From a virus (lineage: Duplodnaviria; Caudoviricetes): a stretch of DNA of 64,000 nt. Below the pieces are notes generated by a model. That model saw nothing but the letters and a program-made list of their open reading frames with translations, ran no database searches and had not been told where the DNA came from. Location: the IMG/VR virus record IMGVR_UViG_3300035670_000009, positions 64,001 to 128,000 of that record, one strand, 5' to 3'. The number at the start of each line of letters is the position of its first letter. Within the stretch, counting starts at the first letter, position 1. The position numbers and the translations under genes were made by a program. Of this stretch, positions 1 to 64,000 are shown one piece after another.

Positions 1-1635
1 GCGAGCGGTCTGCTGCGCGCGTTCCGCATCCCGGAGCCGCCAAACCGCCTCGCCGCGGGCAGTGGCCAGCTTGTCGCGTTCGGCAAGCAGTTCGCCAAGC
101 TTTTCCAGACGTGCCCGGGCCTGGTGGGCATCGGCCTGGGTAACCTGCGACTCGACCAGCTGCGCAGAGAGCGCCTCGTGCCGGTTACGCAGCGCGGCTA
201 GTTGACCGTCTAGCCGGTCGCATTTGGACGACGCCGCCTGAAACAGCGGCGCAATGGCCTGGCGCGCCTTCTGGAACGAGTCGTAGTCCAGGACTGTCTG
301 CGACAACTCGTCTTCCGAAAGCGTCGGAGGAACCACGTTTTGAAGCTTGGCTTCGGCGTCGGCGATTTGATGCTCTCGAGCGTCCAGGTCGCTCTTTCGT
401 TTTTCCCACGCCAGCCGTGTCGCGTGATCTTGTACCGCCTGGCGGTGCGTTACATTCGCTTTAGACTGTTCCGTTTGCAGCCGCCCGAGCAGCTCCTGAC
501 GCTGCGCAATTTGGTCCGCCAGGGCTGCCGTATGCGTGTGACAGGTCGGGCATTCGCTAATACCCGACTCAGTAAACATCTTGAGAAACTCTTCCGTCTC
601 GCGGATGCGCTGCGTAAGGCTGAACAAGTGATTATGTGCTGTTATGACGTCGTCATGCGTAACTACCGGCGGTTCCTCCATTGCAGCCCGGGCGGCCTGC
701 ACCGTTTTGCGGTCGCGTTCCAGCGCGTCACGGGCCGCCGCAACAGCTTTGTAGCTCTGCCAATGGCCCAGAGCCGTCCGAGCAGCCGTGATTGACGCCT
801 CCTGCCCCTGAGAAGCCTCGTCGAGCGCCTGTATGTCGGCCTTGTGCCAGTCGCGTTCCGCCTTCGCCAGCACAAGCTGCTTGGCCAGCGCGGTCGCCTC
901 GCTGTCGATATTGGCCAGCTCGGTTCCGGCCCGTTCCCGGGCTTCCCAGTCTTGGATAATCGCCTGGTCAGCCGTTTGCTGATCGAAGTAGGCGGTCATC
1001 GACGGAAGCTTGCCAAGTTCCGCGTCAATTTCAGCGACCGCAGTCTCGGCCTGGTTGCACTGCTCCTGAAGCTGGCTAGCGGGCGTGAGCACCTCGGGAA
1101 TAGATATCTTTGCCAGATTCTTGCCCAACGCGTCTTGGCACTTGTCGGCCTTGGCTGTGTTAAAGAGCCGCTGGAAAAACTTGTCGGTGTCAGTCTGACT
1201 GTCGTCAATAAAGCTGAAAATCTCGGTCTGGCCGACGATGATGAACCGGCTAATGAACTTTGAGTCCACGCCAAGCAGGTCTTCAATCGCCTTAGTTACG
1301 GCCTTGTCGCCGCGCGCTTTTTCGACGCCGTCCAGCGTGAAGGTAGACGGCTCGTTAGTCGGAATAAGATGCCGCGTAACGCAGGCGATATGGCCGGAGT
1401 GCTCAAACTCCAACGAGGCAAACGACGATTCGCCTTCCTTGGCGTACTGGCTGACGTTGTCCGCCTTGACGCCGTAGTTGGGATTCTCGCCGGTGAGCAG
1501 CCATTTCAGCGCGCCGAAGAGGCTGCTCTTGCCAGAGCCGTTCTCGCCCAGAATGGCCACCAGGCCGCGAGTGAATTCACACACTCGATGGCGATGGTGT
1601 ACCCAATTCCGAACTTCCAATCTCAACAATTGCAC
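1..1635 (-). CDS. sbcC: SbcC/Rad50-like SMC ATPase (partial; runs off the left edge)
   Basis: Not in the ORF track because it has no stop in the window. GTG at 1635 has GAGGAGG upstream; translation begins VQLLRLEVRNWVHH..VAILGENGSGKSSLFGAL (Walker A), then coiled coil and CPTCH zinc hook; adjacent to an SbcD-like nuclease. Confidence 0.9.
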   Translation of the reverse strand, partial: MQLLRLEVRNWVHHRHRVCEFTRGLVAILGENGSGKSSLFGALKWLLTGENPNYGVKADNVSQYAKEGESSFASLEFEHSGHIACVTRHLIPTNEPSTFTLDGVEKARGDKAVTKAIEDLLGVDSKFISRFIIVGQTEIFSFIDDSQTDTDKFFQRLFNTAKADKCQDALGKNLAKISIPEVLTPASQLQEQCNQAETAVAEIDAELGKLPSMTAYFDQQTADQAIIQDWEARERAGTELANIDSEATALAKQLVLAKAERDWHKADIQALDEASQGQEASITAARTALGHWQSYKAVAAARDALERDRKTVQAARAAMEEPPVVTHDDVITAHNHLFSLTQRIRETEEFLKMFTESGISECPTCHTHTAALADQIAQRQELLGRLQTEQSKANVTHRQAVQDHATRLAWEKRKSDLDAREHQIADAEAKLQNVVPPTLSEDELSQTVLDYDSFQKARQAIAPLFQAASSKCDRLDGQLAALRNRHEALSAQLVESQVTQADAHQARARLEKLGELLAERDKLATARGEAVWRLRDAERAQQTAR

Positions 1636-2761
1636 GAGGAGCCTCCTCGGTGAAAAACGCCTTGAAAAACGCCTCTAGCTCCTTACCGGGGTCTTCGGCC
1701 CTGACGAGCCGGTCGGCGAGGCGGTACTCCTCTGAGTCTGCGCCGAGCAGGTCAGATAGCGCCGATAGAAGGTCGTTTCGCGCGCCGTCGCGGTTGTGGT
1801 TTTTGGTCTGCGTCTCTGCATTCTTGTCGGCCAGCGCCTCGCAAAACAGATGCGCCATGTCGTTTACGGCCGTAGTGAGCCGCAGAAACGCGTCGGGGAG
1901 CCGCTTGTCAAACTTGATCCGAACGATCGGTTTGTCGATGCCCAGGCCGCGCTCGGCATTTGAGCACTGCGCTTGCGCCTCGGCGATAGCCGCCGCCAAC
2001 TCACCGGCGCAGAGGCTGTCTAGCAGCTCCTGCTCCTTGACCGTGTAGCTCAAAAACGGACGGGTGCGCAGCTTGTGCGCCTCAAACTCGAAGCCGCCGT
2101 CGTCATTCCGGCTAATCACGAAGAAGTACTTGGTGGGGCACTCGCCCAGGTCCTGCATGCAGATTGAACCAGGCGAGAGCATGGTGACCAGCTGACCTTG
2201 CGCGCCCGCCCCTTCGACCGTGGTCGTCACGTGGAAGTCACCGGCCAGAACAGTGCGAACATAGTGCACGTCGGTGAGGTTGCACTCGGTGCGTCCCAAG
2301 CCCTTCATCAAGTCCTCCCAGACCTGGTGAGTAATCAAGATGTCGGCGTCTTGCGGCACCGCCTTGAAAGCTTCTTGGATCTCGCCGCGGGGCAACCAGT
2401 CCAGACCGTAGACCTGGGCTCCGCGAATTCCGCGAAGCTGGCTGTGAATGTGAATCGGCCAGGAGTGCACGCTGAGCCAAGGCGCGTTGCGGTCGTATTC
2501 GTGATTGCCCTGGATGTAGTAGACCTCGAGTTCCTCGTGCTCCATCTTCGTCAGCCCTTCGCACAGTTTGGCGATCGGCCGGGCGGAGTTGCTCTTCTTC
2601 TCGAGCACGTCGCCGCCCATTATCAAGGGCAACCGGTGCTCGATGCAGTAATCAACGATTTGGGCGAAACTGTAATACGCGTCGCCGTAGATGCTCGGTC
2701 GCGTCGTCCAGGCGCCGTCTTCTAAGTGAAGATCAGCGGTGAACACAAAAAGAGGCGTCAT
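1577..2761 (-). CDS. sbcD: SbcD/Mre11-like metallophosphoesterase nuclease
   Basis: Motifs ADLHL, GGDVLE, GNHEYD, THQ and GDFH; directly upstream of the SbcC-like gene. Confidence 0.9.
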   Translation of the reverse strand: MTPLFVFTADLHLEDGAWTTRPSIYGDAYYSFAQIVDYCIEHRLPLIMGGDVLEKKSNSARPIAKLCEGLTKMEHEELEVYYIQGNHEYDRNAPWLSVHSWPIHIHSQLRGIRGAQVYGLDWLPRGEIQEAFKAVPQDADILITHQVWEDLMKGLGRTECNLTDVHYVRTVLAGDFHVTTTVEGAGAQGQLVTMLSPGSICMQDLGECPTKYFFVISRNDDGGFEFEAHKLRTRPFLSYTVKEQELLDSLCAGELAAAIAEAQAQCSNAERGLGIDKPIVRIKFDKRLPDAFLRLTTAVNDMAHLFCEALADKNAETQTKNHNRDGARNDLLSALSDLLGADSEEYRLADRLVRAEDPGKELEAFFKAFFTEEAPRAIVEIGSSELGTPSPSSV

Positions 2762-2770
2762 TCGCTGTTC

Positions 2771-3373
2771 CTAGTATTCAGCGTCGTCGTAGTAGTCGTT
2801 CTCGTCTTCTTCGTCGTCATCAACATCGTCGTAGTCGTTTTGCGAGTTAGACCACAGTTCTTTGTTAGTCGGATACGCGCCGCCGAACAATTGGCTGTGA
2901 AACAGCTGCAGAAATGAAGTCAACCACGCATTCGACGAGTATGCGTGCGACTCTGTCGTTTTTGGCAACTGATCGAGCTGCAGATGCGTCCACGCCGTCT
3001 GCCATTGCTGCGGATGTCCAGAAAACCAACCCAGGTCTTTTTGAGCGGTTTTGTCGTCCGCTGGTTTGACGAGCTTGAAAAAAGACACATGCACAAGCGC
3101 GGCTAACTCGGCGACAGTCGGGTACGCCGGGCCGCGGCGAGGTCGTGCGCCGCGCCGGGTCGCGACAAGCGCTAATTCGTGCTCGAAGTCCGCGCTCATT
3201 TCGTGAAGCTGGCGGCCAAGAGCCGCTGCGTGTACCGGACATTTTACACCGATTTCACTGCGCATCAGTTGCAGTGTATTGAACACCTCGTCGAAGTTCT
3301 GTTTGAGCGTCAAGCCGAAAAGCCTGACGAACTGCGCCTCTTCTTGCGAAAACTTGTCAAATTCAGACGTCAT
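2771..3373 (-). CDS. hypothetical protein with acidic C-terminal tail
   Basis: Start re-assigned to MTSEFDK at 3373 (ATGA overlap with the stop of the upstream gene). Confidence 0.65.
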   Translation of the reverse strand: MTSEFDKFSQEEAQFVRLFGLTLKQNFDEVFNTLQLMRSEIGVKCPVHAAALGRQLHEMSADFEHELALVATRRGARPRRGPAYPTVAELAALVHVSFFKLVKPADDKTAQKDLGWFSGHPQQWQTAWTHLQLDQLPKTTESHAYSSNAWLTSFLQLFHSQLFGGAYPTNKELWSNSQNDYDDVDDDEEDENDYYDDAEY

Positions 3374-4161
3374 GGATTGGTCTCTCGCAAAGACCGACAC
3401 CAAGCCCGTGTCTCTGCTTCGCTGTAGCTCGCAATGCGGCCGAGTGACCAATATAGCAATACGCCTGGGTGCAGCAGATAAGGCGGCGGATTGTACGCGC
3501 CGCCCCAACCGTCATTGACGTAAAACGGCGCATGCGGCCGGTCCATCGAGCCCTTTAAAACCGCGGAAAACAAAAGCAGCTGGCAGGTCCATGTCGCATA
3601 AGCGCCGAACGATAACGACCAAGTTTGGTAGTCAGGCGGAACCAGCAATCGTCGGTAGTACAACTCCCGCGCGAGTTTTGCCGAAAGCGCAAACGCCGCG
3701 GAGTGCGCTGTATACGCTGCAGGTGGTTTGTCCCACATTTCGTGCGGCAAACGGAGCGCCGAAAAGAAATGCCCCATTCGCAAAAAACTTTCGCCGTAAT
3801 AGTAACGATCGGCTACGCCCAGCAGGTCTGCTGTTTCTTCATGACATAACCTGTTGATGCGTTCGTCGCAGCCTTTGCCCAGAAACATTCCGTCGTCCCG
3901 CACGCACACGACCTGCTCAAATTCCACGCCATCGTAAATCGCCTGGTAAAGCCCGGCGTAAAAACGAAAATCCCCCGCAACGTCGCTCTCGTAAAGCAGG
4001 TCGGCGCCACAGTTATCGTACTGACTGCGCGCGCCTTCCGGCACGACCACCAGCGTTTTGCACGGATAGCGACTGGTCCAACGCGCGGCGGCGACAAAGT
4101 CTGCGGCAATTGTCGAACCGCGCGCCGTGTGCGTGATGTAAAGAGTCAGCGGGGCAGACAT
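3370..4161 (-). CDS. hypothetical protein, possibly glycosyltransferase-like
   Basis: 263 aa; VCVRDDG resembles a DxD-type metal motif; translationally coupled to a glycosyltransferase gene. Confidence 0.4.
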   Translation of the reverse strand: MSAPLTLYITHTARGSTIAADFVAAARWTSRYPCKTLVVVPEGARSQYDNCGADLLYESDVAGDFRFYAGLYQAIYDGVEFEQVVCVRDDGMFLGKGCDERINRLCHEETADLLGVADRYYYGESFLRMGHFFSALRLPHEMWDKPPAAYTAHSAAFALSAKLARELYYRRLLVPPDYQTWSLSFGAYATWTCQLLLFSAVLKGSMDRPHAPFYVNDGWGGAYNPPPYLLHPGVLLYWSLGRIASYSEAETRAWCRSLRETNP

Positions 4162-4955
4162 ACCCTGTAAACGTCCTTGATGCGCTGCGGAATCTCAGAC
4201 AACTGCGCGTACTCAGTCGGATTGTCCAGATCGCACAATAGATATCTTTCCAGGTCGGCTGGGTTGTCTAGCCGCTGGTGGACGCCCTCGGGCGAAAACC
4301 GAAACCGCCCGCACCAGACTCGTCCGGCGTTACGCTGGTGACGCCGCAACGCAAGCCGGTAGTCGATCTGATGGATGTGCAGGCAAAGCAGGTCCGGGTG
4401 CGGCGGCTCGTTGGGCGGAACGTTGTAAGCGCCGTGAAAGCCAGCCGCGTAAAACACCGGCAGCCGCGCGACGGCAACCTTTGAGTATTTCGCGCTTTTG
4501 TACCAATGCCGACGGTGGGTCAGGAGCGCCTGCCCCGCCATCAGGTCTGGTTCATTGCGACGGTCGTGAACCACACAGTAGCCAGTAGCCTTGATAAAGG
4601 CAGACTTCGGATAGTCCGCGATCAGCTCGCCCAGCGTCTGATACTCATCGGGCGCAGGCATGAGCAACTCGTCGACCTCCGAAAAGCCAACGGCGCCGAA
4701 GCTCTGGAGCAGAAACTCCTGAAACCGCTCGACAACCCGGGTCAGCCAGTCGTAGTCGAAACTTTCGACGTGCCGCACCGGCACGACGTGAACGCCGTCC
4801 GCTTTGAGCTGCGCAAGATAGTACGACGCGTCGCCCACGCTGTCGTGGTCGAGCACAAACAACTCAGCTTCGGGGGCGTACGTTCGGTAATGCTCAACCC
4901 AAACGGGGAGCAGGTCGATCTCGTCCTGAGCAATCGTGAAAAAGGCGTGGTTCAT
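4146..4955 (-). CDS. GT-A fold glycosyltransferase (GT2-like / GT92-like)
   Basis: Start re-assigned to MNHAFFTIAQDE at 4955; pattern 'LPVWVEHY..LFVLDHDSVG..FSEVDELL..KYSK..GFH' is typical of this family. Confidence 0.7.
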   Translation of the reverse strand: MNHAFFTIAQDEIDLLPVWVEHYRTYAPEAELFVLDHDSVGDASYYLAQLKADGVHVVPVRHVESFDYDWLTRVVERFQEFLLQSFGAVGFSEVDELLMPAPDEYQTLGELIADYPKSAFIKATGYCVVHDRRNEPDLMAGQALLTHRRHWYKSAKYSKVAVARLPVFYAAGFHGAYNVPPNEPPHPDLLCLHIHQIDYRLALRRHQRNAGRVWCGRFRFSPEGVHQRLDNPADLERYLLCDLDNPTEYAQLSEIPQRIKDVYRVCLPR

Positions 4956-4980
4956 GTTTTTGTTGGCAATTAGGGGCGCA

Positions 4981-5140
4981 CAACCCCGCCGGGAGTCGAA
5001 CCCAGTAACAGCGCGTCCAATTGCGCTCGGGGTGCGCGCGACAGGATCCGTCCTAGTCACGACTTTCGGCACACGTATGAGGAAACATACGCCACCGACC
5101 TCGTGGTTATGACCCACTCACGACTTGGGTGCCGAACCGT
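4981..5140 (-). ncRNA. candidate structured RNA including a tRNA-like module without an anticodon arm
   Basis: Minus strand 5033-4983 reads ACCCCG-A-GCGC-AATTGGAC-GCGC-TGTTA-CTGGG-TTCGACT-CCCGG-CGGGGT (acceptor-like stem, D-like arm, T arm). Upstream are the stems TTCGGCAC/GTGCCGAA and CGTATG/CATACG. Confidence 0.5.
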
Positions 5141-5149
5141 CCAACCGGC

Positions 5150-5755
5150 TTAGGCCTCGGCAGGCCTTGATTCAACGCTCACCGGTCGCTGGAAATTGAC
5201 AAAAGCGCGCGCGACTTCCAAACAGGCGCGGGTATCAGCCATGGCGTTATGCGCACCCTCGAGCGGAATACCCAAGTATTCACACACCTCGACAAGGTTG
5301 CATCGGCAATTGAGCGCGCCAGTCGCGTTAAAGAACTGCGCAAGAATGGCCGTGTCGAGCGCAGGATACGTGACGTACTTTCGCCACTCGTCAGCGAAAA
5401 TGAGCTGGTCGTAAATGAAGTCCAAATCGAACGCAAGGTTGTGCCCTGCAGGAATCATCTTTCGACCGCCGCTCATTTGATAGCCACGGTTGAGAAACTC
5501 AGCAAAGATCTGCTGCGCGTCTTCAATTTTCACGCCGCGCGCGCTGTGGTGAATTAAATCGATGCGATTGATCGTGATCGCCTCGGGAGTGACGATGTAC
5601 GTGGGGTGGCGGATTTCCAAGTAAAGCGTATCGTCAGAGGTTCCGCCGCGAATGGGCTGAAAATCGCGGTCTACCACAATCGCTGCTACCGTGAGCAGGC
5701 TATTGTGACTTTCAAGGCCGCCCGTTTCACAGTCCAAAAACAAATACATGGTCAT
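5150..5755 (-). CDS. DEDDh 3'-5' exonuclease (DnaQ/RNase T-like)
   Basis: Motifs LDCETGG, AGHNLAFD, LDT and HNAMAD. Confidence 0.9.
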   Translation of the reverse strand: MTMYLFLDCETGGLESHNSLLTVAAIVVDRDFQPIRGGTSDDTLYLEIRHPTYIVTPEAITINRIDLIHHSARGVKIEDAQQIFAEFLNRGYQMSGGRKMIPAGHNLAFDLDFIYDQLIFADEWRKYVTYPALDTAILAQFFNATGALNCRCNLVEVCEYLGIPLEGAHNAMADTRACLEVARAFVNFQRPVSVESRPAEA

Positions 5756-5788
5756 CCCTGTGTTTGATGCCGCTGATCCTGCGCGTTC

Positions 5789-6151
5789 TCAGCCCAATCG
5801 CGCTAACAACCCACGCAGCGTGTCGGCTGCGGTGTGTTCGTACCATTGCTCGGCAGCGTAGGCCGCCCAGTCAATTGCCTCTCGTTCCGCGGCGGTGAGC
5901 CGCATAGCGTCGCGCTGTTGTGCCACCGTCACCAGCTGTTGCTCCAGCCTGTCGCCAGCCTCCAACAGCAGGTTTTCCTTTTTCTGCAGCCGCTCAATCT
6001 CGTCGGCCGCGTCTCCGCAAAGAATGTCCCCGCTCTCGTAGTTCATTCTCAGAGTCTCAAGCAGGCGTTCCGGCGAAACCTTTGGGAATGGCCGAGAACC
6101 AGCGGATGCAGGAGACGGCTCGGCAGCGTCTCGCGTGTTGTCATCGCTCAT
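5789..6151 (-). CDS. small cassette-like hypothetical protein (paralog of 6180-6461)
   Basis: Start re-assigned to MSDDNT at 6151; shares the 126-bp segment ASAGSRPF...DEIERL and a C-terminal LTxxEREAI..TLxGLL motif with its neighbour. Confidence 0.75.
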   Translation of the reverse strand: MSDDNTRDAAEPSPASAGSRPFPKVSPERLLETLRMNYESGDILCGDAADEIERLQKKENLLLEAGDRLEQQLVTVAQQRDAMRLTAAEREAIDWAAYAAEQWYEHTAADTLRGLLARLG

Positions 6152-6433
6152 AGTTCGCCGCTCCTGATCCTTGTCGTTCTCACTTGGTCCGCTCCAGCAG
6201 GCCGAGCAGCGTCTGCCGAATATGCTGCGCTCGGCCTCCAGGGTCTTGGTGGTAGAGGTAGTCGCCTGCGGCCAACTCAATCGCCTCCCGCTCCTCGTCG
6301 GTGAGCCGCAGCCGCTCAATCTCATCCGCCGCATCCCCGCACAGAATGTCCCCGCTCTCGTAGTTCATTCTCAGAGTCTCAAGCAAGCGTTCCGGCGAAA
6401 CCTTTGGGAATGGCCGAGAACCAGCGGATGCAG
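5986..6433. repeat. 126-bp direct repeat (5986-6111 and 6308-6433)
   Basis: Aligned by eye: 6 mismatches, all synonymous in the minus-strand reading frame. Confidence 0.95.
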
Positions 6434-6461
6434 CAGACATTTCATTAACCTCGTTTGTCAT
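6180..6461 (-). CDS. small cassette-like hypothetical protein
   Basis: 93-aa ORF; paralog of 5789-6151. Confidence 0.75.
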   Translation of the reverse strand: MTNEVNEMSAASAGSRPFPKVSPERLLETLRMNYESGDILCGDAADEIERLRLTDEEREAIELAAGDYLYHQDPGGRAQHIRQTLLGLLERTK

Positions 6462-6497
6462 AACCGCTCCTGTGTTTGATGCCGCTAGTCGTTGACG

Positions 6498-6881
6498 TTA
6501 TCCAGTCCGAATCCATTCCCCGGCAATGTGCAGGTGGCGACACGCCACGAGCATGTCGGCCTCGCATATCTCGGCCGCCTTTCTCCTCGCCATCCTGCAA
6601 CTCCGAAGAATCCTCCACGATGCAATCGGGAACGTCTTAGCGAAATCCTGCATCCGTTTTTCGGCGTCTTGCGAAATGCCGATCTTCCAGTAGGTCTGCT
6701 CTCCGCAGGTTGCCTCAATCCAATACACTTCGCACCCGAGCCTGTCGCAATTGGCAGTCGCTCTGCTCGCAACGTATGCGTCCCAGCAAGCTTCCGGCGA
6801 CCCCAGCCATTTGGCTTGGTTTTCTTCGATACAGATACCCGCATCAAGTGCCGCAAACGCAACCTGTGATCGCGTGCTCAT
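6498..6881 (-). CDS. T5orf172/GIY-YIG-like nuclease domain protein
   Basis: VYWI..WKIGISQDAEKRM..GEW pattern. Confidence 0.65.
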   Translation of the reverse strand: MSTRSQVAFAALDAGICIEENQAKWLGSPEACWDAYVASRATANCDRLGCEVYWIEATCGEQTYWKIGISQDAEKRMQDFAKTFPIASWRILRSCRMARRKAAEICEADMLVACRHLHIAGEWIRTG

Positions 6882-6924
6882 TAGACAACCAACAAATAAA
6901 GCTGGCAGCTTGACGTATTACGTG

Positions 6925-7194
6925 TCATAGTGAGTCATCGCTGCGTTCGCGAATAGACACAAAACGCCCGCCATCTACATCAAACACGATGCCCGGCACG
7001 CCGCCATGCTGCGCGGCCACTGTATTTGCGATTCGCACCAGAGAATCGTAAATCTTTTTGCCGCGCGTATAACCAACAACGGCTACCAGCACACCGTAAG
7101 GGGAAAGACTAAATACGTCGTTTGAGTTGAAATCTCGCGGCGCAACGTCAGCGTGGTCTTCGATATGACCGCCAAAATCAAAATTGTCAGGCAT
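6925..7194 (-). CDS. hypothetical protein
   Basis: 89-aa ORF overlapping the hldE stop, same strand. Confidence 0.55.
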   Translation of the reverse strand: MPDNFDFGGHIEDHADVAPRDFNSNDVFSLSPYGVLVAVVGYTRGKKIYDSLVRIANTVAAQHGGVPGIVFDVDGGRFVSIRERSDDSL

Positions 7195-8704
7195 GTTTCA
7201 GTTTCTCGAGAATCTGCGTGGTGCTCACGTTGTCCACCATGGGACAACGCCAAATTCGGCCTGGAGGGTCGCGATTTATCATCTCTTCAAGGCCGATGAT
7301 TTCCTCCTCTTTGTACTGCGCGCCTTTGACCAATACGTCTGGGACAAACGCGTCGATCATGCCACGCAGCGCAGGTTGTGCGACAAAATCTTCTTCTTCG
7401 AGCGCAACAACTGCGTCCACGCATCCCAAGCTCGCGAGGACCCGGGAGCGCGTTTCAAAATCCTGCACGGGCCGGTTTGGCCCCTTGAGCAGGCGAACAC
7501 TCATGTCGCTGTTTACAGCCACAATGAGGCGCTTACCTTGTTGTTTTGCCTGTTCGAGCAGCTGCAGATGCCCGCGATGTAAAAGGTCAAAACAACCATT
7601 GGCAAGCACAATCGGCTCATTGATCGTGCGCCACGCAGTAGAAAGAGCCACACCTATAGCAAATGGAACAATCTTCGCTTCCGAAGACGTTTCTACCTGC
7701 TTGGCGTACCGCGCCAGAAACGGCGTGGCTGGGTCCAGCTGCGGATACCCTCGCGCCAGGTATTGCGCTGCCGCAGCGTTACCGGCAGCGATCATCAAAT
7801 GCGCACGCGCTGTATCCGGCGGCGCTTTGACCATTGGCGACAACATCAATTCAGCCACAATTCCGGCAAGAAACGCGTCTCCCGCGCCAACACAGTTGGC
7901 AATCGCGGGGAAACACGATTTTGCCGGTGCCTGATAACTCTTAATCGTCTCGTCCGGTTGGCGCACGGCGTACACAGCACCGTTTCTACCGCCGGTAATA
8001 ATTGCAACCTGCGCCTCGGCAGTCTCGAGCACAGCTTGCACAGTCTCGTGACGATCTGGCGACCAGGTTTTGTCGTTCAGCTCCAGATATTCTTTCGCTT
8101 CCGCGGCGTTCATTTTGACGATGTCGGCGCCCTTGTATGCGTTGAGCAAGGCGGGTTTCGCGCTAACCACCGACAACACGCCATAGTAGCGCGCGGCTTC
8201 GATAATCTTTTGCCCGTAAAACTGGCAATACCCTTTGCCGTAGTCGGCGATAACCAGCGCATTCGCCAACGGAATATGCTGCATATACCGCTCGATGTTG
8301 AAATCGCGCGAAGCGTGTGCAACATACTGATCGGACGTTTCTTCTTCGTCGTAGCGAAATGCGACAATGCCGTGATTATTGACAAACCGCATTTTGGCGG
8401 GCGTAACAAACAGCCCGCTGAATGTCACGTTTTTACAAGACAGGCCAGATTCGTGAAGCAACGCATGCACGGTCTGGCCCGGCGTATCGTCGCCCAGTCG
8501 GCTCATGAGCTTGATTCGCATATTCAGACTGCGCAACAACGCGGCCACCAATCCGGCGCCGCCAAGCGACGCTTGCCGGTCGTCTCCCTTTCCAGTGGCA
8601 ATGACCGCGGCACCTTCAGGATTCGCGTAGCGCGGCCCCGCTTGAATCCAAAGATCAAGCAACAGGTCGCCTAAAACGAGCACTTTCGGTCCGCGGTATC
8701 CCAT
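7187..8704 (-). CDS. hldE: bifunctional heptose-7-phosphate kinase / heptose-1-phosphate adenylyltransferase
   Basis: N-terminal PfkB domain (VLVLGDLLLD, GGAGLVA, GAGDAF); C-terminal cytidylyltransferase-like domain (NGCFDLLHRGH, AVNSDMSVRLLKGPNRP, LVKG, STT). Confidence 0.93.
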   Translation of the reverse strand: MGYRGPKVLVLGDLLLDLWIQAGPRYANPEGAAVIATGKGDDRQASLGGAGLVAALLRSLNMRIKLMSRLGDDTPGQTVHALLHESGLSCKNVTFSGLFVTPAKMRFVNNHGIVAFRYDEEETSDQYVAHASRDFNIERYMQHIPLANALVIADYGKGYCQFYGQKIIEAARYYGVLSVVSAKPALLNAYKGADIVKMNAAEAKEYLELNDKTWSPDRHETVQAVLETAEAQVAIITGGRNGAVYAVRQPDETIKSYQAPAKSCFPAIANCVGAGDAFLAGIVAELMLSPMVKAPPDTARAHLMIAAGNAAAAQYLARGYPQLDPATPFLARYAKQVETSSEAKIVPFAIGVALSTAWRTINEPIVLANGCFDLLHRGHLQLLEQAKQQGKRLIVAVNSDMSVRLLKGPNRPVQDFETRSRVLASLGCVDAVVALEEEDFVAQPALRGMIDAFVPDVLVKGAQYKEEEIIGLEEMINRDPPGRIWRCPMVDNVSTTQILEKLKHA

Positions 8705-9846
8705 CAGAGCACAATCAGCCCGACGGCTGTCTCCGGGAGCGGGAAAAGATAAACGCCAAGCGGACTAAACTGCCTGGGCGTATCAAGCCGCATCACCACG
8801 TTTTCATTGGCGTCGCGCAGTTGGGCGGTCACGTAAGGACCCGTCTTGGAAGTGCGAGCGTCCAGCGTAACGGAATATGGACTTCCGTCAACACTAAGCG
8901 TGACCGAAACTGAGTTGCCAGCGGGGTAGTTGCCAGGTCGATCGAAAACATCCTGGATCGCCGAGATGTGATTCTGCCGATACATTTCGAACAGCACAGG
9001 TTTCGTAAAACGCCCAAAGCGCGCGTCATACAACTGCTCCATTTCGGCGCCAGCGCCCCAGCATGCGGGTGCGTAGACCCTTGCTGCGGCCATTAGATAC
9101 GGCGGCACGTTAACGTAGTCCTCGGGCTGCGCCTTGGCCAGCAAAAACGTCTGCTCGGGGAGACAGACAAACTCGCCGGTCTCCGTGAGAATTTTCATCT
9201 CGCCGCTGTCCGTAGAAGGCAGCGCGATCGCTCCCAGCTGCGGCCCCATACCCGCGCCGTCAGGATATTCGCTCTGCCAATCGAGCAGCTCCGTAACGGG
9301 GCTGCCGTGCGGCGAAAACTTGGCCGGAGAGAAGACCGCCTGCAGGTGCGTGTTCTGCACCAGCGCCGGAGCTTTCTTGCCGGGCGTTGGCAGAGGTTGG
9401 GGCGCAGGGGCAGTCGTGACGGGCCACTGCGTCGGCTCAGCTGCCTGCACAGCAGCCTCGGCCACAAGCTGGTTAAACAGATCCTGGCTGGAGACTTCGG
9501 GCTCGAGCTGCACCACGTTCACAAACTGACGCAGCGCCTCCAGGATAATGGCGTCCCGACGATCAGGCGGAGTGTTCGCATACTCAAAGATATCTTTGAG
9601 CGCGTCGCTGCGAGTCGCCCGTGTCAGCGAAAAATTCAGGCCCGAGAAATCAAAACGGGCCAGCTGCTCAGCCGCTGTGACCAGTTTCGCTCGCGCCATC
9701 AGCGGTTGTTTGGCTTCGCTGCCTGCCAGCCGAAGAACCTCTAGCAATGCTGCAGCGAGCATCAGGCGGTGGCTGTCCTTAGACTTGGGCGCCGCCACCA
9801 TAAGAAAATCATCCAAAACGTTACTTGCGACGCATTCGTCGGACAT
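8704..9846 (-). CDS. hypothetical protein
   Basis: Start re-assigned to MSDECV at 9846; its stop overlaps the hldE start. Confidence 0.65.
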   Translation of the reverse strand: MSDECVASNVLDDFLMVAAPKSKDSHRLMLAAALLEVLRLAGSEAKQPLMARAKLVTAAEQLARFDFSGLNFSLTRATRSDALKDIFEYANTPPDRRDAIILEALRQFVNVVQLEPEVSSQDLFNQLVAEAAVQAAEPTQWPVTTAPAPQPLPTPGKKAPALVQNTHLQAVFSPAKFSPHGSPVTELLDWQSEYPDGAGMGPQLGAIALPSTDSGEMKILTETGEFVCLPEQTFLLAKAQPEDYVNVPPYLMAAARVYAPACWGAGAEMEQLYDARFGRFTKPVLFEMYRQNHISAIQDVFDRPGNYPAGNSVSVTLSVDGSPYSVTLDARTSKTGPYVTAQLRDANENVVMRLDTPRQFSPLGVYLFPLPETAVGLIVL

Positions 9847-10960
9847 CGTCTGCAGTCCCATCGTAAACGGCATCACAGGCAGACAATAAAGCGGGGAAGG
9901 TGTGCCGATACTCCCTGCCGATCGTAATTTGAATCGCCTCGTCGCTTGGTAGCGACCGATCAGTCTGGTACGCAGCCAGCACGTTGTTGAAAAGCCGAGT
10001 GCTTTGCGCGCCGTCATCGGCGGCGATAAATATGCCGCCAGGCGAGCCCGCCATCTGCCGAACCTCTGCGGCAAAAACCAGCATGTCGACGTAACTAGCT
10101 GCGCCCAGCGCGGCCCCCAACGTCGCGGCGTGCGTGGCGGGAAACAAATGGTGCATGCTGTCTCCCAATGTCAAATGAACCGTAGCGGGCCGCTGTAATT
10201 CGTATGCGCGAGCGAGCACGCTCGCCGACCGATTGGACGAGAGCGGAAAGCTCCAACGCCCCAGCGCCTCGCCGTAACCCATGCCGCTCGCGGCCGCGCG
10301 AAGCGCCGCGACATTAAGCGGCGCGAGCTCGCGAAGCCGGTCGTCGTGTGAAGAACGACCGCCTAAAATGGCGCGCTCAAAGTCCCGCATTGCCGCAGCG
10401 CTGGAGAGCGCCACGCCGGTGATATAGCCCTTTTCAAGCATTGTGTTGACGAGGGGCCCGACGTTTTCGGCAATAACCGCGTGCCCCAGAAAAAGCACGA
10501 CGGGCTTGTTGGCACTTCGTGCCGCGTGAATCAACCGCGCGCGCGCAATGTCGTCTTTGCCGGGCGGCACGTCGGCAATAGTCGGAATTGGCGCCGCGCG
10601 AGGCAGCGCGTATTGCACCTGAAACGTGTCAAGGTGCTGGTGCGAGCTGACGATGTCGGTTGCCAGCGTCAACGGCGGAGCAGCCGCCGGATCTTCTGCT
10701 GGCTGCATGGGCCCAGTACCGCAAAACAACCACTCGGCCCGCGCAAAACCCAGCTTCACAACGCGCAGCAGAACGGGCATCCCAAAAGAATGCTCGCCAG
10801 CCAACGCGTCACGAAAACGATATTTTTGCACCCCGACGCGTTTGCCGAATGCTGAAATGTTGCCGCCAAACGCGAACTCACACAAGTAATTCATCCGCAG
10901 TCGAATCGCGTTTGTCCCCTCCAGCTTGTTCGGGCGATAAGGTGCTCGACGCCTCACCAT
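9821..10960 (-). CDS. Cro/CI-type HTH fused to a deoxyhypusine-synthase-like (DHS-like) domain
   Basis: N-terminal 'GGNISAFGKRVGV..AEWLFCGTGPM' resembles a repressor HTH. C-terminal 'PVVLFLGHAVI..GYITGVA..DFERA..MGYGEALG..SVLARAYELQRPATVHLTLGDSMHH' resembles an uncharacterised DHS-like family. Confidence 0.6.
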   Translation of the reverse strand: MVRRRAPYRPNKLEGTNAIRLRMNYLCEFAFGGNISAFGKRVGVQKYRFRDALAGEHSFGMPVLLRVVKLGFARAEWLFCGTGPMQPAEDPAAAPPLTLATDIVSSHQHLDTFQVQYALPRAAPIPTIADVPPGKDDIARARLIHAARSANKPVVLFLGHAVIAENVGPLVNTMLEKGYITGVALSSAAAMRDFERAILGGRSSHDDRLRELAPLNVAALRAAASGMGYGEALGRWSFPLSSNRSASVLARAYELQRPATVHLTLGDSMHHLFPATHAATLGAALGAASYVDMLVFAAEVRQMAGSPGGIFIAADDGAQSTRLFNNVLAAYQTDRSLPSDEAIQITIGREYRHTFPALLSACDAVYDGTADDVRRMRRK

Positions 10961-11918
10961 GCTTTTTGTCTTTCTTAAAAGCCCGCAAAAGTCCGTCGCC
11001 GCAGGTGCGAAACACGCCAGTTCCACTCAACAAGCGCAGACTATATCCGGCCTGCAGATAAACACCTGTCAACTCCAGATACGACGTCAGCAACCCGGCC
11101 GGATACTCGACGAACCGCCCGAGTAATTCACAGAGCGCGGTGTCGTCTTCTAGTTTTGCAGAAGAAAAGAACACTGTCTTGGACCCGCGCCACTTGACCC
11201 ACGGAAGTGCTTTCTTAGAAGGCCGAGTTAGGATGAGCTGCCGAACCTCGACATTCCACCCTGCATCCTGCGGGTCAACGACGACGCGCCAGCTTGAACC
11301 GGTCGTTTTGCGCTGCAACGCTTTTGTCAGCTGTTGGTACGCCTGTTTCTGCTGCGTTAACACGGCGTGTAACGCGCGAGCATGTGCGCGAATTTCTTCG
11401 TCATTGAAACCGTTCGCCGAATGAAATCCGCGAGCTGGCACAAAATACGAGATTACCCGGCAGAACAAAACCAAGTCGTCTTGCGTCTTGCGCGCGCAGC
11501 TTAACCGCCGTTTGATGCGCCGATAGATAAAAGAAGACAGGCGCCCCCAACAAAATGGACAGACCTTGTGTTGTTTACAAGGTCGAATGCGCCGCGTGTT
11601 TCCGTTCTTGAAATACACACTCGTCGGTCGACAGTTCATCACGCGACGCAGTGTCAGCAATCGCGACGTGCGCGTGGCGTCTGCGCCGCCCGGGATCCAC
11701 ATGCGATAAATTGCCAGCTGTTTCACGCGCGTGAACCAAAGCCAATGCAATTTGTTAATCATCCGGATGACGAAACCATATTCCATTTCACGTTGATGCC
11801 GCCGTTTTCCGGATGCCGGATAAAGCACGTGCCGAATGGAAAACTGCTGACTTGCGCGCGTGCTCATACGAACGATGCGCCAATCCTGCATCCGGTCTTG
11901 TTCCATACCAAACAGCAC
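10878..11918 (-). CDS. hypothetical protein with CxxxxxCPxC cluster, possibly a degenerate rolling-circle Rep-like protein
   Basis: GTG start with AAGGAGG; contains RPCKQHKVCPFCW; no HxH motif is visible. Confidence 0.45.
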   Translation of the reverse strand: MLFGMEQDRMQDWRIVRMSTRASQQFSIRHVLYPASGKRRHQREMEYGFVIRMINKLHWLWFTRVKQLAIYRMWIPGGADATRTSRLLTLRRVMNCRPTSVYFKNGNTRRIRPCKQHKVCPFCWGRLSSFIYRRIKRRLSCARKTQDDLVLFCRVISYFVPARGFHSANGFNDEEIRAHARALHAVLTQQKQAYQQLTKALQRKTTGSSWRVVVDPQDAGWNVEVRQLILTRPSKKALPWVKWRGSKTVFFSSAKLEDDTALCELLGRFVEYPAGLLTSYLELTGVYLQAGYSLRLLSGTGVFRTCGDGLLRAFKKDKKHGEASSTLSPEQAGGDKRDSTADELLV

Positions 11919-11936
11919 ACAGCCTCCTTGCTATTT

Positions 11937-12209
11937 TCAATCAGGATAACACGCGCGAATCTCTTCCAGTTCCTTTACGGCGCGAGACATCAAACCGTGT
12001 TGTTCGTTTTCGTCCGCGGTATCGTTTCGGCTGCCCGCAGACCCGCGGCACTGCAACCAAGGCCAGTCCCAGACGTAGTCTTCGTATATTTCGCTTTCGT
12101 AACGCGATACGCCGTCACGAACCTCGACTAATACCAATCGCGTGCGAACAATCCAGCGTTTCTTGGGCCACGGTTGATGCGGCCGCGAAGTGATGCAACA
12201 CAGGCTCAT
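11937..12209 (-). CDS. hypothetical protein
   Basis: Start re-assigned to MSLCC at 12209, downstream of the tRNA. Confidence 0.5.
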   Translation of the reverse strand: MSLCCITSRPHQPWPKKRWIVRTRLVLVEVRDGVSRYESEIYEDYVWDWPWLQCRGSAGSRNDTADENEQHGLMSRAVKELEEIRACYPD

Positions 12210-12233
12210 AGCTATTCCTTGCTGCGCCAGGTT

Positions 12234-12304
12234 GTGCCCAGCCGGGAATCGAACCCGGGGCCTCCGACTTACAATGTCGGACTCTGCCACTGAGCTACTG
12301 GGCG
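12234..12304 (-). tRNA. tRNA-Thr(UGU)-like; C1:A72 mismatch, no encoded CCA
   Basis: CGCCCAG-TA-GCTC-AGTGGCA-GAGT-CCGAC-ATTGTAA-GTCGG-AGGCC-CCGGG-TTCGATT-CCCGG-CTGGGCA-C folds into a full cloverleaf. Confidence 0.85.
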
Positions 12305-12340
12305 CGCCTGGTCAAACGCATTTATCGCGCCTGCTGCGCG

Positions 12341-12847
12341 CTAGTCGGCCGCGGCTTGGCCGCCGTCGTGGTTGTGCGGGCCAGATTCTTGGTTTTGCTG
12401 CTCATCTTCGAGTCCTTCTTTTGATGCAAGCTCTGCCTGTCGCGCTGTAATTCGTTCCTGAATCAACGTCACGCCAGTTTCAATACTCGAAACTTCGACG
12501 TACGGCAGAATTTCACACAGGTGCTTGAATTTTGACGCACCTACTGCGGCGACGTTGATTTCGCCTGGTTCTTGATTGGAAAACTCTGCCATGTTAGCGA
12601 TCGCAAACGCTACGGCCTTGTCAGTGAACACCAGAATTTTGTTGTCTTTGTCCGAGAAGAAACTGGTGCCGCGGGCGTTAGTTATGACCCACCGCGCGGC
12701 TTCCTCACCGTCGTCGATATAGCCGACAGATCGAACATGGGCCGCCGGAGCTGCGCCAGCTGAGCAGCACTTTTTAAACTTCAAACCGCTGCCACACGGA
12801 CAGCGTTCATTGCGGCGGGGAATGTCGAATCGTCTGCGAATGGTCAT
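12341..12847 (-). CDS. SEC-C motif protein
   Basis: N-terminal RNERCPCGSGLKFKKCC. Confidence 0.85.
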   Translation of the reverse strand: MTIRRRFDIPRRNERCPCGSGLKFKKCCSAGAAPAAHVRSVGYIDDGEEAARWVITNARGTSFFSDKDNKILVFTDKAVAFAIANMAEFSNQEPGEINVAAVGASKFKHLCEILPYVEVSSIETGVTLIQERITARQAELASKEGLEDEQQNQESGPHNHDGGQAAAD

Positions 12848-13116
12848 GTGGGCCTCTTGATAAACAAAGGACCGTTTTCGCCCACGTAGGCGCCCAGCGT
12901 GTTAAAACACAAAAACTCGTCGGCTTCTTCGTCGCTAATTCCGTCGCGCTCGCAAAGCAGCGCGATGCACCGGTCGTAGTCGTAAACGGCCACGACTGCG
13001 TGGTGCTGATTGAGCGTGAATCCGAGATAGGCGTCTTCGAGCCCGTCGGCGAGCAAAGCCTCGGGATGCGCTTCACGCAATTCGGCGAACGGATCAGCTT
13101 CCGGCTGACAAGCCAT
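12844..13116 (-). CDS. conserved small phage hypothetical protein
   Basis: Start re-assigned to MACQPE; 'ADGLEDAYLG..AVYDYDRC..EEADEFLCFNTLGAYVGENGP' pattern recalled from aquatic phages. Confidence 0.65.
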   Translation of the reverse strand: MACQPEADPFAELREAHPEALLADGLEDAYLGFTLNQHHAVVAVYDYDRCIALLCERDGISDEEADEFLCFNTLGAYVGENGPLFIKRPT

Positions 13117-13278
13117 GGGAGTCCTTCCGTGGAGAGTTGATGATCCTACCGCGCCGGATTTGCGCGTCAAGTTTTGCAAGCAACAGGCGGGCAAAATTCC
13201 GGCGCATTCTTCTGGCCGCGACCGAAAGCCCCGCGTTGGTATTTGCTAGTCGGGCGCGGGCGCTCTTGCGCAACGCCA

Positions 13279-13521
13279 TCAGTCGTCGTCCTCGGCGAAT
13301 ACTTCAACATCGTCCCACTCAAACTGGTCAAAAAGCCAATCAGGCCCGTCGTTTTCGTCGAAAGCCAACATCGGCCGATCGTAGCCATTGTCGTCAGCTG
13401 CGCTTTCAGCCAGTTCGTAATGCTCGCCGTTGTCGTAAGCAGATTGCGTGCACTCGACTTTACAAGCGAAAAAACCAGGTCCGTCTGTGGTCATAGCAGC
13501 GACCACGCATTTGATGGTCAT
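13279..13521 (-). CDS. hypothetical acidic protein
   Basis: 80-aa ORF with GGAGA RBS. Confidence 0.65.
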   Translation of the reverse strand: MTIKCVVAAMTTDGPGFFACKVECTQSAYDNGEHYELAESAADDNGYDRPMLAFDENDGPDWLFDQFEWDDVEVFAEDDD

Positions 13522-13783
13522 GACGCAATGTTCTCCATGTGTCTGCGCCAGCGAGTGGCGCTGTGGTTGTTGTAGTCCGGCGTAGCGGTGCCGGAAACGC
13601 GCGGATAGATATCAATCGGCGAGGCACAAAACGGACGTGTCATCGATTCTGCAAGAAAAAACACGCCGCAAATCCTTGAAGGCGCTCAAGTTGCGGCGCA
13701 ACCCTTACAAAAATGTTGTCCGATTTGACCTGACCTCGTTGACTCACTTCGTGAGTCATAAAGGGTTAAGACTGGGAAGGGAA

Positions 13784-13807
13784 AGGCAGGGTGTGAAAAC
13801 CCTGCCT
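13784..13807 (-). terminator. 9-bp hairpin just downstream of hldD, possible terminator
   Basis: AGGCAGGGT/ACCCTGCCT with a 6-nt loop; pyrimidine tract but weak U-run on the minus strand. Confidence 0.4.
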
Positions 13808-13835
13808 ATTCCCCCCACCCTATTAGACAAGACAA

Positions 13836-14780
13836 TCAAGACAATCTGCTGTGTCCCCAGTATTTCTCGATGCCTTTGGACAGCGACAAGAATTCTTTGG
13901 TGTACCCTGCTGCTCGCAGTCGAGTTAGGCTAGCTTGCGTGCGAAACTGATACTGGTTGCGAAGTTCTTTTGGCATCGGAATCCAAGCGCACTCAGCGCC
14001 GAATTTGTTGCGCTGCTGCACTGAAATAGCGTTGAAGGCCAACTCATCGAATAAATCGTAAAACGATTGCGCCTGACCAGTTCCAACGTTGTAGATCCCC
14101 GAGGGCGCCTCTTTCAGTGCCCACAGGACGACTTGTACAACGTCGTCGATATAGACAAAATCCCGAAAGATATCTTTGCTCCCTGCGAAAAGCGTTGGTT
14201 TTTCGCCGTTGTTTACTTGCTGGATCAAGTGGTACGCCACGCTGGCTAGCCGACCTTTGTGTTCTTCGCCTGGACCGTACACATTAAAGTACCGCAGGCC
14301 GACCACTCTGTTGACCGCCTGTGTCAATCGACCGCGGACGTACTCGTCAAACGCCCACTTCGAGATAGCGTAAGGCGTTGTCGGGTGTTCGTATTCAGGC
14401 GATTCGATGCACTGGGGTCTACCAGGACCATAAACCGCAGCGCTCGAAGCGTAGATCAGCGGACAATTTGACGCCTGCGCCAGGTCGAACAGATCCACCG
14501 AAAAACTGTAATTGGCCAGCATGATGTTGCGACCGTTTGACTCGGTGGTGTCCGAGTTTGCGCCCTGGTGAATAATCGCACTAAGCTCGGCTTCGCGCGT
14601 TTTACCTTTTCCCAGGTCGCGATAGTCGCAATAGTAGTAAAACTTACTACCGGCGAGGTTTTGCATCTTGCGCCCATCGGTCAAATCGTCGACGCAAATA
14701 ATGTCGTCGCGACCTTGATCGTTGAGGGCCTTCAAGATATTTGAGCCAATAAAGCCAGCAGCTCCGGTGAGTAGGATCAT
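13836..14780 (-). CDS. hldD: ADP-L-glycero-D-manno-heptose 6-epimerase
   Basis: MILLTGAAGFIGSNILKALN..DDLTDGRK, HQGANSDTTE, YASSAAVYG, YAISK, LRYFNVYGPGEEHKGRLASV, RDFVYIDDV. Confidence 0.93.
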   Translation of the reverse strand: MILLTGAAGFIGSNILKALNDQGRDDIICVDDLTDGRKMQNLAGSKFYYYCDYRDLGKGKTREAELSAIIHQGANSDTTESNGRNIMLANYSFSVDLFDLAQASNCPLIYASSAAVYGPGRPQCIESPEYEHPTTPYAISKWAFDEYVRGRLTQAVNRVVGLRYFNVYGPGEEHKGRLASVAYHLIQQVNNGEKPTLFAGSKDIFRDFVYIDDVVQVVLWALKEAPSGIYNVGTGQAQSFYDLFDELAFNAISVQQRNKFGAECAWIPMPKELRNQYQFRTQASLTRLRAAGYTKEFLSLSKGIEKYWGHSRLS

Positions 14781-14801
14781 TTTTTCTCCGCGTCAAACAA
14801 C

Positions 14802-15035
14802 TCAAATTTCTGCCATTTCATTGTCGTTTTCTTCATTGTCGTCTTCAGTTTCTGCGTCATCCTCGAGCTCTGTCGTGTCAAACAGCTCGCACGCGGTGAG
14901 CATGTCGTTGTCGCTCAAATCGTCCAATCGTGCAAGCAGCGCGTTGCGCAAATCCAGCCCAGAAAGATCTAAACCGTCTTCTCTGGCGCTGACGATTTCA
15001 AAAGACAACGTGTACGTGTGTTCAAACTTTGGCAT
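14802..15035 (-). CDS. hypothetical acidic protein
   Basis: 77-aa ORF in a coupled series. Confidence 0.6.
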   Translation of the reverse strand: MPKFEHTYTLSFEIVSAREDGLDLSGLDLRNALLARLDDLSDNDMLTACELFDTTELEDDAETEDDNEENDNEMAEI

Positions 15036-15474
15036 TGGTGTCCTCTTCTAACGACGGCAACATTTTGGCCATGTAATCGACAAAATGATCGCGAAGGTCT
15101 TCGGCTTTGTAATAGTCACCGCAAATACGCGCTCGGCCGCCAACAACAAAACGCACAGCGCCTTTGTCAGTGACTGTTACATACCACGCGACTTTTATTG
15201 CGCCGTCCCAGTCGGTGAGATAAAGAGACGTTGGCGTGACCTGTATAGCGTGCGCTTCAAGCGGCACAAGCGGGCGATTATCGTTGTGCTCTCGGCTGCC
15301 GCTGCCGCGCCAGTCTGGTACTTTTAAGTGCTTGATCTGTTCCCAGATATTCAAAATTTCTGTGGCAGCAAACCCGTCAATACCGGCCTGTTCGCGTTCT
15401 TTGGCCAGCTTTTCCGCCGCGGCTTTGGCCGCTGCCAGTTCGCGTTGCTTATTCCGAATTAGTTCAATGCTCAT
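15022..15474 (-). CDS. hypothetical protein
   Basis: 150 aa; ATGA overlap with the upstream ORF. Confidence 0.65.
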   Translation of the reverse strand: MSIELIRNKQRELAAAKAAAEKLAKEREQAGIDGFAATEILNIWEQIKHLKVPDWRGSGSREHNDNRPLVPLEAHAIQVTPTSLYLTDWDGAIKVAWYVTVTDKGAVRFVVGGRARICGDYYKAEDLRDHFVDYMAKMLPSLEEDTNAKV

Positions 15475-15794
15475 ACGTAAGTGTTTCCGGCTGCGCGCTC
15501 TGCTAGCACGTTGTTTACGCTGCGGGCAAATTCGCTATGCGGCGGCAAAATGTCCCAGATTTTCATTTCGACATCGATAGCGAAATAGTCGCCCGCGTGG
15601 TCGAAAACGCAACGTACATGCGGCGCACAGCGCTCGCCCGCTTTGTGCTCGTGCAGGAGCGTGTACTTAGGTGTGTAGAACCCGTCGGGCAGGTTTGCGA
15701 GAAACGATACGCTAGTCGCGCGGTTGTAGCCCAGCTCAAGTGCGCGCGCATTGGCGCGCTCAAGTAGGCCTTTAGTGAAAACACGGGGCTCCAT
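15471..15794 (-). CDS. hypothetical protein
   Basis: 107 aa in a coupled series. Confidence 0.65.
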   Translation of the reverse strand: MEPRVFTKGLLERANARALELGYNRATSVSFLANLPDGFYTPKYTLLHEHKAGERCAPHVRCVFDHAGDYFAIDVEMKIWDILPPHSEFARSVNNVLAERAAGNTYV

Positions 15795-15800
15795 AGATAT

Positions 15801-16265
15801 TTATTCCGCCGTCTGGGCGGCCTCCTTTTTCTTCTTGGCTTCTTCTTCCCACAGCTTCTTGAGCTGGTCGCGGACTACCAGGTCGTGCCCGGCCTGTATC
15901 TGCGCCAGCTCACGCAGCGTCTCTTTTTCCCAGGGCGTGTTGACCGAAAGATTGTCTGGCCAACTGGCGTACTCTTCAGCGTTTTCAGGGCTGAATCCGT
16001 TCGCGATGAGAATGCGCTGCACGTTGTTGCAAAACAACCGCTCGGCGTGCTGCGCGTTTTTAACGAACTCTTTGTCGACGTCCAGGTTGTCTTCAGCAGC
16101 AATTCTGTAACGGTAGATTGCCTCAGCGAGAGCGTTGACAATTTCGGCCGTGCTGCCGCAGTCGTTTTCAAATGCCCCGGCAAACAGGTCATAGATGATC
16201 TCGCGCGTGTGCTCGGGATCGAATTCGTTATCGTGTCGCATGATGTAAGCAAGTCGGGCGGTCAT
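15801..16265 (-). CDS. hypothetical protein
   Basis: 154 aa; ATGA overlap with the upstream ORF. Confidence 0.65.
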   Translation of the reverse strand: MTARLAYIMRHDNEFDPEHTREIIYDLFAGAFENDCGSTAEIVNALAEAIYRYRIAAEDNLDVDKEFVKNAQHAERLFCNNVQRILIANGFSPENAEEYASWPDNLSVNTPWEKETLRELAQIQAGHDLVVRDQLKKLWEEEAKKKKEAAQTAE

Positions 16266-16648
16266 GCAACCTCCATTGGTTGTTCAACTAAAGTCAAGTT
16301 TTCTTCAGCCAGCACAACGTTTACGATCCGCATAATATGCGGGTCGCGCCGTTCGCACTCCATACGGACTTGATCAGCCAGCATTAAAATGCGTTTTTCG
16401 CTGTACCTTTTGGCTTCTGAAATAAGCGCTTTTCGGCCATGAAACAACAGCGTCTTTTCGATTGTGCTGCCCTGATACTCTTCTGTTTCAATTGGCGTAA
16501 AGTGCATGTAAAAACCGCGCGCGTTGTTGCGATTGTCGAAATAATTAACGCCGCCGTCTTCGTAGCCGACAGATACCTTGATGAATTTGATCGGTTCTGT
16601 GGTTGGAAAACGGTGCACGGTAATACTTCGTTTGCCGCTGCGGGCCAT
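16262..16648 (-). CDS. hypothetical protein
   Basis: 128 aa with AGGAG RBS. Confidence 0.65.
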   Translation of the reverse strand: MARSGKRSITVHRFPTTEPIKFIKVSVGYEDGGVNYFDNRNNARGFYMHFTPIETEEYQGSTIEKTLLFHGRKALISEAKRYSEKRILMLADQVRMECERRDPHIMRIVNVVLAEENLTLVEQPMEVA

Positions 16649-16680
16649 CGTGAGTTTCTCCTAGCGCGTGTCGTCGTTGC

Positions 16681-16992
16681 TCAAACGGGGGCGGACTGCG
16701 AGCATTCCGTATTCTCAGGCGCTACGGCCACGATTGGCGGAGCCATCTGCGCACGAAACGTCTCTACGATTGGCGTCAATTTGTCGTAGAGCGCCAATAC
16801 TTCATCGTAGTTCATAAACACGCGAACACTCGTTGGGCCGTCGTATTTGCCTTCGGATAACACGATGTAGTTGTAGCGTGGCCCGACTTTTGAATTTTGT
16901 GACGCGCGCACATCAGGATTAAAGTTGTGAATGTCATATGCGGTTTGTGTTGCATCAGATTTGACATACACGCTCAACGGCATGATCGGCAT
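16681..16992 (-). CDS. hypothetical protein
   Basis: 103 aa with AGGAGG RBS. Confidence 0.65.
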   Translation of the reverse strand: MPIMPLSVYVKSDATQTAYDIHNFNPDVRASQNSKVGPRYNYIVLSEGKYDGPTSVRVFMNYDEVLALYDKLTPIVETFRAQMAPPIVAVAPENTECSQSAPV

Positions 16993-17105
16993 AAAACCTC
17001 CTAGTGGCTCGTGTAAACGGGTTCGGCGCGGGTGTAGTCTTTGGCGCAGGCCGCGTACACACGGGCCCGGCCAAAGATATCTATCGCGGACGGCGTCCTC
17101 AAGAC

Positions 17106-17687
17106 TCAGTCGAGAACGCGCTGAATGCGCTGCGCTTCGTCAAGCGTGCGCTGAAAGATGACGCGATACGTGCCGCAGGGCAACTGCCAGTCTCCGTGTT
17201 CGGGATGAACCACGGTGTTGGGCTGCGACAGCTTGAAAATGGGACCAGCCATCAGCACGGCCTCTTCAAGCGCCGCGCGCTCTTCGCTGTAATCAAGCCG
17301 CCAGCTCATGATCTGACCGGAACGGGGCATCTTGACGCCGTGCTTGGCGTAAACGTGCTTTGCGACAGCTTCGTCGGTCTGTACGGGGAGCCACATCTCG
17401 ACTCCGTCGGCGCTTGCCAGGCAGTGCCGTGAGCCCTTGGTATTGCCCGGAGCCAGCTGAAGAACCGGCTGGTCGACACGAGCGTAGATATGCGCAGGGA
17501 TCTGGACATCGTCGCTGCCCAGAAACTGGATTACGACGTCGCCCTGGCGGACCGCGTCGCCGACGCTGGCGGCATCTGAAAAAATCTGCAGGCCGTCATT
17601 CTTGACGGCTTCAACAGCCCTGGCGATATCGCTGAGGGTTTTGGTAATAGCTGTAGTCTTCTTCTTGGACAGAGTTGCAGTGGCCAT
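17106..17687 (-). CDS. conserved partner of DUF6745-like proteins (HPEH motif)
   Basis: Start re-assigned to MATATL; RQGDV..LAPGNTKGSRH..HPEHGDWQLPCGTYRV..QR. Confidence 0.65.
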   Translation of the reverse strand: MATATLSKKKTTAITKTLSDIARAVEAVKNDGLQIFSDAASVGDAVRQGDVVIQFLGSDDVQIPAHIYARVDQPVLQLAPGNTKGSRHCLASADGVEMWLPVQTDEAVAKHVYAKHGVKMPRSGQIMSWRLDYSEERAALEEAVLMAGPIFKLSQPNTVVHPEHGDWQLPCGTYRVIFQRTLDEAQRIQRVLD

Positions 17688-17712
17688 GGGTAGGCTTTCC
17701 TTGTAAGAGTGC

Positions 17713-19221
17713 TCAGGACGCGCCAAGCAGGCGCACGGGGTAGTTCATTAGTTCCACGACATCCGTTGACGCACCAGCGTGTAGCCATCGCTGGCCTTCT
17801 TCGCATGTGTTGATATCTTCAGGCACAGCTAGAAAATATTGCCGCGCGGTTGATCGACAAGCTAACACCAGCTTGCGGCGTTTGAACGGCGTGTTTTCTC
17901 TGACTACTCGCCCGTTAGCCCATCCGGTTGTTTCGAGCGTGTCATCAATTTCAACCAGCGCTTCAATCGTGTTGTCCACGTCATTTTCGCGACTGTCGAC
18001 GATTCTTGCGCCGATTTCTTCGAGGTATCGACTCCATCCGTAAACTTCAATCGCGATTCGTTTAACTTCTTCGTTTTGCTCGCGCTGGATATCGGCAAGT
18101 GTCAACGTTTCAGGCTTGTCGACGATCTTCTCGCCGAGCATTCCCAACTGGTGTCCGTCGACCCAATACTGTTTTGCGCCGTCTGGGTAGACGACCGCGG
18201 GGCCTTCGTCGTTGTGTAGCTCGCCGTCTTGATTGCAGTGAACAGTCGGCCGCCCCAGTAACACCAGCGCCTGTGTTCTGAACGTCATCACCATAGACGC
18301 GGCATGGACTAGTTCGCGCTGCCACGTAAAGTCGGGGCGCGTAAATTGCATTCCAGTGCACAGCACTTCGGCGTCAATGTAGTTTGTGCCCCAAGAACTA
18401 TCGATCCCCGAAGCGTCAACTCTGCAGTGCGTTGCGGTGCGGGCGCGGCTGCTGTTGGGAATGTCGGCGAGGCGCGCTGACGCTTTGGTGCCGCTGTCAT
18501 CGCGCTGCCAGAAATTGCCTAACGTAACTACATCGCCAAACCGCTGACTGCGCTGGTGTTTGGATTGCGTAACATTGAAAACATTGCTGTTTTCCAGGTT
18601 GCGCAAAATAACATTGCGCGACACGGGTGGCAGGTCACCAAACGCGTCGGCAAAAAGTGCGCGATGTTTTTCAAGTTCGTTTTCGTTTTCGCGGCGTCGT
18701 CGCCGCCGCATTGCCGATGTTTGCACGTCGTCGCTGTTTTCGCTAAACACTGCCGCAATGGCGCCGCGGATTGGCTTTTCGAGCGTCTTTTCCCAGGCTT
18801 CTGCGAGGGCTGAACTAGACCGATACCAGTGCGGGTCGTTTCGGGTGTGAAGGACGGCTTCTCGACGCAAATTGTTGATAAACCCGTCGTTGATGCCGTA
18901 GGCGGCGCACATTTCTTTGGCGGCAATCTTGGAAAGATAACCGCGCAAAACGCCCTCGGCAATGCGAAACGCCAGTGGCGAATGAACAATGTGCAACTTG
19001 GGCGGACTCAGCTTGTATGTCTTCCAGACCCAGGTCGCATTCTTGTTCTTCTTTTTGCTTTTGTGTTTGAAAACGCGGCTGACCTTCGTTCGGCGATAAA
19101 CCGGATCAAGAATTTTCTGAACGCGCTCTGCGCTTTCAGGAACGGCGCCCGCCATAGTGCGAGCCCAGCGGCTTACAACATCAACAATCAGCTTTTTGTT
19201 ACGTTTAGCCAGTCGGGGCAT
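17713..19221 (-). CDS. DUF6745-like domain protein
   Basis: C-terminal LHNDEGPAVVYPDG..YWVDG..IQREQNEEVKRIAIEVYGWSRYL..LACRSTARQYFLAVP. Confidence 0.7.
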   Translation of the reverse strand: MPRLAKRNKKLIVDVVSRWARTMAGAVPESAERVQKILDPVYRRTKVSRVFKHKSKKKNKNATWVWKTYKLSPPKLHIVHSPLAFRIAEGVLRGYLSKIAAKEMCAAYGINDGFINNLRREAVLHTRNDPHWYRSSSALAEAWEKTLEKPIRGAIAAVFSENSDDVQTSAMRRRRRRENENELEKHRALFADAFGDLPPVSRNVILRNLENSNVFNVTQSKHQRSQRFGDVVTLGNFWQRDDSGTKASARLADIPNSSRARTATHCRVDASGIDSSWGTNYIDAEVLCTGMQFTRPDFTWQRELVHAASMVMTFRTQALVLLGRPTVHCNQDGELHNDEGPAVVYPDGAKQYWVDGHQLGMLGEKIVDKPETLTLADIQREQNEEVKRIAIEVYGWSRYLEEIGARIVDSRENDVDNTIEALVEIDDTLETTGWANGRVVRENTPFKRRKLVLACRSTARQYFLAVPEDINTCEEGQRWLHAGASTDVVELMNYPVRLLGAS

Positions 19222-19240
19222 TTGTCTTTCTGTTGCGTGG

Positions 19241-19483
19241 TTAGTTGTGGTCTAGGGCTTGTTGCACGGCTTCGTCGTATGCGCTGTCCAACTCTTGAGC
19301 AATTGCGCAGTGACTGGTTTTTAAAGAGCTGGTCAACCGCGGCGGACGCGTAAAATCTGCAGGCGCCGCGGGTGTTCCCACCATAATTCCCGCCGCGACC
19401 GTTTCAGCTGCGTTGCGGTCGATACAATCGACTACAAATTCTTTGTTGTGTGTTTCGGAAACTTGAATGCGAAAAGTTGCCAT
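19241..19483 (-). CDS. hypothetical protein
   Basis: Start re-assigned to MATFRIQV. Confidence 0.55.
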   Translation of the reverse strand: MATFRIQVSETHNKEFVVDCIDRNAAETVAAGIMVGTPAAPADFTRPPRLTSSLKTSHCAIAQELDSAYDEAVQQALDHN

Positions 19484-19569
19484 CGCGCCTCTGGGTGTAA
19501 AAACCACGAGGACGCACAAGTACGTACCTGTGCGCCCTCCGTGGCGACAAAACTGACAATCAAACCGGT

Positions 19570-19938
19570 TTAACGAACCGGCTTGACAACTGTGCGGTTG
19601 TTGTTGCGGATCACAACGCCGCCAAACAGCCGCCGACGCACAGTCTCGACCGCGTTTTCCTTCACGGCGTACTGGCAGTTCGGGCCGATGCAGGTGCTTT
19701 GCGCACTGCTGGCGCAGCGGCCGCCGGGGCAACGGCGCGGGCCTTCCACAATCACGACCTGCCGCGCGGGTTGGCTGTCCACGACGACCGCACCGCGGGC
19801 TGCGGGGGCCTGTGTGGGCGCCGGAACCGCTGCGGAAGCCGCGGCAGGCGCCGCGCCGTGATTAACGACGCTCACCGGCTCGTTGGCCGCGACAACGCTG
19901 CAAAAAATCGCCACGAGGGCAAAAAGAACAGATTTCAT
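19570..19938 (-). CDS. putative secreted protein
   Basis: Signal-peptide-like N-terminus MKSVLFALVAIFCSVVAA; CPGGRC motif; AAGGAG RBS. Confidence 0.65.
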   Translation of the reverse strand: MKSVLFALVAIFCSVVAANEPVSVVNHGAAPAAASAAVPAPTQAPAARGAVVVDSQPARQVVIVEGPRRCPGGRCASSAQSTCIGPNCQYAVKENAVETVRRRLFGGVVIRNNNRTVVKPVR

Positions 19939-20049
19939 TCTTCACTCCTTTACAAGTAACAAACCAAAAGCCAGAGCGTACAAGTGCTCTTAGCTGTATT
20001 GCCGTGCGCGCTCATTCCGTTGAACGCGCGCAGTAATTGTGACAGGCAG

Positions 20050-20811
20050 TTATTTCTGCGCCATCACACTGTCAATCCATTCTCGAATATCTGCGTCACT
20101 AAGACGCGTGTGCCAGGATTCGTGCCCGTAGCGGCTGATGTTAGTTTCGCCGCGACCGTGCACCACGCTGGAATGGATCCCGCAAAGTTCATTGCCGATA
20201 AAAAGGCCGCCGCCACTATCGCCCGGGCCGATCAAGAATTCGAGACTTGTGCGCTTTCCTTTTGACACTGAGCACACTAGTTTGCCGCCTGCTGCGGCGT
20301 CAACAATGTTGCTGCCTGCGCGTTTGTGGCCGTCGCTAATCGTTGCGCCGGTCGAAAACGTGCCGGTGATACCGTACCCCGCGATGCTCACAACCTTACC
20401 GGCTTCGTCGTTTTTTGAATAGAGTGGCGGATAGAAATCGAGCTGAATTTCTCGAACCGAGCGGCCGACTGCAACATCCGTCGTTTTGAGCGCATCTTCG
20501 CCAAAAGACGGATGCGCGGCCATGGCAGCAAGCGGAAAGCTTTCTCCGGTATCCAGCTTGATTTCAAATTCGTCGCATTCGCCAACGGCGTGGGCGGCGG
20601 TGAGTACGTAGTGGGGCGCGATAATCACGCAAGACGCAATATGCTGCAATTTGCTTTCTTTGCGGCAAATAATGCGCGCAACGCAACGAAATTTGGCCCC
20701 GTATTCCAGATGTTTGTGATCGGGAACGTTAGGATCGCGCGTTCCGCCGTAAGCGGTCGTGGCTGTTAATGCACAGCTGAGCGTTGCCAAGCACAGTAGG
20801 CGAGCAAACAT
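20050..20811 (-). CDS. secreted trypsin-like serine protease (S1)
   Basis: Signal peptide; catalytic motifs LTAAH, DVAV and GDSGGG. Confidence 0.88.
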   Translation of the reverse strand: MFARLLCLATLSCALTATTAYGGTRDPNVPDHKHLEYGAKFRCVARIICRKESKLQHIASCVIIAPHYVLTAAHAVGECDEFEIKLDTGESFPLAAMAAHPSFGEDALKTTDVAVGRSVREIQLDFYPPLYSKNDEAGKVVSIAGYGITGTFSTGATISDGHKRAGSNIVDAAAGGKLVCSVSKGKRTSLEFLIGPGDSGGGLFIGNELCGIHSSVVHGRGETNISRYGHESWHTRLSDADIREWIDSVMAQK

Positions 20812-20886
20812 TGTGCGGCTCCGGATGAGGGAACAGCACCAGTTTACAAACTACAGGCCGGTGACGTCACGTTCGCGCTGGCGGCG

Positions 20887-21159
20887 TTACGTGTTCAAAG
20901 CGTCTTTTACGGTTACAGGCCCGTTGGCCAGGCGCGTGTCGAGCCACGCTATTTCGGCAGCAAGCGCCTCGCTGCGTTTAACAAATGGTCCGAGCACGGG
21001 CCCGCCCACGGGCCTGAGATCAGCTGTCCAACCGGCGCCTGATGCCGCAGGCTCGACGTGAGAGGCGCGCCGGATATACACGTCACCAAGCGCACTCAGA
21101 TCAATTGCTTCGTCATAAATTGCCTGAATCGTCCCGTTTGGTCGAACAAACAAGTTCAT
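20887..21159 (-). CDS. small hypothetical protein of the DUF1257/AAA module
   Basis: IYDEAIDLSALG..IRRASHVEP..WTADL.PVGGPVLGPF..RSEALAAE pattern recalled from planctomycete loci. Confidence 0.6.
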   Translation of the reverse strand: MNLFVRPNGTIQAIYDEAIDLSALGDVYIRRASHVEPAASGAGWTADLRPVGGPVLGPFVKRSEALAAEIAWLDTRLANGPVTVKDALNT

Positions 21160-22175
21160 GTTCGCTCCATGCGCATGATTCGGCGTTGTCGCACAGCCTC
21201 GAGGTTTGGTTCTGGTCGCGCCAATATCGGTCCTCTGCTTGTTGGCGCGGGCGCGGTATTTGGATTGAGCACGCGCTGTACCATGTTGTGAATGTCGGCT
21301 GGGCTGCGCAAAACAAAATCAACAATAGATCGAGTGACAAGACTGTCAAGCGCCGCGCTAACTGTGTCGTCAAATACTACGCAGTACATTCTTGTGTTTA
21401 AAAAAGTGGTCCCGTTGTGCAAGACCCATCGCGGCGTGTTTACATGGGAATTGATAAATAGTCCCATTATGGAGATAAGTGTGGCTTCAACCGGCCCTGG
21501 AAGCTCAATGTTGGTGTTCGTTTGTCGCGCGTGATACTCGTTTGGCACAAACGTTGTAATGTATGAATTTACAATACGCGCGTTACCGTCTGCCAGAACG
21601 TTGGTCAGTTCTGAATTTTCAGCAACAGTTGTACCGCTGATTCCCAAATAGCCGTTACAACGACAATTAAATAGCCGCGCGTTACCGTAAATTCGCGCCC
21701 AAAAATAGGCTTCTGGGCCGACAATATTGGTATTGACAATAATTGCGTTTTGAGAAATTTCTGTGTTGCGAGATACACGAGACGAGCCAAAAACTTTAGC
21801 GTTGCCGCTAACGCGAGCAAAGCCGTTCAACACGCCGTCATCAAAAAGTATCGCATCGCCGCCGAGTTTTGCGTGTTGGTCGACGTGCGCGCGGTCGAAC
21901 ATTTTTGATCGGCCGCAAACATGTCCGCGGCCAGAAACTCGACATCTGTCATGAACGCGCGCAAAGTCATAAACTTGCGCGTTTCGCGTGACGTTTGCAG
22001 TGGGCGCAACCCAGGCTGTGTCGGCTACCCAGCCGCCGCCGTTATCGTGACGATGGGCGAATACGCGCCCTTTGCCGTCTTTAAAATCGTGTTTGGGTGC
22101 GCGCTTTATGCGAACTTTTGGCGGGTTTGCAAAATCGGGCACCATTGGGTCGACGAGTTTATCAACCACGGTCAT
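21156..22175 (-). CDS. left-handed beta-helix (hexapeptide repeat) protein
   Basis: HRHDNGGGWVADTA followed by repeats of the type NAQVYD/FARVHD/NAKVFG. Confidence 0.7.
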   Translation of the reverse strand: MTVVDKLVDPMVPDFANPPKVRIKRAPKHDFKDGKGRVFAHRHDNGGGWVADTAWVAPTANVTRNAQVYDFARVHDRCRVSGRGHVCGRSKMFDRAHVDQHAKLGGDAILFDDGVLNGFARVSGNAKVFGSSRVSRNTEISQNAIIVNTNIVGPEAYFWARIYGNARLFNCRCNGYLGISGTTVAENSELTNVLADGNARIVNSYITTFVPNEYHARQTNTNIELPGPVEATLISIMGLFINSHVNTPRWVLHNGTTFLNTRMYCVVFDDTVSAALDSLVTRSIVDFVLRSPADIHNMVQRVLNPNTAPAPTSRGPILARPEPNLEAVRQRRIMRMERT

Positions 22176-23137
22176 CAGTCAAGCCGCATCACGCGACGAC
22201 GCGGCTGGTTTGCAAGCACCGTGTCGAGCGCTTCGCGCACTTCTCCCATTTGTGTGGAAAGCGTCTGCCGAAGATCGCCGTTGGCTTTCACGGCCTTGGA
22301 GTCAACACCGGCAACAATGGACTGCGCGCGATTGATGAGCGCTTCCAACTGCGTGTTGCCGCGCACGTTCATCTTACGAAACTCATCAGCAAACTCGGCG
22401 AAATTTTCCACCGTAGAGTTGCTGAATCGTTTTGTGTCGCCCGAGTCGACACCGCGCAGCCGTTCGAGCAGATGGTCAATCAACTCTTGGAGCCGCTCGC
22501 CGAACGCGTTTTCAGCGAGAATTACCGCCTGTTCAAACCGCTCCTGGACGCGCGCCTGCTGCTGGCGATAGAGCGCCGGATTGTAATTTAACAAGTACTG
22601 CGGCGGCTCGATGCTGGGGTACTCCCAGCTCAGGCCGAACACGCCCTCCAGGCTAGTCGGGTAGTCGGCGGCGTTGTACAGCTCGCCCAGCCGTTCCCGG
22701 GCGTCGGCTTTGATCGCCTCGTAGTGGTCTTGAAGCGTGGTGACGGCGTCGTTGAGCCGGTTGCGAAACGACTGCATCTGTTCTTCGAAACGTTCAATGT
22801 CGTCGAACTTGATCAGCCGGACGCCCTCCTGTGGATACGGCAGACTGATTCCGCGCAAGAACGCGCGGGCCTGGCTGCGCACCGCGGTGGCCGCCTTATA
22901 GGCGGGGTGCTTGGTATCGATCAAAACCTTACTGGCGCGCAGGTTTCTGGCGTCGGCGTGGAACGCGTCAGCAGCTTGTCGCGTCTGACTGTCGGCGAGC
23001 TTCCGCTGGGTGCCGAGCCACGTGAAGCTCAGCTCTACGGCGCCCATCGAAGCCCGCATCTCCTGCGCGGCTTCTGCGACGGGAGCGCCGTCGCCAACCG
23101 GAACTTCTGGCGGGGCCATGTCGAGCGTTGCGCTCAT
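22175..23137 (-). CDS. coiled-coil hypothetical protein (DUF3150-like)
   Basis: 320 aa helical protein in the AAA/DUF1257 cluster; 'ASKVLID..ISLPYPQEGVRLI' pattern. Confidence 0.5.
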   Translation of the reverse strand: MSATLDMAPPEVPVGDGAPVAEAAQEMRASMGAVELSFTWLGTQRKLADSQTRQAADAFHADARNLRASKVLIDTKHPAYKAATAVRSQARAFLRGISLPYPQEGVRLIKFDDIERFEEQMQSFRNRLNDAVTTLQDHYEAIKADARERLGELYNAADYPTSLEGVFGLSWEYPSIEPPQYLLNYNPALYRQQQARVQERFEQAVILAENAFGERLQELIDHLLERLRGVDSGDTKRFSNSTVENFAEFADEFRKMNVRGNTQLEALINRAQSIVAGVDSKAVKANGDLRQTLSTQMGEVREALDTVLANQPRRRVMRLD

Positions 23138-23152
23138 GCAATGTCCTTTCTT

Positions 23153-23434
23153 TTAACTCTCGAACGGAAGTAAACGACGACGAATACCGCTTATCGTAAA
23201 TCCAGGCACTGGCACGGACGTTTGCGCTGGCGGTGGCGAATGAACTGGCGTCGCAGGTTGTTCTGTTGCAACCACGACGATCTGCCCTTCTGCAGCGAGT
23301 TGATGGATTTCGCCGCCCGGGCCGCCGATGTACAGCGCGCGGTCAGCAAAATTGTAAGCCAGCTCGCCCGTTGCCAAAGTTTGTGGCACGGCGCCGGGCT
23401 GACCTGAGCGTTTGATGCGAATGATTGCGGGCAT
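23153..23434 (-). CDS. short protein resembling a tail-fibre N-terminal anchor motif
   Basis: IRIKRSG..PQTLATGELAYNFADRALYIG. Confidence 0.5.
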   Translation of the reverse strand: MPAIIRIKRSGQPGAVPQTLATGELAYNFADRALYIGGPGGEIHQLAAEGQIVVVATEQPATPVHSPPPAQTSVPVPGFTISGIRRRLLPFES

Positions 23435-23496
23435 GGTTAGCGCGCGCGACTACACAGTCGCGGGGCGACGATTCTCCTGGCTGGATAGATATCTAT

Positions 23497-24990
23497 TCAG
23501 TTTGCGCTGGGCGCGACGCGGCGCCGCGAAGTCGCATCGGCGGCTTTGACAGCGGCCTTCTTGAAGTATCCCTTGGTGTCTGCGCTGAGACATCGGCCGT
23601 CGGCCCAAGTGCGCAGGTTGGCGATCGCTTCAGCGTTAGTTACAGCGACCGGCACCACGTTGTGCGAAGCTTCCATGAGCGAGACGTCGAGCAGGGCCGC
23701 CAAACGGCAGCAGCTCTTGATCTCGGCGCCCGTCCAATTGCTGTCATCAGGGCGCGGCTGCGTTTTGTCCAGGCCAAACTTATCCAAGTAAAGGCCCCAG
23801 ATGTATTCGCGGGCTTCCTTGGTCGGGAGGTCCACGAAAAATACACCATCGAAGCGTTCCGCGCGGGTGAACTCAGGCGGGAGCTTACTGGCGTCGTTGC
23901 AGGTGCCGATGAAAAACACGTCGCTCTTGTGGTCATTGAGCCATGTCAGAAACGTGCCGAACAGGCGGGCCGTCACGCCGGAGTCAGTCTGGCCCGAGTT
24001 GCCCACGCCGGAGAGACCTTTTTCGATCTCGTCGGCAAACAGAATGCAGGGGCTCATGGCGTCGACCAGCGCGAGCGCGCGGCGAATATTCGCCTCGCTC
24101 TCGCCCACGAACTTACCCATGAGCGAGCCGAAGTCGAGGACTACCGTCGGACGACCCACTTCGTTGCCGAGTGCCTTGGCAAACTGAGATTTGCCGCAGC
24201 CCGGCGGGGAGAGCAGCAGCACGCCGCGCGGGCGCCGCTCGGGATCAATGGCGCCCTGCCGCTTCATGGCCCGCATACAGAACGTCTTGAGATTGTCGAG
24301 ACCGCCTAGGCCGTCAAACGACGCATCGCCGCGGTAAAGCGAGAGCGTGCCAGCCTTTTCCAGCGTTTGCGCCTTGAGCGACCAGATCACGTCCGGGTGG
24401 AGCGTGTTGTGGCGCACCAGGCTGAGAGCAAACGCATTCTCGGCTTCCAGCCGGGTCATGCCCGACGCGGCGTCGACCACCGACGAGATCTGCTCTTCAG
24501 GCGGCTTTTCGAAGGTGTTCCCCTCTCCGCCAAACAGCTCGTTGGCAATCGTTGTCAGCTGCGCGCGGTCCGGAAGCTCGTGGTGGACGAGTGTAAAAAG
24601 CTTCTCGATCTCGGGCTGCAGCTGCAGCACCGGGCTGAGCACGACGATGTGCTGCCCGATCGCCTTGCCGGTGATGACGCGGTTCTGAAGAACCTGCATC
24701 ACCTCCGGATTAGGCAGATACTTGTGAAAATTCTTGAGCAAAAGCAACTGCGTGCTCTTGGCGCGGGCGTCGGGTGTGTCGAGCCAGCGCAGCGCCTGAA
24801 CAGGACCAGGCGCTGACGTGGCGTTGTGCACACAGAGCTGGCGGTCGAGATCCCAGACTTCGAAACCCCAGTCCCGCTCTTCGCAGAGCCGCTTGATAGT
24901 AGCGACGGCGTCATCCGACTCTTGAGTGTCAACCCAAAGACCGGAGAAACCAGCGCAAACCAATTCTTTGATTTTCTGAGAAAGACTCAT
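23497..24990 (-). CDS. Ycf46-like AAA+ ATPase
   Basis: Walker A SPPGCGKS, Walker B FADEIEK, GTCNDASKLPPEFTRAERFD, WTGAEI; degenerate N-terminal AAA domain. Confidence 0.88.
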   Translation of the reverse strand: MSLSQKIKELVCAGFSGLWVDTQESDDAVATIKRLCEERDWGFEVWDLDRQLCVHNATSAPGPVQALRWLDTPDARAKSTQLLLLKNFHKYLPNPEVMQVLQNRVITGKAIGQHIVVLSPVLQLQPEIEKLFTLVHHELPDRAQLTTIANELFGGEGNTFEKPPEEQISSVVDAASGMTRLEAENAFALSLVRHNTLHPDVIWSLKAQTLEKAGTLSLYRGDASFDGLGGLDNLKTFCMRAMKRQGAIDPERRPRGVLLLSPPGCGKSQFAKALGNEVGRPTVVLDFGSLMGKFVGESEANIRRALALVDAMSPCILFADEIEKGLSGVGNSGQTDSGVTARLFGTFLTWLNDHKSDVFFIGTCNDASKLPPEFTRAERFDGVFFVDLPTKEAREYIWGLYLDKFGLDKTQPRPDDSNWTGAEIKSCCRLAALLDVSLMEASHNVVPVAVTNAEAIANLRTWADGRCLSADTKGYFKKAAVKAADATSRRRVAPSAN

Positions 24991-25004
24991 TGTGGCTCCT
25001 TGCT

Positions 25005-25196
25005 TCAGGCTTGAACGTCGATCTGATTAGCGTCTGTCGCGGCGTAGTACTCGCCTGTAAGCGTTTCGCCCGTCTTAGCGCCGAGCGCCTGTTCTAGAGC
25101 TCGTGTGGCTTCTTGGCACCCGGCGCCTTCAAAGCCGCGGGTTTCAAGCTTGGTCTCACCCTTCGGGTTGACAATGATCTCGATGATCTTGGTCAT
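25005..25196 (-). CDS. DUF2997-family protein
   Basis: IEIIVNPKGETKLETRGFEGAGCQEATRALEQALG. Confidence 0.8.
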   Translation of the reverse strand: MTKIIEIIVNPKGETKLETRGFEGAGCQEATRALEQALGAKTGETLTGEYYAATDANQIDVQA

Positions 25197-25201
25197 GTTT
25201 T

Positions 25202-25564
25202 TCAGGCCTCCACAGTAACAGTGAGCTTGATCGAACCATCGGCCATCGTCTCTTCATAAACCGAATGTCCCATCTTGGCGGCCTCAAGTTTGGCCTTCTC
25301 GATGGTGTACGCCTGGAGAAACTGATCGAGCGTGTCCTGCTTGCCCCAATAGCCGTTGTAGTTGTCGTAGTCAACCGCGCCGGTTTCAAGATTGCAGACA
25401 ACCGGATAATTCCAGCCAGGAAGCTTTACACCCAAGCCGGTGCGGTTGACGCTGAACACGCGGAAGTCGCCAAAAGTCGGCTGCTCCCACTTGAGACGCA
25501 GACAGGCAGCGCGCACCGCCATTTCATCGTTAACTTGCGTTTTGATCTGCACAATGTGCGACAT
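25202..25564 (-). CDS. DUF1257 (Ycf35-like) protein
   Basis: MSHIVQIKTQVND..GVKLPGWNYPVV..DNYNGYWG..FLQAY..GSIKLTV. Confidence 0.8.
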   Translation of the reverse strand: MSHIVQIKTQVNDEMAVRAACLRLKWEQPTFGDFRVFSVNRTGLGVKLPGWNYPVVCNLETGAVDYDNYNGYWGKQDTLDQFLQAYTIEKAKLEAAKMGHSVYEETMADGSIKLTVTVEA

Positions 25565-25570
25565 GAGTTG

Positions 25571-25882
25571 TTACTCCTTGTTAATGGGTCGAGTTTCGCG
25601 ATAGTCGTTGAGCGCGTACTGCGCAATCAGAGCCGGGTCGCCGCAGGGATTGTCGACAAAGGCCCTGAGAATATGGACGATCTCGTCGCGGCTGCAGACG
25701 TCGCCGATAAGCTGCGGTCCTTTGGTCGTGTCCAGAGCGATGGCCATTACGTCTTGGATTGTGACCACCTCGGGAATAGCGAGCACGTCGCCAAAGTTTT
25801 CGCGAATCTGGTCAAGGTACTGCAGCGCGTTTTTCAAGTTGCCAAGGTCTTCTTCGAGCTGTACTGCGTGATAACGGCTCAT
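25571..25882 (-). CDS. hypothetical protein
   Basis: Start re-assigned to MSRYHA (ATGA overlap). Confidence 0.6.
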   Translation of the reverse strand: MSRYHAVQLEEDLGNLKNALQYLDQIRENFGDVLAIPEVVTIQDVMAIALDTTKGPQLIGDVCSRDEIVHILRAFVDNPCGDPALIAQYALNDYRETRPINKE

Positions 25883-26115
25883 AAAAGTTCTACCTCCGCG
25901 CGGGTCTCGATCCAGATTCGGGCGCCGCAAGACAACGGCGCGGTCATTCGTTGTTTGACCGTGCTTTCGCCTTTGATAGCCACATCTCGTCCAACGTAAC
26001 TCTTGCCCTTCCATTGCACGGTGCAGGCGGGCGCGTCGAGCTGGTTCTTAAAGTTGTGTTTGATAATGTGCTGGTTTACATGAATGCGTTTTATGGTCCC
26101 CGCGGGCATCTTCAT
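25879..26115 (-). CDS. small conserved phage hypothetical protein
   Basis: Start re-assigned to MKMPAG; IHVNQH..PLSCGARIWIET pattern. Confidence 0.65.
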   Translation of the reverse strand: MKMPAGTIKRIHVNQHIIKHNFKNQLDAPACTVQWKGKSYVGRDVAIKGESTVKQRMTAPLSCGARIWIETRAEVELL

Positions 26116-26312
26116 GGCTGTGTAGCCATGACAAGGGCGCAGGGAGCACGCTGTGGGCATAGAACCTCCGTGAGCGGCGCAGCCAGATAACCTGCGCGGC
26201 GGGCTAAAGCGCCCAAATAGAAGCCTGCGGAGCCGGGCCCGGATGGGGCAGCGACGTGCGGTGACACGTCCCGGGACACCGGCTCCGCGAGGCGACAGGA
26301 AGGACGCTTTGC

Positions 26313-27032
26313 TCAACCCGCTGGATTGAACAGCTTGGCGTATGCGTCAAGCAGGTTCTTGGCCTGCTCCAAACCGCCGTGAGTTTTCACGAACGACGCC
26401 GCCGCCTCGAGCGCCGTGTAAGACGGCTCGCTGGCAGCACGCGTGTTTTTCTCAGAAATAGCGCTCACCTTGGCCGCCGAACGCTTAGACGACTTTTCGG
26501 CATTTTTTGCTGCGGTGGCGGGTTTGTTCGCCTTCGCGGGCTTTGCGCCTGCAGGCTTGTTAAAATCTCGCAGCGTCACCGAAACTTGCGGGGCTGTGAC
26601 CTTCACGCCCTGCTCCTCGAGTGCCGCAATGATGTCGCGCGGACGAATGTTTTCTTCGCCCTGTGCTTTGCGCCGCGTAATCTCGTCACGAATTGCCTCA
26701 GCTTTGGTCTTCTCGGCCATTTTCTTCTGCCTCTTCTTTTGAGCCGCCACGGTAGCGACAGCTCGGTCACGGTCCTCGAGGTCAACAGCGACCTCGATTG
26801 GAGCAGTAGGATCCTGCTCCTCAAGCGCGGAGATATCGTCTTCACTGCCGTCGATGATCTCGCCCGGCTCTTGCGGCACTGGCGCGAACGTCTCGTCGGG
26901 CTCAGGTAAGTCGATTTCGGCCTCCGTGCCTAAGTTCTTCTTCCGTGATTTCTTTGTTTTGGGCGCGGGCCGTTCTTGATTCTCGAACGGCGCGGTCGAA
27001 TCCCAAAGTTTGTCAGCTTCGGTGCTGGGCAT
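26313..27032 (-). CDS. putative DNA-binding protein (acidic N-terminus, Lys/Ala-rich linker)
   Basis: IRPRDIIAALEEQGVKVTAPQVS and C-terminal AAASFVKTHGGLEQAKNLL; paralog of 27076-27465. Confidence 0.55.
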   Translation of the reverse strand: MPSTEADKLWDSTAPFENQERPAPKTKKSRKKNLGTEAEIDLPEPDETFAPVPQEPGEIIDGSEDDISALEEQDPTAPIEVAVDLEDRDRAVATVAAQKKRQKKMAEKTKAEAIRDEITRRKAQGEENIRPRDIIAALEEQGVKVTAPQVSVTLRDFNKPAGAKPAKANKPATAAKNAEKSSKRSAAKVSAISEKNTRAASEPSYTALEAAASFVKTHGGLEQAKNLLDAYAKLFNPAG

Positions 27033-27075
27033 ATTTGGTCCTTTTGGCGTGATTCACGCGCCTATGTGATTTATC

Positions 27076-27465
27076 TCACGATTGAATGAGCGGGTCAACA
27101 ATCTGCTCCAGTTCGCCGAGCATTTTCTTGGCCTGTGCGATACCGCCGCAAGTCTTGGCGAACTGCGCCGCCATGATGAACTGGGCCGCCAGGATTAAGC
27201 TGGCGTTGTTTTTCTTTGGTGGGCAGACGCTGCTACCGTTCTTTGACACCTTGGCGCCGTTGCGTGGAGAAGTTGCGCCGCCGCGACGTCGCTTGTTGAA
27301 CTTGCGCAGCACGACGGACGCCTGGCCACTGGAAATCGTGATTCCCTTCTTTTCCATCTCGGCCTGGATATCGACGGGGCGAACGTTTTTGCCCTCGGCG
27401 CGACATTGGGCAATGAACGCCCGCATGAGGTCGGCCTTAGTCGGGTCATAAGTCTTGAATGCCAC
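27076..27465 (-). CDS. putative DNA-binding protein, paralog of 26313-27032
   Basis: GTG start with CAGGAG; VRPVDIQAEMEKKGITISSGQAS..AAQFAKTCGGIAQAKKML. Confidence 0.55.
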   Translation of the reverse strand: MAFKTYDPTKADLMRAFIAQCRAEGKNVRPVDIQAEMEKKGITISSGQASVVLRKFNKRRRGGATSPRNGAKVSKNGSSVCPPKKNNASLILAAQFIMAAQFAKTCGGIAQAKKMLGELEQIVDPLIQS

Positions 27466-27619
27466 GGGTATGCTCCTGATGACAACCGTTGTGGTTTTGA
27501 ACAAAACGCCGCGCACGTGCGCAGCGCAGGCGTGGATGCCACGATAGTGCGTGAAATCCAAAATGCAACGCGCCAAAAAATTCAGCGCGAATTATCAACC
27601 GACCGTGTGAAAACGCGGC

Positions 27620-28087
27620 TTAGGTCGCGCCGCCGTTGGAGCCTAGGGCTTTGTTTCGCATGGCTTCCAAACGTTCGTTCACTTCGGCTTTGGTCAAAGA
27701 TATCTTTTCACCACTGGCTCGTGGTTTGACCGCGGCGGGCGGGCAACTACAGCCTGGTCCCCGCAGCAGGCCCTCGTTCAATTCCGGCCACTTCTCGAGC
27801 GAATGAATCGCGCCGATCACATTCCAGGCAGCGTGCCCAAGATGATCCTCTGAGCGGTCTCCCCCGAGAAAGTCATAGAGGTGCGCGATCGCGTGGTTCA
27901 GCAAATCGGTCACGGGCATTCCGTTTTCCCAATTCGCCGCACCGCGCTTAGCGGCGCCTTCAGCGTACGTCTTGGCGAGCGCCTTGAGCCCGATCGGGCT
28001 GATTAAATCCCAGCGTTCATCGTCGCGGTCTGCGCTGCGCACGGCGCCGGTCTCAAAGTGATGGCTCGCCTCTTCGCTGTTCTTCAT
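27620..28087 (-). CDS. dATP/dGTP diphosphohydrolase-domain protein (DUF5664-like)
   Basis: Start re-assigned; TGAVR..RWDLISP..YAEGAAK.GAANWENG..HAIAHL..EDHLGHAAWN. Confidence 0.8.
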   Translation of the reverse strand: MKNSEEASHHFETGAVRSADRDDERWDLISPIGLKALAKTYAEGAAKRGAANWENGMPVTDLLNHAIAHLYDFLGGDRSEDHLGHAAWNVIGAIHSLEKWPELNEGLLRGPGCSCPPAAVKPRASGEKISLTKAEVNERLEAMRNKALGSNGGAT

Positions 28088-28385
28088 GTGGCTCGGTTTT
28101 GGGGTTGAAAAGAAAATAGAACCGCGGCGTGTCCACATAGAGCAGCGTGCCGAGCTGCCCGGTTTCCTTGTTGACCACGCTGACATACGGCGGCGTGGTT
28201 TCTATCAAGTCGAACGTGTGGTCAAATTCCGTTTCATTCCAGACGGCAGAATAGGTCTGCTCCAGAGCTGCGCGAACTTCGCCCGTTTCGTAGCGGCTAT
28301 AGAGATTGTGGAGCAGCTGCTGGAGCGTTTCATTGTCAGCCGCAATGCTGACTTCGGTCGTGGAAGCTTTGTCTTTTTCAGCCAT
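28053..28385 (-). CDS. hypothetical protein
   Basis: 110 aa; C-terminal GTLLYVDTPRFYFLF. Confidence 0.65.
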   Translation of the reverse strand: MAEKDKASTTEVSIAADNETLQQLLHNLYSRYETGEVRAALEQTYSAVWNETEFDHTFDLIETTPPYVSVVNKETGQLGTLLYVDTPRFYFLFNPKTEPHEEQRRGEPSL

Positions 28386-28767
28386 TAACGTTACTGTCCG
28401 GCGGTGTTTGCGGAGACGCAGTCAGCTCTTCTTGGCGCGCTTTGATTTGCCGCGCCAGTTCTGCCGCATAGTTGTCGTACATCTGCAATTGGTTGACGAG
28501 ATCTCGATTTACTTCGACATTGAACGCGGCAAGACGCTTGAGCAGCCCAAGCAGGCTGCCTGCATAGGGCGGTTGCGGATTGCGCAGACGCAGCAACCCG
28601 GACGGAATGTCTTGGATCTGCGTGTTCCAGATCGGCACAATTGCCACGCCGTGCAGTTCAGGCACAGCGGCTAGCAACGATGTGCAGAATTCGTCAGCGC
28701 GTTTGAACAGCTCTACGTCAAAAGGCAGGCGTTCCGACTGGACTTCTAATTTTGGTTCTTCACTCAT
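28378..28767 (-). CDS. hypothetical protein
   Basis: Start re-assigned to MSEEPK. Confidence 0.65.
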   Translation of the reverse strand: MSEEPKLEVQSERLPFDVELFKRADEFCTSLLAAVPELHGVAIVPIWNTQIQDIPSGLLRLRNPQPPYAGSLLGLLKRLAAFNVEVNRDLVNQLQMYDNYAAELARQIKARQEELTASPQTPPDSNVNG

Positions 28768-29122
28768 GATCGACTCCTTCGATAGGCGACACGTAGCGCA
28801 TGCGCGGCGGCAACAGGCCGTCGAGCACGTTTGAAAGCCGCGTCGCAGCCAGCGCATAAACCACTAGCCGAACGCAAGCGGTGATCGTAGCGCCAAACCA
28901 ATCGCTCGCCAAGAGTGCCACCATAAGCCAGAATGGCACGTGGTAGCTTTTGCAAAACGGACACATCAGCAGTTCCAGCGCGCGGCCTTTGAGCGAATCA
29001 GGATCCGTCGTGTCCTGGTGCGCCTCAGCCAGCGCGCGAAGATTGGCGAAGATCGATCCGCGGTGCCATGCTTCAATAATGGCGCCGGTTGCTAACACAA
29101 CAGCGAGAAAGTCCAGCAGCAT
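28760..29122 (-). CDS. membrane protein, DUF1360-like
   Basis: Hydrophobic helices with LLMCPFCKSYHV; start re-assigned to MLLDFL. Confidence 0.6.
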   Translation of the reverse strand: MLLDFLAVVLATGAIIEAWHRGSIFANLRALAEAHQDTTDPDSLKGRALELLMCPFCKSYHVPFWLMVALLASDWFGATITACVRLVVYALAATRLSNVLDGLLPPRMRYVSPIEGVDHE

Positions 29123-29135
29123 AACGTTTCCCGCG

Positions 29136-29321
29136 TTATCGCCGGGCACGTTGCTCGCCCCTGTCGAGGCTGTTGCAGAGCACGAGCGTCGCGTAAGTCG
29201 CCAACAGCGCAGCGACCATTCCGCCCCAACCAATAGTGCCGATTAATAGGCAGATAATTGCGCCGATAGTTATGGCGCCGCCGGTTGCAAGAAACAAACT
29301 TCCAAAATCGGTTTCGTTCAC
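29136..29321 (-). CDS. small two-helix membrane protein
   Basis: GTG start (GTGA overlap); two hydrophobic segments. Confidence 0.5.
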   Translation of the reverse strand: MNETDFGSLFLATGGAITIGAIICLLIGTIGWGGMVAALLATYATLVLCNSLDRGEQRARR

Positions 29322-29584
29322 GGTGCGTGTGCGTCTCCGTGCGGCCACACCTGAGTCAAACCAGTGTCGGTCGGCGGGCAGCCGTTCACGTCTTGCTGGT
29401 ATTCAGGTAGCGGCAGTGGTGGTTCAAGAGTCAAATGATGCGCCATGTTCTGCCACAGAGACACTTGTGGCCCAGGACCGCGCAACGTGGTCCGAATATC
29501 TGGTTGTCGCCGCTCTTGGTAGAGCTTTGCGCTGTGTCCAACAGTTGCCATTGTCTTCTCCCGTGTGCAACCCAGCAGAGCCAC
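29318..29584 (-). CDS. hypothetical protein
   Basis: Stop overlaps the next start; start codon uncertain. Confidence 0.45.
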   Translation of the reverse strand: MALLGCTREKTMATVGHSAKLYQERRQPDIRTTLRGPGPQVSLWQNMAHHLTLEPPLPLPEYQQDVNGCPPTDTGLTQVWPHGDAHAP

Positions 29585-29787
29585 CTTCTAGTATACTCTG
29601 CCAGGCTGCGGGCTCTAGTTCAGTCATCTTGACCGAGACTGGAGAGAAGCCGGAACACGCCGTAAAAAAGTCTTGTCGCACAGTGCAGGCCGTGAGCGGC
29701 GATAATGTTTACGCCGTCTTCTAGCCATTCCAGTTCGGCAATTTCTTCGTGTTCCTGACCGCTGTCACGGGATTGATACTGGGACAT

Positions 29788-31719
29788 ATGGCACCAGAGA
29801 TAAAAGAGCGGGTGGTGAATCCGCTGGAATCAGCAGCTAGCGAGGTCGCCCACGCGGGCGTTCGTTCGCTGCTCACAGAACTGACATCGATTGACGTGAC
29901 GGACCAGGCGTCTGCGCGTGAGCGAATGCACGTACTCAAAGCGCTGGCCGAACAACGGGCTTTTCCGTCGCTCGAGCCAATCTTGCCGCTGGTGTTAAAC
30001 CTGAACGGCAAACCGTATTCCATTCACGATCATTTTCCCTTTGCGCCTTTGTTCAGGGTGCTCATGCCAAAGTCGCAGGTCTGGAAAACCGGTCGGCAGC
30101 TCTCGAAATCCACCTCGTTGGCGGCGCATGGTGTTGTGGTAGCCAATAGTATTCCGTTCTTTAAAACGCTGTACGTAACACCGCTTTTTGAACAGATACG
30201 TCGGTTCAGCAACAACTACGTGCGGAGCTTTATCGAGCAGTCTCCCATCAAGAACCAGTGGTGCGGTACTGAAACAGACAACAACGTGCTCCAAAGGTCA
30301 TTTCGCAACAAGAGCATGATGTTGTTTTCGTACGCAATGCTCGACGCTGATCGCGTGCGAGGTGTTTCTAGCGATCGGATGTGTATCGACGAGGTCCAAG
30401 ACATGGACCCAGACCACATTCCGATTATTCAAGAGACGATGTCGTATTCCCGGTTTGCGATGAGCCATTTCACCGGAACGCCGAAGACCCTAGATAACCC
30501 TTTAGAGGGGCTATACCAGCGAAGCTCGGCAGCAGAGTGGTTTATTCCATGCGCAGCTGGCGGGTGCGGGCATTGGAATATTCCGTCGCGGGAGCACGAC
30601 CTTGACGCGATGATCGGCCCATACCGAGACGATATCAGCGAGAAAGCGCCTGCCACAATTTGCGCTAAGTGTCAAAAGCCTATTAACCCAAGGCACGGCC
30701 GATGGGTCCATCGGCATCCGGATCGCCGATGGGTCTTTGCCGGTTATCACGTGCCGCAGATTTTGTTGCCGCTTCATTACGCCGACCCGGATAAGTGGGC
30801 GACGCTCCTCATGAAGCGGGAAGGCTTCAACTACACTCCGGCCCAGTTCTATAACGAGGTGCTCGGCGAATCGATTGACGCCGGGCAGAAGCTCGTCACG
30901 GAGACCGACTTGCGCAACGCCTGCCTGCTCCCGTGGGAGAACAAACGCGAGCCAGAACCGGAGTGTTTTAAACACATAGACCAGTACAAGCAACGCATTT
31001 TGGCGATCGACTGGGGTGGCGGCGGAGAAGCGGGAATCTCTTTTACAGTGATCTCGATTCTCGGTTTTCGCCACGACGGCGTGATCGACGTACTCTGGGG
31101 CAAACGCCTGATGATGGGCGGCGAACATCTCGCCGAAGCTGTCGAATGCATGAAATATTCGCAGTTGTTTAAGTGCGATTTCGTCTGTCACGACTACACC
31201 GGTGCAGGCACAGTGCGCGAAACAGTAATGGTCCAGGCTGGATTTAACCTAGACCGCGTATTAGCTATTCGCCTGTGTCGTTCGGCTGCGCAAGATCTCA
31301 TGGTGTACAAGGAACCAACCGCGTTCAATCACCGCGCGCACTACAGCTTGGATAAGACTAGATCACTGCTCTACACCTGCCAGGCAATCAAACTCAAACA
31401 GGTCCGGTTTTTTCAATACGACTGGTTATCGCAGGACAACCCTGGCCTAATCGCTGATTTCTTGGCGCTCATTGAGAACAAAACAGAAAGCCGCAGCTCG
31501 GGGGATATTTACACGATTACGAGAAACGTGTTGTTGTCAGACGACTTTGCACAGTCGGTGAACTTCGGCACGAACGCGCTGTGGCACATCAACCAGGCGT
31601 TGCCCAACTTCGCTGAAATCGCCGGACTGGGCCGAATTAGCGCGAAGCTGGCTGCTCAAGAAGCCACAGGCGACTGGGCCGACGACGACCTGGGCGACCG
31701 GTTCTTCAGCGGTTACTGA
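29788..31719 (+). CDS. terL: phage terminase large subunit (GpA-like)
   Basis: Walker A-like KTGRQLSKST, Walker B MCIDEVQD, GTPKT, Cys cluster CAAGGCGHWN..CAKC, YNEVLG, nuclease-domain AIDWG and DDFAQ. Start 29788 (ORF open from 29749). Confidence 0.88.
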   Translation: MAPEIKERVVNPLESAASEVAHAGVRSLLTELTSIDVTDQASARERMHVLKALAEQRAFPSLEPILPLVLNLNGKPYSIHDHFPFAPLFRVLMPKSQVWKTGRQLSKSTSLAAHGVVVANSIPFFKTLYVTPLFEQIRRFSNNYVRSFIEQSPIKNQWCGTETDNNVLQRSFRNKSMMLFSYAMLDADRVRGVSSDRMCIDEVQDMDPDHIPIIQETMSYSRFAMSHFTGTPKTLDNPLEGLYQRSSAAEWFIPCAAGGCGHWNIPSREHDLDAMIGPYRDDISEKAPATICAKCQKPINPRHGRWVHRHPDRRWVFAGYHVPQILLPLHYADPDKWATLLMKREGFNYTPAQFYNEVLGESIDAGQKLVTETDLRNACLLPWENKREPEPECFKHIDQYKQRILAIDWGGGGEAGISFTVISILGFRHDGVIDVLWGKRLMMGGEHLAEAVECMKYSQLFKCDFVCHDYTGAGTVRETVMVQAGFNLDRVLAIRLCRSAAQDLMVYKEPTAFNHRAHYSLDKTRSLLYTCQAIKLKQVRFFQYDWLSQDNPGLIADFLALIENKTESRSSGDIYTITRNVLLSDDFAQSVNFGTNALWHINQALPNFAEIAGLGRISAKLAAQEATGDWADDDLGDRFFSGY

Positions 31720-31731
31720 ATAGATATCTAT

Positions 31732-32202
31732 TCACACCTGCATGACCCGACGGCGTCTCACGGCGCCAAAATCAACCACCGCTCGGGCCAGGTGCGTTGT
31801 CACCGCTGACGGCGCTGCCGTCTCCGGCGCGGTTGACCTGACGACTCGTTGTTCTGTTCGCGGAATGAAACCGGCAGAACGAATTACATATGACAAGTTG
31901 TCTCCCGCAGAATGATAACCTTCGTCTAAATACACAACGAACAGCTCAAGCAAAGCACAAGGCAATTTAACAATGTTGTCTGCCGGGCACAGAATTCGTG
32001 CGTGTCGTGACGATGTTGTTGAGTACCGGCCGCTGTTCCCGTACCATTGCTTTCCGTAATACAAGTAAAGCGGCCACCTGTCGCTATACGAAAAGACGCC
32101 ATATCCGCCATTGTTGAATTTTCGGCCATAGATGTTCGCGCCGCGAAAAGGTTTGCAGTTAAGAACGTATTCTTTGGCCTTGTAGTTAGGCACGCGAGGC
32201 AT
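31732..32202 (-). CDS. hypothetical protein
   Basis: 156 aa; YGVFSY..WPLY..YS.TSSRH pattern. Confidence 0.65.
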   Translation of the reverse strand: MPRVPNYKAKEYVLNCKPFRGANIYGRKFNNGGYGVFSYSDRWPLYLYYGKQWYGNSGRYSTTSSRHARILCPADNIVKLPCALLELFVVYLDEGYHSAGDNLSYVIRSAGFIPRTEQRVVRSTAPETAAPSAVTTHLARAVVDFGAVRRRRVMQV

Positions 32203-32205
32203 GGT

Positions 32206-32550
32206 TCAGTTGTACCGCCAGCAATAATTTTCAAGGTAGTTGCGCAGTTCTCGGCGCGCGCCCACGCGACAGGCAACAATCTGCTGCACAACGCCTAGGC
32301 AAGCTAGATGCAGCGCGTTAGCCGCCTCGGTGCAGTCCATGCTGCTGGCGTACAGGTCCCAGCCGTTGCCAGACATAGGAATAAGGGCGTCTTTGTCGTT
32401 AATGACATCCCAAAGAATTCCTTGGAAAATTCCGTCTGGCTCAGTATCGCGTGCGCCATATTCGCGATATTTGTTTTGCACAGATTCGAAATTTTTAATG
32501 GCGGCTTTTACAGCGTCGAGTGTTCCAGCTTCGGGCGTAGTCTCGATCAC
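32206..32550 (-). CDS. hypothetical protein
   Basis: 114 aa; coupled to the upstream ORF. Confidence 0.6.
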   Translation of the reverse strand: MIETTPEAGTLDAVKAAIKNFESVQNKYREYGARDTEPDGIFQGILWDVINDKDALIPMSGNGWDLYASSMDCTEAANALHLACLGVVQQIVACRVGARRELRNYLENYCWRYN

Positions 32551-32858
32551 GTCGTCACCTCGTCCGCCAGTCGCGCAGCCACGAGGGCGGCATCGTACTG
32601 CGCCTTGGCGATGATCTTCGCGCGCACGGCGTTAGCGATGTCGTCGAGGTATTCGGCGTACTGCTTGTCCGTCGTGACCAGCGCCTCGGCCGAGCTGTAT
32701 GAGTGCGCCTTGCCGGTGAGCGGATTGTCGCCCGACTTCATGATGCGGTCGATGGCGGCGAGCTTGACAGTATGCCGCCGGTTTTCGAGGGTCATTTCGA
32801 TTTTCACGGCGTCTGCCAGTGTGACGCCCCAATCTTTGATTTCTTGCACGTAGTCCAC
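32547..32858 (-). CDS. hypothetical protein
   Basis: GTG start with AAGGAG. Confidence 0.65.
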   Translation of the reverse strand: MDYVQEIKDWGVTLADAVKIEMTLENRRHTVKLAAIDRIMKSGDNPLTGKAHSYSSAEALVTTDKQYAEYLDDIANAVRAKIIAKAQYDAALVAARLADEVTT

Positions 32859-32868
32859 GGCGTTCTCC

Positions 32869-33195
32869 TTATTCTTGGTCTTCGGGGATGGGGCCATTGA
32901 TTGCAATAAGCAGCTCATGTGCGACGCGCAGTTCGACTAGATTTGCAATCGCCTGCACACCTGCAAATCGTTCCGGATGTTTGGCCGGGTCAAAACGGCC
33001 GTACAACGTGTAAAAAATTTCGCTGATTGCGTCTGCGTCCGCTGCGGCTTGTTCCGCTGTTTCAATTACAGCGACGTAAGACTTTGCGGCGCCGCGCGGC
33101 ATTTCTTCCCGCACAGAACGCAGTTCATAGTGCGAAAAGAGCGACACTGGATTGCTGTTAGGAACAGAAAGAAAGTAAGGTGCTTGATTTTCCAT
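32869..33195 (-). CDS. hypothetical protein
   Basis: Start re-assigned to MENQAP. Confidence 0.6.
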   Translation of the reverse strand: MENQAPYFLSVPNSNPVSLFSHYELRSVREEMPRGAAKSYVAVIETAEQAAADADAISEIFYTLYGRFDPAKHPERFAGVQAIANLVELRVAHELLIAINGPIPEDQE

Positions 33196-33197
33196 GT

Positions 33198-33908
33198 TTA
33201 CTCCGAAGCCCAGCCGCCGACCAGCCACTGCACGCCGTGATCGACCTGCTCGGTGGCGTAAATTTTAGGCGTGTGTTTGATGTCAAATGCGACGAGTTTG
33301 TCGGCTGCTTTTTTCGCGACGCTGCTGGCTTTGAGTCGCTGTTTGATTGCTTTTTGCAGTTCTCGCAGCTGCGCAGCATTTGGCGGCTCGCTGAACGCAG
33401 GCGTCATTCTGCCAAGCATGTCGCTTACAGCCTGCTGCAGAACTTTGGCTGCGCGCGTTTTAGTTTCGAAATCGCTATAGAGCGCAATTGCGGTAGCTTT
33501 TTGAGCCGCGGTTAACCCGTCAGCAGCTATCGGTACGCTGGCGCCGTTTTGCCAGACGCTGGTAACCGTGCGCAGTACGTGGCCATCAATTGCCGCAAAG
33601 ATTGAATGGTTGCCATTTTTGCCGTTAAATGTTGGCGCTTTGGCAACCTCTGTGCGAATGTCTTTGAACCGAACTGCTAACGCTGCTTCCCATTTGTCCG
33701 TATGAGCTGCAACGTATTCTTCGGCCGCGGCCCGGGTATCGAACACTCGGTCTTCGATTTGAAAACCGCTCGTCGTAGTGAGCGTACCGTTGTAGGCGTT
33801 GCCGCCGTATGTGCTAGTTAGTTCTGAGAGGCGCGCGTCATACTGGCGGCGTAGTTCTGATCTATTGAGATTGCCATCAAATAGTTCTGTCGCGAAGCGC
33901 GCGCCCAT
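33198..33908 (-). CDS. hypothetical protein
   Basis: Start re-assigned to MGARFA; YGGNAYNGT..DKWEAALAV..WLVGGWASE. Confidence 0.65.
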   Translation of the reverse strand: MGARFATELFDGNLNRSELRRQYDARLSELTSTYGGNAYNGTLTTTSGFQIEDRVFDTRAAAEEYVAAHTDKWEAALAVRFKDIRTEVAKAPTFNGKNGNHSIFAAIDGHVLRTVTSVWQNGASVPIAADGLTAAQKATAIALYSDFETKTRAAKVLQQAVSDMLGRMTPAFSEPPNAAQLRELQKAIKQRLKASSVAKKAADKLVAFDIKHTPKIYATEQVDHGVQWLVGGWASE

Positions 33909-33918
33909 GACTCTCCTT

Positions 33919-34155
33919 CTAGTAGCCGTCTCCCCAGGGTCGTTTTTCTTTGCGCGTGGGGACTCGGCGGGGAAACTTGTTGGGGTGGCAGACTTGGCAA
34001 CGCGCACGCCCGCAACCAGAACAACGGAGCGCTTTCCGGAACCGGCCGGGTTTTGGGGCGCGCCCGTCTTGTTCCGGGCCGAGATAACTGCTCAGCTGCC
34101 TGTACAGCTGCGCGCGATGTTCGATGATGTGCTGCTCTTCATGGTACCGACGCAT
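33919..34155 (-). CDS. small basic Cys-containing protein
   Basis: CSGCGRARCQVCHP. Confidence 0.55.
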   Translation of the reverse strand: MRRYHEEQHIIEHRAQLYRQLSSYLGPEQDGRAPKPGRFRKALRCSGCGRARCQVCHPNKFPRRVPTRKEKRPWGDGY

Positions 34156-34185
34156 AAATGTCTCCGACTCGCGCCGCCGAGTGCT

Positions 34186-34626
34186 TTACGGTTCGCAGTA
34201 GATGACCGTTTTGCAGCCGCACTGCTCGGCCATTTTGACTATTTCCGGCGCATAGACCGAAACGATCTTTTTTCGGTCGAGCAGCCCGGCAGAAATTAAC
34301 GCTAATAGCCCAAGCCGAGCAAGCCCGTGACGGCGACATTCTGGATCGGTGAAACACTCGATCGTCTGCGCCATAACGGGCTCGCCCTTGAATTTTTCCG
34401 GCCACAATCTGGTACCGACCCAGCTGACAAACATGCCGTTTTGCCAGACCAGCGCCAGCCACATTGTGGAATACGGCCCAGCCGTGGGTCGGGTATAGCG
34501 CTTTTCCAGCTCTTTTTGCATCGAGCTGTCGCTGCCGGAATCCGGCCACGACATGCGGCTCATAATAGCCGTCACGTCTGTCAGCGTTAACCGATTGATA
34601 TCTTTGATGCGAATTTCGAAGTTCAT
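34186..34626 (-). CDS. GNAT-like acetyltransferase
   Basis: CFTDPECRRHGLAR resembles GNAT motif A. Confidence 0.5.
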   Translation of the reverse strand: MNFEIRIKDINRLTLTDVTAIMSRMSWPDSGSDSSMQKELEKRYTRPTAGPYSTMWLALVWQNGMFVSWVGTRLWPEKFKGEPVMAQTIECFTDPECRRHGLARLGLLALISAGLLDRKKIVSVYAPEIVKMAEQCGCKTVIYCEP

Positions 34627-34676
34627 AACGCCACCTCCGTGCAGCAATTATTTTATCGCACGGAAGCGCGCGAACT

Positions 34677-34841
34677 TTAATTTTCGCGCCGGTACTCGCG
34701 AAGCTGTTCGTTGGCCACGCTGCGCCGCTGTTGCGTACTGTGCAGTCGGTTGTTCCGACAATAGTCACAGCTACCGTGGCAGCGACAACTGGTGTCAAAT
34801 CGTTTAGACCCCGTGTAGGCGCGCTTGCGAGTTCGGCTCAT
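34677..34841 (-). CDS. small basic Cys/His protein
   Basis: MSRT..YTGSKRFDTSCRCHGSCDYC; ATGA overlap. Confidence 0.65.
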   Translation of the reverse strand: MSRTRKRAYTGSKRFDTSCRCHGSCDYCRNNRLHSTQQRRSVANEQLREYRREN

Positions 34842-35161
34842 CGCCTTTTCTCCCGTTTTTTGCCGATGATCTTGTACGGTCGATTCACGAAGTTTGGCAG
34901 GTCGCAGGTTTTCCAACGCGTCAAAGCAAGCGCGACGAAACCGCCCTCTTTTTCGCTGAACGCTTCGATCCATTTTCGTCGACCGCGCTCGCAATACGCA
35001 ACAAATTTGAACGGCCCTTTGGCCGCCATACTCATTTTGATTCTTTTATTCGCCTCGTCACGGCGAATGTAATAAGGGCCGCCATTAGCGCGAAATACGT
35101 CGCCTTTACGTATGATAACGCGAGCAGAAACGCGATATTCGTCGTGTGTGACGGTCTTCAT
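34838..35161 (-). CDS. hypothetical basic protein
   Basis: 107 aa, coupled to neighbours. Confidence 0.6.
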   Translation of the reverse strand: MKTVTHDEYRVSARVIIRKGDVFRANGGPYYIRRDEANKRIKMSMAAKGPFKFVAYCERGRRKWIEAFSEKEGGFVALALTRWKTCDLPNFVNRPYKIIGKKREKRR

Positions 35162-35352
35162 GTCAGACCTCCAACGAAATAAACCCGTCTTGAGTCAGCT
35201 TTCCAAAGCCGTGCGAGTCTTTGGACAAAGGCGATAGCGTGTTTTTGCGCGCTACGTGTTTGAGTGTTTTTACGGACAACGTCATTCAAACCTCGTTTGT
35301 AGGCCCAATTCGCGCATTGACAGCAGCGCCTCCGCATTGCCCTTGGCGTCAT
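35158..35352 (-). CDS. hypothetical protein
   Basis: 64 aa; stop overlaps the next start. Confidence 0.45.
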   Translation of the reverse strand: MTPRAMRRRCCQCANWAYKRGLNDVVRKNTQTRSAQKHAIAFVQRLARLWKADSRRVYFVGGLT

Positions 35353-35800
35353 GCACTGGATTGTGGTCGTGCTTGGTTTTGCGCAGGTGTTTCCACCGCG
35401 CGTACGTGTTTTTCACCAAGCCGCAGTACAGGTCGCCAATCCGTCGGGCCGAATAGCCGAACGGGTTTTCGCCTAGGTACTTGTGGAAGTAATAGTTAAT
35501 CCACTGCCAATCGAATGCCGGATTGTCCGACACGAAGATCGGGCGGCCCTTAGAACTGGCGCGAATCCATTCGGCAAACCGAGTCATAACGGCCGCCGGA
35601 TCCTCGAACGTCTCGTGCTTGGCCCGGCAAATTCCGCTGATTGCGGCCGCCGCCAGGTTCGTGCGTTCCGAGATCGGCGCGGTCTCGCCGTAGAACGTTT
35701 TGTCCAGGTTCTCGTTCACGACGACCGCGCCGAAGCAGATCATCGAGAACTCCGGCGGAATCGGCCCGTCGGCTTCTACATCAACTACGATCCAGCTCAT
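35282..35800 (-). CDS. DEDD 3'-5' exo(ribo)nuclease
   Basis: MSWIVVDVEADGPIP..SDNPAFDWQWINYYF..HDHNPVHDAKGNA. Confidence 0.85.
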   Translation of the reverse strand: MSWIVVDVEADGPIPPEFSMICFGAVVVNENLDKTFYGETAPISERTNLAAAAISGICRAKHETFEDPAAVMTRFAEWIRASSKGRPIFVSDNPAFDWQWINYYFHKYLGENPFGYSARRIGDLYCGLVKNTYARWKHLRKTKHDHNPVHDAKGNAEALLSMRELGLQTRFE

Positions 35801-36249
35801 GGTACGGGCCACTTGTAGGAAAGGTCCGGCTTTACCAACCAACCGAACTGAGAGTACCAGTCGGGTTCTTTACGCAGCAGGTTGCTACGGTGGCTGGTCA
35901 TGATACTCCAGTCGCGCATCCACGGCGGATACCGAGCCGGTTCGTTGGGCACGCGCAAGCTTTTGACAACGCCGAGAAATTCCTCGAGCAGCTTGTCTTT
36001 GTAGCCACGGCGGCGGCACTCGTGCGCTATGTGCACCGCGTAGATTGCCAGGGCCAGCTCGTGTCCGCGCCACATGCGGACCGCCGGGTGGTTCTGCCAG
36101 GCCTTGCTGCCCGTTGGCTTATGGGCGCCGACCGATACGCCGAGCGCCAGAAGGATCTGCTTGCATTCGACGGCTTGTTTGAAAAGCCTTTTGTTGTCGA
36201 GCACGTACGCGCATTTGTTAAATCGCGCGTAAGGCAGAAAAGTTTGCAC
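35797..36249 (-). CDS. pyrimidine-dimer DNA glycosylase-like protein (DenV/MSMEG_6728 family)
   Basis: GTG start; QTFLPY..LDNKRL.KQAVECKQIL..NHPAVRMWRG..SHRSNLLRK. Confidence 0.8.
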   Translation of the reverse strand: MQTFLPYARFNKCAYVLDNKRLFKQAVECKQILLALGVSVGAHKPTGSKAWQNHPAVRMWRGHELALAIYAVHIAHECRRRGYKDKLLEEFLGVVKSLRVPNEPARYPPWMRDWSIMTSHRSNLLRKEPDWYSQFGWLVKPDLSYKWPVP

Positions 36250-36599
36250 TATTCCTCGTTTAGGTCGTCGTTGTCGTACCAATCGTCGTCGTCTTCGTCG
36301 TCGTCTTCGTCGTAGTCGTCGGTGCCGCTGTCCCAGTCCTGCTCATCATCGTCGTCATCGTCGTAGGTTTCTTCGTCGTCGTTTTCGTCATCATCATCGT
36401 CGTCGAAGTGCCACGTCGTTGACGGCGCGCGCGTAAAATCGTCGTCATCGTCGTCATCGTCCTCTTCGGATTCGTGAACAAACTGCCACTCTTCCTCGAG
36501 AAAGTCGTCGTCCAGCCCGTCGTCAAAGCGCGCATAAAGCTTTGCGAGTGCGTTGAACTGCTCAAAAGAAACGACGTCGTTATCCAAATTCGCGCGCAT
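36249..36599 (-). CDS. extremely acidic low-complexity protein
   Basis: Long D/E runs encoded by GAC/GAT/GAA repeats; start re-assigned to MRANLD. Confidence 0.65.
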   Translation of the reverse strand: MRANLDNDVVSFEQFNALAKLYARFDDGLDDDFLEEEWQFVHESEEDDDDDDDDFTRAPSTTWHFDDDDDDENDDEETYDDDDDDEQDWDSGTDDYDEDDDEDDDDWYDNDDLNEE

Positions 36600-39219
36600 T
36601 TTGTGTGTAGTCACTCCAGAATTGATCACACCACTTTTTGTTAACTAACAACCCGGGCATGTTATGTACAACCTGTTCCCCGAACGAAAGCCCGTGGCGG
36701 CTCAACATTTCGGTAATTGCCGTCCAGTGCGGTGCAATTCCGCCGACAGCAACACAATAACGTTCTATGGCGCGCTGATTCAACCACCAATGTTGTTTAT
36801 TGCGCAATAAATAATTGCCAGCCTGATCTTTGCGGCGGGGTCTGGGGAGCACGTCCAGCTTTCCAGAGACGATTCCAAGGTTGACCACTTCCATCAGGGC
36901 CTCGTGTGCCCGGTCGGGGGTGAGCAGCCTGTTGGTCGCGCATGCCAGGTTGAAAGTTGCGCCATAGATATCTTTGAGCCACGCGGCAAGGTCCTCCAGC
37001 ACGGCGGTTGTCAGGCTATTCCCGCGCGTAACTAGCGCTACCCGGCGTTCAAGCGTGCTTTGGATGTAGCTTGGCAGAACGTATCGCAGCGCTGAGAAGT
37101 CCGGCATTTGTTCCGGCGGCTTGCCGCGGATCCACTGCCAGCCGTAGCCGGGCGCGAGACCCGCCGTGGGTTCCGGCAGCCGTGCTAATACGTGCCCAGC
37201 TGGAATGCGAACAACAATTCGACAAAGGTTGATATCGCTGAACGTGTGCGCTGCGAAAACCGGCCAATGTGCCTCGTCGACGGCCTGCCGCACAGGAACA
37301 GCTGAGTTGTGTTTGTTTATGGAAGCGGCACGAATTTCCTGGCAGCTAAGACTAGCGCCTAGCATTGCCGCGCTTGCATACTCTGGACCACTAAGCGCCG
37401 TAGCCGTCGGCTCACGGCCTACAACTGGCGCAAGCAGGTCAGCGGCGATGGCGGCAAACACTGTCCAGAGATAAGCGTTTTCGTGCGTAGGCGTAAGCAG
37501 CTGGCGCAGCGTAACAGGCGCGATCGGCGTTGGTTCCGGAAAGTCCGGCACGTCCCGATTAATCTCGGGATGCTGGAAATGGGTTGTGCGTCCGTCGTTT
37601 TCTAGCGCGTATCGTTTCAGGCAAAACTGACTGGTCCGCTCGTTCCAGCCGCTGCGTCCCGAGACGTGCGCGATCTCGGGCTCGTGCAGCCGCAGGGCGA
37701 GCATGCAGCTGCGTGCGTTCCAGGTGCGGTCGTACAAGAGCAAGATGCCCTCGGCCGCTGCATGCTGGGCGGCATACGCTAAAAGCCCGACGCGTTCGAT
37801 GCGCGAGGCCAGTTCAGAGAACGCCAGTTCTTTTTCTGCCGTGCGAATGCGCCCGACGTAAAGACGATCGCCGTTTTCCGCGTGGACAATTGTGTCGATA
37901 CGTATTTGCGCGTTGACAATCTGGTGGTTTGTGTGCGTCCACCAGCAGCCGTTGCGTTCGATAATCAGCGATCGTTTCTGTGTGACCTTGGTTGGCACAT
38001 TCAGTCCGGTCTCGACTTGCGCCAGCAGCCGCCCGCAGAAATCAGGGGACAGGCTGTGTTGCCGCGTACGGAAAAAGTTCTGCAAGCGGTCCAGATCTAC
38101 AGTGAGTTTGGTTACAAACGCCTGCGCCGCAGTTTCGTTGGTGTCAGTCAGCACGTTTTCCAGCGCACATTGCCACGTCTGCGCCTGTCGACGGATCTGC
38201 GCCAGCCGCGGCATCGTTCGCGCCGGAGTTGCTGTTCGCTCGACCTTTTCAGGCGGTAGCACGCAAACGTATCCTTTTGCCGCAGCGGCCTGAGAGATAC
38301 TTTCTGGCGTGTAACTTGCCGCGTGAAAAAAACGCGGCGTGTGACTGAATGATTGCCAGTTTCGTCCGGTGCTTGTCGCTTCTGGCCCGCTGTAACTTGC
38401 GGAAATAGGAAGCAACGAAAGTCCGGCCTTGAGCTGCGCTGTCTGTACTTTAAGCAGCCAAAACGGATCATCGGTCACGAAATAGGCATTGCGCAGCAGC
38501 GCAGGGCTGGGCAGCAAAACAGTGTCGAGCAGGAAATAGCCCGCCTCGGCCTTGCGTTTGATGTGCGAACTGGCCGCCACAAATGCGCGCCGCGACATGA
38601 ACTCGTCGTTGTATTGCACGAGCAGCATGCCGGTGAGGCGCCCGGGCAGGTCATAGTGCGGCAAGATCAGGGTCGGCCCGTGCTCGCGCATTCGAGGCGG
38701 CGTCGCGCGCCCCATGGCGTGGCAGTATTCCGCAACCTGGTCCGGGTGCGCCACGCCGACGAGCCCACAACAGGCATCCACCGTGTTATCCAGCCCCAGC
38801 TCGCGCTGGCGGCAGGCGATTACGTCGTCGTGATGGTTCCATATTTGTTCGCGCGCCGTGGCCCAAAACTCTTCGGCTGCGGCGAGCCGCGCAGCGGCAC
38901 GATGATATTCGCACGAAAGGCGGTCAACCTCGCTCCGTGACGCCATACCCAGGTCAGAAAAGCGCGTTAATGCCTCGGCGGCGCTTATGTTCCAGATTCG
39001 GGCGCCAAAGGTTATGATATCTCCATGCGCGCGGCAGGATTCGCAGTGCGCCCAGACGCCATCGCAAACTACGTCATCGAACAGGTAGAGCGCGGGTTGC
39101 TGGCAGAAAGGACAATCGACGACCGCCGGAAAAGCGGGCTTTTCTGGCAGAATGCCCAGTGCCGACAGGGCGTTGAGATGGTTGTGTCGGCGGACCAAAG
39201 ATGCAGGTAACGACGCCAT
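36580..39219 (-). CDS. large primase/helicase-like replication protein
   Basis: 879 aa; N-terminal Zn finger CPFC..HCESC..GDIITF resembles a primase Zn-binding domain; remainder not recognised. Confidence 0.5.
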   Translation of the reverse strand: MASLPASLVRRHNHLNALSALGILPEKPAFPAVVDCPFCQQPALYLFDDVVCDGVWAHCESCRAHGDIITFGARIWNISAAEALTRFSDLGMASRSEVDRLSCEYHRAAARLAAAEEFWATAREQIWNHHDDVIACRQRELGLDNTVDACCGLVGVAHPDQVAEYCHAMGRATPPRMREHGPTLILPHYDLPGRLTGMLLVQYNDEFMSRRAFVAASSHIKRKAEAGYFLLDTVLLPSPALLRNAYFVTDDPFWLLKVQTAQLKAGLSLLPISASYSGPEATSTGRNWQSFSHTPRFFHAASYTPESISQAAAAKGYVCVLPPEKVERTATPARTMPRLAQIRRQAQTWQCALENVLTDTNETAAQAFVTKLTVDLDRLQNFFRTRQHSLSPDFCGRLLAQVETGLNVPTKVTQKRSLIIERNGCWWTHTNHQIVNAQIRIDTIVHAENGDRLYVGRIRTAEKELAFSELASRIERVGLLAYAAQHAAAEGILLLYDRTWNARSCMLALRLHEPEIAHVSGRSGWNERTSQFCLKRYALENDGRTTHFQHPEINRDVPDFPEPTPIAPVTLRQLLTPTHENAYLWTVFAAIAADLLAPVVGREPTATALSGPEYASAAMLGASLSCQEIRAASINKHNSAVPVRQAVDEAHWPVFAAHTFSDINLCRIVVRIPAGHVLARLPEPTAGLAPGYGWQWIRGKPPEQMPDFSALRYVLPSYIQSTLERRVALVTRGNSLTTAVLEDLAAWLKDIYGATFNLACATNRLLTPDRAHEALMEVVNLGIVSGKLDVLPRPRRKDQAGNYLLRNKQHWWLNQRAIERYCVAVGGIAPHWTAITEMLSRHGLSFGEQVVHNMPGLLVNKKWCDQFWSDYTQNAREFG

Positions 39220-40390
39220 GGCAAATCCGCTCGACCAGACTCAGGACATCAGTGGCCGCGAAACCCATCGGCTGACGGCGCTTTTTTCACCGCCAGATTT
39301 TGTGAAGACCGCCAGTCAGGACAGGCTCGTTGGCGGCGACAGTCTGCAGCGGCACATGTACGCCGACCCGCACGCCAAACTTTATCCGTGCCACAGCGCT
39401 CCCGCAACGTGGATGTCCGCCCTTTTCTTTGAAGACAAGCGCGCGGCGTTCGAAACAAACCGGGCGCAGAAGATCGAAGAACGGCTTGACGCCGCTGCCA
39501 GTTATTTTGGCATCACCGGTCTTGTAAAGGAACTGCGCGACAAAGCTGCGGCCGCGGCAAAGACCGATCTGGCTAACTTACCTGACAGCGCGTTCGCTAT
39601 TGTCTGGGCCGACGAGGCGGGCAACAAGGACCGCCATTGGCCGCTGCGCAACGCCACCGAGGTGAAGTTTGCGGCCGCCCATTTCAAGACGCACCGAGAC
39701 CAGTTCACTTTCGAGGACCGGCACACGATCGCCACGAAGATTCTCGAAAAGGCAGCCGAGTACGGCGCCGACACGAGCGAGGCCGAGGACACGCTGCACC
39801 TGGCCGCCGGGCAGGGCGCCTGCGCCGCTAAGGTCGCCAGCGACATGCTCCGCAACCGTGCGGCGCTGGTGGCGCGACAGAGCCCCGAAGCCGCGGGCGG
39901 CATGCTCAAGCTGGCCGAGGTGGTAGATAACAACCCGGAGCAAGCGCGGACGCATGAGACGCGTCTCAAGTTGGCTGCTGCAGTCGACGAGTTTGACCGG
40001 GCTAACCGGTTGGACCGGCTTTACGATTCGGGCGGGCTGCCCAGAGCAGAGGAAGTCCTGTTTGCGATCACCGAGAAGGTGGCTGCAGACTTCATGAAGG
40101 CCCATGTAGAAACTACTACGGGCAACGTTTACAACCTCGAAGACCTCGAGAAGCTCGCCGAAAACGACGTCCGATCCTGGATGGGCGACGAGTTCGCGGA
40201 CGCTGTGACGGCCGGAGGCGTGTACCTCGACCGTGACAAGCTTGCGGCCATCGTGCCCACCCTGGACCGGGGCATGGCGGCCACGCTCGACCGTTTGGCG
40301 GCCGAGAAAGGGCTGGCGCCCGCGGTGAAGTCAGCGGCGGCGGACAGCCTTCTTCCGCTTGGGCGGCTTTACGAGCTGGCTAATGGTTGA
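39218..40390 (+). CDS. hypothetical protein with DUF6582-like repeats (possibly virion/morphogenesis)
   Basis: Start re-assigned to MANPLDQ; LPDSAFAI..RHWPLRNATEVKFAAAHF, plus a second degenerate copy (YADPHAKLYPCH). Confidence 0.5.
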   Translation: MANPLDQTQDISGRETHRLTALFSPPDFVKTASQDRLVGGDSLQRHMYADPHAKLYPCHSAPATWMSALFFEDKRAAFETNRAQKIEERLDAAASYFGITGLVKELRDKAAAAAKTDLANLPDSAFAIVWADEAGNKDRHWPLRNATEVKFAAAHFKTHRDQFTFEDRHTIATKILEKAAEYGADTSEAEDTLHLAAGQGACAAKVASDMLRNRAALVARQSPEAAGGMLKLAEVVDNNPEQARTHETRLKLAAAVDEFDRANRLDRLYDSGGLPRAEEVLFAITEKVAADFMKAHVETTTGNVYNLEDLEKLAENDVRSWMGDEFADAVTAGGVYLDRDKLAAIVPTLDRGMAATLDRLAAEKGLAPAVKSAAADSLLPLGRLYELANG

Positions 40391-40663
40391 CAGCCCGTCG
40401 CCGGACTTGAGCGCGTCCTTGTCCATCAGCTGTTTTAACTCTTGAAGGTCGCCGTCTTGCGCCAGCAGCATGGTCGCTAGCTGCTTGACGCCGGAGATCG
40501 TAGCCTGCCGCACAAAGGGTCGGCGGGGCTTGCGGTTAAAGACGGCGCACAAAAGCACCACCGCGTCAAACAGCCCGCCGTCTGCGAGAACTTTCTCGGG
40601 AGTGATGTGAACGACGAGCTTTTCTTTTTTAGACTTAATTACGGTCTTGGTCTTGGCGCGCAT
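40331..40663 (-). CDS. hypothetical basic protein
   Basis: Start re-assigned to MRAKTK. Confidence 0.5.
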   Translation of the reverse strand: MRAKTKTVIKSKKEKLVVHITPEKVLADGGLFDAVVLLCAVFNRKPRRPFVRQATISGVKQLATMLLAQDGDLQELKQLMDKDALKSGDGLSTISQLVKPPKRKKAVRRR

Positions 40664-40919
40664 GCGCGGGCTCCTGGTCGGGTGTGACAGCGCGGCCCGG
40701 TAACGCAAAGATATCTTTGCGCGGGCCAACGCTGTCTGGGTCGATAGTCTGCGAAGAGAGGCCCATCCGCTCAGGGACAGGCGGCGCAGACTGCTGTTCG
40801 ATTTCTGCGTCGAACATCGCGAGATAGTGTTGATATTCTTGCCAGTCAAAATAAGCCTGGCGTTCTTCTTCAGATGGTAGGCACACGTCTACGTCAGGTA
40901 GCCGGTCGTTCCAGCCCAT
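40635..40919 (-). CDS. hypothetical protein
   Basis: Start re-assigned to MGWNDR. Confidence 0.55.
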   Translation of the reverse strand: MGWNDRLPDVDVCLPSEEERQAYFDWQEYQHYLAMFDAEIEQQSAPPVPERMGLSSQTIDPDSVGPRKDIFALPGRAVTPDQEPAHARQDQDRN

Positions 40920-41103
40920 TGTCGTTGTTGGTTTTCTTCCTCCGGTGATGCCAATCTTTGGCAAGCTCCGCGCGAACAACAGGCACGAAGTCAGGCGCCT
41001 CGATGCCGATGCGCACGCGGTCGCCGAGAATTTCCACAACAGTAATCTTGATGTCGTCTCCTACCAGAATTTTTTCGTTCCGCTTTCGCGACAGAACGAG
41101 CAT
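40894..41103 (-). CDS. csrA: carbon storage regulator / translational repressor
   Basis: MLVLSRKRNEKILVGDDIKITVVEILGDRVRIGIEAPDFVPVVRAEL. Confidence 0.93.
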   Translation of the reverse strand: MLVLSRKRNEKILVGDDIKITVVEILGDRVRIGIEAPDFVPVVRAELAKDWHHRRKKTNNDNGLERPAT

Positions 41104-41118
41104 GGCGATCCTTTCTGC

Positions 41119-41793
41119 CTAACGTTGCACCGAATCGTGCAGCATTTGGGCTACGGACTGTGTGTTTCCATTGGTTAACTGCAGCGCGGCCAGTTGCGCG
41201 GCGAGGATCTTGGTTTTAGTGCGAATAGTCTCGTTAATCTCCTCAGTCTTTCCCTGCTCCACTTCGTAGATCGCCGAAAACATTTCAGGGTCGTCCGAGA
41301 AGTCGTCGATTGACGGGGAGATGCGCGCTTTGCGCAGCGCGATTCGCAGGACGTCCGGCGCGTTAATGATTCCCTCTTGGTCGAGCACCGCGCCGATATA
41401 GGCGCGGATCTCGTTGCTGAAGAATTCCTTGTCCTCGTCGTCCGGCGGGGCGATAAGCAACGATTCGGTGATTCCCCAGGCGACCTCTTCGGCGTCGGCC
41501 GGGTCGAAGGTCTGCGGGGTGTAGGTGTCGCCGCCCAGTACGTTGCAGAATTCCACAAAGTCGGGGAGCGACCTATGGAAGCGGTCGGTGGTCAGAATTT
41601 GTATGGCCACCAAAAGCTTGTCGAGCACTAACTGCGGCAGCTCGACGTCGAACTCCTCTTCGATCTCCAGGGCGATTGTGGCGGCGTCCCATTCGAGGGC
41701 CTCTATGCCGAACCGGTCCAAAAAAAGCGTCAGCAAGACCGACGCGAAGCTTTCACGGCTGGTCCACGCTTCCTGGGTGATGTTCTTCGGCAT
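41119..41793 (-). CDS. hypothetical acidic protein
   Basis: 224 aa with AGGAA RBS. Confidence 0.7.
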   Translation of the reverse strand: MPKNITQEAWTSRESFASVLLTLFLDRFGIEALEWDAATIALEIEEEFDVELPQLVLDKLLVAIQILTTDRFHRSLPDFVEFCNVLGGDTYTPQTFDPADAEEVAWGITESLLIAPPDDEDKEFFSNEIRAYIGAVLDQEGIINAPDVLRIALRKARISPSIDDFSDDPEMFSAIYEVEQGKTEEINETIRTKTKILAAQLAALQLTNGNTQSVAQMLHDSVQR

Positions 41794-42238
41794 GGGAGTT
41801 CCTTTTCCTGATCTGCGCCATTGCCCGGGCGTATAGCGTGATCAAATTGTACCCGATGGTCTCTACAGGCACGGCGGGCAGTGCCGCAACGTCGGCTCCG
41901 GTCGTTAGGTCAAGCCAGCCTGTGTGGCCGGTCCAGGTCACCCAGTTGCCGTCAGCGAAGGCCAGGGTTTCCCACTGTGGCATGTTCGAGTCGATTTCAG
42001 TGGCGTAGGCGTCAGTGATCGCTTGGCGTTGGCTGGGCTTGAGGAATGCCAGTCGCTCCAGGAGGTCGGCCAGAAGCAGGTGCAGCACAACGTACCGCGG
42101 CAGCGGCGTCGGCTCGTCGGTGTGACTGTACGAGCGCAGCACGCTTTTTATCTGCAACTTGTCGAGTTTCAAAAGCGGCGCTAAACTTGCCAGCGTTACG
42201 TGGGCATCACTGTTTTCGGAGGTTTCCATGGTTTCCAT
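41753..42238 (-). CDS. hypothetical protein
   Basis: Start ambiguous (42229, 42238 or 42262). Confidence 0.6.
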   Translation of the reverse strand: METMETSENSDAHVTLASLAPLLKLDKLQIKSVLRSYSHTDEPTPLPRYVVLHLLLADLLERLAFLKPSQRQAITDAYATEIDSNMPQWETLAFADGNWVTWTGHTGWLDLTTGADVAALPAVPVETIGYNLITLYARAMAQIRKRNSHAEEHHPGSVDQP

Positions 42239-42503
42239 TCTTGATGAACTTTCGCGGGTCACGAACGGCCGGGCCGACTATGTGGTCACCAGCAAGAGCA
42301 TTGAAGCGCTGCTCGCTGCGTCGACCGCGAACATGGTACTCGAGAAGGCCGCGCAGGCGGGGCTAAACCGACCGGGCGTGTCGAACGCCAGTGGCCCGTA
42401 CCCGGTCGATAGCGACGGCAAGACGGACGACGAGCTGCTGCTGGGCAAGCGGGGTCCGGTCGTGGGCTATCGCCGTGACTTCGTGGTCTTGGCCTCGATT
42501 TGA
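42228..42503 (+). CDS. hypothetical protein
   Basis: ATG at 42228 preceded by GGAGG. Confidence 0.6.
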   Translation: MVSILDELSRVTNGRADYVVTSKSIEALLAASTANMVLEKAAQAGLNRPGVSNASGPYPVDSDGKTDDELLLGKRGPVVGYRRDFVVLASI

Positions 42504-42991
42504 GGCTCGTCCTCTTCGTCGTCTTTTTCGTCGCCATGCGCGTCCTCGTAGGCGAGCTTGGCAGCATAAAACTGGGCGACAAGCGGCGCGATTTTGAAGA
42601 ACTGCTCGGCGATATCGACCAGCACGTGCTCTTCAAATTCTTTGACCACAGTATTTTTGAACTTCTCCAGGGCCTCAGGCGTGTAGCCTGCGGCCCTGAC
42701 TTTTTCTGCGCCCTTACGAATCTCGGGGCGCTGGTCGAACATGTACTGCAAATACTTGGGGTTTACGAACTCCAGGTCCACGCCGTACTTGCGCACAGTT
42801 TTAATGTCCGCGGGGACTGTGAACACAGGACGTCCGGCGATGTGCCCATCGGCGGCCAGGTGCCGCAGAGATTGCAGCATCCAACCGTATGCCTCCATGT
42901 TGTCGTTCGGCTCCTTCAGTTTGAAGGGCAAACGCTTTTGCGGCGGCCGTTTGGGGAGCGTGTGTTTTTTCACGAAAATCCCTGATAGCAA
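42467..42991 (-). CDS. hypothetical protein
   Basis: 174 aa with acidic tail; start uncertain. Confidence 0.6.
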   Translation of the reverse strand: MLSGIFVKKHTLPKRPPQKRLPFKLKEPNDNMEAYGWMLQSLRHLAADGHIAGRPVFTVPADIKTVRKYGVDLEFVNPKYLQYMFDQRPEIRKGAEKVRAAGYTPEALEKFKNTVVKEFEEHVLVDIAEQFFKIAPLVAQFYAAKLAYEDAHGDEKDDEEDEPQIEAKTTKSRR

Positions 42992-43108
42992 AGGAAAAAG
43001 GGGGCCGATAGTTACAAACAGGGCTGTGTAGCCGGAGCACGCACCATGGGTGAATTGGTGGTGTCCGGCTACACAGCCGAGACAAGCGCAAGAGACGAGC
43101 TTTTAGAG

Positions 43109-43555
43109 TCAGGCCGCCACGAGTGCCGCGCAGCCGGAGCTATCGATCGTGTAGCTCCGCGGGGCGTTCGCGTTCCGCAGACAGACTCCCATTACCGCGT
43201 CAAAGTACTGGCTGTACGCGTCGCGCTGGCTTGCGTCTTTACGCCTAAGCAGCTCGTCTCGATACATCAAGAGACGCGCGTTACGCTGCCCTGGATCATC
43301 GAGATCCGGGTACTGTTCGGTGACGTCGCCCGCGATGTCGGCGCATGCGTCGTCGATCTCTTCGATGATACTGGCTTGCGTGTTCGCGTCGAGGGACGCA
43401 AACGGCATGCACTCGGGCGCGATCATTCCGTTGATGATGCCCTCAATCGTCTCCAGACCGGCCCAGCTTATGGCGTGCGCCATGGCAACCTCCGTGGTAA
43501 AGCTCCACCCATAACAACACAGGTGGTGCACTTTATATGCCACGATTTTTGCCAA
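43109..43555 (-). CDS. hypothetical protein
   Basis: 148 aa. Confidence 0.6.
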   Translation of the reverse strand: MAKIVAYKVHHLCCYGWSFTTEVAMAHAISWAGLETIEGIINGMIAPECMPFASLDANTQASIIEEIDDACADIAGDVTEQYPDLDDPGQRNARLLMYRDELLRRKDASQRDAYSQYFDAVMGVCLRNANAPRSYTIDSSGCAALVAA

Positions 43556-43563
43556 AATTTAGC

Positions 43564-43866
43564 TCAAAACGTGAGCTGCACGACATCCCCGCCGGGCCGC
43601 TGAAACGTTACACGCACCTTTTGCGCGTTGAGTAACTGTTTAAGAGCGAGTTTCTTTTCGGCGCTGAGTGCGCCTAGACAGCTTTTGATGCGCGCCATTT
43701 CTTCGCGTTGTTTTTGTTGTCTCTTTCGAGCGCACGCGCCACAACCGCCAGCGCCGTTTTTGAACAACTCAGCTTTGTTCATCAGGCAAGGAATCGTATC
43801 AGCAAACCGCGCATCTTGAATCATCGTCAGGATGGTGCTGTCCTCGATAGTCACCAGCGGTGTCAT
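43564..43866 (-). CDS. hypothetical protein (CGAC motif)
   Basis: 100 aa; coupled (TAATG) to the upstream ORF. Confidence 0.65.
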   Translation of the reverse strand: MTPLVTIEDSTILTMIQDARFADTIPCLMNKAELFKNGAGGCGACARKRQQKQREEMARIKSCLGALSAEKKLALKQLLNAQKVRVTFQRPGGDVVQLTF

Positions 43867-44408
43867 TACAGCATCTCCGAAGATGAGCTATCTGGAACGG
43901 GCGCGCCGCCAATCCACACCTCGCCGCCTGGCAGCAACGTGTCCATCAAGTCGAGCGTGTTCTTGAGGCTGTTCACGTCGTCGGTGACGTCTTGAATAAA
44001 CCGCTTCGCCTCAGATCGACTGCGCAGATGCACGTCGACGTAATTCAAGCGAAACCATTCGGGGCGCTGCCCTGCAATCGGCTCGTCTTCGGGATACTCA
44101 GACAGATCAGTCGGCGAACAGACGTGAGAAAACGCGCCCTCGCGTTCACCGGCGGCGGGTTTCATGGGAAGCAGCAAGTAGGCGAACACTTTGTCGGGCA
44201 TCAACTCCGCGTCGGTTGCTTCAATGCGCACGCGGACGCCGTCAGTGTTTTGGTAGTTGTAGCGGCTGACAGACCAACTCAGTTTGACGCGCCTCCCGGA
44301 CTCGGTCGGCGGCGAGACAGGCGTGTCAGGGGCATAAAAATTAATGCCTAGCGCCTCGTTTAACTCAATGACGCCGCCGTATGAGGAAGAAACGTTACAG
44401 TCACTCAT
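43866..44408 (-). CDS. hypothetical protein, possibly structural
   Basis: Start re-assigned to MSDCNV. Confidence 0.65.
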   Translation of the reverse strand: MSDCNVSSSYGGVIELNEALGINFYAPDTPVSPPTESGRRVKLSWSVSRYNYQNTDGVRVRIEATDAELMPDKVFAYLLLPMKPAAGEREGAFSHVCSPTDLSEYPEDEPIAGQRPEWFRLNYVDVHLRSRSEAKRFIQDVTDDVNSLKNTLDLMDTLLPGGEVWIGGAPVPDSSSSEML

Positions 44409-44433
44409 GCTGCCCTCCTGGCAACGCACACGT

Positions 44434-44730
44434 TTAAAGCGGCTCGGAAGAACCCGAGTCTTCGATGGGCATCACCGCGCCGCTAATTTGAACAGGCCCG
44501 GGCGTGGTGGCCCGCACATAACCGAACGCTAAGCCTTTGACGTCAGTGGGCCCCGGTTGTTCGATATCCACGCCGTTACGGTCTGCCATAAGTTCTACGT
44601 ATCGCCCGGACACCGGACGGCCCCGAGAGTCGCGGAGCCGCACCTTGACCACGACCGCGGCCGAACCATCCGCAACTGCTTGATGTTCGCCGCCAAAAAG
44701 CAGCTTGGACTGCGCAGGGTCTGGCGTCAT
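44434..44730 (-). CDS. Ig-like (Big_1/invasin-type) domain protein
   Basis: ADG..VVVKVRLRDSRGRPVSG..TDVKGLA..VRATTPG. Confidence 0.7.
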   Translation of the reverse strand: MTPDPAQSKLLFGGEHQAVADGSAAVVVKVRLRDSRGRPVSGRYVELMADRNGVDIEQPGPTDVKGLAFGYVRATTPGPVQISGAVMPIEDSGSSEPL

Positions 44731-45083
44731 GGAAACTTGACCTTTAGCAGCGGAATCGTCGACGTCTTGCGATAGTATAACGTAATTGCCTTGATTTTTG
44801 GGTCGTTACGTTTTTGGCGTAGATAGTCAATTAACGCCGCGAGCCCGGCAGGATTTTCGGTCCGCATTGTTTCCATCAAGGCAAGCGTGGCGTCAATACA
44901 GTCAAATACAAGGTGCGCACTGCCTCCGCACCGGCAAGTACTTTTGGCGGCGTTTTCCAGATATGCGGCTTTGCATTGCGCGACCTGTTCTTCGACGGGC
45001 GCAAACGCTGAGTTAGCGTTGAAAAACTCAGCGTCGAAAAGCATTTTCACAAAGTCGTCGCGCGTCATGATGACCACGCTCAT
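44727..45083 (-). CDS. hypothetical protein
   Basis: Start re-assigned to MSVVIM (ATGA overlap with the GT9 stop). Confidence 0.6.
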   Translation of the reverse strand: MSVVIMTRDDFVKMLFDAEFFNANSAFAPVEEQVAQCKAAYLENAAKSTCRCGGSAHLVFDCIDATLALMETMRTENPAGLAALIDYLRQKRNDPKIKAITLYYRKTSTIPLLKVKFP

Positions 45084-46987
45084 CGGCCGCCTCCCGTGGC
45101 CGCTTGCCAGGCCGGAGTTCCAAAATGCGGCTGACTCACGCCGCGGCGGACGACGCTCGAGGTGTGAATGTATTGCTTCGAACGATTCCAACCTACGATG
45201 TCGTATCCAGCCTGATAGAGCTGTTCGCCAATTGTGTAGTCGCCGCCATTGTGCGTGAGCGCTGCGTCTGGAATGTCCGCTGCGCGCATTGCCGCTGTTT
45301 TTAGGCAGAAGAACCCGCCCGCTACGAACACCGCGTGATCGCCGTTGGGAGCGGGCTTTTTGTTTTTCATGCGGAACGGTCGCCCCTGGTACCAGGGTCG
45401 CGAACGATAAAGCTGCTGTTGCGCCGTTGACAGACGAATTGTCATGTCGGCGCCAAATAGCCCCGCTTCAGGATTGGCGAGAATGGCCTGCGCCAGGAGC
45501 GTGAGCCATTGCTGGTTCCGGTCTGCAATCGAATCATCGTCGAACCATATTAGGTAGTTCGTTTCAATCGGCAGCGCTGTGTCGTGGAACATTTCCCGCA
45601 TTACCGGATACTTCAGGGCGTTTTCCCTGTGCCGGTAGTGCTTGCTGACAACCCCGTGGTCGACAAGGCGATCGAGTACGGCCGCCGTTTCGTCGCACAG
45701 TTCATTAGAACCGACGCGCAGGTCGATGCGACCAGGCGGGCATGTGGAAACAATCGAGTTCAGGCAACGCATGTGCAGCGAGTGGTATTGCGCGGGCCCG
45801 TAAAACAACACGCAGACCGTGAACTTGCCGCCTATCACCGGATCTCGATAGATATCTTTGTCCGGCGCTGCCGTCGGAATAGCGGTATTTGGCGTTCCCG
45901 GATCAGCGCGCTCGAATCGGGCGGCCGGGGCTAGTACAGGCGCGGCGACCTGCGAAACAGTACTCCCCGCGTCTGATAAACGGTACCGTACGATCTCGTC
46001 GAGCGGCTTAATGGGCGGCAGCGTCCGGTCTTCGTAATAGCTCATCACAGCCTCGACAACGTGCTGGGGGGTGATCATGTCCAGGCATTTTGGAACCGCC
46101 TGGCCCGGCTTCACGATAGGGTACTTGCAAAGCGACGAATCGCCGTTCAGCGGCAATACCTTGTTTTTCCAGCAGCCGTGGGCCTGGCAGCAGTCCAGCA
46201 GCCCGATCGTGTGTAGATAACGGTGCGGCACCGTTAGCCGCTGGGCCGTCTCAGGGCCTCCCAGACCGGCGTTTTCGCGGACATAGGCCTCCCACCACCA
46301 GGCCTCCCTGCCGCCCGCCAGAACGACGCAGGGGCGCTGTAACGCCGCGGCCAGGTGCATCGCTGCCGTGACGCCGCAAATGACCCCGTCAGCGTGGTAA
46401 ATCAGCCGAAGCCAGTCCCGCAGCCCCGTACGGCCGACCAGGTTTAGCGCCCCGGCGATTTCGGGGTGCCAGTGTCCGCGCTCCGTGCCGCCGATCTGGA
46501 CGCACGGGACGCCCAGGGCGCTTAACGCGCTAATCGTCTCCTGCCACGCCGCCTGGCCCCAGACCTTGGCGGTGAAGTCCGACTTACCTCCGGACAGAAA
46601 CACCCAGTAGCGGCCCTCTACGAGCCGCCGGGATCGTTCCTCTTCCGACAGGTGCAGGTCTGGGTAAGGCAAGGTGAGCGGGATTCGCACGCGAGCCTGG
46701 ACCTCGAAATCCCTGTGAAAATAGGCAAGGAAATGCACCGTTTCGTGGTTCTGGTCGCGAAGGCCTTTGCCGTAGGTGAGCTTGATGTGCTCGACCCCCT
46801 TTTGGCCGCGTAGCTCACGCGCGCTGACGATGTAGGGATTGTTCTCCCACAGCGCGGCGGCGTTCGTGTCGACGCCGATTTGAAATGCGCCGGGGTGCGT
46901 CAGCGCAATGTCGCGCACCAAAGCGGTGAGCACTGCCGTATCGCCCGGCGCTCGTTTGTGCACGAGAATGAGGCGGCGAGCCTGCAC
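45080..46987 (-). CDS. GT9 (ADP-heptose heptosyltransferase-like) domain fused to a GT2-like domain
   Basis: N-terminal RAPGD..AKVW..VQIGG..NLVGRTGLR..ADGVICGVTAAMHLAAALQRPCVVL; C-terminal TVCVLFYG..YLIWFDDDS..FVAGGFF..HNGGD. Confidence 0.82.
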   Translation of the reverse strand: MQARRLILVHKRAPGDTAVLTALVRDIALTHPGAFQIGVDTNAAALWENNPYIVSARELRGQKGVEHIKLTYGKGLRDQNHETVHFLAYFHRDFEVQARVRIPLTLPYPDLHLSEEERSRRLVEGRYWVFLSGGKSDFTAKVWGQAAWQETISALSALGVPCVQIGGTERGHWHPEIAGALNLVGRTGLRDWLRLIYHADGVICGVTAAMHLAAALQRPCVVLAGGREAWWWEAYVRENAGLGGPETAQRLTVPHRYLHTIGLLDCCQAHGCWKNKVLPLNGDSSLCKYPIVKPGQAVPKCLDMITPQHVVEAVMSYYEDRTLPPIKPLDEIVRYRLSDAGSTVSQVAAPVLAPAARFERADPGTPNTAIPTAAPDKDIYRDPVIGGKFTVCVLFYGPAQYHSLHMRCLNSIVSTCPPGRIDLRVGSNELCDETAAVLDRLVDHGVVSKHYRHRENALKYPVMREMFHDTALPIETNYLIWFDDDSIADRNQQWLTLLAQAILANPEAGLFGADMTIRLSTAQQQLYRSRPWYQGRPFRMKNKKPAPNGDHAVFVAGGFFCLKTAAMRAADIPDAALTHNGGDYTIGEQLYQAGYDIVGWNRSKQYIHTSSVVRRGVSQPHFGTPAWQAATGGGR

Positions 46988-46994
46988 GATCGCC

Positions 46995-47531
46995 TCAAGC
47001 CTGCGCGCTGGAATCTACTGCCGCGTGTAGTGCCACGTCGGCTTTGTCGCGAGCGCGCCGCGCGAGCTTAATGGCGCGCTGTACGAGAATTTTCGTCGGC
47101 AGCGCGAGGAAGGGCAGCTTACGTTTTGCTGCCTCTTCTTTCAACCACCCGACGATTTCCTTGATGTTCTGTTCGCACCATTCGATTCCGCGGTCGTTCA
47201 TGAGCCGCGCTCGCGCATTACACGAACAATTTTCCGTGCTTTTTATCCCGACCTTGGCGAGGAGCTTTTTCAGCTGCGTTCCAGCGCCGGTAGGATCCCA
47301 TACATACGGCGCAGGCTGTGCCGGTTTTACCGGCTCTGGCGGGGGCGCTGCCGCATTTTCTGCGCTCGGCTCGGCAGCGCCGCGCGGACAATCTGGAAAC
47401 GCCTGCACCAATTCTGACAATCTGCTGGCCACAGTTTTGGCGACAGCGATTTGTTTGCCGCACTGTGCGCAATAAAAACACGCCATGTCATTTGATATCG
47501 GACATTTTGTTTCTTTAAATGCGCACCGCAT
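46995..47531 (-). CDS. Cys-rich hypothetical protein
   Basis: CFYCAQC and GTQLKKLL..NCSCNARA..WCEQN..IVGWL. Confidence 0.65.
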   Translation of the reverse strand: MRCAFKETKCPISNDMACFYCAQCGKQIAVAKTVASRLSELVQAFPDCPRGAAEPSAENAAAPPPEPVKPAQPAPYVWDPTGAGTQLKKLLAKVGIKSTENCSCNARARLMNDRGIEWCEQNIKEIVGWLKEEAAKRKLPFLALPTKILVQRAIKLARRARDKADVALHAAVDSSAQA

Positions 47532-47559
47532 AGTTGTCTCCAGTTTTAACCGTTAACAA

Positions 47560-48171
47560 TTAGTTGCTAGTTGAAACGTCTGAACTACCGGCAGATTCGT
47601 TAACACCAGACGCTGCGCTATCAGAAGAAGAACTGCTGTAGCCAAAATCGCTAGCCGCCGAGTTGTCGCTCGAAAGACTAGTTGTTGAACTGGCGGTTGA
47701 ACTACTTGTTACTGAGCTACTGTCTGAAAGACTTGTTGCGGAACTGACACCAGAGCTGCCGATCTGCGAACTAGAGCTTGAACTGCTACTGCTCGGCTCC
47801 TCACAGTAGGTGTCCGACGCAATTTCTTCATAATTCACAACAGCTTCAAGTGCGCTGGCGGCATCTGCGCTTAACTCGATGCTGTGGCCTTCCATCAAGT
47901 AAACCGGCGTTTCTTTGGTGATCAGGACCGCTGTCTTGTTTGCGTCAACCGTTGTTGCGAAAGCTAGTCGAAAGGTTTCGGCGCCTCTGCGCACAGTTGC
48001 CGTGACTTCGCGGCCGGTTGAATCGACGTTGGCCACGTAAAGCGAAATGACCCTGACGGTTTTTGCACTATTTGCCGCGTTGCTGACGATTGGCGCGGCA
48101 GTCACACCTAACGCCAACGCAGCGTTTTTGCCCGCAACACACGACGGAGAGCACAGATTTGGGAGCGCCAT
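47560..48171 (-). CDS. putative virion beta-domain protein with Ser-rich tail
   Basis: N-terminal ~115-aa beta-rich domain (ISLYVANVD..LITKETPVYLMEG) followed by a poly-Ser tail. Confidence 0.65.
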   Translation of the reverse strand: MALPNLCSPSCVAGKNAALALGVTAAPIVSNAANSAKTVRVISLYVANVDSTGREVTATVRRGAETFRLAFATTVDANKTAVLITKETPVYLMEGHSIELSADAASALEAVVNYEEIASDTYCEEPSSSSSSSSSQIGSSGVSSATSLSDSSSVTSSSTASSTTSLSSDNSAASDFGYSSSSSDSAASGVNESAGSSDVSTSN

Positions 48172-48173
48172 AA

Positions 48174-50666
48174 TTACAGACTCCAGTGGAACACGCTGTC
48201 ACATAGGTCTATCGAAACTGGACAAATTTGTCCACACCCGCATTCGTCAATTGGCTGTACGCCGTCGCTGGCGCTCGGCAAAGAACTGTTAGACGTTTGA
48301 CTGCCAGAGCTAGGCTGCGCGCTGCTGGAGCTGGACTGTTGGTTGCTTGAGTCGGACTGCTCACTGCCAGAGCTAGGCTGCGCGCTGCCAGAGCTAGGCT
48401 GCGCGCTGCTGGAACCGGACTGTTGGTTGCTGGAACTGGGCTGTGTGCTGCTGGAACTGGGCTGCTCGCTGCTGGAACTGAGCTGTGTGCTGCTGGAACC
48501 GGACTGTTGGTTGCTGGAACTGGGCTGTGTGCTGCTGGAACTGGGCTGCTCGCTGCTGGAACTGAGCTGTGTGCTGCTGGAACCGGACTGTTGGTTGCTG
48601 GAACTGGGCTGTGTGCTGCCAGACGACTGACCACTAGAGACAGTGCGACTGCCAGAAGATCCGTTACATAAATTAACAGTAATCTGGCCATTGCATTCTT
48701 CGTCTACGTTGCCCTCGCAATCAACCGCCGTACCGCAAAAATCAAACACGTATTCGCACGCTGGCGCTGTTTCAGTTGTAAGCCCATATAGCGCAAGCAG
48801 CGTTTCGGTGCTAAGCGTAAAAGTCTGTGGATTTGGATCGTTTTCTTTGACGTCAAAATTCAATACAGACAAACCGTTTGCATTGAAATCCCAATTTATG
48901 CGTGATCGTTCCCCGGCCGCATTATCTGCAACAAGTACGGTTAACGTTGCTGTGTCGCCGGGACCAAACGAGTTCAAAAATTGCCCGTTTGAGTTGACGC
49001 CAAATGCGATTTGATTTGGTTCTGCGCTGCAACTACTAGAGCTGCTTGAATCGCTTGACGCACTGGAGTCACTTGATGTGCTTGACGCGCTGGAGTTACT
49101 TGACGTGCTTGAAACGCTAGAGTCGCCACTACTGCTAGCGCACGGCGGACAAGGGTCATTTTCGTTGCGATATTCTGTTACATATGCGGTTTCAAATACT
49201 CCGGTTTCACAATCAAACAATTTTGCTGTGACTGTATTTAGCGTGCCGTCGTCGCAATAATCGCGTATATCGTAAGCGCACAAACGCGACGGCTCGCCGG
49301 GAGAGCCCGCATTAATGAAATTTATCTGACGTATTACTTCTTTGCCGCAAATAGTCTCACAAAGCGTTCCAGCAATGCCGTCAGTGCAATTTGTTGGGTT
49401 ATCTTCTTCAGACCACACCGGGCATTCGCAAGAAGAGCTACTACTGCTTGACGATTCGCGGCTGCTGCTTACAGCGCTTGATTGACTTGAGCTATAGTCA
49501 GAGCTTTTTTCTTCTGAGCTTTTTTCAGTACTCGATTTTTCGCTCGAATCCGAACTGGATTGGTCGCTAGATCCCGAACTGGATTGGTCGCTAGACCCCG
49601 AACTGGATTGGTCGCTAGATCCCGAACTGGATTGATCGCTAGATCCCGAACTGGATTGATTGCTTGAGCCTGAACTTGTGTCGCTTGAACTTTCTGGCGG
49701 ACACGGTACTTCTACTTTTGGTAGTGCTCTAAACGCGCACGCTTGAGAATCGTAATAGAACGGCTGTACGCTTTTTAATGCCGGGCCGTTTGCCGTGCAT
49801 GTTGAGCACCATTCGTAAACTGTGTACGAGGCTACGCAACCAGCTGTAGAGTCGGAAAAACCGCTTCCCCGGCGTAGTGGCACAACAAAGCCGCAAACAA
49901 AACCAAGTTCATCTTGGCTTGCGTCACTAACGGCGCTTGTACAGTCGCAACCGCTGCTACTGCTCGTGCCACTTGACTGGCCGGAGCCGCTGCTTCCGCT
50001 GCCATCAGGACACGACCCAAAAATCAGCTCGATTGGTGTCCACGAGCACGTTGCGGGGTCAAACGTGTAAGACACTAAACCATATTGACTACCATCAGCG
50101 CAAAGCAAAGGTTCGCCAGGCGGTGCGGGCGGGGGTGGAAAACAATTGCAGGCTTGCCCGCACTCTTCTAGTGTTGCGCCCGGCGCTTCTTTTCCGACGC
50201 ACTGGCCGTCTACGCAATCGTAGCCGCCGGGCTCGACGCAATTTCCGTCAACTAAAATTGTCCCTGGCGGGCAATAGCAGTTGCAGTTTTGTGGCGCGCG
50301 TAATTGATTTCCAGGACACGGCTCATCTGGACACACGCAATTGCAATCTTCGTCTAGCGTTTTTCCTTCAGGACATTCGTTCGGACAAACGCAATTGCAT
50401 TCTTCGTCGTGTTCTTTTCCTTCGGGGCACTCGTCCGCGCAAACGCAGTTGCACTCAGCGTCGTGCGATTTGCCGTCAGGGCACGGTTCGCCCGGACAAA
50501 TACACTCGCACTCTGCTGTCAGTGTGCGCGGCTCAGCGCACGCATCTGCGTCTGGGCAGGTGCATTCTGGGCTGTCCGGATCCAGTTCGCCGCAGGCGCA
50601 CTGACACGCGCGCGCCGTTGGCGAACACGCAAAACCGGCACAATCATTGACGAAACGACACGGCAT
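48174..50666 (-). CDS. Cys-rich (CXCXC repeat) and Ser-rich repeat protein, probably virion-surface
   Basis: 830 aa; repeats such as CECICPGEPCPDGK/CNCVCPNECPEGK; SSGSSDQ and SSxQP tracts. Confidence 0.75.
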   Translation of the reverse strand: MPCRFVNDCAGFACSPTARACQCACGELDPDSPECTCPDADACAEPRTLTAECECICPGEPCPDGKSHDAECNCVCADECPEGKEHDEECNCVCPNECPEGKTLDEDCNCVCPDEPCPGNQLRAPQNCNCYCPPGTILVDGNCVEPGGYDCVDGQCVGKEAPGATLEECGQACNCFPPPPAPPGEPLLCADGSQYGLVSYTFDPATCSWTPIELIFGSCPDGSGSSGSGQSSGTSSSSGCDCTSAVSDASQDELGFVCGFVVPLRRGSGFSDSTAGCVASYTVYEWCSTCTANGPALKSVQPFYYDSQACAFRALPKVEVPCPPESSSDTSSGSSNQSSSGSSDQSSSGSSDQSSSGSSDQSSSGSSDQSSSDSSEKSSTEKSSEEKSSDYSSSQSSAVSSSRESSSSSSSSCECPVWSEEDNPTNCTDGIAGTLCETICGKEVIRQINFINAGSPGEPSRLCAYDIRDYCDDGTLNTVTAKLFDCETGVFETAYVTEYRNENDPCPPCASSSGDSSVSSTSSNSSASSTSSDSSASSDSSSSSSCSAEPNQIAFGVNSNGQFLNSFGPGDTATLTVLVADNAAGERSRINWDFNANGLSVLNFDVKENDPNPQTFTLSTETLLALYGLTTETAPACEYVFDFCGTAVDCEGNVDEECNGQITVNLCNGSSGSRTVSSGQSSGSTQPSSSNQQSGSSSTQLSSSSEQPSSSSTQPSSSNQQSGSSSTQLSSSSEQPSSSSTQPSSSNQQSGSSSAQPSSGSAQPSSGSEQSDSSNQQSSSSSAQPSSGSQTSNSSLPSASDGVQPIDECGCGQICPVSIDLCDSVFHWSL
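48300..48625. repeat. coding tandem repeats (21-bp subunits in an ~81-bp higher-order unit)
   Basis: gctgctggaaccggactgttggttgctggaactgggctgtgt... repeated; encodes SSNQQSGSSSTQLSSSSEQP. Confidence 0.85.
49545..49665. repeat. 24-bp coding tandem repeat
   Basis: cccgaactggattggtcgctagat, about 5 copies; encodes SSGSSDQS. Confidence 0.85.
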
Positions 50667-50698
50667 AGTATCACGATCGCGGCAGTGCGTTATTTACG

Positions 50699-52702
50699 TT
50701 AATTGTCACAAATGTAGATCGGCGGCGTTTCGTTAGTTGGCGCGGCGGTCATCGCAAACACGCAACCGCCATTAGAGCAAATTTGACCCGACGGACAACC
50801 AGGTACGGGGCTGGTGCAGTTCGGATCGTTTGCTGTGTCGCAATGGTAGCAGTCGGAACGAATCTGCGGACAGCATCTGCTAGCGCCGACGTCGCCCGCG
50901 CCCGGAAGTGGAATAGTATTGTTTGGGCAACAGTAAAAATCGCCGGTACCGTTACCAACGGCACCGGCATAACCATAACCTGCCGGGCAGCCAGGGCTAG
51001 GCACGCCACTGTTTAGGTCATATGTAACAATAATAGCGCCAGTCGTCGGTATGCATTCTCCGTCAAGACAACACAACGTGTCACAATCAAGACCAGTAAT
51101 GCAACCAGCGCTGCCCGAAGAAGAGCTATCCGAACTGTCTGACGACGACGAAGAAGAGCACGGTTCGCATTCGCCGTTGTTGCAGCATTCTCCGTCTTTA
51201 CAACATGTATCTCCACACACTTGTTCTTCGGGGCAGCACACCCAACCACCCGGCGGTGCGCTGCTCGACGGCGTTGAACTACTCGGCACAGAACTGCTGG
51301 GCGTAGAACTACTTGGCGCAGAGCTGCTAGATGTAGAGCTGTCTGAAGAACTATCAGAGCTGTCTGACGACGAAGAAGAAGAGCACGGCCCGCATTCGCC
51401 GTCATTGCAACATTCACCTTCTTTGCAGCAGGTGTCGCCGCACACTTGTTCTTCGGGGCAGCACACCCAACCGCCCGGCGGCGCGCTGCTCGACGGCGCA
51501 GAACTGCTAGGTACCGAACTGCTAGGTACCGAACTGCTGGGTACCGAACTGCTGGGTGCAGAACTGCTAGGTACCGAACTGCTGGGTGCAGAACTGCTAG
51601 GTACCGAACTGCTAGGTACCGAACTGCTAGGTACCGAACTGCTGGGTACCGAACTGCTGGGTGCAGAACTGCTAGGTACCGAACTGCTGGGTACCGAACT
51701 GCTGGGTGCAGAACTGCTAGGTACCGAACTGCTAGGTACCGAACTGCTGGGTGCAGAGCTACTTGGCGCAGAACTGCTGGGTGCAGAACTGCTGGGTGCA
51801 GAGCTACTTGGCGCAGAGCTACTTGGTGTCGAGCTGCTGGGTGTCGAGCTACTTTGGTCTGAGCTGCTTGCGATCGAGCTGCTGGGTACCGAACTGCTGG
51901 GTGCAGAGCTGCTGGGTGTCGAGCTACTTTGGTCTGAGCTGCTTGCGATCGAGCTGCTGGGTACCGAACTGCTGGGTGCAGAGCTGCTGGGTGTCGAGCT
52001 ACTTTGGTCTGAGCTGCTTGCGATCGAGCTGCTGGGTACCGAACTGCTGGGTGCAGAGCTACTTGGTGTCGAGCTGCTGGGTGTCGAGCTACTTTGGTCT
52101 GAGCTGCTGGGAGTTGAACTGCTTTCGTCTGAACTGCTAACGGAACTGCTAAGTCCTGAACTGCTAACGGAACTGCTAAGTCCTGAACTGCTAGATTCCA
52201 CGCTGCTTGACAAAGAGCTGCTGGAATCCAGGCTGCTAGACAAAGAACTGCTAGATTCCACGCTGCTTGAAATGGAGCTGCTGGAGTCCGAGCTGCTTGA
52301 AATGGAGCTGCTGGAGTCCGAGCTGCTTGAAATGGAGCTGCTGGATTCCGAACTGCTGGATTCTGAACTACTCGAAATAGAGCTGCTGGAGTCCGAGCTG
52401 CTTGAAATGGAGCTGCTGGATTCTGAACTGCTGGAGTCCGAGCTGCTTGAAATGGAGCTGCTGGATTCTGAACTGCTGGATTCTGAACTACTCGAAATAG
52501 AGCTGCTGGATTCTGAACTACTCGAAATAGAGCTGCTGGAGTCCGAGCTGCTTGAAATGGAGCTGCTGGATTCCGAACTGCTGGATTCTGAACTACTCGA
52601 AATAGAGCTGCTGGAAGACGATGACGAACAACAACAGGCTGCGCTGATTGCGAGACTGCCAGCAAACGCTAAAAGCTTATTGTTGTACGTGTAAAGAGGC
52701 AT
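50699..52702 (-). CDS. mucin-like Ser-rich repeat protein with Cys-rich modules
   Basis: 667 aa; pentapeptides SSSIS/SSSES and SSSAP/SSSVP; duplicated GGWVCCPEEQVCGDTCCK module. Confidence 0.75.
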   Translation of the reverse strand: MPLYTYNNKLLAFAGSLAISAACCCSSSSSSSSISSSSESSSSESSSSISSSSDSSSSISSSSESSSSISSSSESSSSESSSSISSSSDSSSSESSSSISSSSDSSSSISSSSESSSSESSSSISSSSDSSSSISSSSDSSSSISSSVESSSSLSSSLDSSSSLSSSVESSSSGLSSSVSSSGLSSSVSSSDESSSTPSSSDQSSSTPSSSTPSSSAPSSSVPSSSIASSSDQSSSTPSSSAPSSSVPSSSIASSSDQSSSTPSSSAPSSSVPSSSIASSSDQSSSTPSSSTPSSSAPSSSAPSSSAPSSSAPSSSAPSSSVPSSSVPSSSAPSSSVPSSSVPSSSAPSSSVPSSSVPSSSVPSSSVPSSSAPSSSVPSSSAPSSSVPSSSVPSSSVPSSSAPSSSAPPGGWVCCPEEQVCGDTCCKEGECCNDGECGPCSSSSSSDSSDSSSDSSTSSSSAPSSSTPSSSVPSSSTPSSSAPPGGWVCCPEEQVCGDTCCKDGECCNNGECEPCSSSSSSDSSDSSSSGSAGCITGLDCDTLCCLDGECIPTTGAIIVTYDLNSGVPSPGCPAGYGYAGAVGNGTGDFYCCPNNTIPLPGAGDVGASRCCPQIRSDCYHCDTANDPNCTSPVPGCPSGQICSNGGCVFAMTAAPTNETPPIYICDN
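51480..52620. repeat. 15-bp coding tandem repeats
   Basis: gaactgctgggtacc/gaactgctgggtgca arrays (51480-52120) and ga(a/g)ctgctgga.tcc/gagctgcttgaaatg arrays (52250-52620). Confidence 0.9.
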
Positions 52703-52738
52703 GGCGATTGCAAACTAATGCTGCGAAACACATTTGGT

Positions 52739-55627
52739 TTAATAGCCGCCACCGCCGCCACCGCCGCCCTCAGTCTCGCACGACGTTGTGTTAAGTGAGA
52801 TGGTCGCAGTAATTTCCTTTTCGCATCCGTCAGTAACAGAAATAGTGCCGGAGCCATATTCGCCAAGATCGATAGCGCCGCCGCTGTATGTGGGCGGTTC
52901 TGGAATGCGAATGTCGATGTTGATGCGCTGCACGCCATTTTCGTCGGGTTCGTCAATCGTGACATCGCACGTGGGACCGCCCGTGCAGATTGTGTACTCG
53001 CACACGATATCGCCAACTTCTAGCGTAGTGCGTTTAGGCACGCCGATATCTAGGTCGATATCGAAAATGCATTGACCACTAGGTCCAGTGGTTGGTGTAA
53101 TTGTGAGCGCGCCGGTCGGCTCTTCAGCTGAGTAGATGCTGAGGTTGCCAGAGATCTCTGGACATAAAGGCGCAGGCACGCCAATGTCGAGATCAATGTC
53201 GAAAATACACTGACCACTAGGTCCAGTGGTTGGTGTAATGGTCAGAACGCCGGTTGGCGTTGGATTTTGATAAACACTCAGGTTGCCAGAAATCTCTGGA
53301 CATAATGGCGCGGGCACACCAATATCTAAGTCGATATCGAAAATACACTGACCACTGGGTCCAGTGGTTGGTGTAATGGTCAGAACGCCGGTTGGCGTTG
53401 GATTCTGATAAACACTCAGGTTGCCAGAAATCTCTGGGCACGGCGGTGCAGGAACGCCAATGTCGAGATCAATGTCGAAAATACACTGACCACTAGGTCC
53501 AGTGGTCGGTGTAATGGTCAGAACGCCGGTTGGTTCAGGCTCAGGCGTGCGATAGACATTGAGCGTGCCAGAGATCTCTGGACATAAAGGCGCAGGCACG
53601 CCAATGTCGAGATCAATGTCGAAAATACACTGACCACTAGGTCCAGTGGTTGGTGTAATGGTCAGAACGCCGGTTGGCGTTGGATTTTGATAAACACTCA
53701 GGTTGCCAGAAATCTCTGGACATAATGGCGCGGGCACACCAATGTCGAGATCAATGTCGAAAATACACTGACCACTAGGTCCAGTGGTTGGTGTAATGGT
53801 CAGAACGCCGGTTGGTTCAGGCTCAGGCGTGCGATAGACATTGAGCGTGCCAGAAATCTCTGGGCACGGCGGTGCAGGAACGCCAATGTCGAGATCGAGT
53901 TCTAGTTCGCACGTTGGCGGATTGTCGCAATCCCCTTCAGTGCTGTTATCGGTAACGATTACGTTTATGTACGGCGGGCCTGTGACCAGTTCAATAACGC
54001 CAGTCGCCGTCAAGGTCGTACAGACTGGCCGCGGAATTGGAATGGGCAGGTCAAGGTCGATTGTGAATTCACACAGTTCTTTGTCGGGATCATCGCAATC
54101 GGCTGGGACAGGCGTTTTCGTAACGCGTAACGCGCCGGTTGCGCCACTGAGGCAATCTTGATATTCCGTTACAATCTCCACCACGCCTGCTTTTATTTCA
54201 GGGCACGGCGGTCGCGGAACCGGAATATCTAACTCCAGATTGATGGCGAAACGACACTCGCCATCTCCGTTGCCGCCATCGCTGTCGCAATCAGGCGGTG
54301 TTTCAGTGGTTGTAATCCAGAGTGAATTTCGCGGTTCGATGCAATCGTCGTAATCGACGTTGACACTGACTACGCCCGCCTCAATCACAGGGCACGGCGG
54401 GCGCGGAATTGGAATGTCTAAATCGAGATTGATGGCGAAACGACATTCGCCATCGCCGTTGCTGCCATCGCTGGCGCAATCGGGCGATGTTTCAGTGGTT
54501 GTAATCCAAAGCGAATTTCGCGGTTCGATGCAATCTTCGTAGTCAGTGGTGACGCTGACTACGCCCGCCTCAATCACGGGACACGGCGGCCGCGGGATCG
54601 GAATATTGAGATCAAGATTGATGGCAAAACGACATTCGCCGTCGCCGGTGCTGCCGTCGCTGTTGCAATCAGGCGGTGTTTCAGTGGTTGTAATCCAGAG
54701 TGAATTTCGCGGTTCGATGCAGTCGTCGTAGCCAGCGTTGACGTTTACTACGCCCGCTTCAATTACAGGGCATGGCGGCCGAGGTATCGGAATATCAAGA
54801 TCGAGATTAATTGCGAAGCGACATTCGCCGTCGCCGTCACTGCCTTCGCAACCCAATGAAGGTTCGGTAGCTGTAATCCAAAGCGAATTTCGCGGCGCGA
54901 TGCAGTCTTCGTAATCCGCGGTAACACTGATAACGCCCGCTTCAATTACAGGGCACGGCGGGCGCGGAATTGGAATGTCTAAATCGAGATTGATGGCGAA
55001 ACGACATTCGCCATCGCCGCCTTCGCAGTTAGGCGGCGGATCGACCGCAGTTACCCAAAGCGAATTTCGCGGCTCAATGCAGTCGGCGTAATCCGCGTTC
55101 ACCGTCAAACTGCCGCCTTCAATTACCGGGCACGGTGGTCGCGGAATAGGAATCGTGAGATCGAGATCGATCTCAAACTTGCAGTTTGTTTCTTCGCCGT
55201 TACTGCAAGACGCGGGAAGTTTGGTGACAAGAATAACGCCTGTTGGTCCGCCCTCGATACAGTCGTCGTAGCCAGTTGTAATAGAGACGTCGCCGCCAAA
55301 AATAGTCGGACAAGGTACTGGCGGCAGCGGCACTTTGATGTCGAGGTCAATAAAGAACCTGCACGGCTCTTCGCTGACTTTGGTGACTACAGCTACGCTC
55401 GGTTCGCTTGATTCAGAGCACGAATTGGGCGGGCGCACGTCTACGACGACGCGTGTTTCAAACTCCGGGCACAGCGGCGGAGGAGGGTCGCGCACTACGA
55501 CCGGCAACGGGCAATCGAAAATCGGCGGCGGCGGTTCTTTGATCGAGCATTCAGAAACAAAATCAAAGTCGAGACTCGGCACAGAGTCGACGTTGCATTT
55601 GTCTGGATCAAAAAGCGGCGTGCTCAT
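52739..55627 (-). CDS. large repeat protein (Cys/Pro/Ile-rich modules), probably a fibre or stalk
   Basis: 962 aa; ~14 modules ending C.F.I(D/N)LDL.IP.P.PPCP; ~63-aa units then 39/41-aa units; poly-Gly C-terminus. Confidence 0.75.
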   Translation of the reverse strand: MSTPLFDPDKCNVDSVPSLDFDFVSECSIKEPPPPIFDCPLPVVVRDPPPPLCPEFETRVVVDVRPPNSCSESSEPSVAVVTKVSEEPCRFFIDLDIKVPLPPVPCPTIFGGDVSITTGYDDCIEGGPTGVILVTKLPASCSNGEETNCKFEIDLDLTIPIPRPPCPVIEGGSLTVNADYADCIEPRNSLWVTAVDPPPNCEGGDGECRFAINLDLDIPIPRPPCPVIEAGVISVTADYEDCIAPRNSLWITATEPSLGCEGSDGDGECRFAINLDLDIPIPRPPCPVIEAGVVNVNAGYDDCIEPRNSLWITTTETPPDCNSDGSTGDGECRFAINLDLNIPIPRPPCPVIEAGVVSVTTDYEDCIEPRNSLWITTTETSPDCASDGSNGDGECRFAINLDLDIPIPRPPCPVIEAGVVSVNVDYDDCIEPRNSLWITTTETPPDCDSDGGNGDGECRFAINLELDIPVPRPPCPEIKAGVVEIVTEYQDCLSGATGALRVTKTPVPADCDDPDKELCEFTIDLDLPIPIPRPVCTTLTATGVIELVTGPPYINVIVTDNSTEGDCDNPPTCELELDLDIGVPAPPCPEISGTLNVYRTPEPEPTGVLTITPTTGPSGQCIFDIDLDIGVPAPLCPEISGNLSVYQNPTPTGVLTITPTTGPSGQCIFDIDLDIGVPAPLCPEISGTLNVYRTPEPEPTGVLTITPTTGPSGQCIFDIDLDIGVPAPPCPEISGNLSVYQNPTPTGVLTITPTTGPSGQCIFDIDLDIGVPAPLCPEISGNLSVYQNPTPTGVLTITPTTGPSGQCIFDIDLDIGVPAPLCPEISGNLSIYSAEEPTGALTITPTTGPSGQCIFDIDLDIGVPKRTTLEVGDIVCEYTICTGGPTCDVTIDEPDENGVQRINIDIRIPEPPTYSGGAIDLGEYGSGTISVTDGCEKEITATISLNTTSCETEGGGGGGGGY
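53060..53890. repeat. 117/123-bp near-identical coding repeats
   Basis: About 6-7 copies of PxCPEISGxL.VY..PTGVLTITPTTGPSGQCIFDIDLDIGVP. Confidence 0.85.
54200..55150. repeat. ~185-bp coding repeats
   Basis: About 5 copies of PRPPCPVIEAGV..DY.DCI.PRNSLW.T..GECRFAINLDL. Confidence 0.85.
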
Positions 55628-55630
55628 GGT

Positions 55631-56569
55631 TTACGTTCCGCAATTGCCGACGAGATTGTTTTGAGCCACCGCTATGGTTACCGTTTTCGTGGCGCCGTCG
55701 GTGGTTACAGTAATGCCTGTACCGCCGACGATATTGACATTAGCGCCACCAATGCCGTTAATGGCGGAAATCGTTTGATTGCACGCCGGGCCGCCGCTGT
55801 AGAACCCAGTTACCTCATCGAACGGCTCTCCGTCGTAGAGCGGCACTTCGCCGCCGTGCTCGCACAGTTCGCTGTTCGTAACGTCTCCCGCGCCTTTTTC
55901 TGCGCCGACGCGAATATCGTTTAGTCGGTCGGTCTGCCTGATGCGGCAGTTCGCGCCCTCTTTGAAACGTAGCGCGCCCTGCATGCACTCGGCGTTCACT
56001 ACGATATCCGTCTCAGCCTCGCCTGGTTCTTGGCACTCTTCGGGTGGCAATGCGTAAACACGCGGGAGGTTTCCCAAATTGATCGATCGCGCGTAGCTTT
56101 TAACCAGACTCTGAACACGGCCGGGCTCGAGCGTCCGTTCTTTTTCTGGATAAGTCAGGGTGTCGCCATTTTCGCTAAGCAGCGCGACCAGCTCGGCAAG
56201 CGGGCCTGGCGTCAAAAATCCGTCCCAAATTGGTTCAGGGTTGCAGGCCGGGTTAACAGTGTCGGCAGCCGCGGATTCACCGAATGCGGTCGACCACTCG
56301 GCGTCGGTTTCAGGACACTCAAAACGCAACGGGACGTTCACAGCACCAGGCGCGTCGGTTGCGAATACAAACTGCACAACGCCGTCTGCGCGGCTAATCT
56401 CTGCAAGCCACACTGCGTGTTGTCCTTGCTCAAAGCCGCTATCTAAACCCATGATAATCCCGCAATCCACGACAGCCGACAGCGGCAATAGCGTGCCGAA
56501 ATAGTCGGATTTGTAGACAAACGGATATGCGCGATATTCGTTATCGTTGTAAAACCCAGGACGCGGCAT
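55631..56569 (-). CDS. putative baseplate/tail structural protein (YPF/L family)
   Basis: N-terminal FYNDNEYRAYPF..VVDCGI; C-terminal ISAINGIGG. Confidence 0.6.
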   Translation of the reverse strand: MPRPGFYNDNEYRAYPFVYKSDYFGTLLPLSAVVDCGIIMGLDSGFEQGQHAVWLAEISRADGVVQFVFATDAPGAVNVPLRFECPETDAEWSTAFGESAAADTVNPACNPEPIWDGFLTPGPLAELVALLSENGDTLTYPEKERTLEPGRVQSLVKSYARSINLGNLPRVYALPPEECQEPGEAETDIVVNAECMQGALRFKEGANCRIRQTDRLNDIRVGAEKGAGDVTNSELCEHGGEVPLYDGEPFDEVTGFYSGGPACNQTISAINGIGGANVNIVGGTGITVTTDGATKTVTIAVAQNNLVGNCGT

Positions 56570-56570
56570 T

Positions 56571-57353
56571 TCACACCACCTTTTTACCGACCGTGTCTAT
56601 TTTTATAGCGCCATCCTGCGTGTAAACGCGCAGAACGGTATCTACGGCCCCGTGATTGGCTGCAGTGATATTGAAATTACCGTACTCGTCTGGTCCGCAA
56701 GGCACGCCATCCACTGTAAACGTTTGGAGAAACGTCCGCGGCACAAAGCGGTTCAGCTCGTCGCAGACGTAACGGCTAAAGAGCGGCTCGCCAATGATAT
56801 CTATCCGAATTGTGGTGGCGTCTTCTTTGCGAAGCACCACGCCACGGCCGCCAACCAGCCACACGTCGCCGGTAAGTAACGGCCCGTCGATGGTTTTAAG
56901 CGCCCGCACGCCCGGTTCCTTGGCTGGAATTACAACGCTAGAAACGAACTCTGTCGCTGTTGCTGAAAACGTGTGTGTTTCTGTTGGCCAGCCGGAAAAC
57001 CGGGCCAACCCAAACGGCGCGGCGAGAAGCACGCCCGCCGGACGACCGAATGCGTCAGAAAGCGCTAGAGCGCCGTCAGCGGGCGGCGCGAGCGGGTTGA
57101 AGCTCGCTGTAGCGCGATTGCGATCGGCGGCGTCGCCCACGCTGATTGTGACGAGTTGCGCCGTCACGGAAATGGCCGAAATGTACGCCTGGCGTTCGCC
57201 GCCAATGGTGTAAAGTGTCGCGTCGAAAAAAGTGTCTCGACCAATGTCCAGACGTCGTTCGGCCGACAAGAGAGTCGCCCGATCCGAAAACGGATAACGC
57301 GAATCAGCTTGTTCGTCCCGAAACTGGGGATAAAGGATACGCGCGCCGCTCAT
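56571..57353 (-). CDS. putative baseplate/tail structural protein (YPF/L family)
   Basis: N-terminal FRDEQADSRYPF; C-terminal GPDEYGNFNI. Confidence 0.6.
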   Translation of the reverse strand: MSGARILYPQFRDEQADSRYPFSDRATLLSAERRLDIGRDTFFDATLYTIGGERQAYISAISVTAQLVTISVGDAADRNRATASFNPLAPPADGALALSDAFGRPAGVLLAAPFGLARFSGWPTETHTFSATATEFVSSVVIPAKEPGVRALKTIDGPLLTGDVWLVGGRGVVLRKEDATTIRIDIIGEPLFSRYVCDELNRFVPRTFLQTFTVDGVPCGPDEYGNFNITAANHGAVDTVLRVYTQDGAIKIDTVGKKVV

Positions 57354-58996
57354 ATCGTGTTCTCAATTGTGAACTTGTTGAAACGCGTGTACGACGCGGC
57401 GCTGAAGAGCCCGGCCAGCCCTGTTAGGTCGCCGTACTGCGAGATCAGTAACGAGAACGATACTGGCGAGACACTTTCGTCTACCGCTTCTGCCGTAACA
57501 GTTACCAGAACCGCGCCCTCGGACTGCACTGCTACCGGCGTAGCAGAAACGCGATACCACGCGCCTACGACTACTGAAAACGGCGCGCTGTATTCGGTCA
57601 CAAAGTTTGAGCCGTTAAATCGAAGTAACCGCAGCTTTGCAGCGTTGGCGTCAAGTGTAGCTACTAGGTAACGCGTGGGCGCTCCGAGACTGCTGTTTCC
57701 GCGAATGTAGTTAAACAACACGCCGCCATTACGTTGCAGTCCGCCCGCTGTGATTTGCAGTTCTGCAGTTATTCTTTTGTTTAGCGACCAGTCACTGGCG
57801 CAGTTTTTAAAGAGCGCCATGTTGCGCCCGACAATGTTTGCCGCCGCGTACACATAATGACTCGTCAGCTCGTTTTCGGGTGTCGCCGCTAAAGACCCTG
57901 GCGGCGAGCAAATCTCTGGCGCCGACACAGACTCAAAAACAAATAGGCCTTCGCGAACCGCGAAGTCAGGCGCGGTCCCCGCATTGAAATCGCGGCACAG
58001 CGGCATGACGGCGCACTCGGCGAGCACGGCATCCTCGTCTACGCTTTCAGAAGATACGACGTCCGGTTCTTCAACAAATAGCTCGGTGGGCAAGTCGCTC
58101 CAAATAATGTCGTCGACGCTTTCGCTACCGGGAGTGCACTCGTCTTGGCGCGAAGGCCTCCGTCTTTCGTCACCGGCAGCGCAGGCATCCGCAAGGCCTG
58201 TATCGCTTGTAACCGCTACGCCGCCGCAGTTTTCGAAAAGCGCCGCGTCGACTCCCGCAAAAACCAGATTAATGTTGCCGTTGCAGTCCGGACTTATGCC
58301 ATTGATTGTCGCAATAGGGGGTCGCGGACACGTGCCGCTTTCGGGTCTTTGTCCGCAAGCGCCCAGAAAATCTTTAAGCGGGTTGAAGTCCTGCGTCTCG
58401 CCCTCTAATTGAAATAAAATAGAGTCGACCGGTGTGCTTGCTACTGTCAAAGCGTTGGCGGCTGTTTTAGGGATGAAAGTCGCCGTGACTGGGTTTTGCG
58501 CCGAAAGCGTTACGATTCCGGTAAGACTGGTCGCCACGTTAAGCTTGCCAAGTGACGAAATTGGTAACGGGCGATAGGGCCGCGCGCACCGCTGCGCTAC
58601 AAGTGTCTGCAGCGGCGTGCTGTAACGGCCGACGAACTCTTCGTCGAGTCCTGGCCCAAATACAATCCAACCTGCCACGCCATCTGCTAGCGGCACGACA
58701 GCGTGGTTGACGTTTTGTGGTGCGTTGCGCGGCAACGAGACGGCAGCAACGCTAACTGGCGCCGTGTCGTTTAAATCCGTCGCAACGCCGAAAACAACGG
58801 TGACAATGTTGGGACTTACAGTAATTCCCTGAACAAACAGATACTGCCCGAGCGTTGCTGGAAAACGGATATGGCAATCGACGAGAATGTCGTCGTGAAT
58901 GAACTGACCTGAATCGTCCAAGCCAGTGCTGCGCTCATCCAGCGGATAACGGCGTGAGGCTTGCAGGTCGTACCAGTTTTGGTTGCGAATGGGCAT
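57350..58996 (-). CDS. putative baseplate/tail protein with C-terminal lectin-like beta-sandwich
   Basis: N-terminal WYDLQASRRYPL..ILVDCHI; IATINGISPDCNGNI; C-terminal GAWYRV..GLAGL..RFNKFTI. Confidence 0.6.
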   Translation of the reverse strand: MPIRNQNWYDLQASRRYPLDERSTGLDDSGQFIHDDILVDCHIRFPATLGQYLFVQGITVSPNIVTVVFGVATDLNDTAPVSVAAVSLPRNAPQNVNHAVVPLADGVAGWIVFGPGLDEEFVGRYSTPLQTLVAQRCARPYRPLPISSLGKLNVATSLTGIVTLSAQNPVTATFIPKTAANALTVASTPVDSILFQLEGETQDFNPLKDFLGACGQRPESGTCPRPPIATINGISPDCNGNINLVFAGVDAALFENCGGVAVTSDTGLADACAAGDERRRPSRQDECTPGSESVDDIIWSDLPTELFVEEPDVVSSESVDEDAVLAECAVMPLCRDFNAGTAPDFAVREGLFVFESVSAPEICSPPGSLAATPENELTSHYVYAAANIVGRNMALFKNCASDWSLNKRITAELQITAGGLQRNGGVLFNYIRGNSSLGAPTRYLVATLDANAAKLRLLRFNGSNFVTEYSAPFSVVVGAWYRVSATPVAVQSEGAVLVTVTAEAVDESVSPVSFSLLISQYGDLTGLAGLFSAASYTRFNKFTIENTI

Positions 58997-58999
58997 GTG

Positions 59000-60526
59000 T
59001 TAGCAGCTCCGGACCGTGCCGCCGTCAGTGTTACAGTTAAGAGCCGCAGAAGTCGTAACAGGCGCCGCGAGGGCTATGGGTTCGCAACCGGGTAAAAATG
59101 GGCTGGCGTTAGTCGCGCCAGTCAATGTAGCCGTCACCGAGTAAGGATAGTTCGCCGGGTTGAAACGCAGGCGAAATTTGACATACGCAGAGCTGCCAAG
59201 ATCTACCGGCGGTAACGGCGCGTTAAAGGTCGGATATGTCCCCTGTAGCGCATACTCGACGTTGCTGTGGCCTGGGGCGCTCAGAAACGTGTATCCGCAC
59301 TCAATCACTGCCGTCGCGCCCGCCGGAAACGTACTGAAGGTGACCGCTAGCGCGCCATTTTCAGCGCACTGATGGCACTGATTGCAGTACATAATGACTA
59401 CGTCGAGCAACGGGCAGTTTTGCGGCGTCAAAAGCACGCGCAATGGTTTTTGTAAACGGCATTCGCGCTGCTCTATCCAACGATCGATATTGCTCTCGTG
59501 CAACAACTTGATGTCATGCGTGCGCGCGCCGACGCTCGAATACTTTCTCGCGACCTGATTCATATAGAGCGCGGTGTCTACATAATCCGGGCAATCACAA
59601 CAGGGCGGGCAGTTACTGCCGATCGCCAGCGTCGCCGACCCGCCGGTAAACACCGGTACGGCGCGGCCGCTTATGTTAAGCGTGGTTGGTTGTCGAATCC
59701 AAATACAGTCAGGGCCAGCTATTACAAGGTCGCCGTATTCATTGGGCGTGGCGCCATTCAACCGATAAATTGGCTGCGCCGGGTCATCAGGGCAATCTTC
59801 ATACTTGCCTGCGCCTGCGCCAGGTTCGGCTGTCAAGGTGATGTTTGTGTTTTGCCGTCGACCGCGCACAGTTGCGTCAGCGCTTTCGAGAATCATGTTG
59901 TTTCCGGCAACAAACGTCGCGCCTGTGCGGGTCACGGTGCCTATTTCTGCGTCTTCTGACACAACGGTGAGCGACCGCAAGCGGCGCGGCATTTTGTAAA
60001 CCGCGCGTTCGTCGAGCACAGCGTTTATGGGCGCCAGGTGTATCGGCCAATCTTTCGGCGCAATTTCAAAGGCGGGCGGCCAGGTCTTGTGAATGACCAG
60101 CCTGCAAACAGCGTCGTTGCCGATCCACTCGTAAACGTCGTAATCGGCGCCCCAGCTGCGCTTGATAAACCGGCGGTATTCTGGGTCACCACCTACGGGA
60201 ACCGGCTGCGTAGAATCAAACACCGTGTTTTCGTCCGCGTCGACAATCAAGATGTCAGCCGCGTGAATCGGCGCGGGCGCCCAGACTGGTGCTATCGCTG
60301 GCTCACAGCCAACGCCGTAGAGCCATTTGATGCGCAAAGGGTGTTTGCGGATCGACTCGGCTGCGCGATAAAAACCCGGGTCGTCGTAGGCCAGATAAAA
60401 ATCGGCCAATAGATATCTAACGTCGTCCGACGGCGCGACGAGCGGGTAGTCCAAACCGCTTTGGGGTTGAACGACGCCGATACCTCCGCGGCCGCCTGGC
60501 GTGATGGTCGGATCTGCACAGCTCAT
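59000..60526 (-). CDS. putative baseplate/tail structural protein
   Basis: GLDYPL..LLADFYL; LNGATPNEYGDL; CPPCCDC. Confidence 0.6.
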   Translation of the reverse strand: MSCADPTITPGGRGGIGVVQPQSGLDYPLVAPSDDVRYLLADFYLAYDDPGFYRAAESIRKHPLRIKWLYGVGCEPAIAPVWAPAPIHAADILIVDADENTVFDSTQPVPVGGDPEYRRFIKRSWGADYDVYEWIGNDAVCRLVIHKTWPPAFEIAPKDWPIHLAPINAVLDERAVYKMPRRLRSLTVVSEDAEIGTVTRTGATFVAGNNMILESADATVRGRRQNTNITLTAEPGAGAGKYEDCPDDPAQPIYRLNGATPNEYGDLVIAGPDCIWIRQPTTLNISGRAVPVFTGGSATLAIGSNCPPCCDCPDYVDTALYMNQVARKYSSVGARTHDIKLLHESNIDRWIEQRECRLQKPLRVLLTPQNCPLLDVVIMYCNQCHQCAENGALAVTFSTFPAGATAVIECGYTFLSAPGHSNVEYALQGTYPTFNAPLPPVDLGSSAYVKFRLRFNPANYPYSVTATLTGATNASPFLPGCEPIALAAPVTTSAALNCNTDGGTVRSC

Positions 60527-60534
60527 GGCGGCTC

Positions 60535-61494
60535 CTAGCCACAGGTGTTGCAGCCGGAATCACCGAGGCGGCTACCGAGGACAACAAAGGACATTTGCGA
60601 CACCTCGGATCCAAGCCGGGTGACGAAGTTCTGCAGCGTGTTTACGCCATCTCCAAACCGGTCAATCTGTTGCGTCAAGGCGTCCAGTTCTTCGCAACCG
60701 CAACACGGCTGCGCGCAGAAATCGTTAAACAGCAGGCCGCCCGTGGCCGGACTGATTGATATGCATTCGCCGCCGCTGAAAACGTAAGTACCGTCGCCAG
60801 AACACACGCCGTTAATGCACCGAATACATTCGGCGGTATCGGGCGTCTCGCAAACGCAGTCGACGTTTAGGTTCAAGCCAGAGATGGCGTTGAACACGAT
60901 CCGGGGGTCGGCGTCACCGCCACTTTCTAAGACGAGCCGCATGTTAGTCCCAGCAACCAGCGTCACGTCGCCGTACACGTAATCGCTCAATTCGCCGCTG
61001 TTTGATACCCGTAACCGAGTTACACCTCGGATCATGGGCCGTATAGGATCAGTCTCGAGCAGGCCGCCCGCCGGGGTGAAGTAATACAACCCCGGCGGCA
61101 ACGTGTCGATTTCGTCCAGTCGGCCAATGACAACTTCGCCGATTGAATCGGTGAAATTGTCGACTCCCGCTAATGCGAAAGCCCGATTTGGCTGATAAGC
61201 GGTTTTGGCGATGTTCGCCGCCGCTACGTCTGGATTGTTGAGCGTATTGGTTTCGCCGCTGTCGTAACCGATTGTGATGTTGTAACCAGTCGCCGAAATC
61301 AGCAAACTCTTGAGATAAAATTTGGCTGGCTCGATGTTCAGGTCGACATGCACCGGCAAATAGAGCGCGACGAGAAAGCTGTCCGGCAGGCGAATCGTGT
61401 CTGTCGTGTCTGTTTTGGTGGCGCGCTCGGCCAGCGGATAAGATCGCTGCGAGTTGTGGTTAAGCCACTGTAGATTCCACTGGCCTAAAGGCAT
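60535..61494 (-). CDS. putative baseplate/tail structural protein (YPF/L family)
   Basis: N-terminal WLNHNSQRSYPLAE; IRCINGV; CAQPCCGCEEL. Confidence 0.6.
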   Translation of the reverse strand: MPLGQWNLQWLNHNSQRSYPLAERATKTDTTDTIRLPDSFLVALYLPVHVDLNIEPAKFYLKSLLISATGYNITIGYDSGETNTLNNPDVAAANIAKTAYQPNRAFALAGVDNFTDSIGEVVIGRLDEIDTLPPGLYYFTPAGGLLETDPIRPMIRGVTRLRVSNSGELSDYVYGDVTLVAGTNMRLVLESGGDADPRIVFNAISGLNLNVDCVCETPDTAECIRCINGVCSGDGTYVFSGGECISISPATGGLLFNDFCAQPCCGCEELDALTQQIDRFGDGVNTLQNFVTRLGSEVSQMSFVVLGSRLGDSGCNTCG

Positions 61495-61507
61495 TATCCG
61501 GTCCTCC

Positions 61508-63406
61508 TCACTCGGTGGCGGGGACCGTGATTACACCTGACAGTCGCAACAGGCCGACTTCGCCTGCATAGCTGTCCGCACTGCCTGTGCGACTGAGCGT
61601 CACCAGGATCGTATCGCCTTCGGCGATTACGAAGGCCTCGCTAGAAATCTCAATTGGTGTGTCAATCGCCAGCGAACTGGCGGGCACGTCGAAGGCAATC
61701 TCTGTTTCTTCCGCGACACCGGGGAGGGCTGGCATGCCCGACGTAATTGTTCCGGCCGGGCGGGGCAGGCGGCGATAGGACATTGAGAGCACAGGAAGAA
61801 CGGCTGTAGCGCGACCGAAAATCTGCGCGCGTACGCGCATCTCTAGGTTATTACCGAGGTTGGCGCTGGGGACGTTGAGGCGCACGCGCACCAGCGAATC
61901 CTGTCCTTGCGGAAAGCCCAGGTACGGGATGTCGAGATAAAGGCGCTCAACTGTATCGGAGAGCCGAATGATCTGCGGCGCAATTTCCCTTTCCACAAGC
62001 TGGTCGTCGTATGAAACTGTGACCAAGCCCTGGTAGAGTAAAGAGGTGTCGTTTGAAGGCAGGTCGAGCGCAGTTTTTTCAGCGGCCGTAAGCCCTCGAG
62101 TGCGCGTTCCAGCAAGCACGATCGGCCCGGCGCCTACGCGAAGACCCTCGGCAATCCAGCCTTTGCGAAACTTGAAGTCTGAGGTGATTTGCTTGTAAAC
62201 GCGGCTGCCCACAACCTCGGTCGGGTCGTCGACTAGCGCAAGATTAAGCCCCAGTTCCAAGTCGCCCGTAAGCGGCTGCTCGCGCGTGGCCAATGTGCCG
62301 TCGCAGTTCGCAATAGTAATTGGACTGTCGACGGCGGGCTTGAGGCTTGTAACCACAGACCGATCGTTGCCGAAAAGCATCCGCAAATAAACGACGATCA
62401 CCCGCATACGTTCTTCGCGGGGGCAGGCGGCGAGCGACGCAGATGACTCGACTGAAAGCGTGTCGAGATCGGCGGGCCACGGCACGTCGCCGTAGCAGTC
62501 GCTCATCCACCAGATGCCGTTAACGTCGCAGATGCACAGACCGTCGCTGCCCAGTGGAATTTCTGTGGCACCAACGTTGTTTACGCCTTTGTCCCAAAGC
62601 ATGGCCACAGCCTGCAGCGGCATCGGCGGCCATACAAGCGAAAGAGCCGCATGTTGCGAAAAGTTGTAGCCAAACTTCGCGCCGACAGGCGCACGTCCCT
62701 GAAAAACTTCGTGGTCGGCAGGCAGCCAGCCTTCTCGAGTGGCGTCGGCATTGTCGACCGTGTGAACTCCCGCAGTTGCGGCAACGTCGGGATCGTGATC
62801 TCCGGCCGGAAGCGCCACAAGCTCAAAGCGGTAGTGAATGTGGTCTTCAAGAAAGTCCCGCATCTGCGGCATCACGACGACCCAAGGATCGTCGGCGCAG
62901 TTATCTTTGACGCCCTGAACGTAGCAGACGCTGACCGTAACCGGCGGGCGTTGCTTAACGAGTTTTCCTGCCTCCGCCGACGACAAGTAATATCGACCTG
63001 CGGCCACAGGCGCCGATACGGCGTTGGTGATCTCGGGCAGCCGCACGACGCCGTGGAGTACGATGTCGGCGAGCGTCGCGTTTTTCTTTTTGTAGCACAG
63101 GCCCAGCACGTCACTCGACGGCAATGGAACGAGCGTCTGCGTCTCTTGGTCGGTGTCGACAGCTGCGAGCGCCAGCTCGTAGCGCTGCGTCGCGGCGTTC
63201 CAGAAAACGGGCTGGCCGGGCAGCACGTCTGGCGCGATCGTGGCGTCGACGTCGAAGATCGCCTGGCCCAGCGCCGCGGCGTCCAGGCGCTGCTTCAGGT
63301 ACTCAGTCCGGTCGACCAGTGCGCGGTCAGGACGGCTTACGACGCCTGCCTGCACCGGCTCACCGGGTGTGACGTGCTTGATATTGCTTAGCCAGTTATT
63401 GGACAT
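61508..63406 (-). CDS. putative tail/baseplate structural protein
   Basis: 632 aa; HVTPGEPVQAGVVSRPDRAL..RTEYLK is typical of tail-fibre/baseplate attachment N-termini; GGGAGG RBS. Confidence 0.6.
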   Translation of the reverse strand: MSNNWLSNIKHVTPGEPVQAGVVSRPDRALVDRTEYLKQRLDAAALGQAIFDVDATIAPDVLPGQPVFWNAATQRYELALAAVDTDQETQTLVPLPSSDVLGLCYKKKNATLADIVLHGVVRLPEITNAVSAPVAAGRYYLSSAEAGKLVKQRPPVTVSVCYVQGVKDNCADDPWVVVMPQMRDFLEDHIHYRFELVALPAGDHDPDVAATAGVHTVDNADATREGWLPADHEVFQGRAPVGAKFGYNFSQHAALSLVWPPMPLQAVAMLWDKGVNNVGATEIPLGSDGLCICDVNGIWWMSDCYGDVPWPADLDTLSVESSASLAACPREERMRVIVVYLRMLFGNDRSVVTSLKPAVDSPITIANCDGTLATREQPLTGDLELGLNLALVDDPTEVVGSRVYKQITSDFKFRKGWIAEGLRVGAGPIVLAGTRTRGLTAAEKTALDLPSNDTSLLYQGLVTVSYDDQLVEREIAPQIIRLSDTVERLYLDIPYLGFPQGQDSLVRVRLNVPSANLGNNLEMRVRAQIFGRATAVLPVLSMSYRRLPRPAGTITSGMPALPGVAEETEIAFDVPASSLAIDTPIEISSEAFVIAEGDTILVTLSRTGSADSYAGEVGLLRLSGVITVPATE

Positions 63407-63449
63407 CCGTGTCCTCCCAGGAGTTCACACATCCGTGTGAATCCAGCTG

Positions 63450-64000
63450 TTATTCAAATGCGATGTCCCAGGTGATGCCAATCTGCGACGAGGCTTCTTT
63501 GGTGACCTGGTTTTCGACGGCGAACGTGGTGCGCGCGAAGATAACGTCCTTCGTACGGTCGCTAAACTCCGGTGCAGCCACCAGGGCGGCGGAGTAGATC
63601 TTGCTGTTCACGCCGCTGCTGAAGTCTTTGCCGTGAACTCCGGATAGGCCCGAGGTCTGCGCGAAGAACGTGAGCTGGTTGCCGCTCTCGTTTGCCACGA
63701 AGTAATCCTCGTAGCCCGGCGAGATACTCAAGGCAGGTTCGACGCGCAGCTCGACCCGCAGGAAGTCCTGGGTGGCGCTCACGGCCAATTCGTTGTAGTA
63801 GTCGACGCCGAGGTCCCGGTCGAACGCTGAGACGCTGACTGGGTCTTCCGGGTCAGCGACGTTTTCGTACTCGATGTACATCCCTGCCACATGAAAACTT
63901 GGGCGCCCGGCCTGGTAGCGGTAACCAATCTGTCGGGCGGCGATATAGCCCCAGGAGAACTGGATCTGGTTGCGTTGCGTGTGGAGCGGCGTTATGAGCC
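63450..64000 (-). CDS. putative structural protein (partial; start lies beyond the right edge)
   Basis: The frame stays open upstream of the ORF-track start: LITPLHTQRNQIQFSWGYIAARQIGY..AGMYIEYEN..; ends QIGITWDIAFE. Confidence 0.65.
   Translation of the reverse strand, partial: LITPLHTQRNQIQFSWGYIAARQIGYRYQAGRPSFHVAGMYIEYENVADPEDPVSVSAFDRDLGVDYYNELAVSATQDFLRVELRVEPALSISPGYEDYFVANESGNQLTFFAQTSGLSGVHGKDFSSGVNSKIYSAALVAAPEFSDRTKDVIFARTTFAVENQVTKEASSQIGITWDIAFE

Follow-up and report, generated by a model that had tools for sequence, protein, structure and literature searches.

A dispersed 12-bp palindrome in a 204-kb phage genome: candidate docking sites of a dimeric DNA-binding protein

The palindrome AWAGATATCTWT, with the EcoRV hexamer GATATC at its centre, occurs in 39 exact copies in the 203,910-bp genome of the phage. 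Eleven of them lie in the window, i.e., the whole 64-kb stretch of DNA analysed here. The palindromes may be operator-like docking sites of one dimeric sequence-specific DNA-binding protein that co-evolves with its sites, a reading to which we give about an even chance of being right. The earlier note on this DNA had likewise taken the palindromes for binding sites of a dimeric phage protein. Its proposal is supported indirectly by codon shuffles, conservation in place, independent half-sites and a motif switch in a relative; a ParB-type protein is absent from the genome.

Abundance, position and spacing of the palindrome

The word is sharply defined. Besides the 39 exact copies, the genome holds 10 with one mismatch and 7 with two, nearly all mismatches of the variant copies falling in the flanks, and the looser form WWWGATATCWWW is found 49 times. 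Nearly all genes lie on one strand and the GC content is 58%. Twenty-six exact copies are genic and 13 intergenic, so that 33% of the copies fall in the 9% of the sequence between genes. The genic copies use all three reading frames and are uniformly placed, from 0.01 to 0.93 of gene length; the intergenic ones show no orientation bias. In the window, each of the 11 exact copies listed in the earlier note was recovered at its position, and the near-zero chance expectation it estimated agrees with the 0.01 copies given by dinucleotide shuffles. The octamer AGATATCT occurs 12 times in the window, with A/T flanks in 12/12 cases, as had been claimed. The five near-matches are also real: four are WWWGATATCWWW variants, namely ATAGATATCAAT (13605..13616, with one half-site of each type), ATTGATATCTTT (34594..34605), AATGATATCTAT (56793..56804) and ATAGATATCTAA (60409..60420), and the one at 15793 has one core mismatch. 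Independent gene calls place eight window copies within genes, in three frames, in agreement with the note, and the other three between genes.

Among the genic copies, ATAGATATCTTT at 1100..1111 lies within an SbcC-like gene, where it is read as K-I-S on the minus strand, and the copy at 4238..4249 reads R-Y-L. Both AAAGATATCTTT at 9586..9597 and the copy at 14166..14177, the latter within a NAD-dependent epimerase (HldD-like) gene, read K-D-I-F, and these four sites are kept in place in the related record G001. The peptide K-D-I-Y is read at 36964..36975, within an 879-aa gene and kept in both G001 and G002, and at 45848..45859, within a GT9 heptosyltransferase-like gene. The copy at 27696..27707 lies within a dATP/dGTP diphosphohydrolase-like gene, ~230 nt upstream of the gene of a winged-helix candidate, and the matching places in G001 and G002 also carry sites. 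The copy at 40707..40718 is the core of an 18-bp palindrome (40704-40721). The intergenic copy at 31720..31731 immediately follows the TerL stop codon and is likewise the core of an 18-bp palindrome (31717-31734); both longer palindromes are perfect, as previously read. Another intergenic copy, at 17073..17084, stands 22 nt past the stop of gene 17106-17726 and is followed by a leader hairpin. The corresponding place has ATTGATATCAAA in G009; in G011 and G028, an incomplete GATATC word overlaps the stop codon there. The third, ATAGATATCTAT at 23485..23496, immediately follows the stop codon of an AAA ATPase gene (23497-24990); after it come a conserved hairpin, whose loop reads TGTGTAG, and then the next start codon.

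The copies are spaced more evenly than random. The coefficient of variation (CV) of the spacing between exact copies is 0.65 genome-wide (p 0.002). For WWWGATATCWWW, four genomes gave CVs of 0.58-0.66 vs. 0.96 for random placement (p <= 0.004 each). Genome positions 1-112,000, with 25 copies including all 11 of the window, reach a CV of 0.34, and 0 of 20,000 simulations were as even. The even ~4.5-kb lattice described earlier stands only as far as this evenness goes: since the gaps between sites range from 0.6 to 20 kb, the spacing is regular-ish, and it is no lattice.

Selection acts on the DNA at the palindromes, which often stand in genes to the detriment of the encoded proteins. When synonymous codons or the codon order are shuffled, only about 0.1 genic copies survive vs. 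26 observed, which bears out the DNA-level selection claimed before, as does conservation in relatives: G001 has 14 of the 20 alignable sites unchanged despite flanks that are ~75% identical. The sites make use of rare codons (AGA 3%, ATA 6% and CTA 6% of their respective families). In the RNA polymerase gene, a site turns RWSKITL into RWAKISL, altering two residues mostly kept by the compared relatives.

Relatives, promoters and the search for a reader

A search of 185,579 species genomes gave no relative. In the related record G009 (TerL 79%), the word is replaced by 31 TGATATCA cores with the consensus CTCATTGATATCAATGAG. At orthologous places, e.g., genome positions 192105, 81073 and 31638, the sites are of type A in G000-G002 but of type B in G009. 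Because G009 carries CTCATTGATATCAATGAG at several of the same places, one reader would seem to co-evolve with its sites. Both half-site types are mixed in G028; the graded densities and mixed half-site types of G028 and G005 resemble a stepwise co-evolution among the phages themselves. Motif-rich records form at least two separate clades on the TerL tree, a patchy distribution.

The two halves of the palindrome vary independently. Their W positions combine 11:19:9 among the 39 copies, fitting independence (chi-square p 0.89), and thus the halves are not base-paired partners. Such independence argues for a two-fold symmetric protein, and against a hairpin, as what would read the palindrome.

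A conserved, family-wide oriented promoter, CTAAAT-N14-GGGCATAT, exists separately from the palindrome. Two genomes have the palindrome 3-4 bp upstream of the -35 box of this promoter. The 12-mer starts 15-16 nt upstream of the promoter at one of six promoters in G000 and two of four in G009, where a third promoter has the 12-mer at -36; about 0.1 promoter-adjacent cases are expected by chance. Several copies precede a start codon by 14-25 nt or stand immediately ahead of a leader hairpin. The distance of 3-4 bp from the -35 box links the palindrome to transcription, and the promoter-adjacent copies point to a role in it, instead of the condensation, ejection, nicking or protective coat put forward in the earlier note. 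This geometry is new here.

A six-frame search of the 203,910-bp genome gave no match to the ParB N-terminal domain (PF02195) at E <= 1, while control genomes matched. HTH_3, HTH_17, HU and RHH domains are likewise lacking in the genome, so that protein binding is inferred and not demonstrated, as are the phage origin of the binder and the purpose of the binding. The proteins restricted to motif-rich genomes mostly belong to no family. Of the candidates named in the earlier note, those at 26313-27032 and 9821-10960 showed no DNA-binding signal. The one at 27076..27465 (minus strand), a small basic protein of 129 aa (P0160), is the only recognisable DNA-binding candidate found, and a weak one. 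Winged-helix signatures are present in its family, as 4 of 26 relatives match Arg_repressor (ArgR-N; best E 4e-7) and 4 of 26 match HTH_Tnp_Tc3_2. The window protein itself has no Pfam match, and its profile reaches at best E 0.26 against PDB sequences, to ArgR. This candidate tracks the motif poorly, being present also in the motif-free records G003 and G026, and its putative recognition helix differs among G000, G001 and G002 despite the same word.

Presence across relatives tracks the motif best for a 193-aa protein, P0038 (alignment A2; 17106..17726, minus strand), which may be considered as a putative reader, as a lead only. The A2 family matches no DNA-binding fold and is present in two site-free records. 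Its neighbour, a 502-aa DUF6745 protein (17713..19221, minus strand), has the same presence pattern. With invariant HPEHGD and GSRH motifs and a pI of 6.4, the pair suggests two enzymes rather than a regulator.

Alternative explanations and a possible mechanism

The pattern could be due to chance, to codon usage or to conservation of a K-D-I-Y/F peptide, and peptides x-D-I/V-Y conserved in relatives do underlie some genic sites; the shuffles, in which all protein sequences and codon usage are preserved, refute this origin. The three frames used and the thirteen intergenic copies also speak against it, and its probability is practically negligible. It is very improbable that the palindrome works as a nucleic-acid structure (DNA cruciform, RNA hairpin, terminator or RNA-processing site). 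The sequence is self-complementary, and the 18-mer of G009 could form a 7-bp stem. However, such a structure requires pairing between positions 2 and 11, where 19 of the 39 copies have T/T or A/A, exactly as for independent halves, and no covariation preserving arm complementarity was found at these positions in the 39 copies; the residual AT stem of 2-3 bp around a 4-nt loop is too weak, and a T-tract is missing downstream. The sites might instead be middle or late promoters of the phage's own sigma-less multisubunit RNA polymerase, whose spacing along a one-directional genome would sustain transcription or pull the DNA into the cell. An AT-rich 12-mer in a GC-rich genome, the intergenic enrichment, the copies ahead of start codons or leader hairpins, the one-strand gene order and a 1456-aa RNA polymerase gene conserved across relatives would all suit such promoters, and about 40-50 copies is close to the count of late promoters that T4 and other large phages have. 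We nevertheless regard this as quite unlikely, since the dyad symmetry is perfect, the half-sites are independent, the intergenic copies lack orientation bias, the genic ones are uniformly placed, and the family has its separate oriented promoter. Moreover, a promoter should be an oriented word common to relatives with the same polymerase, but the palindrome is absent from G003, G007 and G008, whose polymerase is 76-79% identical and in which a search revealed no comparably abundant motif in its stead.

A site-specific enzyme, i.e., a nickase (leaving localised single-strand breaks in virion DNA, as for T5 or Pseudomonas phage tf), a restriction-like nuclease starting recombination-dependent replication or a genome-marking DNA modifier, would fit a word as sharply defined as a restriction site around GATATC, its fairly even spacing, the putative SbcCD-type end-processing proteins annotated at window positions 1-1635 and the enzyme-like A2 + DUF6745 pair. 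This is nonetheless unlikely: the genome gave no match to a Dam-type or N6/N4 methyltransferase (PF02086, PF01555), no nuclease candidate emerged, and a fixed place beside a -35 box is more what one would expect of a regulator. In addition, known phage nick sites are asymmetric and mark one strand, whereas cutting a palindrome on both strands would break the genome. The reader could also be a host protein (nucleoid, recombination, defence or regulator) whose sites the phage collects, the change of word between lineages then being a change of host. The absence of the tested common DNA-binding families from 204 kb, apart from the poorly tracking winged-helix candidate, agrees with a host reader, and so do the separate TerL clades of motif-rich records and their tendency to higher GC (58-62% in G000, G001, G002, G009 and G031 vs. 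52-56% in most motif-free records, G028 being an exception at 53%). We consider it distinctly unlikely, as the series seen in G028 and G005 resembles co-evolution within phages. The docking of a phage protein has its own difficulties: no reader was found among the domains searched, two thirds of the sites are genic and far from any promoter, the best phyletic lead (A2) matches no DNA-binding fold and occurs in site-free records, and the patchy distribution on the TerL tree suits a host-encoded reader too.

If the palindromes are docking sites of a dimeric phage protein, each half-site (AWAGAT here; ATTGAT plus flank in the sister lineage) would be read independently. At the third or so of the copies that lie between genes, after stop codons, before leader hairpins and, in a few cases, near a -35 box, the protein might switch transcription on or off. 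The remaining copies would have been written into genes by point mutation, so that a site is never far away anywhere along the 204 kb, which are transcribed in one direction. Such genic sites could be roadblocks, insulators or loading points, with the protein acting genome-wide in the manner of KorB on RK2. A more specific proposal, tentative and rather improbable, is a so far undescribed kind of genome marking in uncultured ~200-kb phages, in which a reader, possibly the A2 + DUF6745 pair (17106-19221), would dock or act at evenly spaced palindromes. The one-directionally transcribed chromosome of 204 kb would thereby be divided into units of ~4-5 kb, for insulation, as topological barriers or for polymerase handling, and a change of specificity between lineages would involve the reader and its about 40 sites alike.

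Known systems and biological meaning

Two analogues are closest, the dyad repeats of Cluster O mycobacteriophages (see below) and KorB, a ParB-superfamily global regulator, with its OB operators on the IncP plasmid RK2. The OB sites are a 12-13 bp palindrome found about every 5 kb, some upstream of a -35 box, some ~100-200 bp from a promoter and others remote or genic. The phage similarly repeats one sharp palindrome, with some copies beside promoters and others remote or genic, but it has no protein with the ParB N-terminal domain, the word is different, and the 39-49 copies on 204 kb are mostly genic. The stoperators of Cluster A mycobacteriophages are about 20-30 copies through which a single regulator, the gp71 repressor, stops transcription genome-wide in L5; they are asymmetric, oriented with transcription, intergenic and serve lysogeny. 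In both cases a single short word recurs many times along the genome of a phage, yet the sites of the present phage are symmetric and two thirds genic, and an integrase was found only in G002 among the 16 related records searched. In T5, phiKMV and tf, localised single-strand interruptions place a short word at several to about 14 genome positions. The words in question lack symmetry and indicate where one strand is nicked; the phage shares with them a specific short word at several places along its genome, although its word is symmetric.

Cresawn et al. (2015, PMC4351075) described in Cluster O mycobacteriophages, 70-kb siphoviruses of Mycobacterium, a 17-bp dyad TGTTCGG-N3-CCGAACA in >30 invariant copies, both genic and intergenic. 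The phage shows an inverted-repeat array of the same class, with >30 near-invariant copies, genic and intergenic, throughout the genome. The earlier claim that no described phage system carries such a motif thus holds for the word itself, but not for the kind. Unlike the 7+3+7 architecture of Cluster O, the palindrome here is contiguous, with another word, and the phages are unrelated. The spacing statistics, the in-place word switch and the promoter geometry were established for the present phage. HIP1 (GCGATCGC) of cyanobacteria is a highly iterated palindrome kept by selection on DNA (PMC5861425). High copy number and DNA-level selection are common to both; HIP1 differs from the phage word in being cellular, far denser (up to one per gene), GC-rich and only 8 bp long.

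Dispersed, sharply conserved palindromes have, to our knowledge, been noted in a few phage groups and never been assigned a function. The comparative evidence is unusually clean here: about 40 sites are under selection strong enough to alter RNA polymerase residues that relatives mostly keep, the spacing is demonstrably even, a sister lineage has a different word throughout its set of sites, some of them at unchanged positions, and a few copies are fixed beside a conserved promoter. What reads the palindromes, and for what purpose, can therefore be put to a direct test with a few expressed proteins and oligonucleotides. In general, these data suggest that large one-directional phages use a genome-wide DNA-bound factor beyond the DNA-binding families searched here.

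Abundance of the palindrome and its coding cost

The palindrome observation of the earlier note was confirmed and strengthened. All 11 exact copies of the 12-bp word AWAGATATCTWT that it claimed for the window are present where it had placed them (0.01 expected), and the near-matches it listed are real. The window holds 12 AGATATCT octamers and the whole genome under study (G000) 42; genome-wide the exact word occurs 39 times and the looser word WWWGATATCWWW 49 times. The word is sharp: beside the exact copies there are 10 with one mismatch and 7 with two, the mismatches falling nearly all in the flanks and not in GATATC. When synonymous codons were shuffled within each gene, which keeps all proteins and the codon usage, about 0.1 genic copies remained versus 26 observed; shuffling of the codon order likewise left about 0.1. 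Chance as the source of this abundance is essentially excluded. As had been proposed, all three reading frames occur among the genic copies (K-D-I-Y/F 15, K-I-S 7, R-Y-L 4), whose positions range from 1% to 93% of gene length. They need rare codons, namely AGA (3% of Arg), ATA (6% of Ile) and CTA (6% of Leu). At one site in the RNA polymerase beta/beta-prime gene, G000 encodes RWAKISL versus RWSKITL in five relatives (G001, G002, G007, G009 and G011), a cost relative to them of two amino-acid changes and a rare ATA codon; at the same place G008 has RWSKVTL and G003 RWAKITL.

The symmetry of the word could also belong to a nucleic-acid structure, such as a cruciform, an RNA hairpin or a terminator. 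Positions 2 and 11 of the 12-mer are partners in any hairpin, but the half-site combinations AA:AT:TT occur in a ratio of 11:19:9, compared with 10.8:19.4:8.8 expected if the half-sites are independent (p 0.89). Because of this independence half of the copies would be mismatched, with a remaining stem of 2-3 AT pairs, and a structure of this kind is essentially excluded. The pattern fits a two-fold symmetric protein that would read two half-sites.

The phage family and the exchange of the word

The G000 record, from IMG/VR, comprises 203,910 bp with 57.7% GC and a 73-bp terminal overlap; the window covers its positions 64,001-128,000. A simple coding-potential caller places 212 of its 217 genes on the minus strand, the TerL gene (window 29749-31719) being among the few on the plus strand. 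Blastn found no close cultured relative, and the best TerL match among cultured phages is Salmonella phage Arash (30% identity). The relatives in IMG/VR are environmental phages of ~200 kb that form a large family, in which the 1456-aa gene of a putative RNA polymerase is conserved at 76-85%. The window also carries a tRNA gene (12234-12304, minus strand; Rfam, 51 bits). CCTAGG is strongly avoided in all genomes examined (e.g., G000, G007, G008 and G011), with 4-9 copies vs. 55-63 expected; G007 and G008 also avoid AGGCCT. Such avoidance hints at restriction pressure from hosts.

The exact word is dense in close relatives only, with 26 copies over the 154 kb of G001 (TerL 91% identical to that of G000) and 16 over the 119 kb of G002 (82%); the fragments L005, L006 and L009 also contain it. 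Among the G000 sites that can be aligned to G001, 14 of 20 are identical, whereas the surrounding ±200 bp are only ~75% identical. Other sites belong to single lineages and arose where an x-D-I/V-Y peptide was already encoded. In G009 (TerL 79%) the G000 word is almost missing, and 31 TGATATCA cores with the consensus CTCATTGATATCAATGAG are found instead, equal to the G000 word in density and intergenic share. At genome position 192105, within a non-coding block of 79-88% identity, G000-G002 have AAAGATATCTTT and G009 has TTTGATATCAAA; likewise, the sites that follow the stop codons of genes 81106-81726 and 31646-31999 are of the G000 type in G000 and of the G009 type in G009. Eleven G009 sites can be aligned to G000-G002; six of them face a site in the same register, and about two more face one that is offset by a single base. 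Both half-site types are mixed in G028 and G005. Judged from these alignments, such a coordinated in-place exchange is the signature of one putative trans-acting reader co-evolving with its sites.

The non-coding stretch itself (G000 genome ~191,300-192,100; L145:11300-12100) starts directly after a palindrome copy and lies upstream of a tRNA at L145:11222-11293. Its 79-88% identity among G000, G001, G002 and G009 is well above that of the neighbouring coding sequence. It has no Rfam match at the gathering score and may be a structured RNA.

On the TerL tree, 20-26 sites per 100 kb are found in G000, G031, G001, G002 and G009, 18-23 in G032 and G033, and 7-15 in G028, G030 and G034. The sister clade of the G028 group (G005, G006, G007, G010, G011, G016 and G025) has 2-7, G018 and G019 are intermediate with 2-4, and most other records have 0-1 (expectation 0.2-0.9). 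The octamer still exceeds codon-aware shuffles ~7-fold in G011 and G007, where partial GATATC words also stand at orthologous places. Given these graded densities, site density seems to build up or decay gradually across the family. In the motif-free G012 (TerL 58%) an asymmetric word, GTAAATAAGAAC, occurs in ~10 copies and may be a promoter of that lineage.

Spacing and a probable link to transcription

The even spacing proposed earlier turned out to be partly right. The exact copies are more evenly spaced than chance over the whole genome (CV 0.65 vs. 0.96 for random placement, p 0.002) and in the first 112 kb (CV 0.34; 0 of 20,000 simulations as even), and the loose word gives CV 0.58-0.66 in G000, G001, G002 and G009 (p <= 0.004 in each genome). 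However, gaps range from 0.6 to 20 kb and two sites lie 610 bp apart within one gene, so the sites do not form a lattice.

Thirteen of the 39 copies are intergenic, versus 9% of the DNA. A stop codon often directly precedes such a copy, as in TGA followed by ATAGATATCTAT after the AAA ATPase and TerL genes, and a leader hairpin lies downstream, followed by a Shine-Dalgarno sequence and the start codon. At window 23435-23484 and 16993-17072 (both minus strand), the leader hairpin between palindrome and next start codon has a GTGTA/TGTGTAG loop. Such hairpins also occur in relatives without the palindrome, which was thus added to an arrangement that already existed. In those relatives the hairpin behind the AAA ATPase gene is retained with compensating stems.

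A separate, oriented promoter-like element, CTAAAT-N14-GGGCATAT, is conserved across the phage family, with 6 copies in G000, 4 in G009 and 3 each in G007 and G011. The G000 copies are on the minus strand outside the window (genome 12318, 17833, 18475, 27605, 38686 and 151070), and a T-run and GCTATCAG often precede the element. If CATATT is taken as the -10 element, it fits sigma-70-like geometry, with a spacing of 17 bp. At 1 of 6 elements in G000 and 2 of 4 in G009, the first base of the 12-mer lies 15-16 nt upstream of CTAAAT and its centre near -45, ~0.1 such coincidences being expected by chance. A third G009 copy lies at -36 of a promoter, and one copy lies at +111/112 in G000, G001 and G002. 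KorB operators on RK2 are arranged in the same way, some of them at a promoter, others close by and most far away. The GATAACAA word of G007 and G011 was rejected as a promoter equivalent, not being conserved at orthologous places, and no support was obtained for CTAAATA as a stand-alone late-promoter word.

The putative reader

Pfam and PHROG scans of ~70 proteins gave metabolic and structural matches only. G000 has no match to ParB_N, Dam-type or N6/N4 methyltransferases, HTH_3, HTH_17, HU or RHH, while controls matched in each search. In phyletic profiling across relatives, proteins confined to motif-rich genomes are mostly without family, the exceptions being sugar-pathway enzymes. This pathway (an HldE-like kinase/adenylyltransferase, two NAD-dependent epimerases and a GT9 heptosyltransferase; window 7187-8704, 13836-14780 and 45080-46987, genome 7367-8341) is mostly restricted to motif-rich relatives (G001, G009).

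Among the phyletic leads, a 193-aa protein, A2 (window 17106-17726), with a DUF6745 neighbour, is the best. All sufficiently complete records with 2 or more sites per 100 kb contain it, and G003, G004, G008 and G012-G015 lack it, but it also occurs in the site-free G026 and G029, and phylogeny confounds the correlation. No structure in the PDB matches its fold (Foldseek E > 0.1; VIA-align best Z 4.2), and in the AlphaFold DB it matches uncharacterised proteins only. The candidate at 27076-27465 put forward earlier fared unevenly. Its product is small and basic, family members match winged-helix DNA-binding domains (ArgR-N, Tc3-type HTH), and its gene has a conserved site ~230-300 nt upstream; it tracks the motif poorly, however, occurring in the motif-free G003 and varying in its recognition helix among genomes that share one word.

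Further candidates were rejected. The P0001 family (window 33198-34007, minus strand) has no DNA-binding match and is also present in a 20-kb site-free locus. This phage-family-specific protein, whose real start probably gives 236 aa, has an MGxxF start and invariant AYNGT and WLVGG motifs; its AF2 model (pLDDT 89) predicts a beta domain and a long alpha-hairpin resembling that of membrane-fusion proteins. A 433-aa protein (genome 182483-183784) is HAD-hydrolase-like in appearance, and an ORF of 143 aa on the plus strand is unlikely to be a gene.

Three less probable rivals bear on how the sites are used. Phage-polymerase promoters would accord with the intergenic excess; the many genic copies and the separate promoter-like element speak against them. 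Targets of a nicking or modifying enzyme would accord with the sharpness of the word, but the searches for Dam-type and N6/N4 methyltransferases were negative. The reader could also be a host factor. A TerL scan of species genomes gave no match for the host. PurZ (Z-genome) had no match in G000, the control genomes matching, so there is no sign of a 2-aminoadenine genome. The protein at window 27620-28186 carries an N-terminal dATP/dGTP diphosphohydrolase domain, and a T4 endonuclease V-type pyrimidine dimer glycosylase is encoded at 35797-36282 (both minus strand).

Lysogeny is no general explanation, since among 16 records searched an integrase is confined to G002; the domain is also found in a called gene of locus L185. 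The tyrosine integrase (G002:104649-105137 and L185:16311-17222) adjoins a diphosphohydrolase-like gene in these two motif-rich relatives, not in G000, and is accompanied in L185 by an HTH_17 excisionase-like gene. Some members of the ~200-kb family may be temperate.

In general, this kind of element is already known, KorB operators and stoperators being precedents. The Cluster O repeats are another (PMC4351075). We give about an even chance to the reading that the palindromes form an array of sites for one symmetric DNA-binding protein, which would bind them all, co-evolving with them, and whose role would be tied to transcription and to whole-genome coverage.

Follow-up and report, generated by a model that had tools for sequence, protein, structure and literature searches.

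Genes and sites at the locus

The window (the whole stretch of 64,000 nucleotides analysed here) belongs to a phage whose 204-kb genome is complete, with direct terminal repeats. Read on the minus strand, the locus consists of gene A, site 1, gene B, site 2, gene C, a half-site (site 3) and a gene for a DEDDh exonuclease. Positions 5735-6503 (minus strand) hold a small, partly decayed array of attC-type hairpin sites, and only site 2 is intact. A preliminary description of this DNA had read a set of integron-like boxes on the minus strand, and all of them are present: GGATAAC at 6503-6497, TGAGAAC at 6182-6176 and 5791-5785, and GTTGTCT at 6889-6883, with the L'' box degenerate in the first site. 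The sites were scored with R1, a covariance model trained on 70 long-loop sites, all of them from other phages and none from the window. Site 1 (6415-6503, minus strand) is a decayed site that R1 matches over its full length with 58.5 bits (E 6e-14). It is composed of R'' GGATAAC, the spacer GTCAA, L'' CGACTAGCGG, a loop of 45 nt that contains the ribosome-binding site (RBS) and ATG of gene B, L' CTGCTGCATCC, the spacer GCTG and R' GTTCTCG. Its L'' is degenerate, with CGACTAG in place of GGATCAG; two L-stem pairs are broken on the R1 alignment, and 6 of 10 L positions are paired when read by eye in a fixed register. Site 2 (6093-6182, minus strand; R1 90.7 bits, E 5e-23) is made up of R'' TGAGAAC, the spacer GACAA, L'' GGATCAGGAG, a 46-nt loop, L' CTCCTG(C)ATCC, the spacer GCTG and R' GTTCTCG, and its L stem is paired at 10 of 10 positions. 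The loop has the ATG of gene C, the RBS of which, AGGAG, lies inside L''. Site 3 (5735-5791, minus strand) is a truncated site matched by R1 in its left half only (14 bits, E 0.15). It contains R'' TGAGAAC (5791-5785), the spacer GCGCA, L'' GGATCAGCGG (5779-5770) and the start of an 'MTNE-type' loop, and has no second arm, neither L' nor R'. Sites 1 and 2 both end in CTGCATCC-GCTG-GTTCTCG; GGATCAG stands 5 nt after R'' in sites 2 and 3, and the motif AGCGGCATCAAACACAGG of site 3 is common to site 1 only.

The first two sites had been described as imperfect palindromes of 89-90 bp. Their lengths are as described (89 nt for 6503-6415 and 90 nt for 6182-6093) and R1 matches both, but as single-stranded DNA only site 2 folds, on its own, into the proposed hairpin, and weakly so (-17.9 kcal/mol, z -1.7 vs. 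shuffles); the fold of site 1 is no better than that of its shuffles (z +0.9). The covariance-model scan that the preliminary description had called for was run over the whole 204-kb genome and gave no match besides the three window sites, and the R1 matches to these sites exclude chance. The locus has the form of a CALIN (at least two close attC sites and no IntI nearby), with two full-length R1 matches 321 nt apart and a half-site. It does not have the set of elements that makes up a complete integron, i.e., intI (TIGR02249), attI and a cassette array. Because the stem of site 1 is broken and folds no better than shuffles, and because site 3 is a half, the window array may be inert.

Gene A (6498-6881, minus strand; 127 aa) is weakly T5orf172-like. 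The resemblance, after which the preliminary description had named the gene, amounts to 14.4 bits (E 0.055), short of the 20 bits that PF10544 in Pfam requires, and the protein has no PHROG match. No relatives of gene A were found near other arrays, and with the sub-threshold T5orf172 score this ruled out gene A as a mobility enzyme. The further proposal that the GTTGTCT preceding this gene roughly matches the GGATAAC at its end did not hold, as one of the four variable positions matches and no site lies upstream (on the 5' side) of gene A, judging both from R1 and from comparison with a close relative of this phage, L005. Gene A is not a cassette. For genes B and C, the claimed complementarity of cassette start and cassette end was borne out: the start GTTCTCG and the end TGAGAAC are complementary at 6 of 7 positions, including 3 of the 4 variable bases.

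Gene B (6180-6461, minus strand; 93 aa) starts in the loop of site 1 with the leader MTNEVNEMSAASAGS, carries the C-terminal module LTDEEREAIE..LLERTK and ends at a TGA that forms the first bases of R'' of site 2; it matches neither Pfam nor PHROG. Gene C (5789-6151, minus strand; 120 aa; P0001) starts in the loop of site 2 with the leader MSDDNTRDAAEPSPASAGS, and its TGA lies within R'' of site 3. The reading that each downstream ATG lies inside a site, whose right half then encodes 'ASAGS', is correct for both genes: they are translated through L'-R' as ..SAASAGSR.. (gene B) and ..SPASAGSR.. (gene C). The two genes are paralogues (72% identity over 71 aa), and since they are paralogous, the L' and R' of both sites sit in a direct repeat of 131 nt (6308-6438 for the gene B copy and 5986-6116 for the gene C copy; 95% identical), which spans L', R' and the shared N-terminal domain and has L'/R' as its first 19 nt. 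The protein is identical across the repeat, so all nucleotide differences are synonymous. Both genes belong to the commonest cassette cargo family, which comprises 56 ORFs at 28 loci, all on the sense strand. The array is flanked by the gene for the DEDDh 3'-5' exonuclease (5150-5755, minus strand; RNase_T E 2.8e-11; phrog_192). The left half of site 3 is fused to the start of this gene, and its loop supplies the RBS and ATG region.

A search of the region against the phage collection by blastn gave no match. In L005, an 88-aa gene is directly followed by the exonuclease gene, 84% identical to that of the window, and homology picks up again at the exonuclease ATG. As L005 is without the block, the 1.1-kb block A-B-C is an indel. 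In a strain of ~98% identity from another study (X5, known from contigs only), 5779-6275 is replaced by 481 other letters; one edge of the replaced segment lies at site 3, the other inside the conserved coding motif LTDEEREAI. Many metagenome contigs match exactly 6094-6182 and differ on both flanks, again as seen in contigs only; uncovered stretches and peaks of depth were given no weight. Block A-B-C was probably acquired secondarily and is now decaying; it looks like a piece of a donor array gained by non-site-specific recombination, and the array in this phage is a remnant.

The site family in other phages and in bacteria

The homologue of gene C, with the same leader, in another phage locus (L001, 4001-4420) led to an array of 13 sites between unrelated small genes. 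The sites of L001 have the form nnnnAAC, 5 nt, CGATCAGCGG, loop, CCGCTG(C)ATCG, 4 nt, GTTnnnn. Loose 14-base patterns gave mostly lone chance matches in viral and bacterial collections and were useful only after structural filtering. Sites were sought by structure alone, with a detector that sets no condition on the L sequence but asks for pairing at 9 or more of the 10 L positions. In 2.0 Mb of viral loci it returned 277 sites, compared to 3 on the reversed sequences; 58 viral loci have at least two sites, and the biggest arrays consist of 14 and 15. All 70 phage sites that were aligned share AAC and GTT without exception. One base is bulged out of the 10-bp L stem, and in 199 of 210 sites this base is C; the spacers measure 5 nt on one arm and 4 nt on the other. 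The R boxes of the phage sites depart from the canonical RYYYAAC/GTTRRRY consensus (GTTCTCG in the window), and R' begins with GTTC in 177 of 210 sites. The long loops are mostly 45-46 nt, coding or not, and the cassette bodies have a median length of only 283 nt.

The coding strand was called from GC3 periodicity rather than from the longest open frame, which is uninformative in high-GC DNA. It coincides with the detector strand in 56 of the 63 decidable phage cassettes, and likewise in the window. The canonical arrangement, in which the attC site lies 3' of the cassette ORF and its bottom strand is antisense, thus does not apply to the phage arrays; here the coding strand is the equivalent of the integron 'bottom' strand, which places the hairpin at the 5' end of the gene. 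Given this inversion with respect to canonical cassettes, each hairpin should most probably be assigned to the gene whose start lies in it rather than to the gene ending there. Among 149 phage cassettes, 52 have an RBS and ATG within the loop, from which a frame crosses L'-R' and closes at the following box; in 51 of them this frame is the same relative to GTT. The stops of phage cassettes keep to fixed positions, either inside the following box or immediately ahead of it.

We had at one stage regarded the site family as phage-specific, since 72 viral stretches contain the exact short-site pattern vs. two bacterial contigs. This was overturned by R1 arrays in Pirellulales, and phage-specificity holds for the exact short-site pattern only. 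One metagenome-assembled genome (MAG) labelled Pirellulales, Planctomycetota (G084), contains at least 27 R1 matches on at least 10 contigs, some of them 40-54 kb long, and two IntI genes scoring 435 and 388 bits (cut-off 265), one of which lies ~1 kb from a site. Some 'bacterial' MAGs could include mis-binned phage contigs, and the small contigs of a further MAG, G085, point that way. Altogether, 8 of 61 sampled Pirellulales genomes have R1 matches. The sites of the G084 integron share with the phage sites the layout, the AAC/GTT core, the unpaired spacers of 5 nt and 4 nt and the complementary cassette ends. Alike, too, are the L box (CGATCAGCGG/CCGCTGCATCG), the 10-bp L stem, the bulged C and the GTTC-type R'. 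The stem of the loop is homologous between the two, with CTCGCGACC...ATCGCGAGT against CCCGCGACC...ATCGCGGGT, and the loops are 44-45 nt long in G084, compared to mostly 45-46 nt in phages. One array of this MAG includes a phage-type short site. The R' of the IntI-linked Pirellulales sites begins with GTTC in 18 of 19, i.e., with the same departure from the canonical consensus. Two Steroidobacteraceae MAGs with true IntI (453-468 bits, cut-off 265) harbor canonical arrays of the form GCCTAAC...GTTAGGC with the same L box; their sites are of the canonical GTTA type, whereas those of phages and Pirellulales are of the GTTC type.

Cassette ends are complementary in 9 of 10 and 13 of 16 cases in the bacterial arrays. 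The orientation of the sites differs from that in phages: in the IntI-linked bacterial arrays the detector strand is opposite to the cassette ORFs (6 of 7 and 7 of 8), and in two loci (L142 and L420) the detector geometry lies on the intI strand, which is the canonical bottom strand. Compared to Pirellulales integrons, the phage sites are inverted relative to the genes and IntI is absent in cis; many phage loops carry an RBS, ATG and leader, and the phage cassettes are shorter. The R-box words differ as well, with GTTCTCA, CTGT and ATGC in phages against GTTCGGC in Pirellulales, and the phage boxes embed the stop codon of the preceding gene.

Probable cassette exchange and its possible agents

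Complementary cassette ends are a signature of integron cassettes, in which the crossover falls within the core. In 115 of 149 phage cassettes, the GTTnnnn at the start exactly complements the next nnnnAAC over the four variable bases. In a permutation test of cassette ends the mean was 25.6 and the maximum 45, and none of 20,000 permutations reached 115; the two arms of one and the same site match at chance level (37/210). Covariation of the paired boxes among homologues, which the preliminary description had named as a test of its reading, was seen in the related sites: 8 of 12 pairs in the L stem show double changes that compensate each other (159 cells vs. 46 in shuffles, 0/500). The ends of the loop lengthen the stem with further covarying pairs. 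The overall figure of 98.8% paired is partly circular, because the detector demanded L-stem pairing; the variant stems are not circular in this way. Together with the R1 scores and the IntI-linked kin in Pirellulales, these results bear out the assignment of attC architecture.

The borders of exchange were assessed by comparing near-identical cassette bodies (85-100%) in different contexts. Homology is lost right after nnnnAAC in 12 of 13 such pairs and right before GTTnnnn in 9 of 13. In the pairs L261/L317 and L035/L052 there is zero homology on the connector side of GTT, so general recombination cannot account for them. The cassettes thus appear, from comparison of sequences, to be exchanged by site-specific recombination within the AAC/GTT core. 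The earlier proposal that the sites bound exchangeable units was accordingly upheld at related loci, which show these sharp breaks at AAC/GTT, but not in full for the window, where gene A is no cassette and the array is a remnant.

The connectors (spacer, hairpin, spacer) differ upstream in 9 of the 13 pairs and downstream in 12 of 13, and a test of body-to-connector linkage found no clean linkage on either the upstream or the downstream side. A single canonical crossover predicts that a body stays tied to one connector, and independent swapping therefore runs against it. That connectors swap independently of bodies on both sides is an observation that a single crossover point does not explain. 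One contig of low depth (7x) joins GTTCT directly to AGAAC with no body between them; such 'empty' junctions number 0 in the 152 site pairs of the fetched arrays.

The search for an intI-like recombinase, also called for in the preliminary description, gave no PF00589 and no TIGR02249 match in the 204-kb genome, which is thus without a tyrosine recombinase or IntI, in keeping with the premise of a host or distant IntI; L005 likewise has no tyrosine recombinase. We consider it probable (about 0.7) that the locus is a decayed integron-type cassette array, with an attC family related to that of Pirellulales and inverted in phages, whose cassettes would be exchanged site-specifically, with host IntI as the most likely enzyme. 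On this reading, an attC family whose home is the chromosomal integrons of Pirellulales would have passed into many phages, presumably ones that infect these bacteria. Its layout there is nnnnAAC, 5 nt, a 10-bp L stem with bulged C, the loop, 4 nt and GTTnnnn. In about one third of the cassettes the loop supplies an RBS, an ATG and a leader of ~15 codons, and L', spacer and R' are translated (..SAASxGS..) in one frame. The host integron integrase may act on the folded single strand during infection. It is the natural candidate because the phage has no integrase of its own, and its action in trans is favoured because the likely hosts have a cognate IntI and because attC sites of virulent phages recombined with IntI1 in published assays (5 of 6 tested; Qi et al., 2023, PMC9892861). 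The observation made in the preliminary description is confirmed, and its interpretation is supported with the corrections given above.

The agent might instead be a Xer-like tyrosine recombinase of 288 aa encoded by most array-bearing phages, which would make the sites part of a self-contained phage 'integron' whose enzyme has been lost in this phage. Of 48 array-bearing records, 25 encode a member of this recombinase family, as do 10 of the 13 that are at least 90% complete; the members are 25-56% identical across phages of 34-97 kb, the gene adjoins the array in two records (G023 and G024), and no true IntI was found in 20 array-bearing phage records. We nevertheless regard this alternative as unlikely, since sites occur in no more than 5 of the 11 near-complete records to which the recombinase led, the gene lies anywhere from 1 to 45 kb from the array, and the protein scores far under the Xer and IntI thresholds and has no IntI signature. 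Its normal task may be lysogeny, as the integrase of a phage clade; in bacteria, moreover, this family of sites already comes with a cognate IntI. Another possibility is that the hairpins, like the promoter-stem-loop cassettes of T4-type phages, are linkers for short-homology general recombination during co-infection, their integron features being relics of an old capture from a host integron, with no site-specific enzyme acting on them today. The swapping of connectors apart from bodies on both sides, the conserved arm of ~20 nt (L'-spacer-GTT) that could serve short-homology crossovers, the X5 segment edge within LTDEEREAI and the lack of a recombinase in this phage would all suit such a process. 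General recombination, however, neither creates nor keeps exact complementarity of start and end over many 4-nt words, it is at odds with the two body pairs that have no connector-side homology at GTT, and the breaks fall exactly at the AAC/GTT edges even where the neighbouring spacers differ; we judge this explanation quite improbable.

Still less probable is that the hairpins act chiefly as RNA, in translational control, processing or termination, with no role in DNA recombination. The hairpin does lie on the sense strand, its stems co-vary, and in site 2 the Shine-Dalgarno sequence AGGAG would be sequestered in L''. Such a role leaves unexplained the complementary cassette ends, the sharp breaks in homology and the homology to IntI-linked attC arrays, where the genes occupy the opposite strand, and it may be an added function, not a rival. 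The least credible reading, to which we give almost no weight, is tandem duplication of one small gene, by which the 'sites' would be gene ends, intergenic stretches and gene starts shared by descent. It draws on the 95% identical repeat that contains L' and R' of both sites, on the 72% identity of the two proteins and on the likeness of the intergenic 34-mers. Duplication accounts for the similarity of the B and C bodies, not for the sites: in other phages, dozens of unrelated genes are bordered by these hairpin sites, the full sites score 58-91 bits with a model built without the window, the stems co-vary and the cassette ends are complementary. As the sole cause it was dropped after L001 showed sites between unrelated genes.

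Relation to known systems and implications

Integrons are regarded as bacterial devices, and to our knowledge phage-borne attC clusters have been reported so far only as sparse finds. The PeSL (promoter-early stem-loop) cassettes of T4-type phages comprise small accessory genes with conserved stem-loops as shuffling junctions; PeSLs carry promoters and are thought to act via homologous recombination. The sites described here differ from PeSLs in their integron-type core, complementary cassette ends and IntI-linked bacterial relatives. Integrase-less attC clusters in phages are already known: 17 CALINs of at least two sites have been reported (PMC9892861), which like the arrays described here have at least two attC-type sites and no IntI. 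In that report, cassettes in the same direction are typical and one phage has divergent site directions; its section 3.4 describes no systematic inversion of sites, no gene starts inside sites and no long homogeneous arrays. Unlike the CALINs as reported there, the arrays described here consist of one site family, with up to 15 sites per array, on dozens of contigs. Apparently new are the inverted layout, the role of a site as translation-start module, arrays of this length and uniformity, and the link to Pirellulales integrons.

The occurrence of one attC family in long arrays of dozens of phages, shared with the chromosomal integrons of their likely hosts, points to a direct route of cassette traffic between phages and bacterial integrons. 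With the inverted layout, the recombination hairpin doubles as RBS, start codon and N-terminal leader. This is an unusual overlap of DNA signal and coding sequence, which predicts constraints on both the recombination signal and the coding sequence. For the window itself the meaning is more modest, as its array is a decaying remnant of a larger system. Tentatively, and at odds that we would put somewhat below even, phages of Planctomycetota may run a phage-adapted integron, in which the inverted attC would be a portable translation-start module and cassettes would pass from phage to phage and between phage and host via host IntI. If so, connectors and bodies would swap independently because crossovers take place at both core boxes, unlike in classical integrons, and phages would reach the cassette reservoir of their hosts directly, as the hosts would reach that of the phages.

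Sequence conservation and junctions within the array

The two small paralogous cassette genes of the array, B (6180-6461, minus strand) and C (5789-6151, minus strand), share a 131-nt repeat (6308-6438 in B, 5986-6116 in C). The two copies differ at approximately 6 positions, and these differences leave all of the 37-40 encoded residues identical, which indicates either strong purifying selection on the shared N-terminal domain or a recent conversion of it.

In a single 7x contig from metagenome run X1, GTTCT is fused directly to AGAAC (junction 6095|5789), so that two connectors, each a spacer-hairpin-spacer unit, are joined and the gene body between them is absent. None of 152 site pairs from the retrieved loci showed a comparable body-less junction. 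In run X5, which derives from another study and represents a strain of ~98% identity, the 497 nt at 5779-6275 are exchanged for 481 other letters. One edge of the replaced segment lies at the boundary of the spacer and the L'' arm of site 3, which retains only its left half, and the other lies within gene B, at the LTDEEREAI motif.

Genomic setting of the arrays

The 204-kb phage encodes, as neighbors on the minus strand near the array, an HldE-like heptose kinase/adenylyltransferase (a 505-aa fusion of PfkB-kinase and cytidylyltransferase; 7187-8704), a weakly GT2-like protein (4146-5117), and a 263-aa protein (3370-4161). This gene group looks like a sugar-nucleotide pathway, and the same set is carried by the close relative L005, from which the A-B-C block is missing. 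In L005 (4960-5000), an 88-aa gene terminates in GCCTAAC, a canonical RYYYAAC box located 14 nt upstream of the exonuclease ATG and lacking a hairpin. This box could be a former or a potential insertion point, or else a coincidence.

In the phages of 34-97 kb (flanks of L260, L266, L285, and L300), the arrays are flanked upstream by genes for a DnaN-like clamp and DUF1376 and downstream by a RusA resolvase gene, a position comparable to the lambda nin region.

Related sites in bacterial genomes and a candidate recombinase

Canonical integron arrays with the integrase IntI were found in two Steroidobacteraceae MAGs (L223 and L142). Despite belonging to a different phylum, these genomes have sites with the same L-box, CGATCAGCGG/CCGCTGCATCG, as those of Pirellulales and the phages; the loops are 82-86 nt long and R' is of the GTTAGGC type. 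The unclassified MAG G085 contains phage-type arrays with TGAGAAC boxes and loop ATGs on two contigs of 2-3 kb (L429 and L431); these contigs are probably pieces of phage DNA assigned to a bacterial bin.

An alternative candidate enzyme is a 288-aa Xer-like tyrosine recombinase (for example, L254:1171-2037 and L251:1444-2310). Members of this family are common throughout the same metagenomes, occurring in 288 viral stretches; its link to the arrays is not obligate, and it is over-represented in array-bearing phages.

Follow-up and report, generated by a model that had tools for sequence, protein, structure and literature searches.

The locus analysed here raises the question of what a bacteriophage would do with enzymes for making and transferring heptose, and on which molecule the sugar might end up. 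The window examined is a stretch of 64,000 nucleotides (positions 64,001 to 128,000 of the IMG/VR record IMGVR_UViG_3300035670_000009) from the complete genome of an aquatic jumbo phage (203,910 bp, i.e. ~204 kb, with 237 ORFs); coordinates below are those of the window unless genome positions are specified, and all window features are on the minus strand. A preliminary description of the window had listed hldE, hldD, a gene for a GT9-GT2 fusion and three Ser-rich genes. Every one of these ORFs was found on the minus strand where that description had placed it, and profile, fold and motif evidence bears out the whole parts list.

The three Ser-rich genes precede the fusion gene on the same strand and are tightly packed, with one small gene (46995..47531) in between, as described before. 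The intergenic gaps from position 55627 down to 46987 measure only 2–36 nt, and the stretch therefore looks like a single operon. It opens with the gene for P0005 (52739..55627), a 962-aa repeat protein which its N-terminus and homologues identify as the product of the tail-fibre gene conserved in the family. All over the family the N-terminal sequence (FDP-x-KC ... PPPIFDC) is kept, collagen-like Gly-X-Y repeats occur in P0005 homologues in 17/41 loci, and GPT-type collagen repeats are present in the fibre gene of the close relatives L001 and L005. What had been called a baseplate/tail block is in part recognisable as such, by this conserved fibre gene and by a tail sheath gene that lies, on the same strand, ~17 kb further upstream (genome positions 145131–147965); the stretch 55631..63406, with no match to any Pfam or PHROG family, comprises six conserved genes presumed to be baseplate/tail genes, whose synteny holds in relatives down to 25–40% identity. 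The small gene directly upstream of the fusion gene encodes a Cys-containing protein of 178 aa, found at the same position in L001, L003, L005 and L021 (53–63% identity), with Atlas matches to viral hypothetical clusters only and a weak, sub-threshold match to DUF5535. Three small genes lie downstream (43564..44730), encoding proteins of 187 aa (43866–44429; no Pfam match) and 100 aa (43564–43866), both with homologues after the GT9 gene in most loci, and of 98 aa (44434–44730), with homologues in L001 and L002 only.

The fusion gene itself (45080–46987) encodes a 635-aa protein combining a GT9 (heptosyltransferase-fold) domain with a GT-A (GT2-like) domain, in agreement with its earlier designation. 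The GT9 domain (residues 1–325; 46013..46987) is recognised by PF01075 (45.6 bits vs a cut-off of 22), and the AF2 model of residues 1–345 (pLDDT 95) leaves its predicted GT9 fold certain: the strong structural neighbours, all of them GT9 proteins, are 3tov (Z 24.1), WaaF (22.4), TibC (21.0) and WaaC (19.8), the next-best GT-B neighbour scoring 10.9 or less. The residues G15-D16, K141 and five Cys (266, 267, 272, 287 and 301) are invariant or nearly so. The solved close neighbours with a known donor all use ADP-heptose, and heptose is probably the sugar transferred by the phage domain, too; the donor is made uncertain by a Val in place of the heptose-contacting Asp of the D-[TS]-G motif of WaaC/WaaF. 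By sequence profile the domain is closer to WaaF (4.7e-8) and WaaC (9e-4), with no match to TibC and no NCBIfam model of bacterial autotransporter heptosyltransferases (BAHTs) scoring, whereas its short N-lobe and five-Cys insertion recall the protein heptosyltransferase TibC and not WaaC/WaaF. The GT-A domain (residues 375–635; 45083..45865) is modelled with a GT-A fold (pLDDT 93) and carries an FDDDS motif in which DDD is invariant. Pfam GT2 matches 9 of 15 homologues, the copy in the studied phage being sub-threshold (15.7 vs 23.3 bits), and Atlas assigns the domain to GT2 clusters at 0.98. In L012 and L019 it forms an ORF of its own; it is absent from L013, L014, L022 and L024, and has a paralogue at genome positions 43502–44269.

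The neighbouring Ser-rich proteins are P0001 (50699..52702), a mucin-like protein of 667 aa with Cys-rich modules, P0002 (48174..50666), 830 aa long with several Ser-rich tracts and 8% Cys, and P0003 (47560..48171), a 125-aa phage domain followed by a 75-aa Ser-rich C-terminal tail. Their Ser content (46%, 22% and 25%, respectively) is genuine, and the tracts make use of all six Ser codons, so that they are not simple triplet expansions. Long S/T tracts are found in only 3 of the 237 ORFs of the genome, all three adjacent to the glycosyltransferase gene. A P0001 homologue in L003 shares the N-terminus and a C-terminal T-x-Y-[IL]-C-[DN]-[DN] motif, and P0002 homologues starting with M-[PG]-C-R-x-V-N-C occupy the same position in L003, L005 and L021. 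Homologues of P0003 with 118–119 aa stop at ...YEE[IV]S and have no tail, and the tails of its close variants differ in sequence and share an S/T-rich composition; the Ser tail is, to judge from these homologues, an add-on to a 119-aa domain. The gene position suggests that P0001–P0003 are parts of the virion.

Relatives are encoded on 192 IMG/VR stretches (80 loci kept, 58 of them non-redundant) representing an uncultured jumbo-phage family, and a protein search retrieved 593 homologues, many on contigs of 180–230 kb; the GT9-GT-A fusion has no homologue among 50,697 deposited phage records. In nearly all relatives with a visible upstream region the tail/fibre block has the GT9 gene at its distal end, a position that holds down to ~35% identity; L022 and L024, as the most distant loci, have just the GT9 domain in common. 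The GT9 gene belongs to the core genes of this large jumbo-phage family, its fixed place being distal in the tail-fibre module. Its co-occurrence with Ser-rich genes proved limited, the GT9 gene being conserved far beyond them: S/T tracts occur upstream of it in 5 of 41 non-redundant loci (~12%), they are missing from L001 (82% identity), which is the closest relative, and the enrichment of tracts near GT9 after de-replication (6/197 vs 4/440) has a p value of 0.077. The poly-Ser proteins therefore cannot be the general acceptor of the enzyme.

The product of hldE (7187..8704; 505 aa) is a divergent bifunctional heptose-7-P kinase/heptose-1-P adenylyltransferase with intact GAGD, HxGH and VSTT motifs and with PfkB and CTP_transf_like Pfam domains. 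Among the families, HldE (NF008454) fits it best, with 212 bits as against an equivalog cut-off of 521, and each half best fits the heptose kinase or adenylyltransferase models (TIGR02199, 142 bits; TIGR02198, 112 bits). The 314-aa product of hldD (13836..14780) is a bona fide ADP-glyceromanno-heptose 6-epimerase (TIGR02197, 336.6 bits vs a cut-off of 274.6) with both SDR motifs, GxxGxxG and YxxxK. Co-occurrence of these genes with GT9 in relatives turned out to be partial. Orthologues of hldE are present in G005 (67% identity) and G002 (46%), and more distant HldE-like genes in 15 of 31 large GT9-bearing genomes, or 9 of the 18 that are at least 90% complete, hence in about half of the family; among deposited phage records, 50 of 50,697 (~0.1%) have an HldE match. 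An HldD above the cut-off was found among relatives in G002 and G005 only, the gene being confined to three genomes, within the subclade of the studied phage. All four large genomes with S/T tracts beside GT9 (G000, G005, G023 and G031) have an HldE-like gene. Models for gmhA, gmhB, SIS and HAD-IIIA gave no match in the complete genome, which extends to all 203,910 bp the absence of gmhA and gmhB previously noted for the window. As far as gene content tells, GmhA and GmhB must be supplied by the host, which should therefore be a heptose-making bacterium, probably a Gram-negative one.

Further glycan-tailoring enzymes adjoin fibre genes in the studied genome and in relatives. A GT4 gene at genome positions 27626–28774 has a homologue directly upstream of GT9 in L013; at 4.8–8.3 kb of the genome, a collagen-repeat protein is encoded together with a Methyltransf_24 enzyme, a sulfotransferase-like protein and an NDP-sugar epimerase; and in L024, a distant locus, the gene for a poly-Ser protein of 702 aa has as its neighbours those for a sulfotransferase, two methyltransferases, GT9 and a tailspike-like protein. 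Near hldE, a weak, sub-threshold match to Glyco_tranf_2_4 (E = 0.0044; 17.9 bits vs a cut-off of 27.5) hints at a possible further GT-A glycosyltransferase (4146..5117), for which NCBIfam returned no match.

We tentatively propose, with a confidence slightly short of even, that the fusion protein, whose gene closes the tail-fibre operon, is expressed late and acts as a protein glycosyltransferase, attaching heptose by O-glycosylation to fibre proteins of the phage itself. Its GT9 domain would work in the cytoplasm, either ahead of tail assembly or while it proceeds, and transfer heptose from ADP-heptose to Ser/Thr hydroxyls in extended, repetitive segments of the distal fibre proteins, which in the studied phage would be poly-Ser tracts in the case of P0001 and P0002 and the appended tail in that of P0003. 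A second sugar would be added by the fused GT-A domain, and the glycan may be elaborated by other phage glycosyltransferases, the methyltransferase and the sulfotransferase-like enzyme. HldE (kinase and adenylyltransferase) and HldD (D,D to L,D epimerisation) would feed the GT9 enzyme by raising donor supply, with the host providing GmhA (sedoheptulose-7-P isomerase) and GmhB (7-phosphatase). A protein acceptor and thus fibre glycosylation are suggested by the distal fibre-block position, the GT9 architecture, the glycan toolkit, the adjacent S/T-tract ORFs and the link with HldE; the lack of a TibC/BAHT sequence match and of the TibC N-terminal beta-barrel, the Asp-to-Val replacement, the 31–38 kb separating hldE and hldD from the glycosyltransferase gene, the near-complete relatives (half of them) without hldE, and the abundant Cys of the Ser-rich proteins, which would suit an oxidising compartment, speak against it. 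The virion glycosylation put forward in the preliminary description thus gains from the glycosyltransferase in the fibre operon and its features reminiscent of protein heptosyltransferases, and loses poly-Ser as the general acceptor. Should heptosylation take place, the phage may sugar-coat its own fibres.

The main alternative, though a rather unlikely one, is that the fusion protein remodels the host envelope, acting on a glycolipid (the LPS inner core or another surface glycan) while HldE and HldD sustain the ADP-heptose supply and the Ser-rich proteins are unrelated neighbours; the altered surface could, for example, block adsorption of progeny or competitors to infected cells and debris. 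This would accord with the profile matches to the LPS heptosyltransferases WaaF and WaaC, with the automatic JGI homologue name ('ADP-heptose:LPS heptosyltransferase'), with the retention of the GT9 gene with or without Ser-rich proteins, and with the usual view of heptose-pathway genes of cyanomyophages and metagenomic phages as LPS-related auxiliary genes. However, the N-lobe is ~50 residues shorter than that of WaaC/WaaF, which binds Kdo2-lipid A, the last-gene position in the fibre module is fixed across a deep family, unlike that of a conversion or exclusion moron, and GT9 is fused or adjacent to other glycosyltransferases beside glycan-tailoring enzymes interleaved with fibre genes.

It seems still less probable that the parts are unlinked, hldE and hldD being ordinary auxiliary metabolic genes that maintain host ADP-heptose/LPS synthesis or feed another phage glycosyltransferase, the GT9-fold protein using another donor, and the adjacency of Ser-rich proteins merely reflecting the low-complexity linkers common in fibre genes. 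The unrelated genes surrounding the distant hldE and hldD, the absence of hldE from half of the near-complete GT9 genomes and of hldD from nearly all, the missing heptose-contacting Asp and the non-significant tract enrichment once de-replicated would all fit. The ADP-heptose use of the close structural neighbours argues against another donor, as does, against mere coincidence, HldE carriage of ~50% in the family as opposed to ~0.1% of deposited phage records, a comparison that ignores shared ancestry.

We regard it as highly improbable that the infected cell displays P0001, perhaps along with P0002 and P0003, as secreted or lipid-anchored glycoproteins, which would be heptosylated in the cytoplasm, then exported like AIDA-I/TibA, and would not belong to the virion. 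The P0001 N-terminus is loosely lipoprotein-signal-like (one Lys, a 13-residue hydrophobic run and A-A-C), and Cys-rich modules would be at home in an oxidising compartment, but the proteins at the same position in L021, L005 and L001 start with G-P-C-x-C-C and poly-Ser, which is not signal-like, so that the conserved element is a Cys cluster and not a lipobox; moreover, the genes lie within the fibre operon, and a tailless homologue of the P0003 core domain sits directly before a fibre-type fn3+LamG protein in another phage (L122). Transfer of heptose to hydroxymethylated bases of phage DNA is scarcely credible: heptosyl-5hmC has been reconstituted with a phage kinase, nucleotidyltransferase and GT-B enzyme (Pyle et al., bioRxiv 10.1101/2023.12.21.572611) and hldE is located near nuclease genes, but the complete genome has no thymidylate-synthase-like hydroxymethylase (a Tet/JBP search gave no match, nor did its control), and the GT9 gene lies in the fibre module and has heptosyltransferases, not T4 beta-GT-like enzymes, as fold neighbours.

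Fibre heptosylation, the reading we favour, can be compared with several known systems. Phage hldE/hldD-like genes are not new and have been annotated in cyanomyophages and AMG surveys; HldD-like epimerases and HldE-like kinase/nucleotidyltransferase genes of cyanomyophages (P-SSM2, S-CAM1 and S-SSM7) and metagenomic phages show at most 37% identity for HldD and cover only part of HldE. Fibril and capsid glycosylation in Mimivirus and chloroviruses, where sugar-nucleotide enzymes and several glycosyltransferases are encoded next to genes for collagen-like or mucin-like fibres, offers a broader parallel, as does the glycosylated collagen (BclA type) of Bacillus spores; the present case differs in concerning a bacteriophage, in its partial pathway needing host GmhA and GmhB, and in the enzyme families involved. 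Mycobacteriophage virions carry glycosylated C-terminal extensions, according to the account of Freeman et al. 2023 given in PMC12619734, and the phage glycosyltransferases proposed there to modify Ser/Thr-rich extensions of structural proteins would make a fitting precedent for the P0003 tail. As far as that account goes, the differences are other glycosyltransferase families, heptose as the sugar, and distal fibres instead of capsid and tail tube; in addition, the host is here probably Gram-negative and the modification a predicted one. With WaaC/WaaF the phage domain shares the Pfam family, the fold (Z 19.8–22.4), the G-D and Lys motifs and its best profile matches, across the donor-binding C-lobe; apart from the shorter N-lobe and the Val, it differs in an extra insertion of ~60 residues with the Cys cluster and in the location of its gene in a tail-fibre operon. 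A further parallel is offered by the BAHTs (TibC and AAH). Serine heptosylation of AIDA-I/TibA had been attributed to a different enzyme family, which is misleading, TibC being among the three closest structural neighbours, with a common GT9-type GT-B catalytic domain (267 aligned residues). Further shared features are the short N-lobe, a catalytic Asp close to where the domain starts and a conserved donor-binding Lys, preceded by ~140 residues in the phage domain and similarly in the TibC catalytic domain (Lys230 minus a 97-residue barrel; PMC4358343), the equivalent Lys of WaaC being at 192. The C-lobe Cys insertion reads C(C)-x4-C-x14-C-x13-C in the phage and C-x2-C-x15-C-x11-C in the four-Cys iron finger of TibC (PMC4358343), metal binding by the five conserved phage Cys being putative. 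The phage enzyme has neither the N-terminal beta-barrel nor an autotransporter substrate and is fused to a GT-A domain, but the BAHTs act in the cytoplasm and O-heptosylate Ser residues of repetitive proteins, which is the very mechanism we propose for the phage enzyme.

The source of this DNA is an uncultured jumbo phage, widespread in aquatic and subsurface settings. Its IMG/VR record (203,910 bp, with direct terminal repeats) is rated complete by CheckV, the GC content is 52-61%, and the minus strand holds nearly all genes. Near-identical copies of positions 45080-48200 (67-100% of sampled words) were found by at least four studies in metagenomes of subsurface, marine, freshwater and aquatic origin, indicating that the phage, or its fibre and glycosyltransferase module, is geographically widespread. 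An HldD search of genome contigs, made for host inference, returned a single match (26%). One 177-kb relative (L099, IMGVR_UViG_3300036768_001863) is a provirus according to IMG/VR; should this hold, the sequences flanking it could reveal the host. The ORFs singled out in the preliminary description are all in place, including those for an HldE-like protein (7187-8704), HldD (13836-14780), a 635-aa glycosyltransferase fusion (45080-46987) and three Ser-rich proteins, P0001 (50699-52702), P0002 (48174-50666) and P0003 (47560-48171), all on the minus strand. The window does not form a single functional block, since genes for a GpA-type large terminase (29749-31719, plus strand), a trypsin-like protease (20050-20811), an AAA ATPase (23497-24990) and a SEC-C-motif protein (12341-12847), the last three on the minus strand, separate the hld genes from the fibre module.

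For the fusion we tentatively favour a role in glycosylating the phage's own fibres, an explanation drawn from sequence, structure prediction and synteny, to which we would give a little less than an even chance. The fusion would be a late protein glycosyltransferase, its GT9 domain heptosylating Ser and Thr in extended segments of the fibres and its GT-A domain adding a second sugar, with HldE and HldD enlarging the pool of the donor, ADP-heptose. This explanation fits best because of the fixed place of the gene in the fibre module, its architecture resembling that of the bacterial autotransporter heptosyltransferase TibC, the multi-enzyme toolkit beside the fibre genes, the confinement of mucin-like tracts to P0001-P0003, and the Ser tail that is appended to P0003 and conserved in composition.

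The fusion matches the GT9 model PF01075 with 45.6 bits (gathering score 22) over residues 103-228. An AF2 model of residues 1-345, built from a 54-sequence alignment, has a pLDDT of 95.2, and its strong structural neighbours are GT9 enzymes only, namely a Veillonella GT9 (3tov, Z 24.1), WaaF (1psw, 22.4), TibC (4rap, 21.0) and WaaC (2h1f, 19.8); other GT-B enzymes follow after a gap, with Z 10.9 at best. PnsB1, a non-enzymatic chloroplast NDH subunit, has the same fold (Z 18.1), but the conserved catalytic residues argue for the GT9 domain being an active enzyme. G15-D16 is nearly invariant and K141 invariant in the family, and they align to the G-D motif of WaaF and to K192 of WaaC. The Asp of the G-D motif is the catalytic base in WaaC (D13) and TibC (D110), and the Lys at the donor phosphate is K192 in WaaC and K230 in TibC (PMC4358343). 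The D-[TS]-G motif of WaaC and WaaF is not kept, the aligned site being V206-T207-A208 and the family consensus G-V-T. In WaaC, Asp261 of this motif contacts the heptose; with Val in place of the Asp, it is uncertain how the sugar is held and, strictly, which donor is used. Judging from the fold family and the co-occurrence with HldE, the GT9 domain putatively transfers heptose from ADP-heptose.

A search of PDB sequences with the family profile matched WaaF and WaaC, and the sequence-level kinship with these two enzymes speaks for another explanation, namely that the fusion remodels the host envelope or LPS, which is also how the heptose genes of phages are usually interpreted. We consider it unlikely, yet the most serious competitor; if it were true, the fusion would be no more than an ordinary auxiliary gene at an unusual place in the genome.

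Under the fibre-glycosylation reading, the second sugar would be added by the C-terminal part of the fusion (residues 375-635), the model of which (pLDDT 92.9) has a GT-A fold, with Foldseek E-values of ~1e-8 to 1e-7 to GT-A enzymes and TMq up to 0.61. The model is about equidistant from GT2 enzymes, collagen galactosyltransferase and polypeptide GalNAc-transferases, its D-D-D (DxD) motif is invariant, and its language-model neighbours are GT2 clusters. The protein had been announced as a GT9-GT2 fusion, which is right in substance. The GT2 label finds support in the fold and in Pfam GT2 matches for 9/15 homologues of the domain at E ≤ 0.1 (best 4.5e-4), but the window copy itself, at 15.7 bits, stays below the gathering score of 23.3. 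Most close relatives have the GT-A half fused; it is a separate adjacent ORF at two of the relatives' loci (L012 and L019) and is absent from L013, L014, L022 and L024.

HldD scores 336.6 bits against TIGR02197 (equivalog cut-off 274.6) and has the SDR motifs. The HldE-like protein carries both halves in one chain, its best domain models are the heptose-specific TIGR02198 and TIGR02199, and its GAGD, HxGH and VSTT motifs are intact. Its match to NF008454 (212 bits, residues 3-504) does not reach the equivalog cut-off of 521, nor do those of the relatives (221-325 bits in a protein scan, up to 361 bits in a genome search), so this bifunctional heptose kinase/adenylyltransferase is divergent and its substrate specificity putative. 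The observation that gmhA and gmhB are missing from the window extends to the complete genome, where searches for gmhA (TIGR00441, SIS_2, SIS) and gmhB (TIGR00213, HAD-IIIA), with positive controls, gave no match. The phage would thus perform only the kinase, adenylyltransferase and epimerase steps and need GmhA and GmhB of the host. A 456-aa ORF (8704-10074) is translationally coupled to hldE, and its position is kept in relatives, even where HldE identity is as low as 26-32%. It belongs to a series of low-complexity, partly highly acidic proteins of 360-450 aa whose genes, in every case, overlap or abut the HldE-like gene on its upstream side (the window and L026-L031). The idea that it is a pathway enzyme was dropped, as the protein is of low complexity and matches no family.

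HldE-like genes, all with HldE models as their best match, were found in 15 of the 31 large members of the phage family (in 9 of the 18 with a completeness of 90% or more). HldD above the cut-off was detected among the relatives only in G002 and G005, the nearest complete or nearly complete relatives of the window. The expected co-occurrence of hld and Ser-rich genes is weakly borne out: an HldE-like gene is present in 4/4 large genomes with long Ser/Thr runs (S/T tracts), compared with ~50% overall, though the sample is small and the genomes are not phylogenetically independent. A reading in which the parts are unlinked, hldE and hldD being unrelated auxiliary genes and the glycosyltransferase using another donor, we regard as improbable.

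The fibre module, in which the favoured acceptors would lie, is compact, with intergenic gaps of 2-36 nt from 55627 down to 46987, and the tail sheath gene (genome positions 145131-147965) is on the same strand. Six presumed baseplate genes (55631-63406) keep their synteny across relatives, and no Pfam or PHROG family matched them; the same scans gave no match for the small gene at 46995-47531 and the conserved genes downstream of the glycosyltransferase. Directly upstream of the Ser-rich genes lies P0005 (52739-55627), a Cys/Pro repeat protein. Its N-terminus, FDP-x-KC ... PPPIFDC, is kept family-wide, and collagen-like Gly-X-Y repeats occur in its homologues at 17/41 non-redundant loci, which together make up the signature of a predicted tail fibre. 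Across the P0005 family (L001, L005, L014, L017, L019, L021, L043-L120) the N-terminus is fixed and the body swapped: the window copy has Cys/Pro beta-repeats and a run of eight Gly at its end, and homologues have long Gly-X-Y runs, with G-P-T in L001 and L005 and G-P-Q, G-Y-Q or G-F-T in others. Two candidates for a universal acceptor were rejected, the collagen Gly-X-Thr repeats being S/T-rich in only 4/17 collagen-bearing fibre genes, and a 187-aa neighbour (43866-44429) having many homologues with short Ser patches, but ending without one in L007 and L008.

P0001 (667 aa), P0002 (830 aa) and P0003 (203 aa) contain 46%, 22% and 25% Ser, respectively, P0002 also 8% Cys, and they are the only 3 of 237 ORFs in the genome with long S/T tracts. 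All six Ser codons are used in these proteins, so selection for serine acts at the protein level. That the three proteins are virion parts is plausible from their position. P0001 and P0002 have positional homologues with shared termini in L003, L005 and L021. The 125-aa core of P0003 falls within a family of 118-119-aa phage proteins ending in ...YEE[IV]S, a member of which directly precedes an fn3+LamG protein in another phage contig; no homologue of the core was found in the records of 33 relatives. It might be argued that these are exported glycoproteins, as the N-terminus of P0001 loosely resembles a lipoprotein signal, but its positional homologues start with G-P-C-x-C-C, which is not signal-like, and we find this very unlikely.

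In four genomes the protein encoded before the P0002-family gene has the C-terminus T-x-Y-[IL]-C-[DN]-[DN] (window 50640-50730, L003:7860-7920, L005:6950-7000, L021:6120-6170), and the next gene, 3-32 nt on, starts with M-[PG]-C-R-x-V-N-C. Apart from this ending, the proteins are unrelated to one another (Ser-rich, Cys-rich, or a 235-aa enzyme-like protein), and the arrangement may represent a conserved boundary between modules or a motif for docking. GC3 is 0.51-0.53 in the fibre and Ser-rich genes (47560-55627) as opposed to 0.72 in the glycosyltransferase gene; the former genes are also rich in near-identical DNA tandem repeats with periods of 15-282 bp, suggesting that they recently expanded, recombined or were acquired.

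At E ≤ 1e-3, a total of 593 proteins are homologous to the GT9 domain, and many of their contigs measure 180-230 kb; relatives are encoded by 192 IMG/VR stretches. At nearly all loci with a visible upstream region, the gene sits between the hypervariable fibre region and the same small downstream gene pair, an order kept even in relatives with ~35% identity; at L022 and L024, which are the most distant loci, only the GT9 domain is held in common with the window. This fixed position makes GT9 a core gene of the fibre module in a large jumbo-phage family. The co-occurrence of GT9 with Ser-rich genes, proposed as a test in related phages, is limited: S/T tracts lie within 7 kb upstream of GT9 at 5/41 non-redundant loci and are lacking there in the closest relative, L001 (82% identity). 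The enrichment seen in a first, redundant set (7/107 versus 1/343, p = 2.4e-4) fell to p = 0.077, the figure relied on, after de-replication in a wider set.

Other glycan-related genes of the genome include a GT4 (genome positions 27626-28774), whose homologue is directly upstream of GT9 in L013, a weaker GT4-like gene (32698-33738) and a paralogue of the GT-A domain (43502-44269). Outside the window, a Methyltransf_24 enzyme, a collagen-repeat protein (PF01391, 67 bits), a sulfotransferase-like protein and an NDP-sugar epimerase/dehydratase are encoded in a row (4839-8341; L032:4839-8341). The distant locus L024 encodes a poly-Ser protein of 702 aa, with a sulfotransferase, two methyltransferases, a GT9 and a tailspike-like protein on its flanks. 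The methyltransferase and sulfotransferase families of the former cluster recur beside this poly-Ser protein. Judging from these genome clusters and the L013 and L024 loci, glycan-building and tailoring enzymes among fibre genes are a recurrent theme. Extended to the whole family, the proposal would be that its core fibre-module gene is a TibC-like metal-finger GT9 that O-heptosylates the phages' own poly-Ser, Ser/Thr-rich or collagen-like fibres, many members raising the donor supply with an HldE of their own and a few with HldD as well; in this general form we consider it possible but doubtful. DNA heptosylation, which is known (Pyle et al., bioRxiv 10.1101/2023.12.21.572611), is scarcely credible here, as the genome search revealed no hydroxymethylase-type (ThyA-like) gene; a Tet_JBP search gave no match either, though its control also stayed silent.

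Likeness to TibC extends over most of the GT9 domain, model residues 1-324 aligning to residues 93-391 of the TibC chain (Z 21.0, rmsd 3.0, 267 residues). About 140 residues precede the donor Lys, as in the catalytic domain of TibC, where Lys230 follows a 97-residue barrel and an N-lobe of residues 98-195 (PMC4358343). WaaC differs in having this Lys at position 192 and a larger N-lobe, which binds Kdo2-lipid A. Past the last Rossmann strand, the C-lobe of the phage domain has an insertion with five near-invariant Cys residues (266, 267, 272, 287 and 301; 46087-46191), which is missing from the aligned WaaC and WaaF segments. Their spacing resembles that in the four-Cys iron finger of TibC (339, 342, 358 and 370), which is needed for oligomerisation and substrate recognition (PMC4358343), and the insertion is a candidate metal finger of the same kind. 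The N-terminal beta-barrel of TibC (residues 1-97) is, in contrast, absent, the phage protein opening with the catalytic domain; none of the NCBIfam models of bacterial autotransporter heptosyltransferases matched the fusion at E ≤ 1e-3, and the GT9 family profile did not reach TibC among PDB sequences (E ≤ 10). These results speak against placing the phage domain in that enzyme group.

Annotations of cyanomyophages and AMG surveys already include phage-borne hldE- and hldD-like genes, and that part is known. A tblastn search with the fusion found no match in 50,697 deposited phage records, and we found no literature report of a GT9 gene that is conserved in the tail-fibre module of phages, carries a GT-A fusion and lies beside mucin-like proteins. 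To our knowledge, phage virion glycosylation has so far been shown in mycobacteriophages only, and protein O-heptosylation is known for autotransporter adhesins only. If true, fibre heptosylation would be without precedent, both as a virion glycosylation based on heptose and as the work of a protein-directed GT9 outside autotransporter systems, and it would give the "LPS heptose" auxiliary genes of phages a function other than in LPS. It would also point to glycans coating the receptor-binding fibres, with possible consequences for host range, for stability and for the way in which defences or grazers recognise the phage. Mycobacteriophage structural proteins are reported to carry glycosylated C-terminal extensions (Freeman et al. 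2023, as cited in PMC12619734), to which the Ser tail of P0003 is a parallel. The system proposed here would be a new variant of both virion glycosylation and protein O-heptosylation, extending the two to a large family of widespread aquatic and subsurface jumbo phages.
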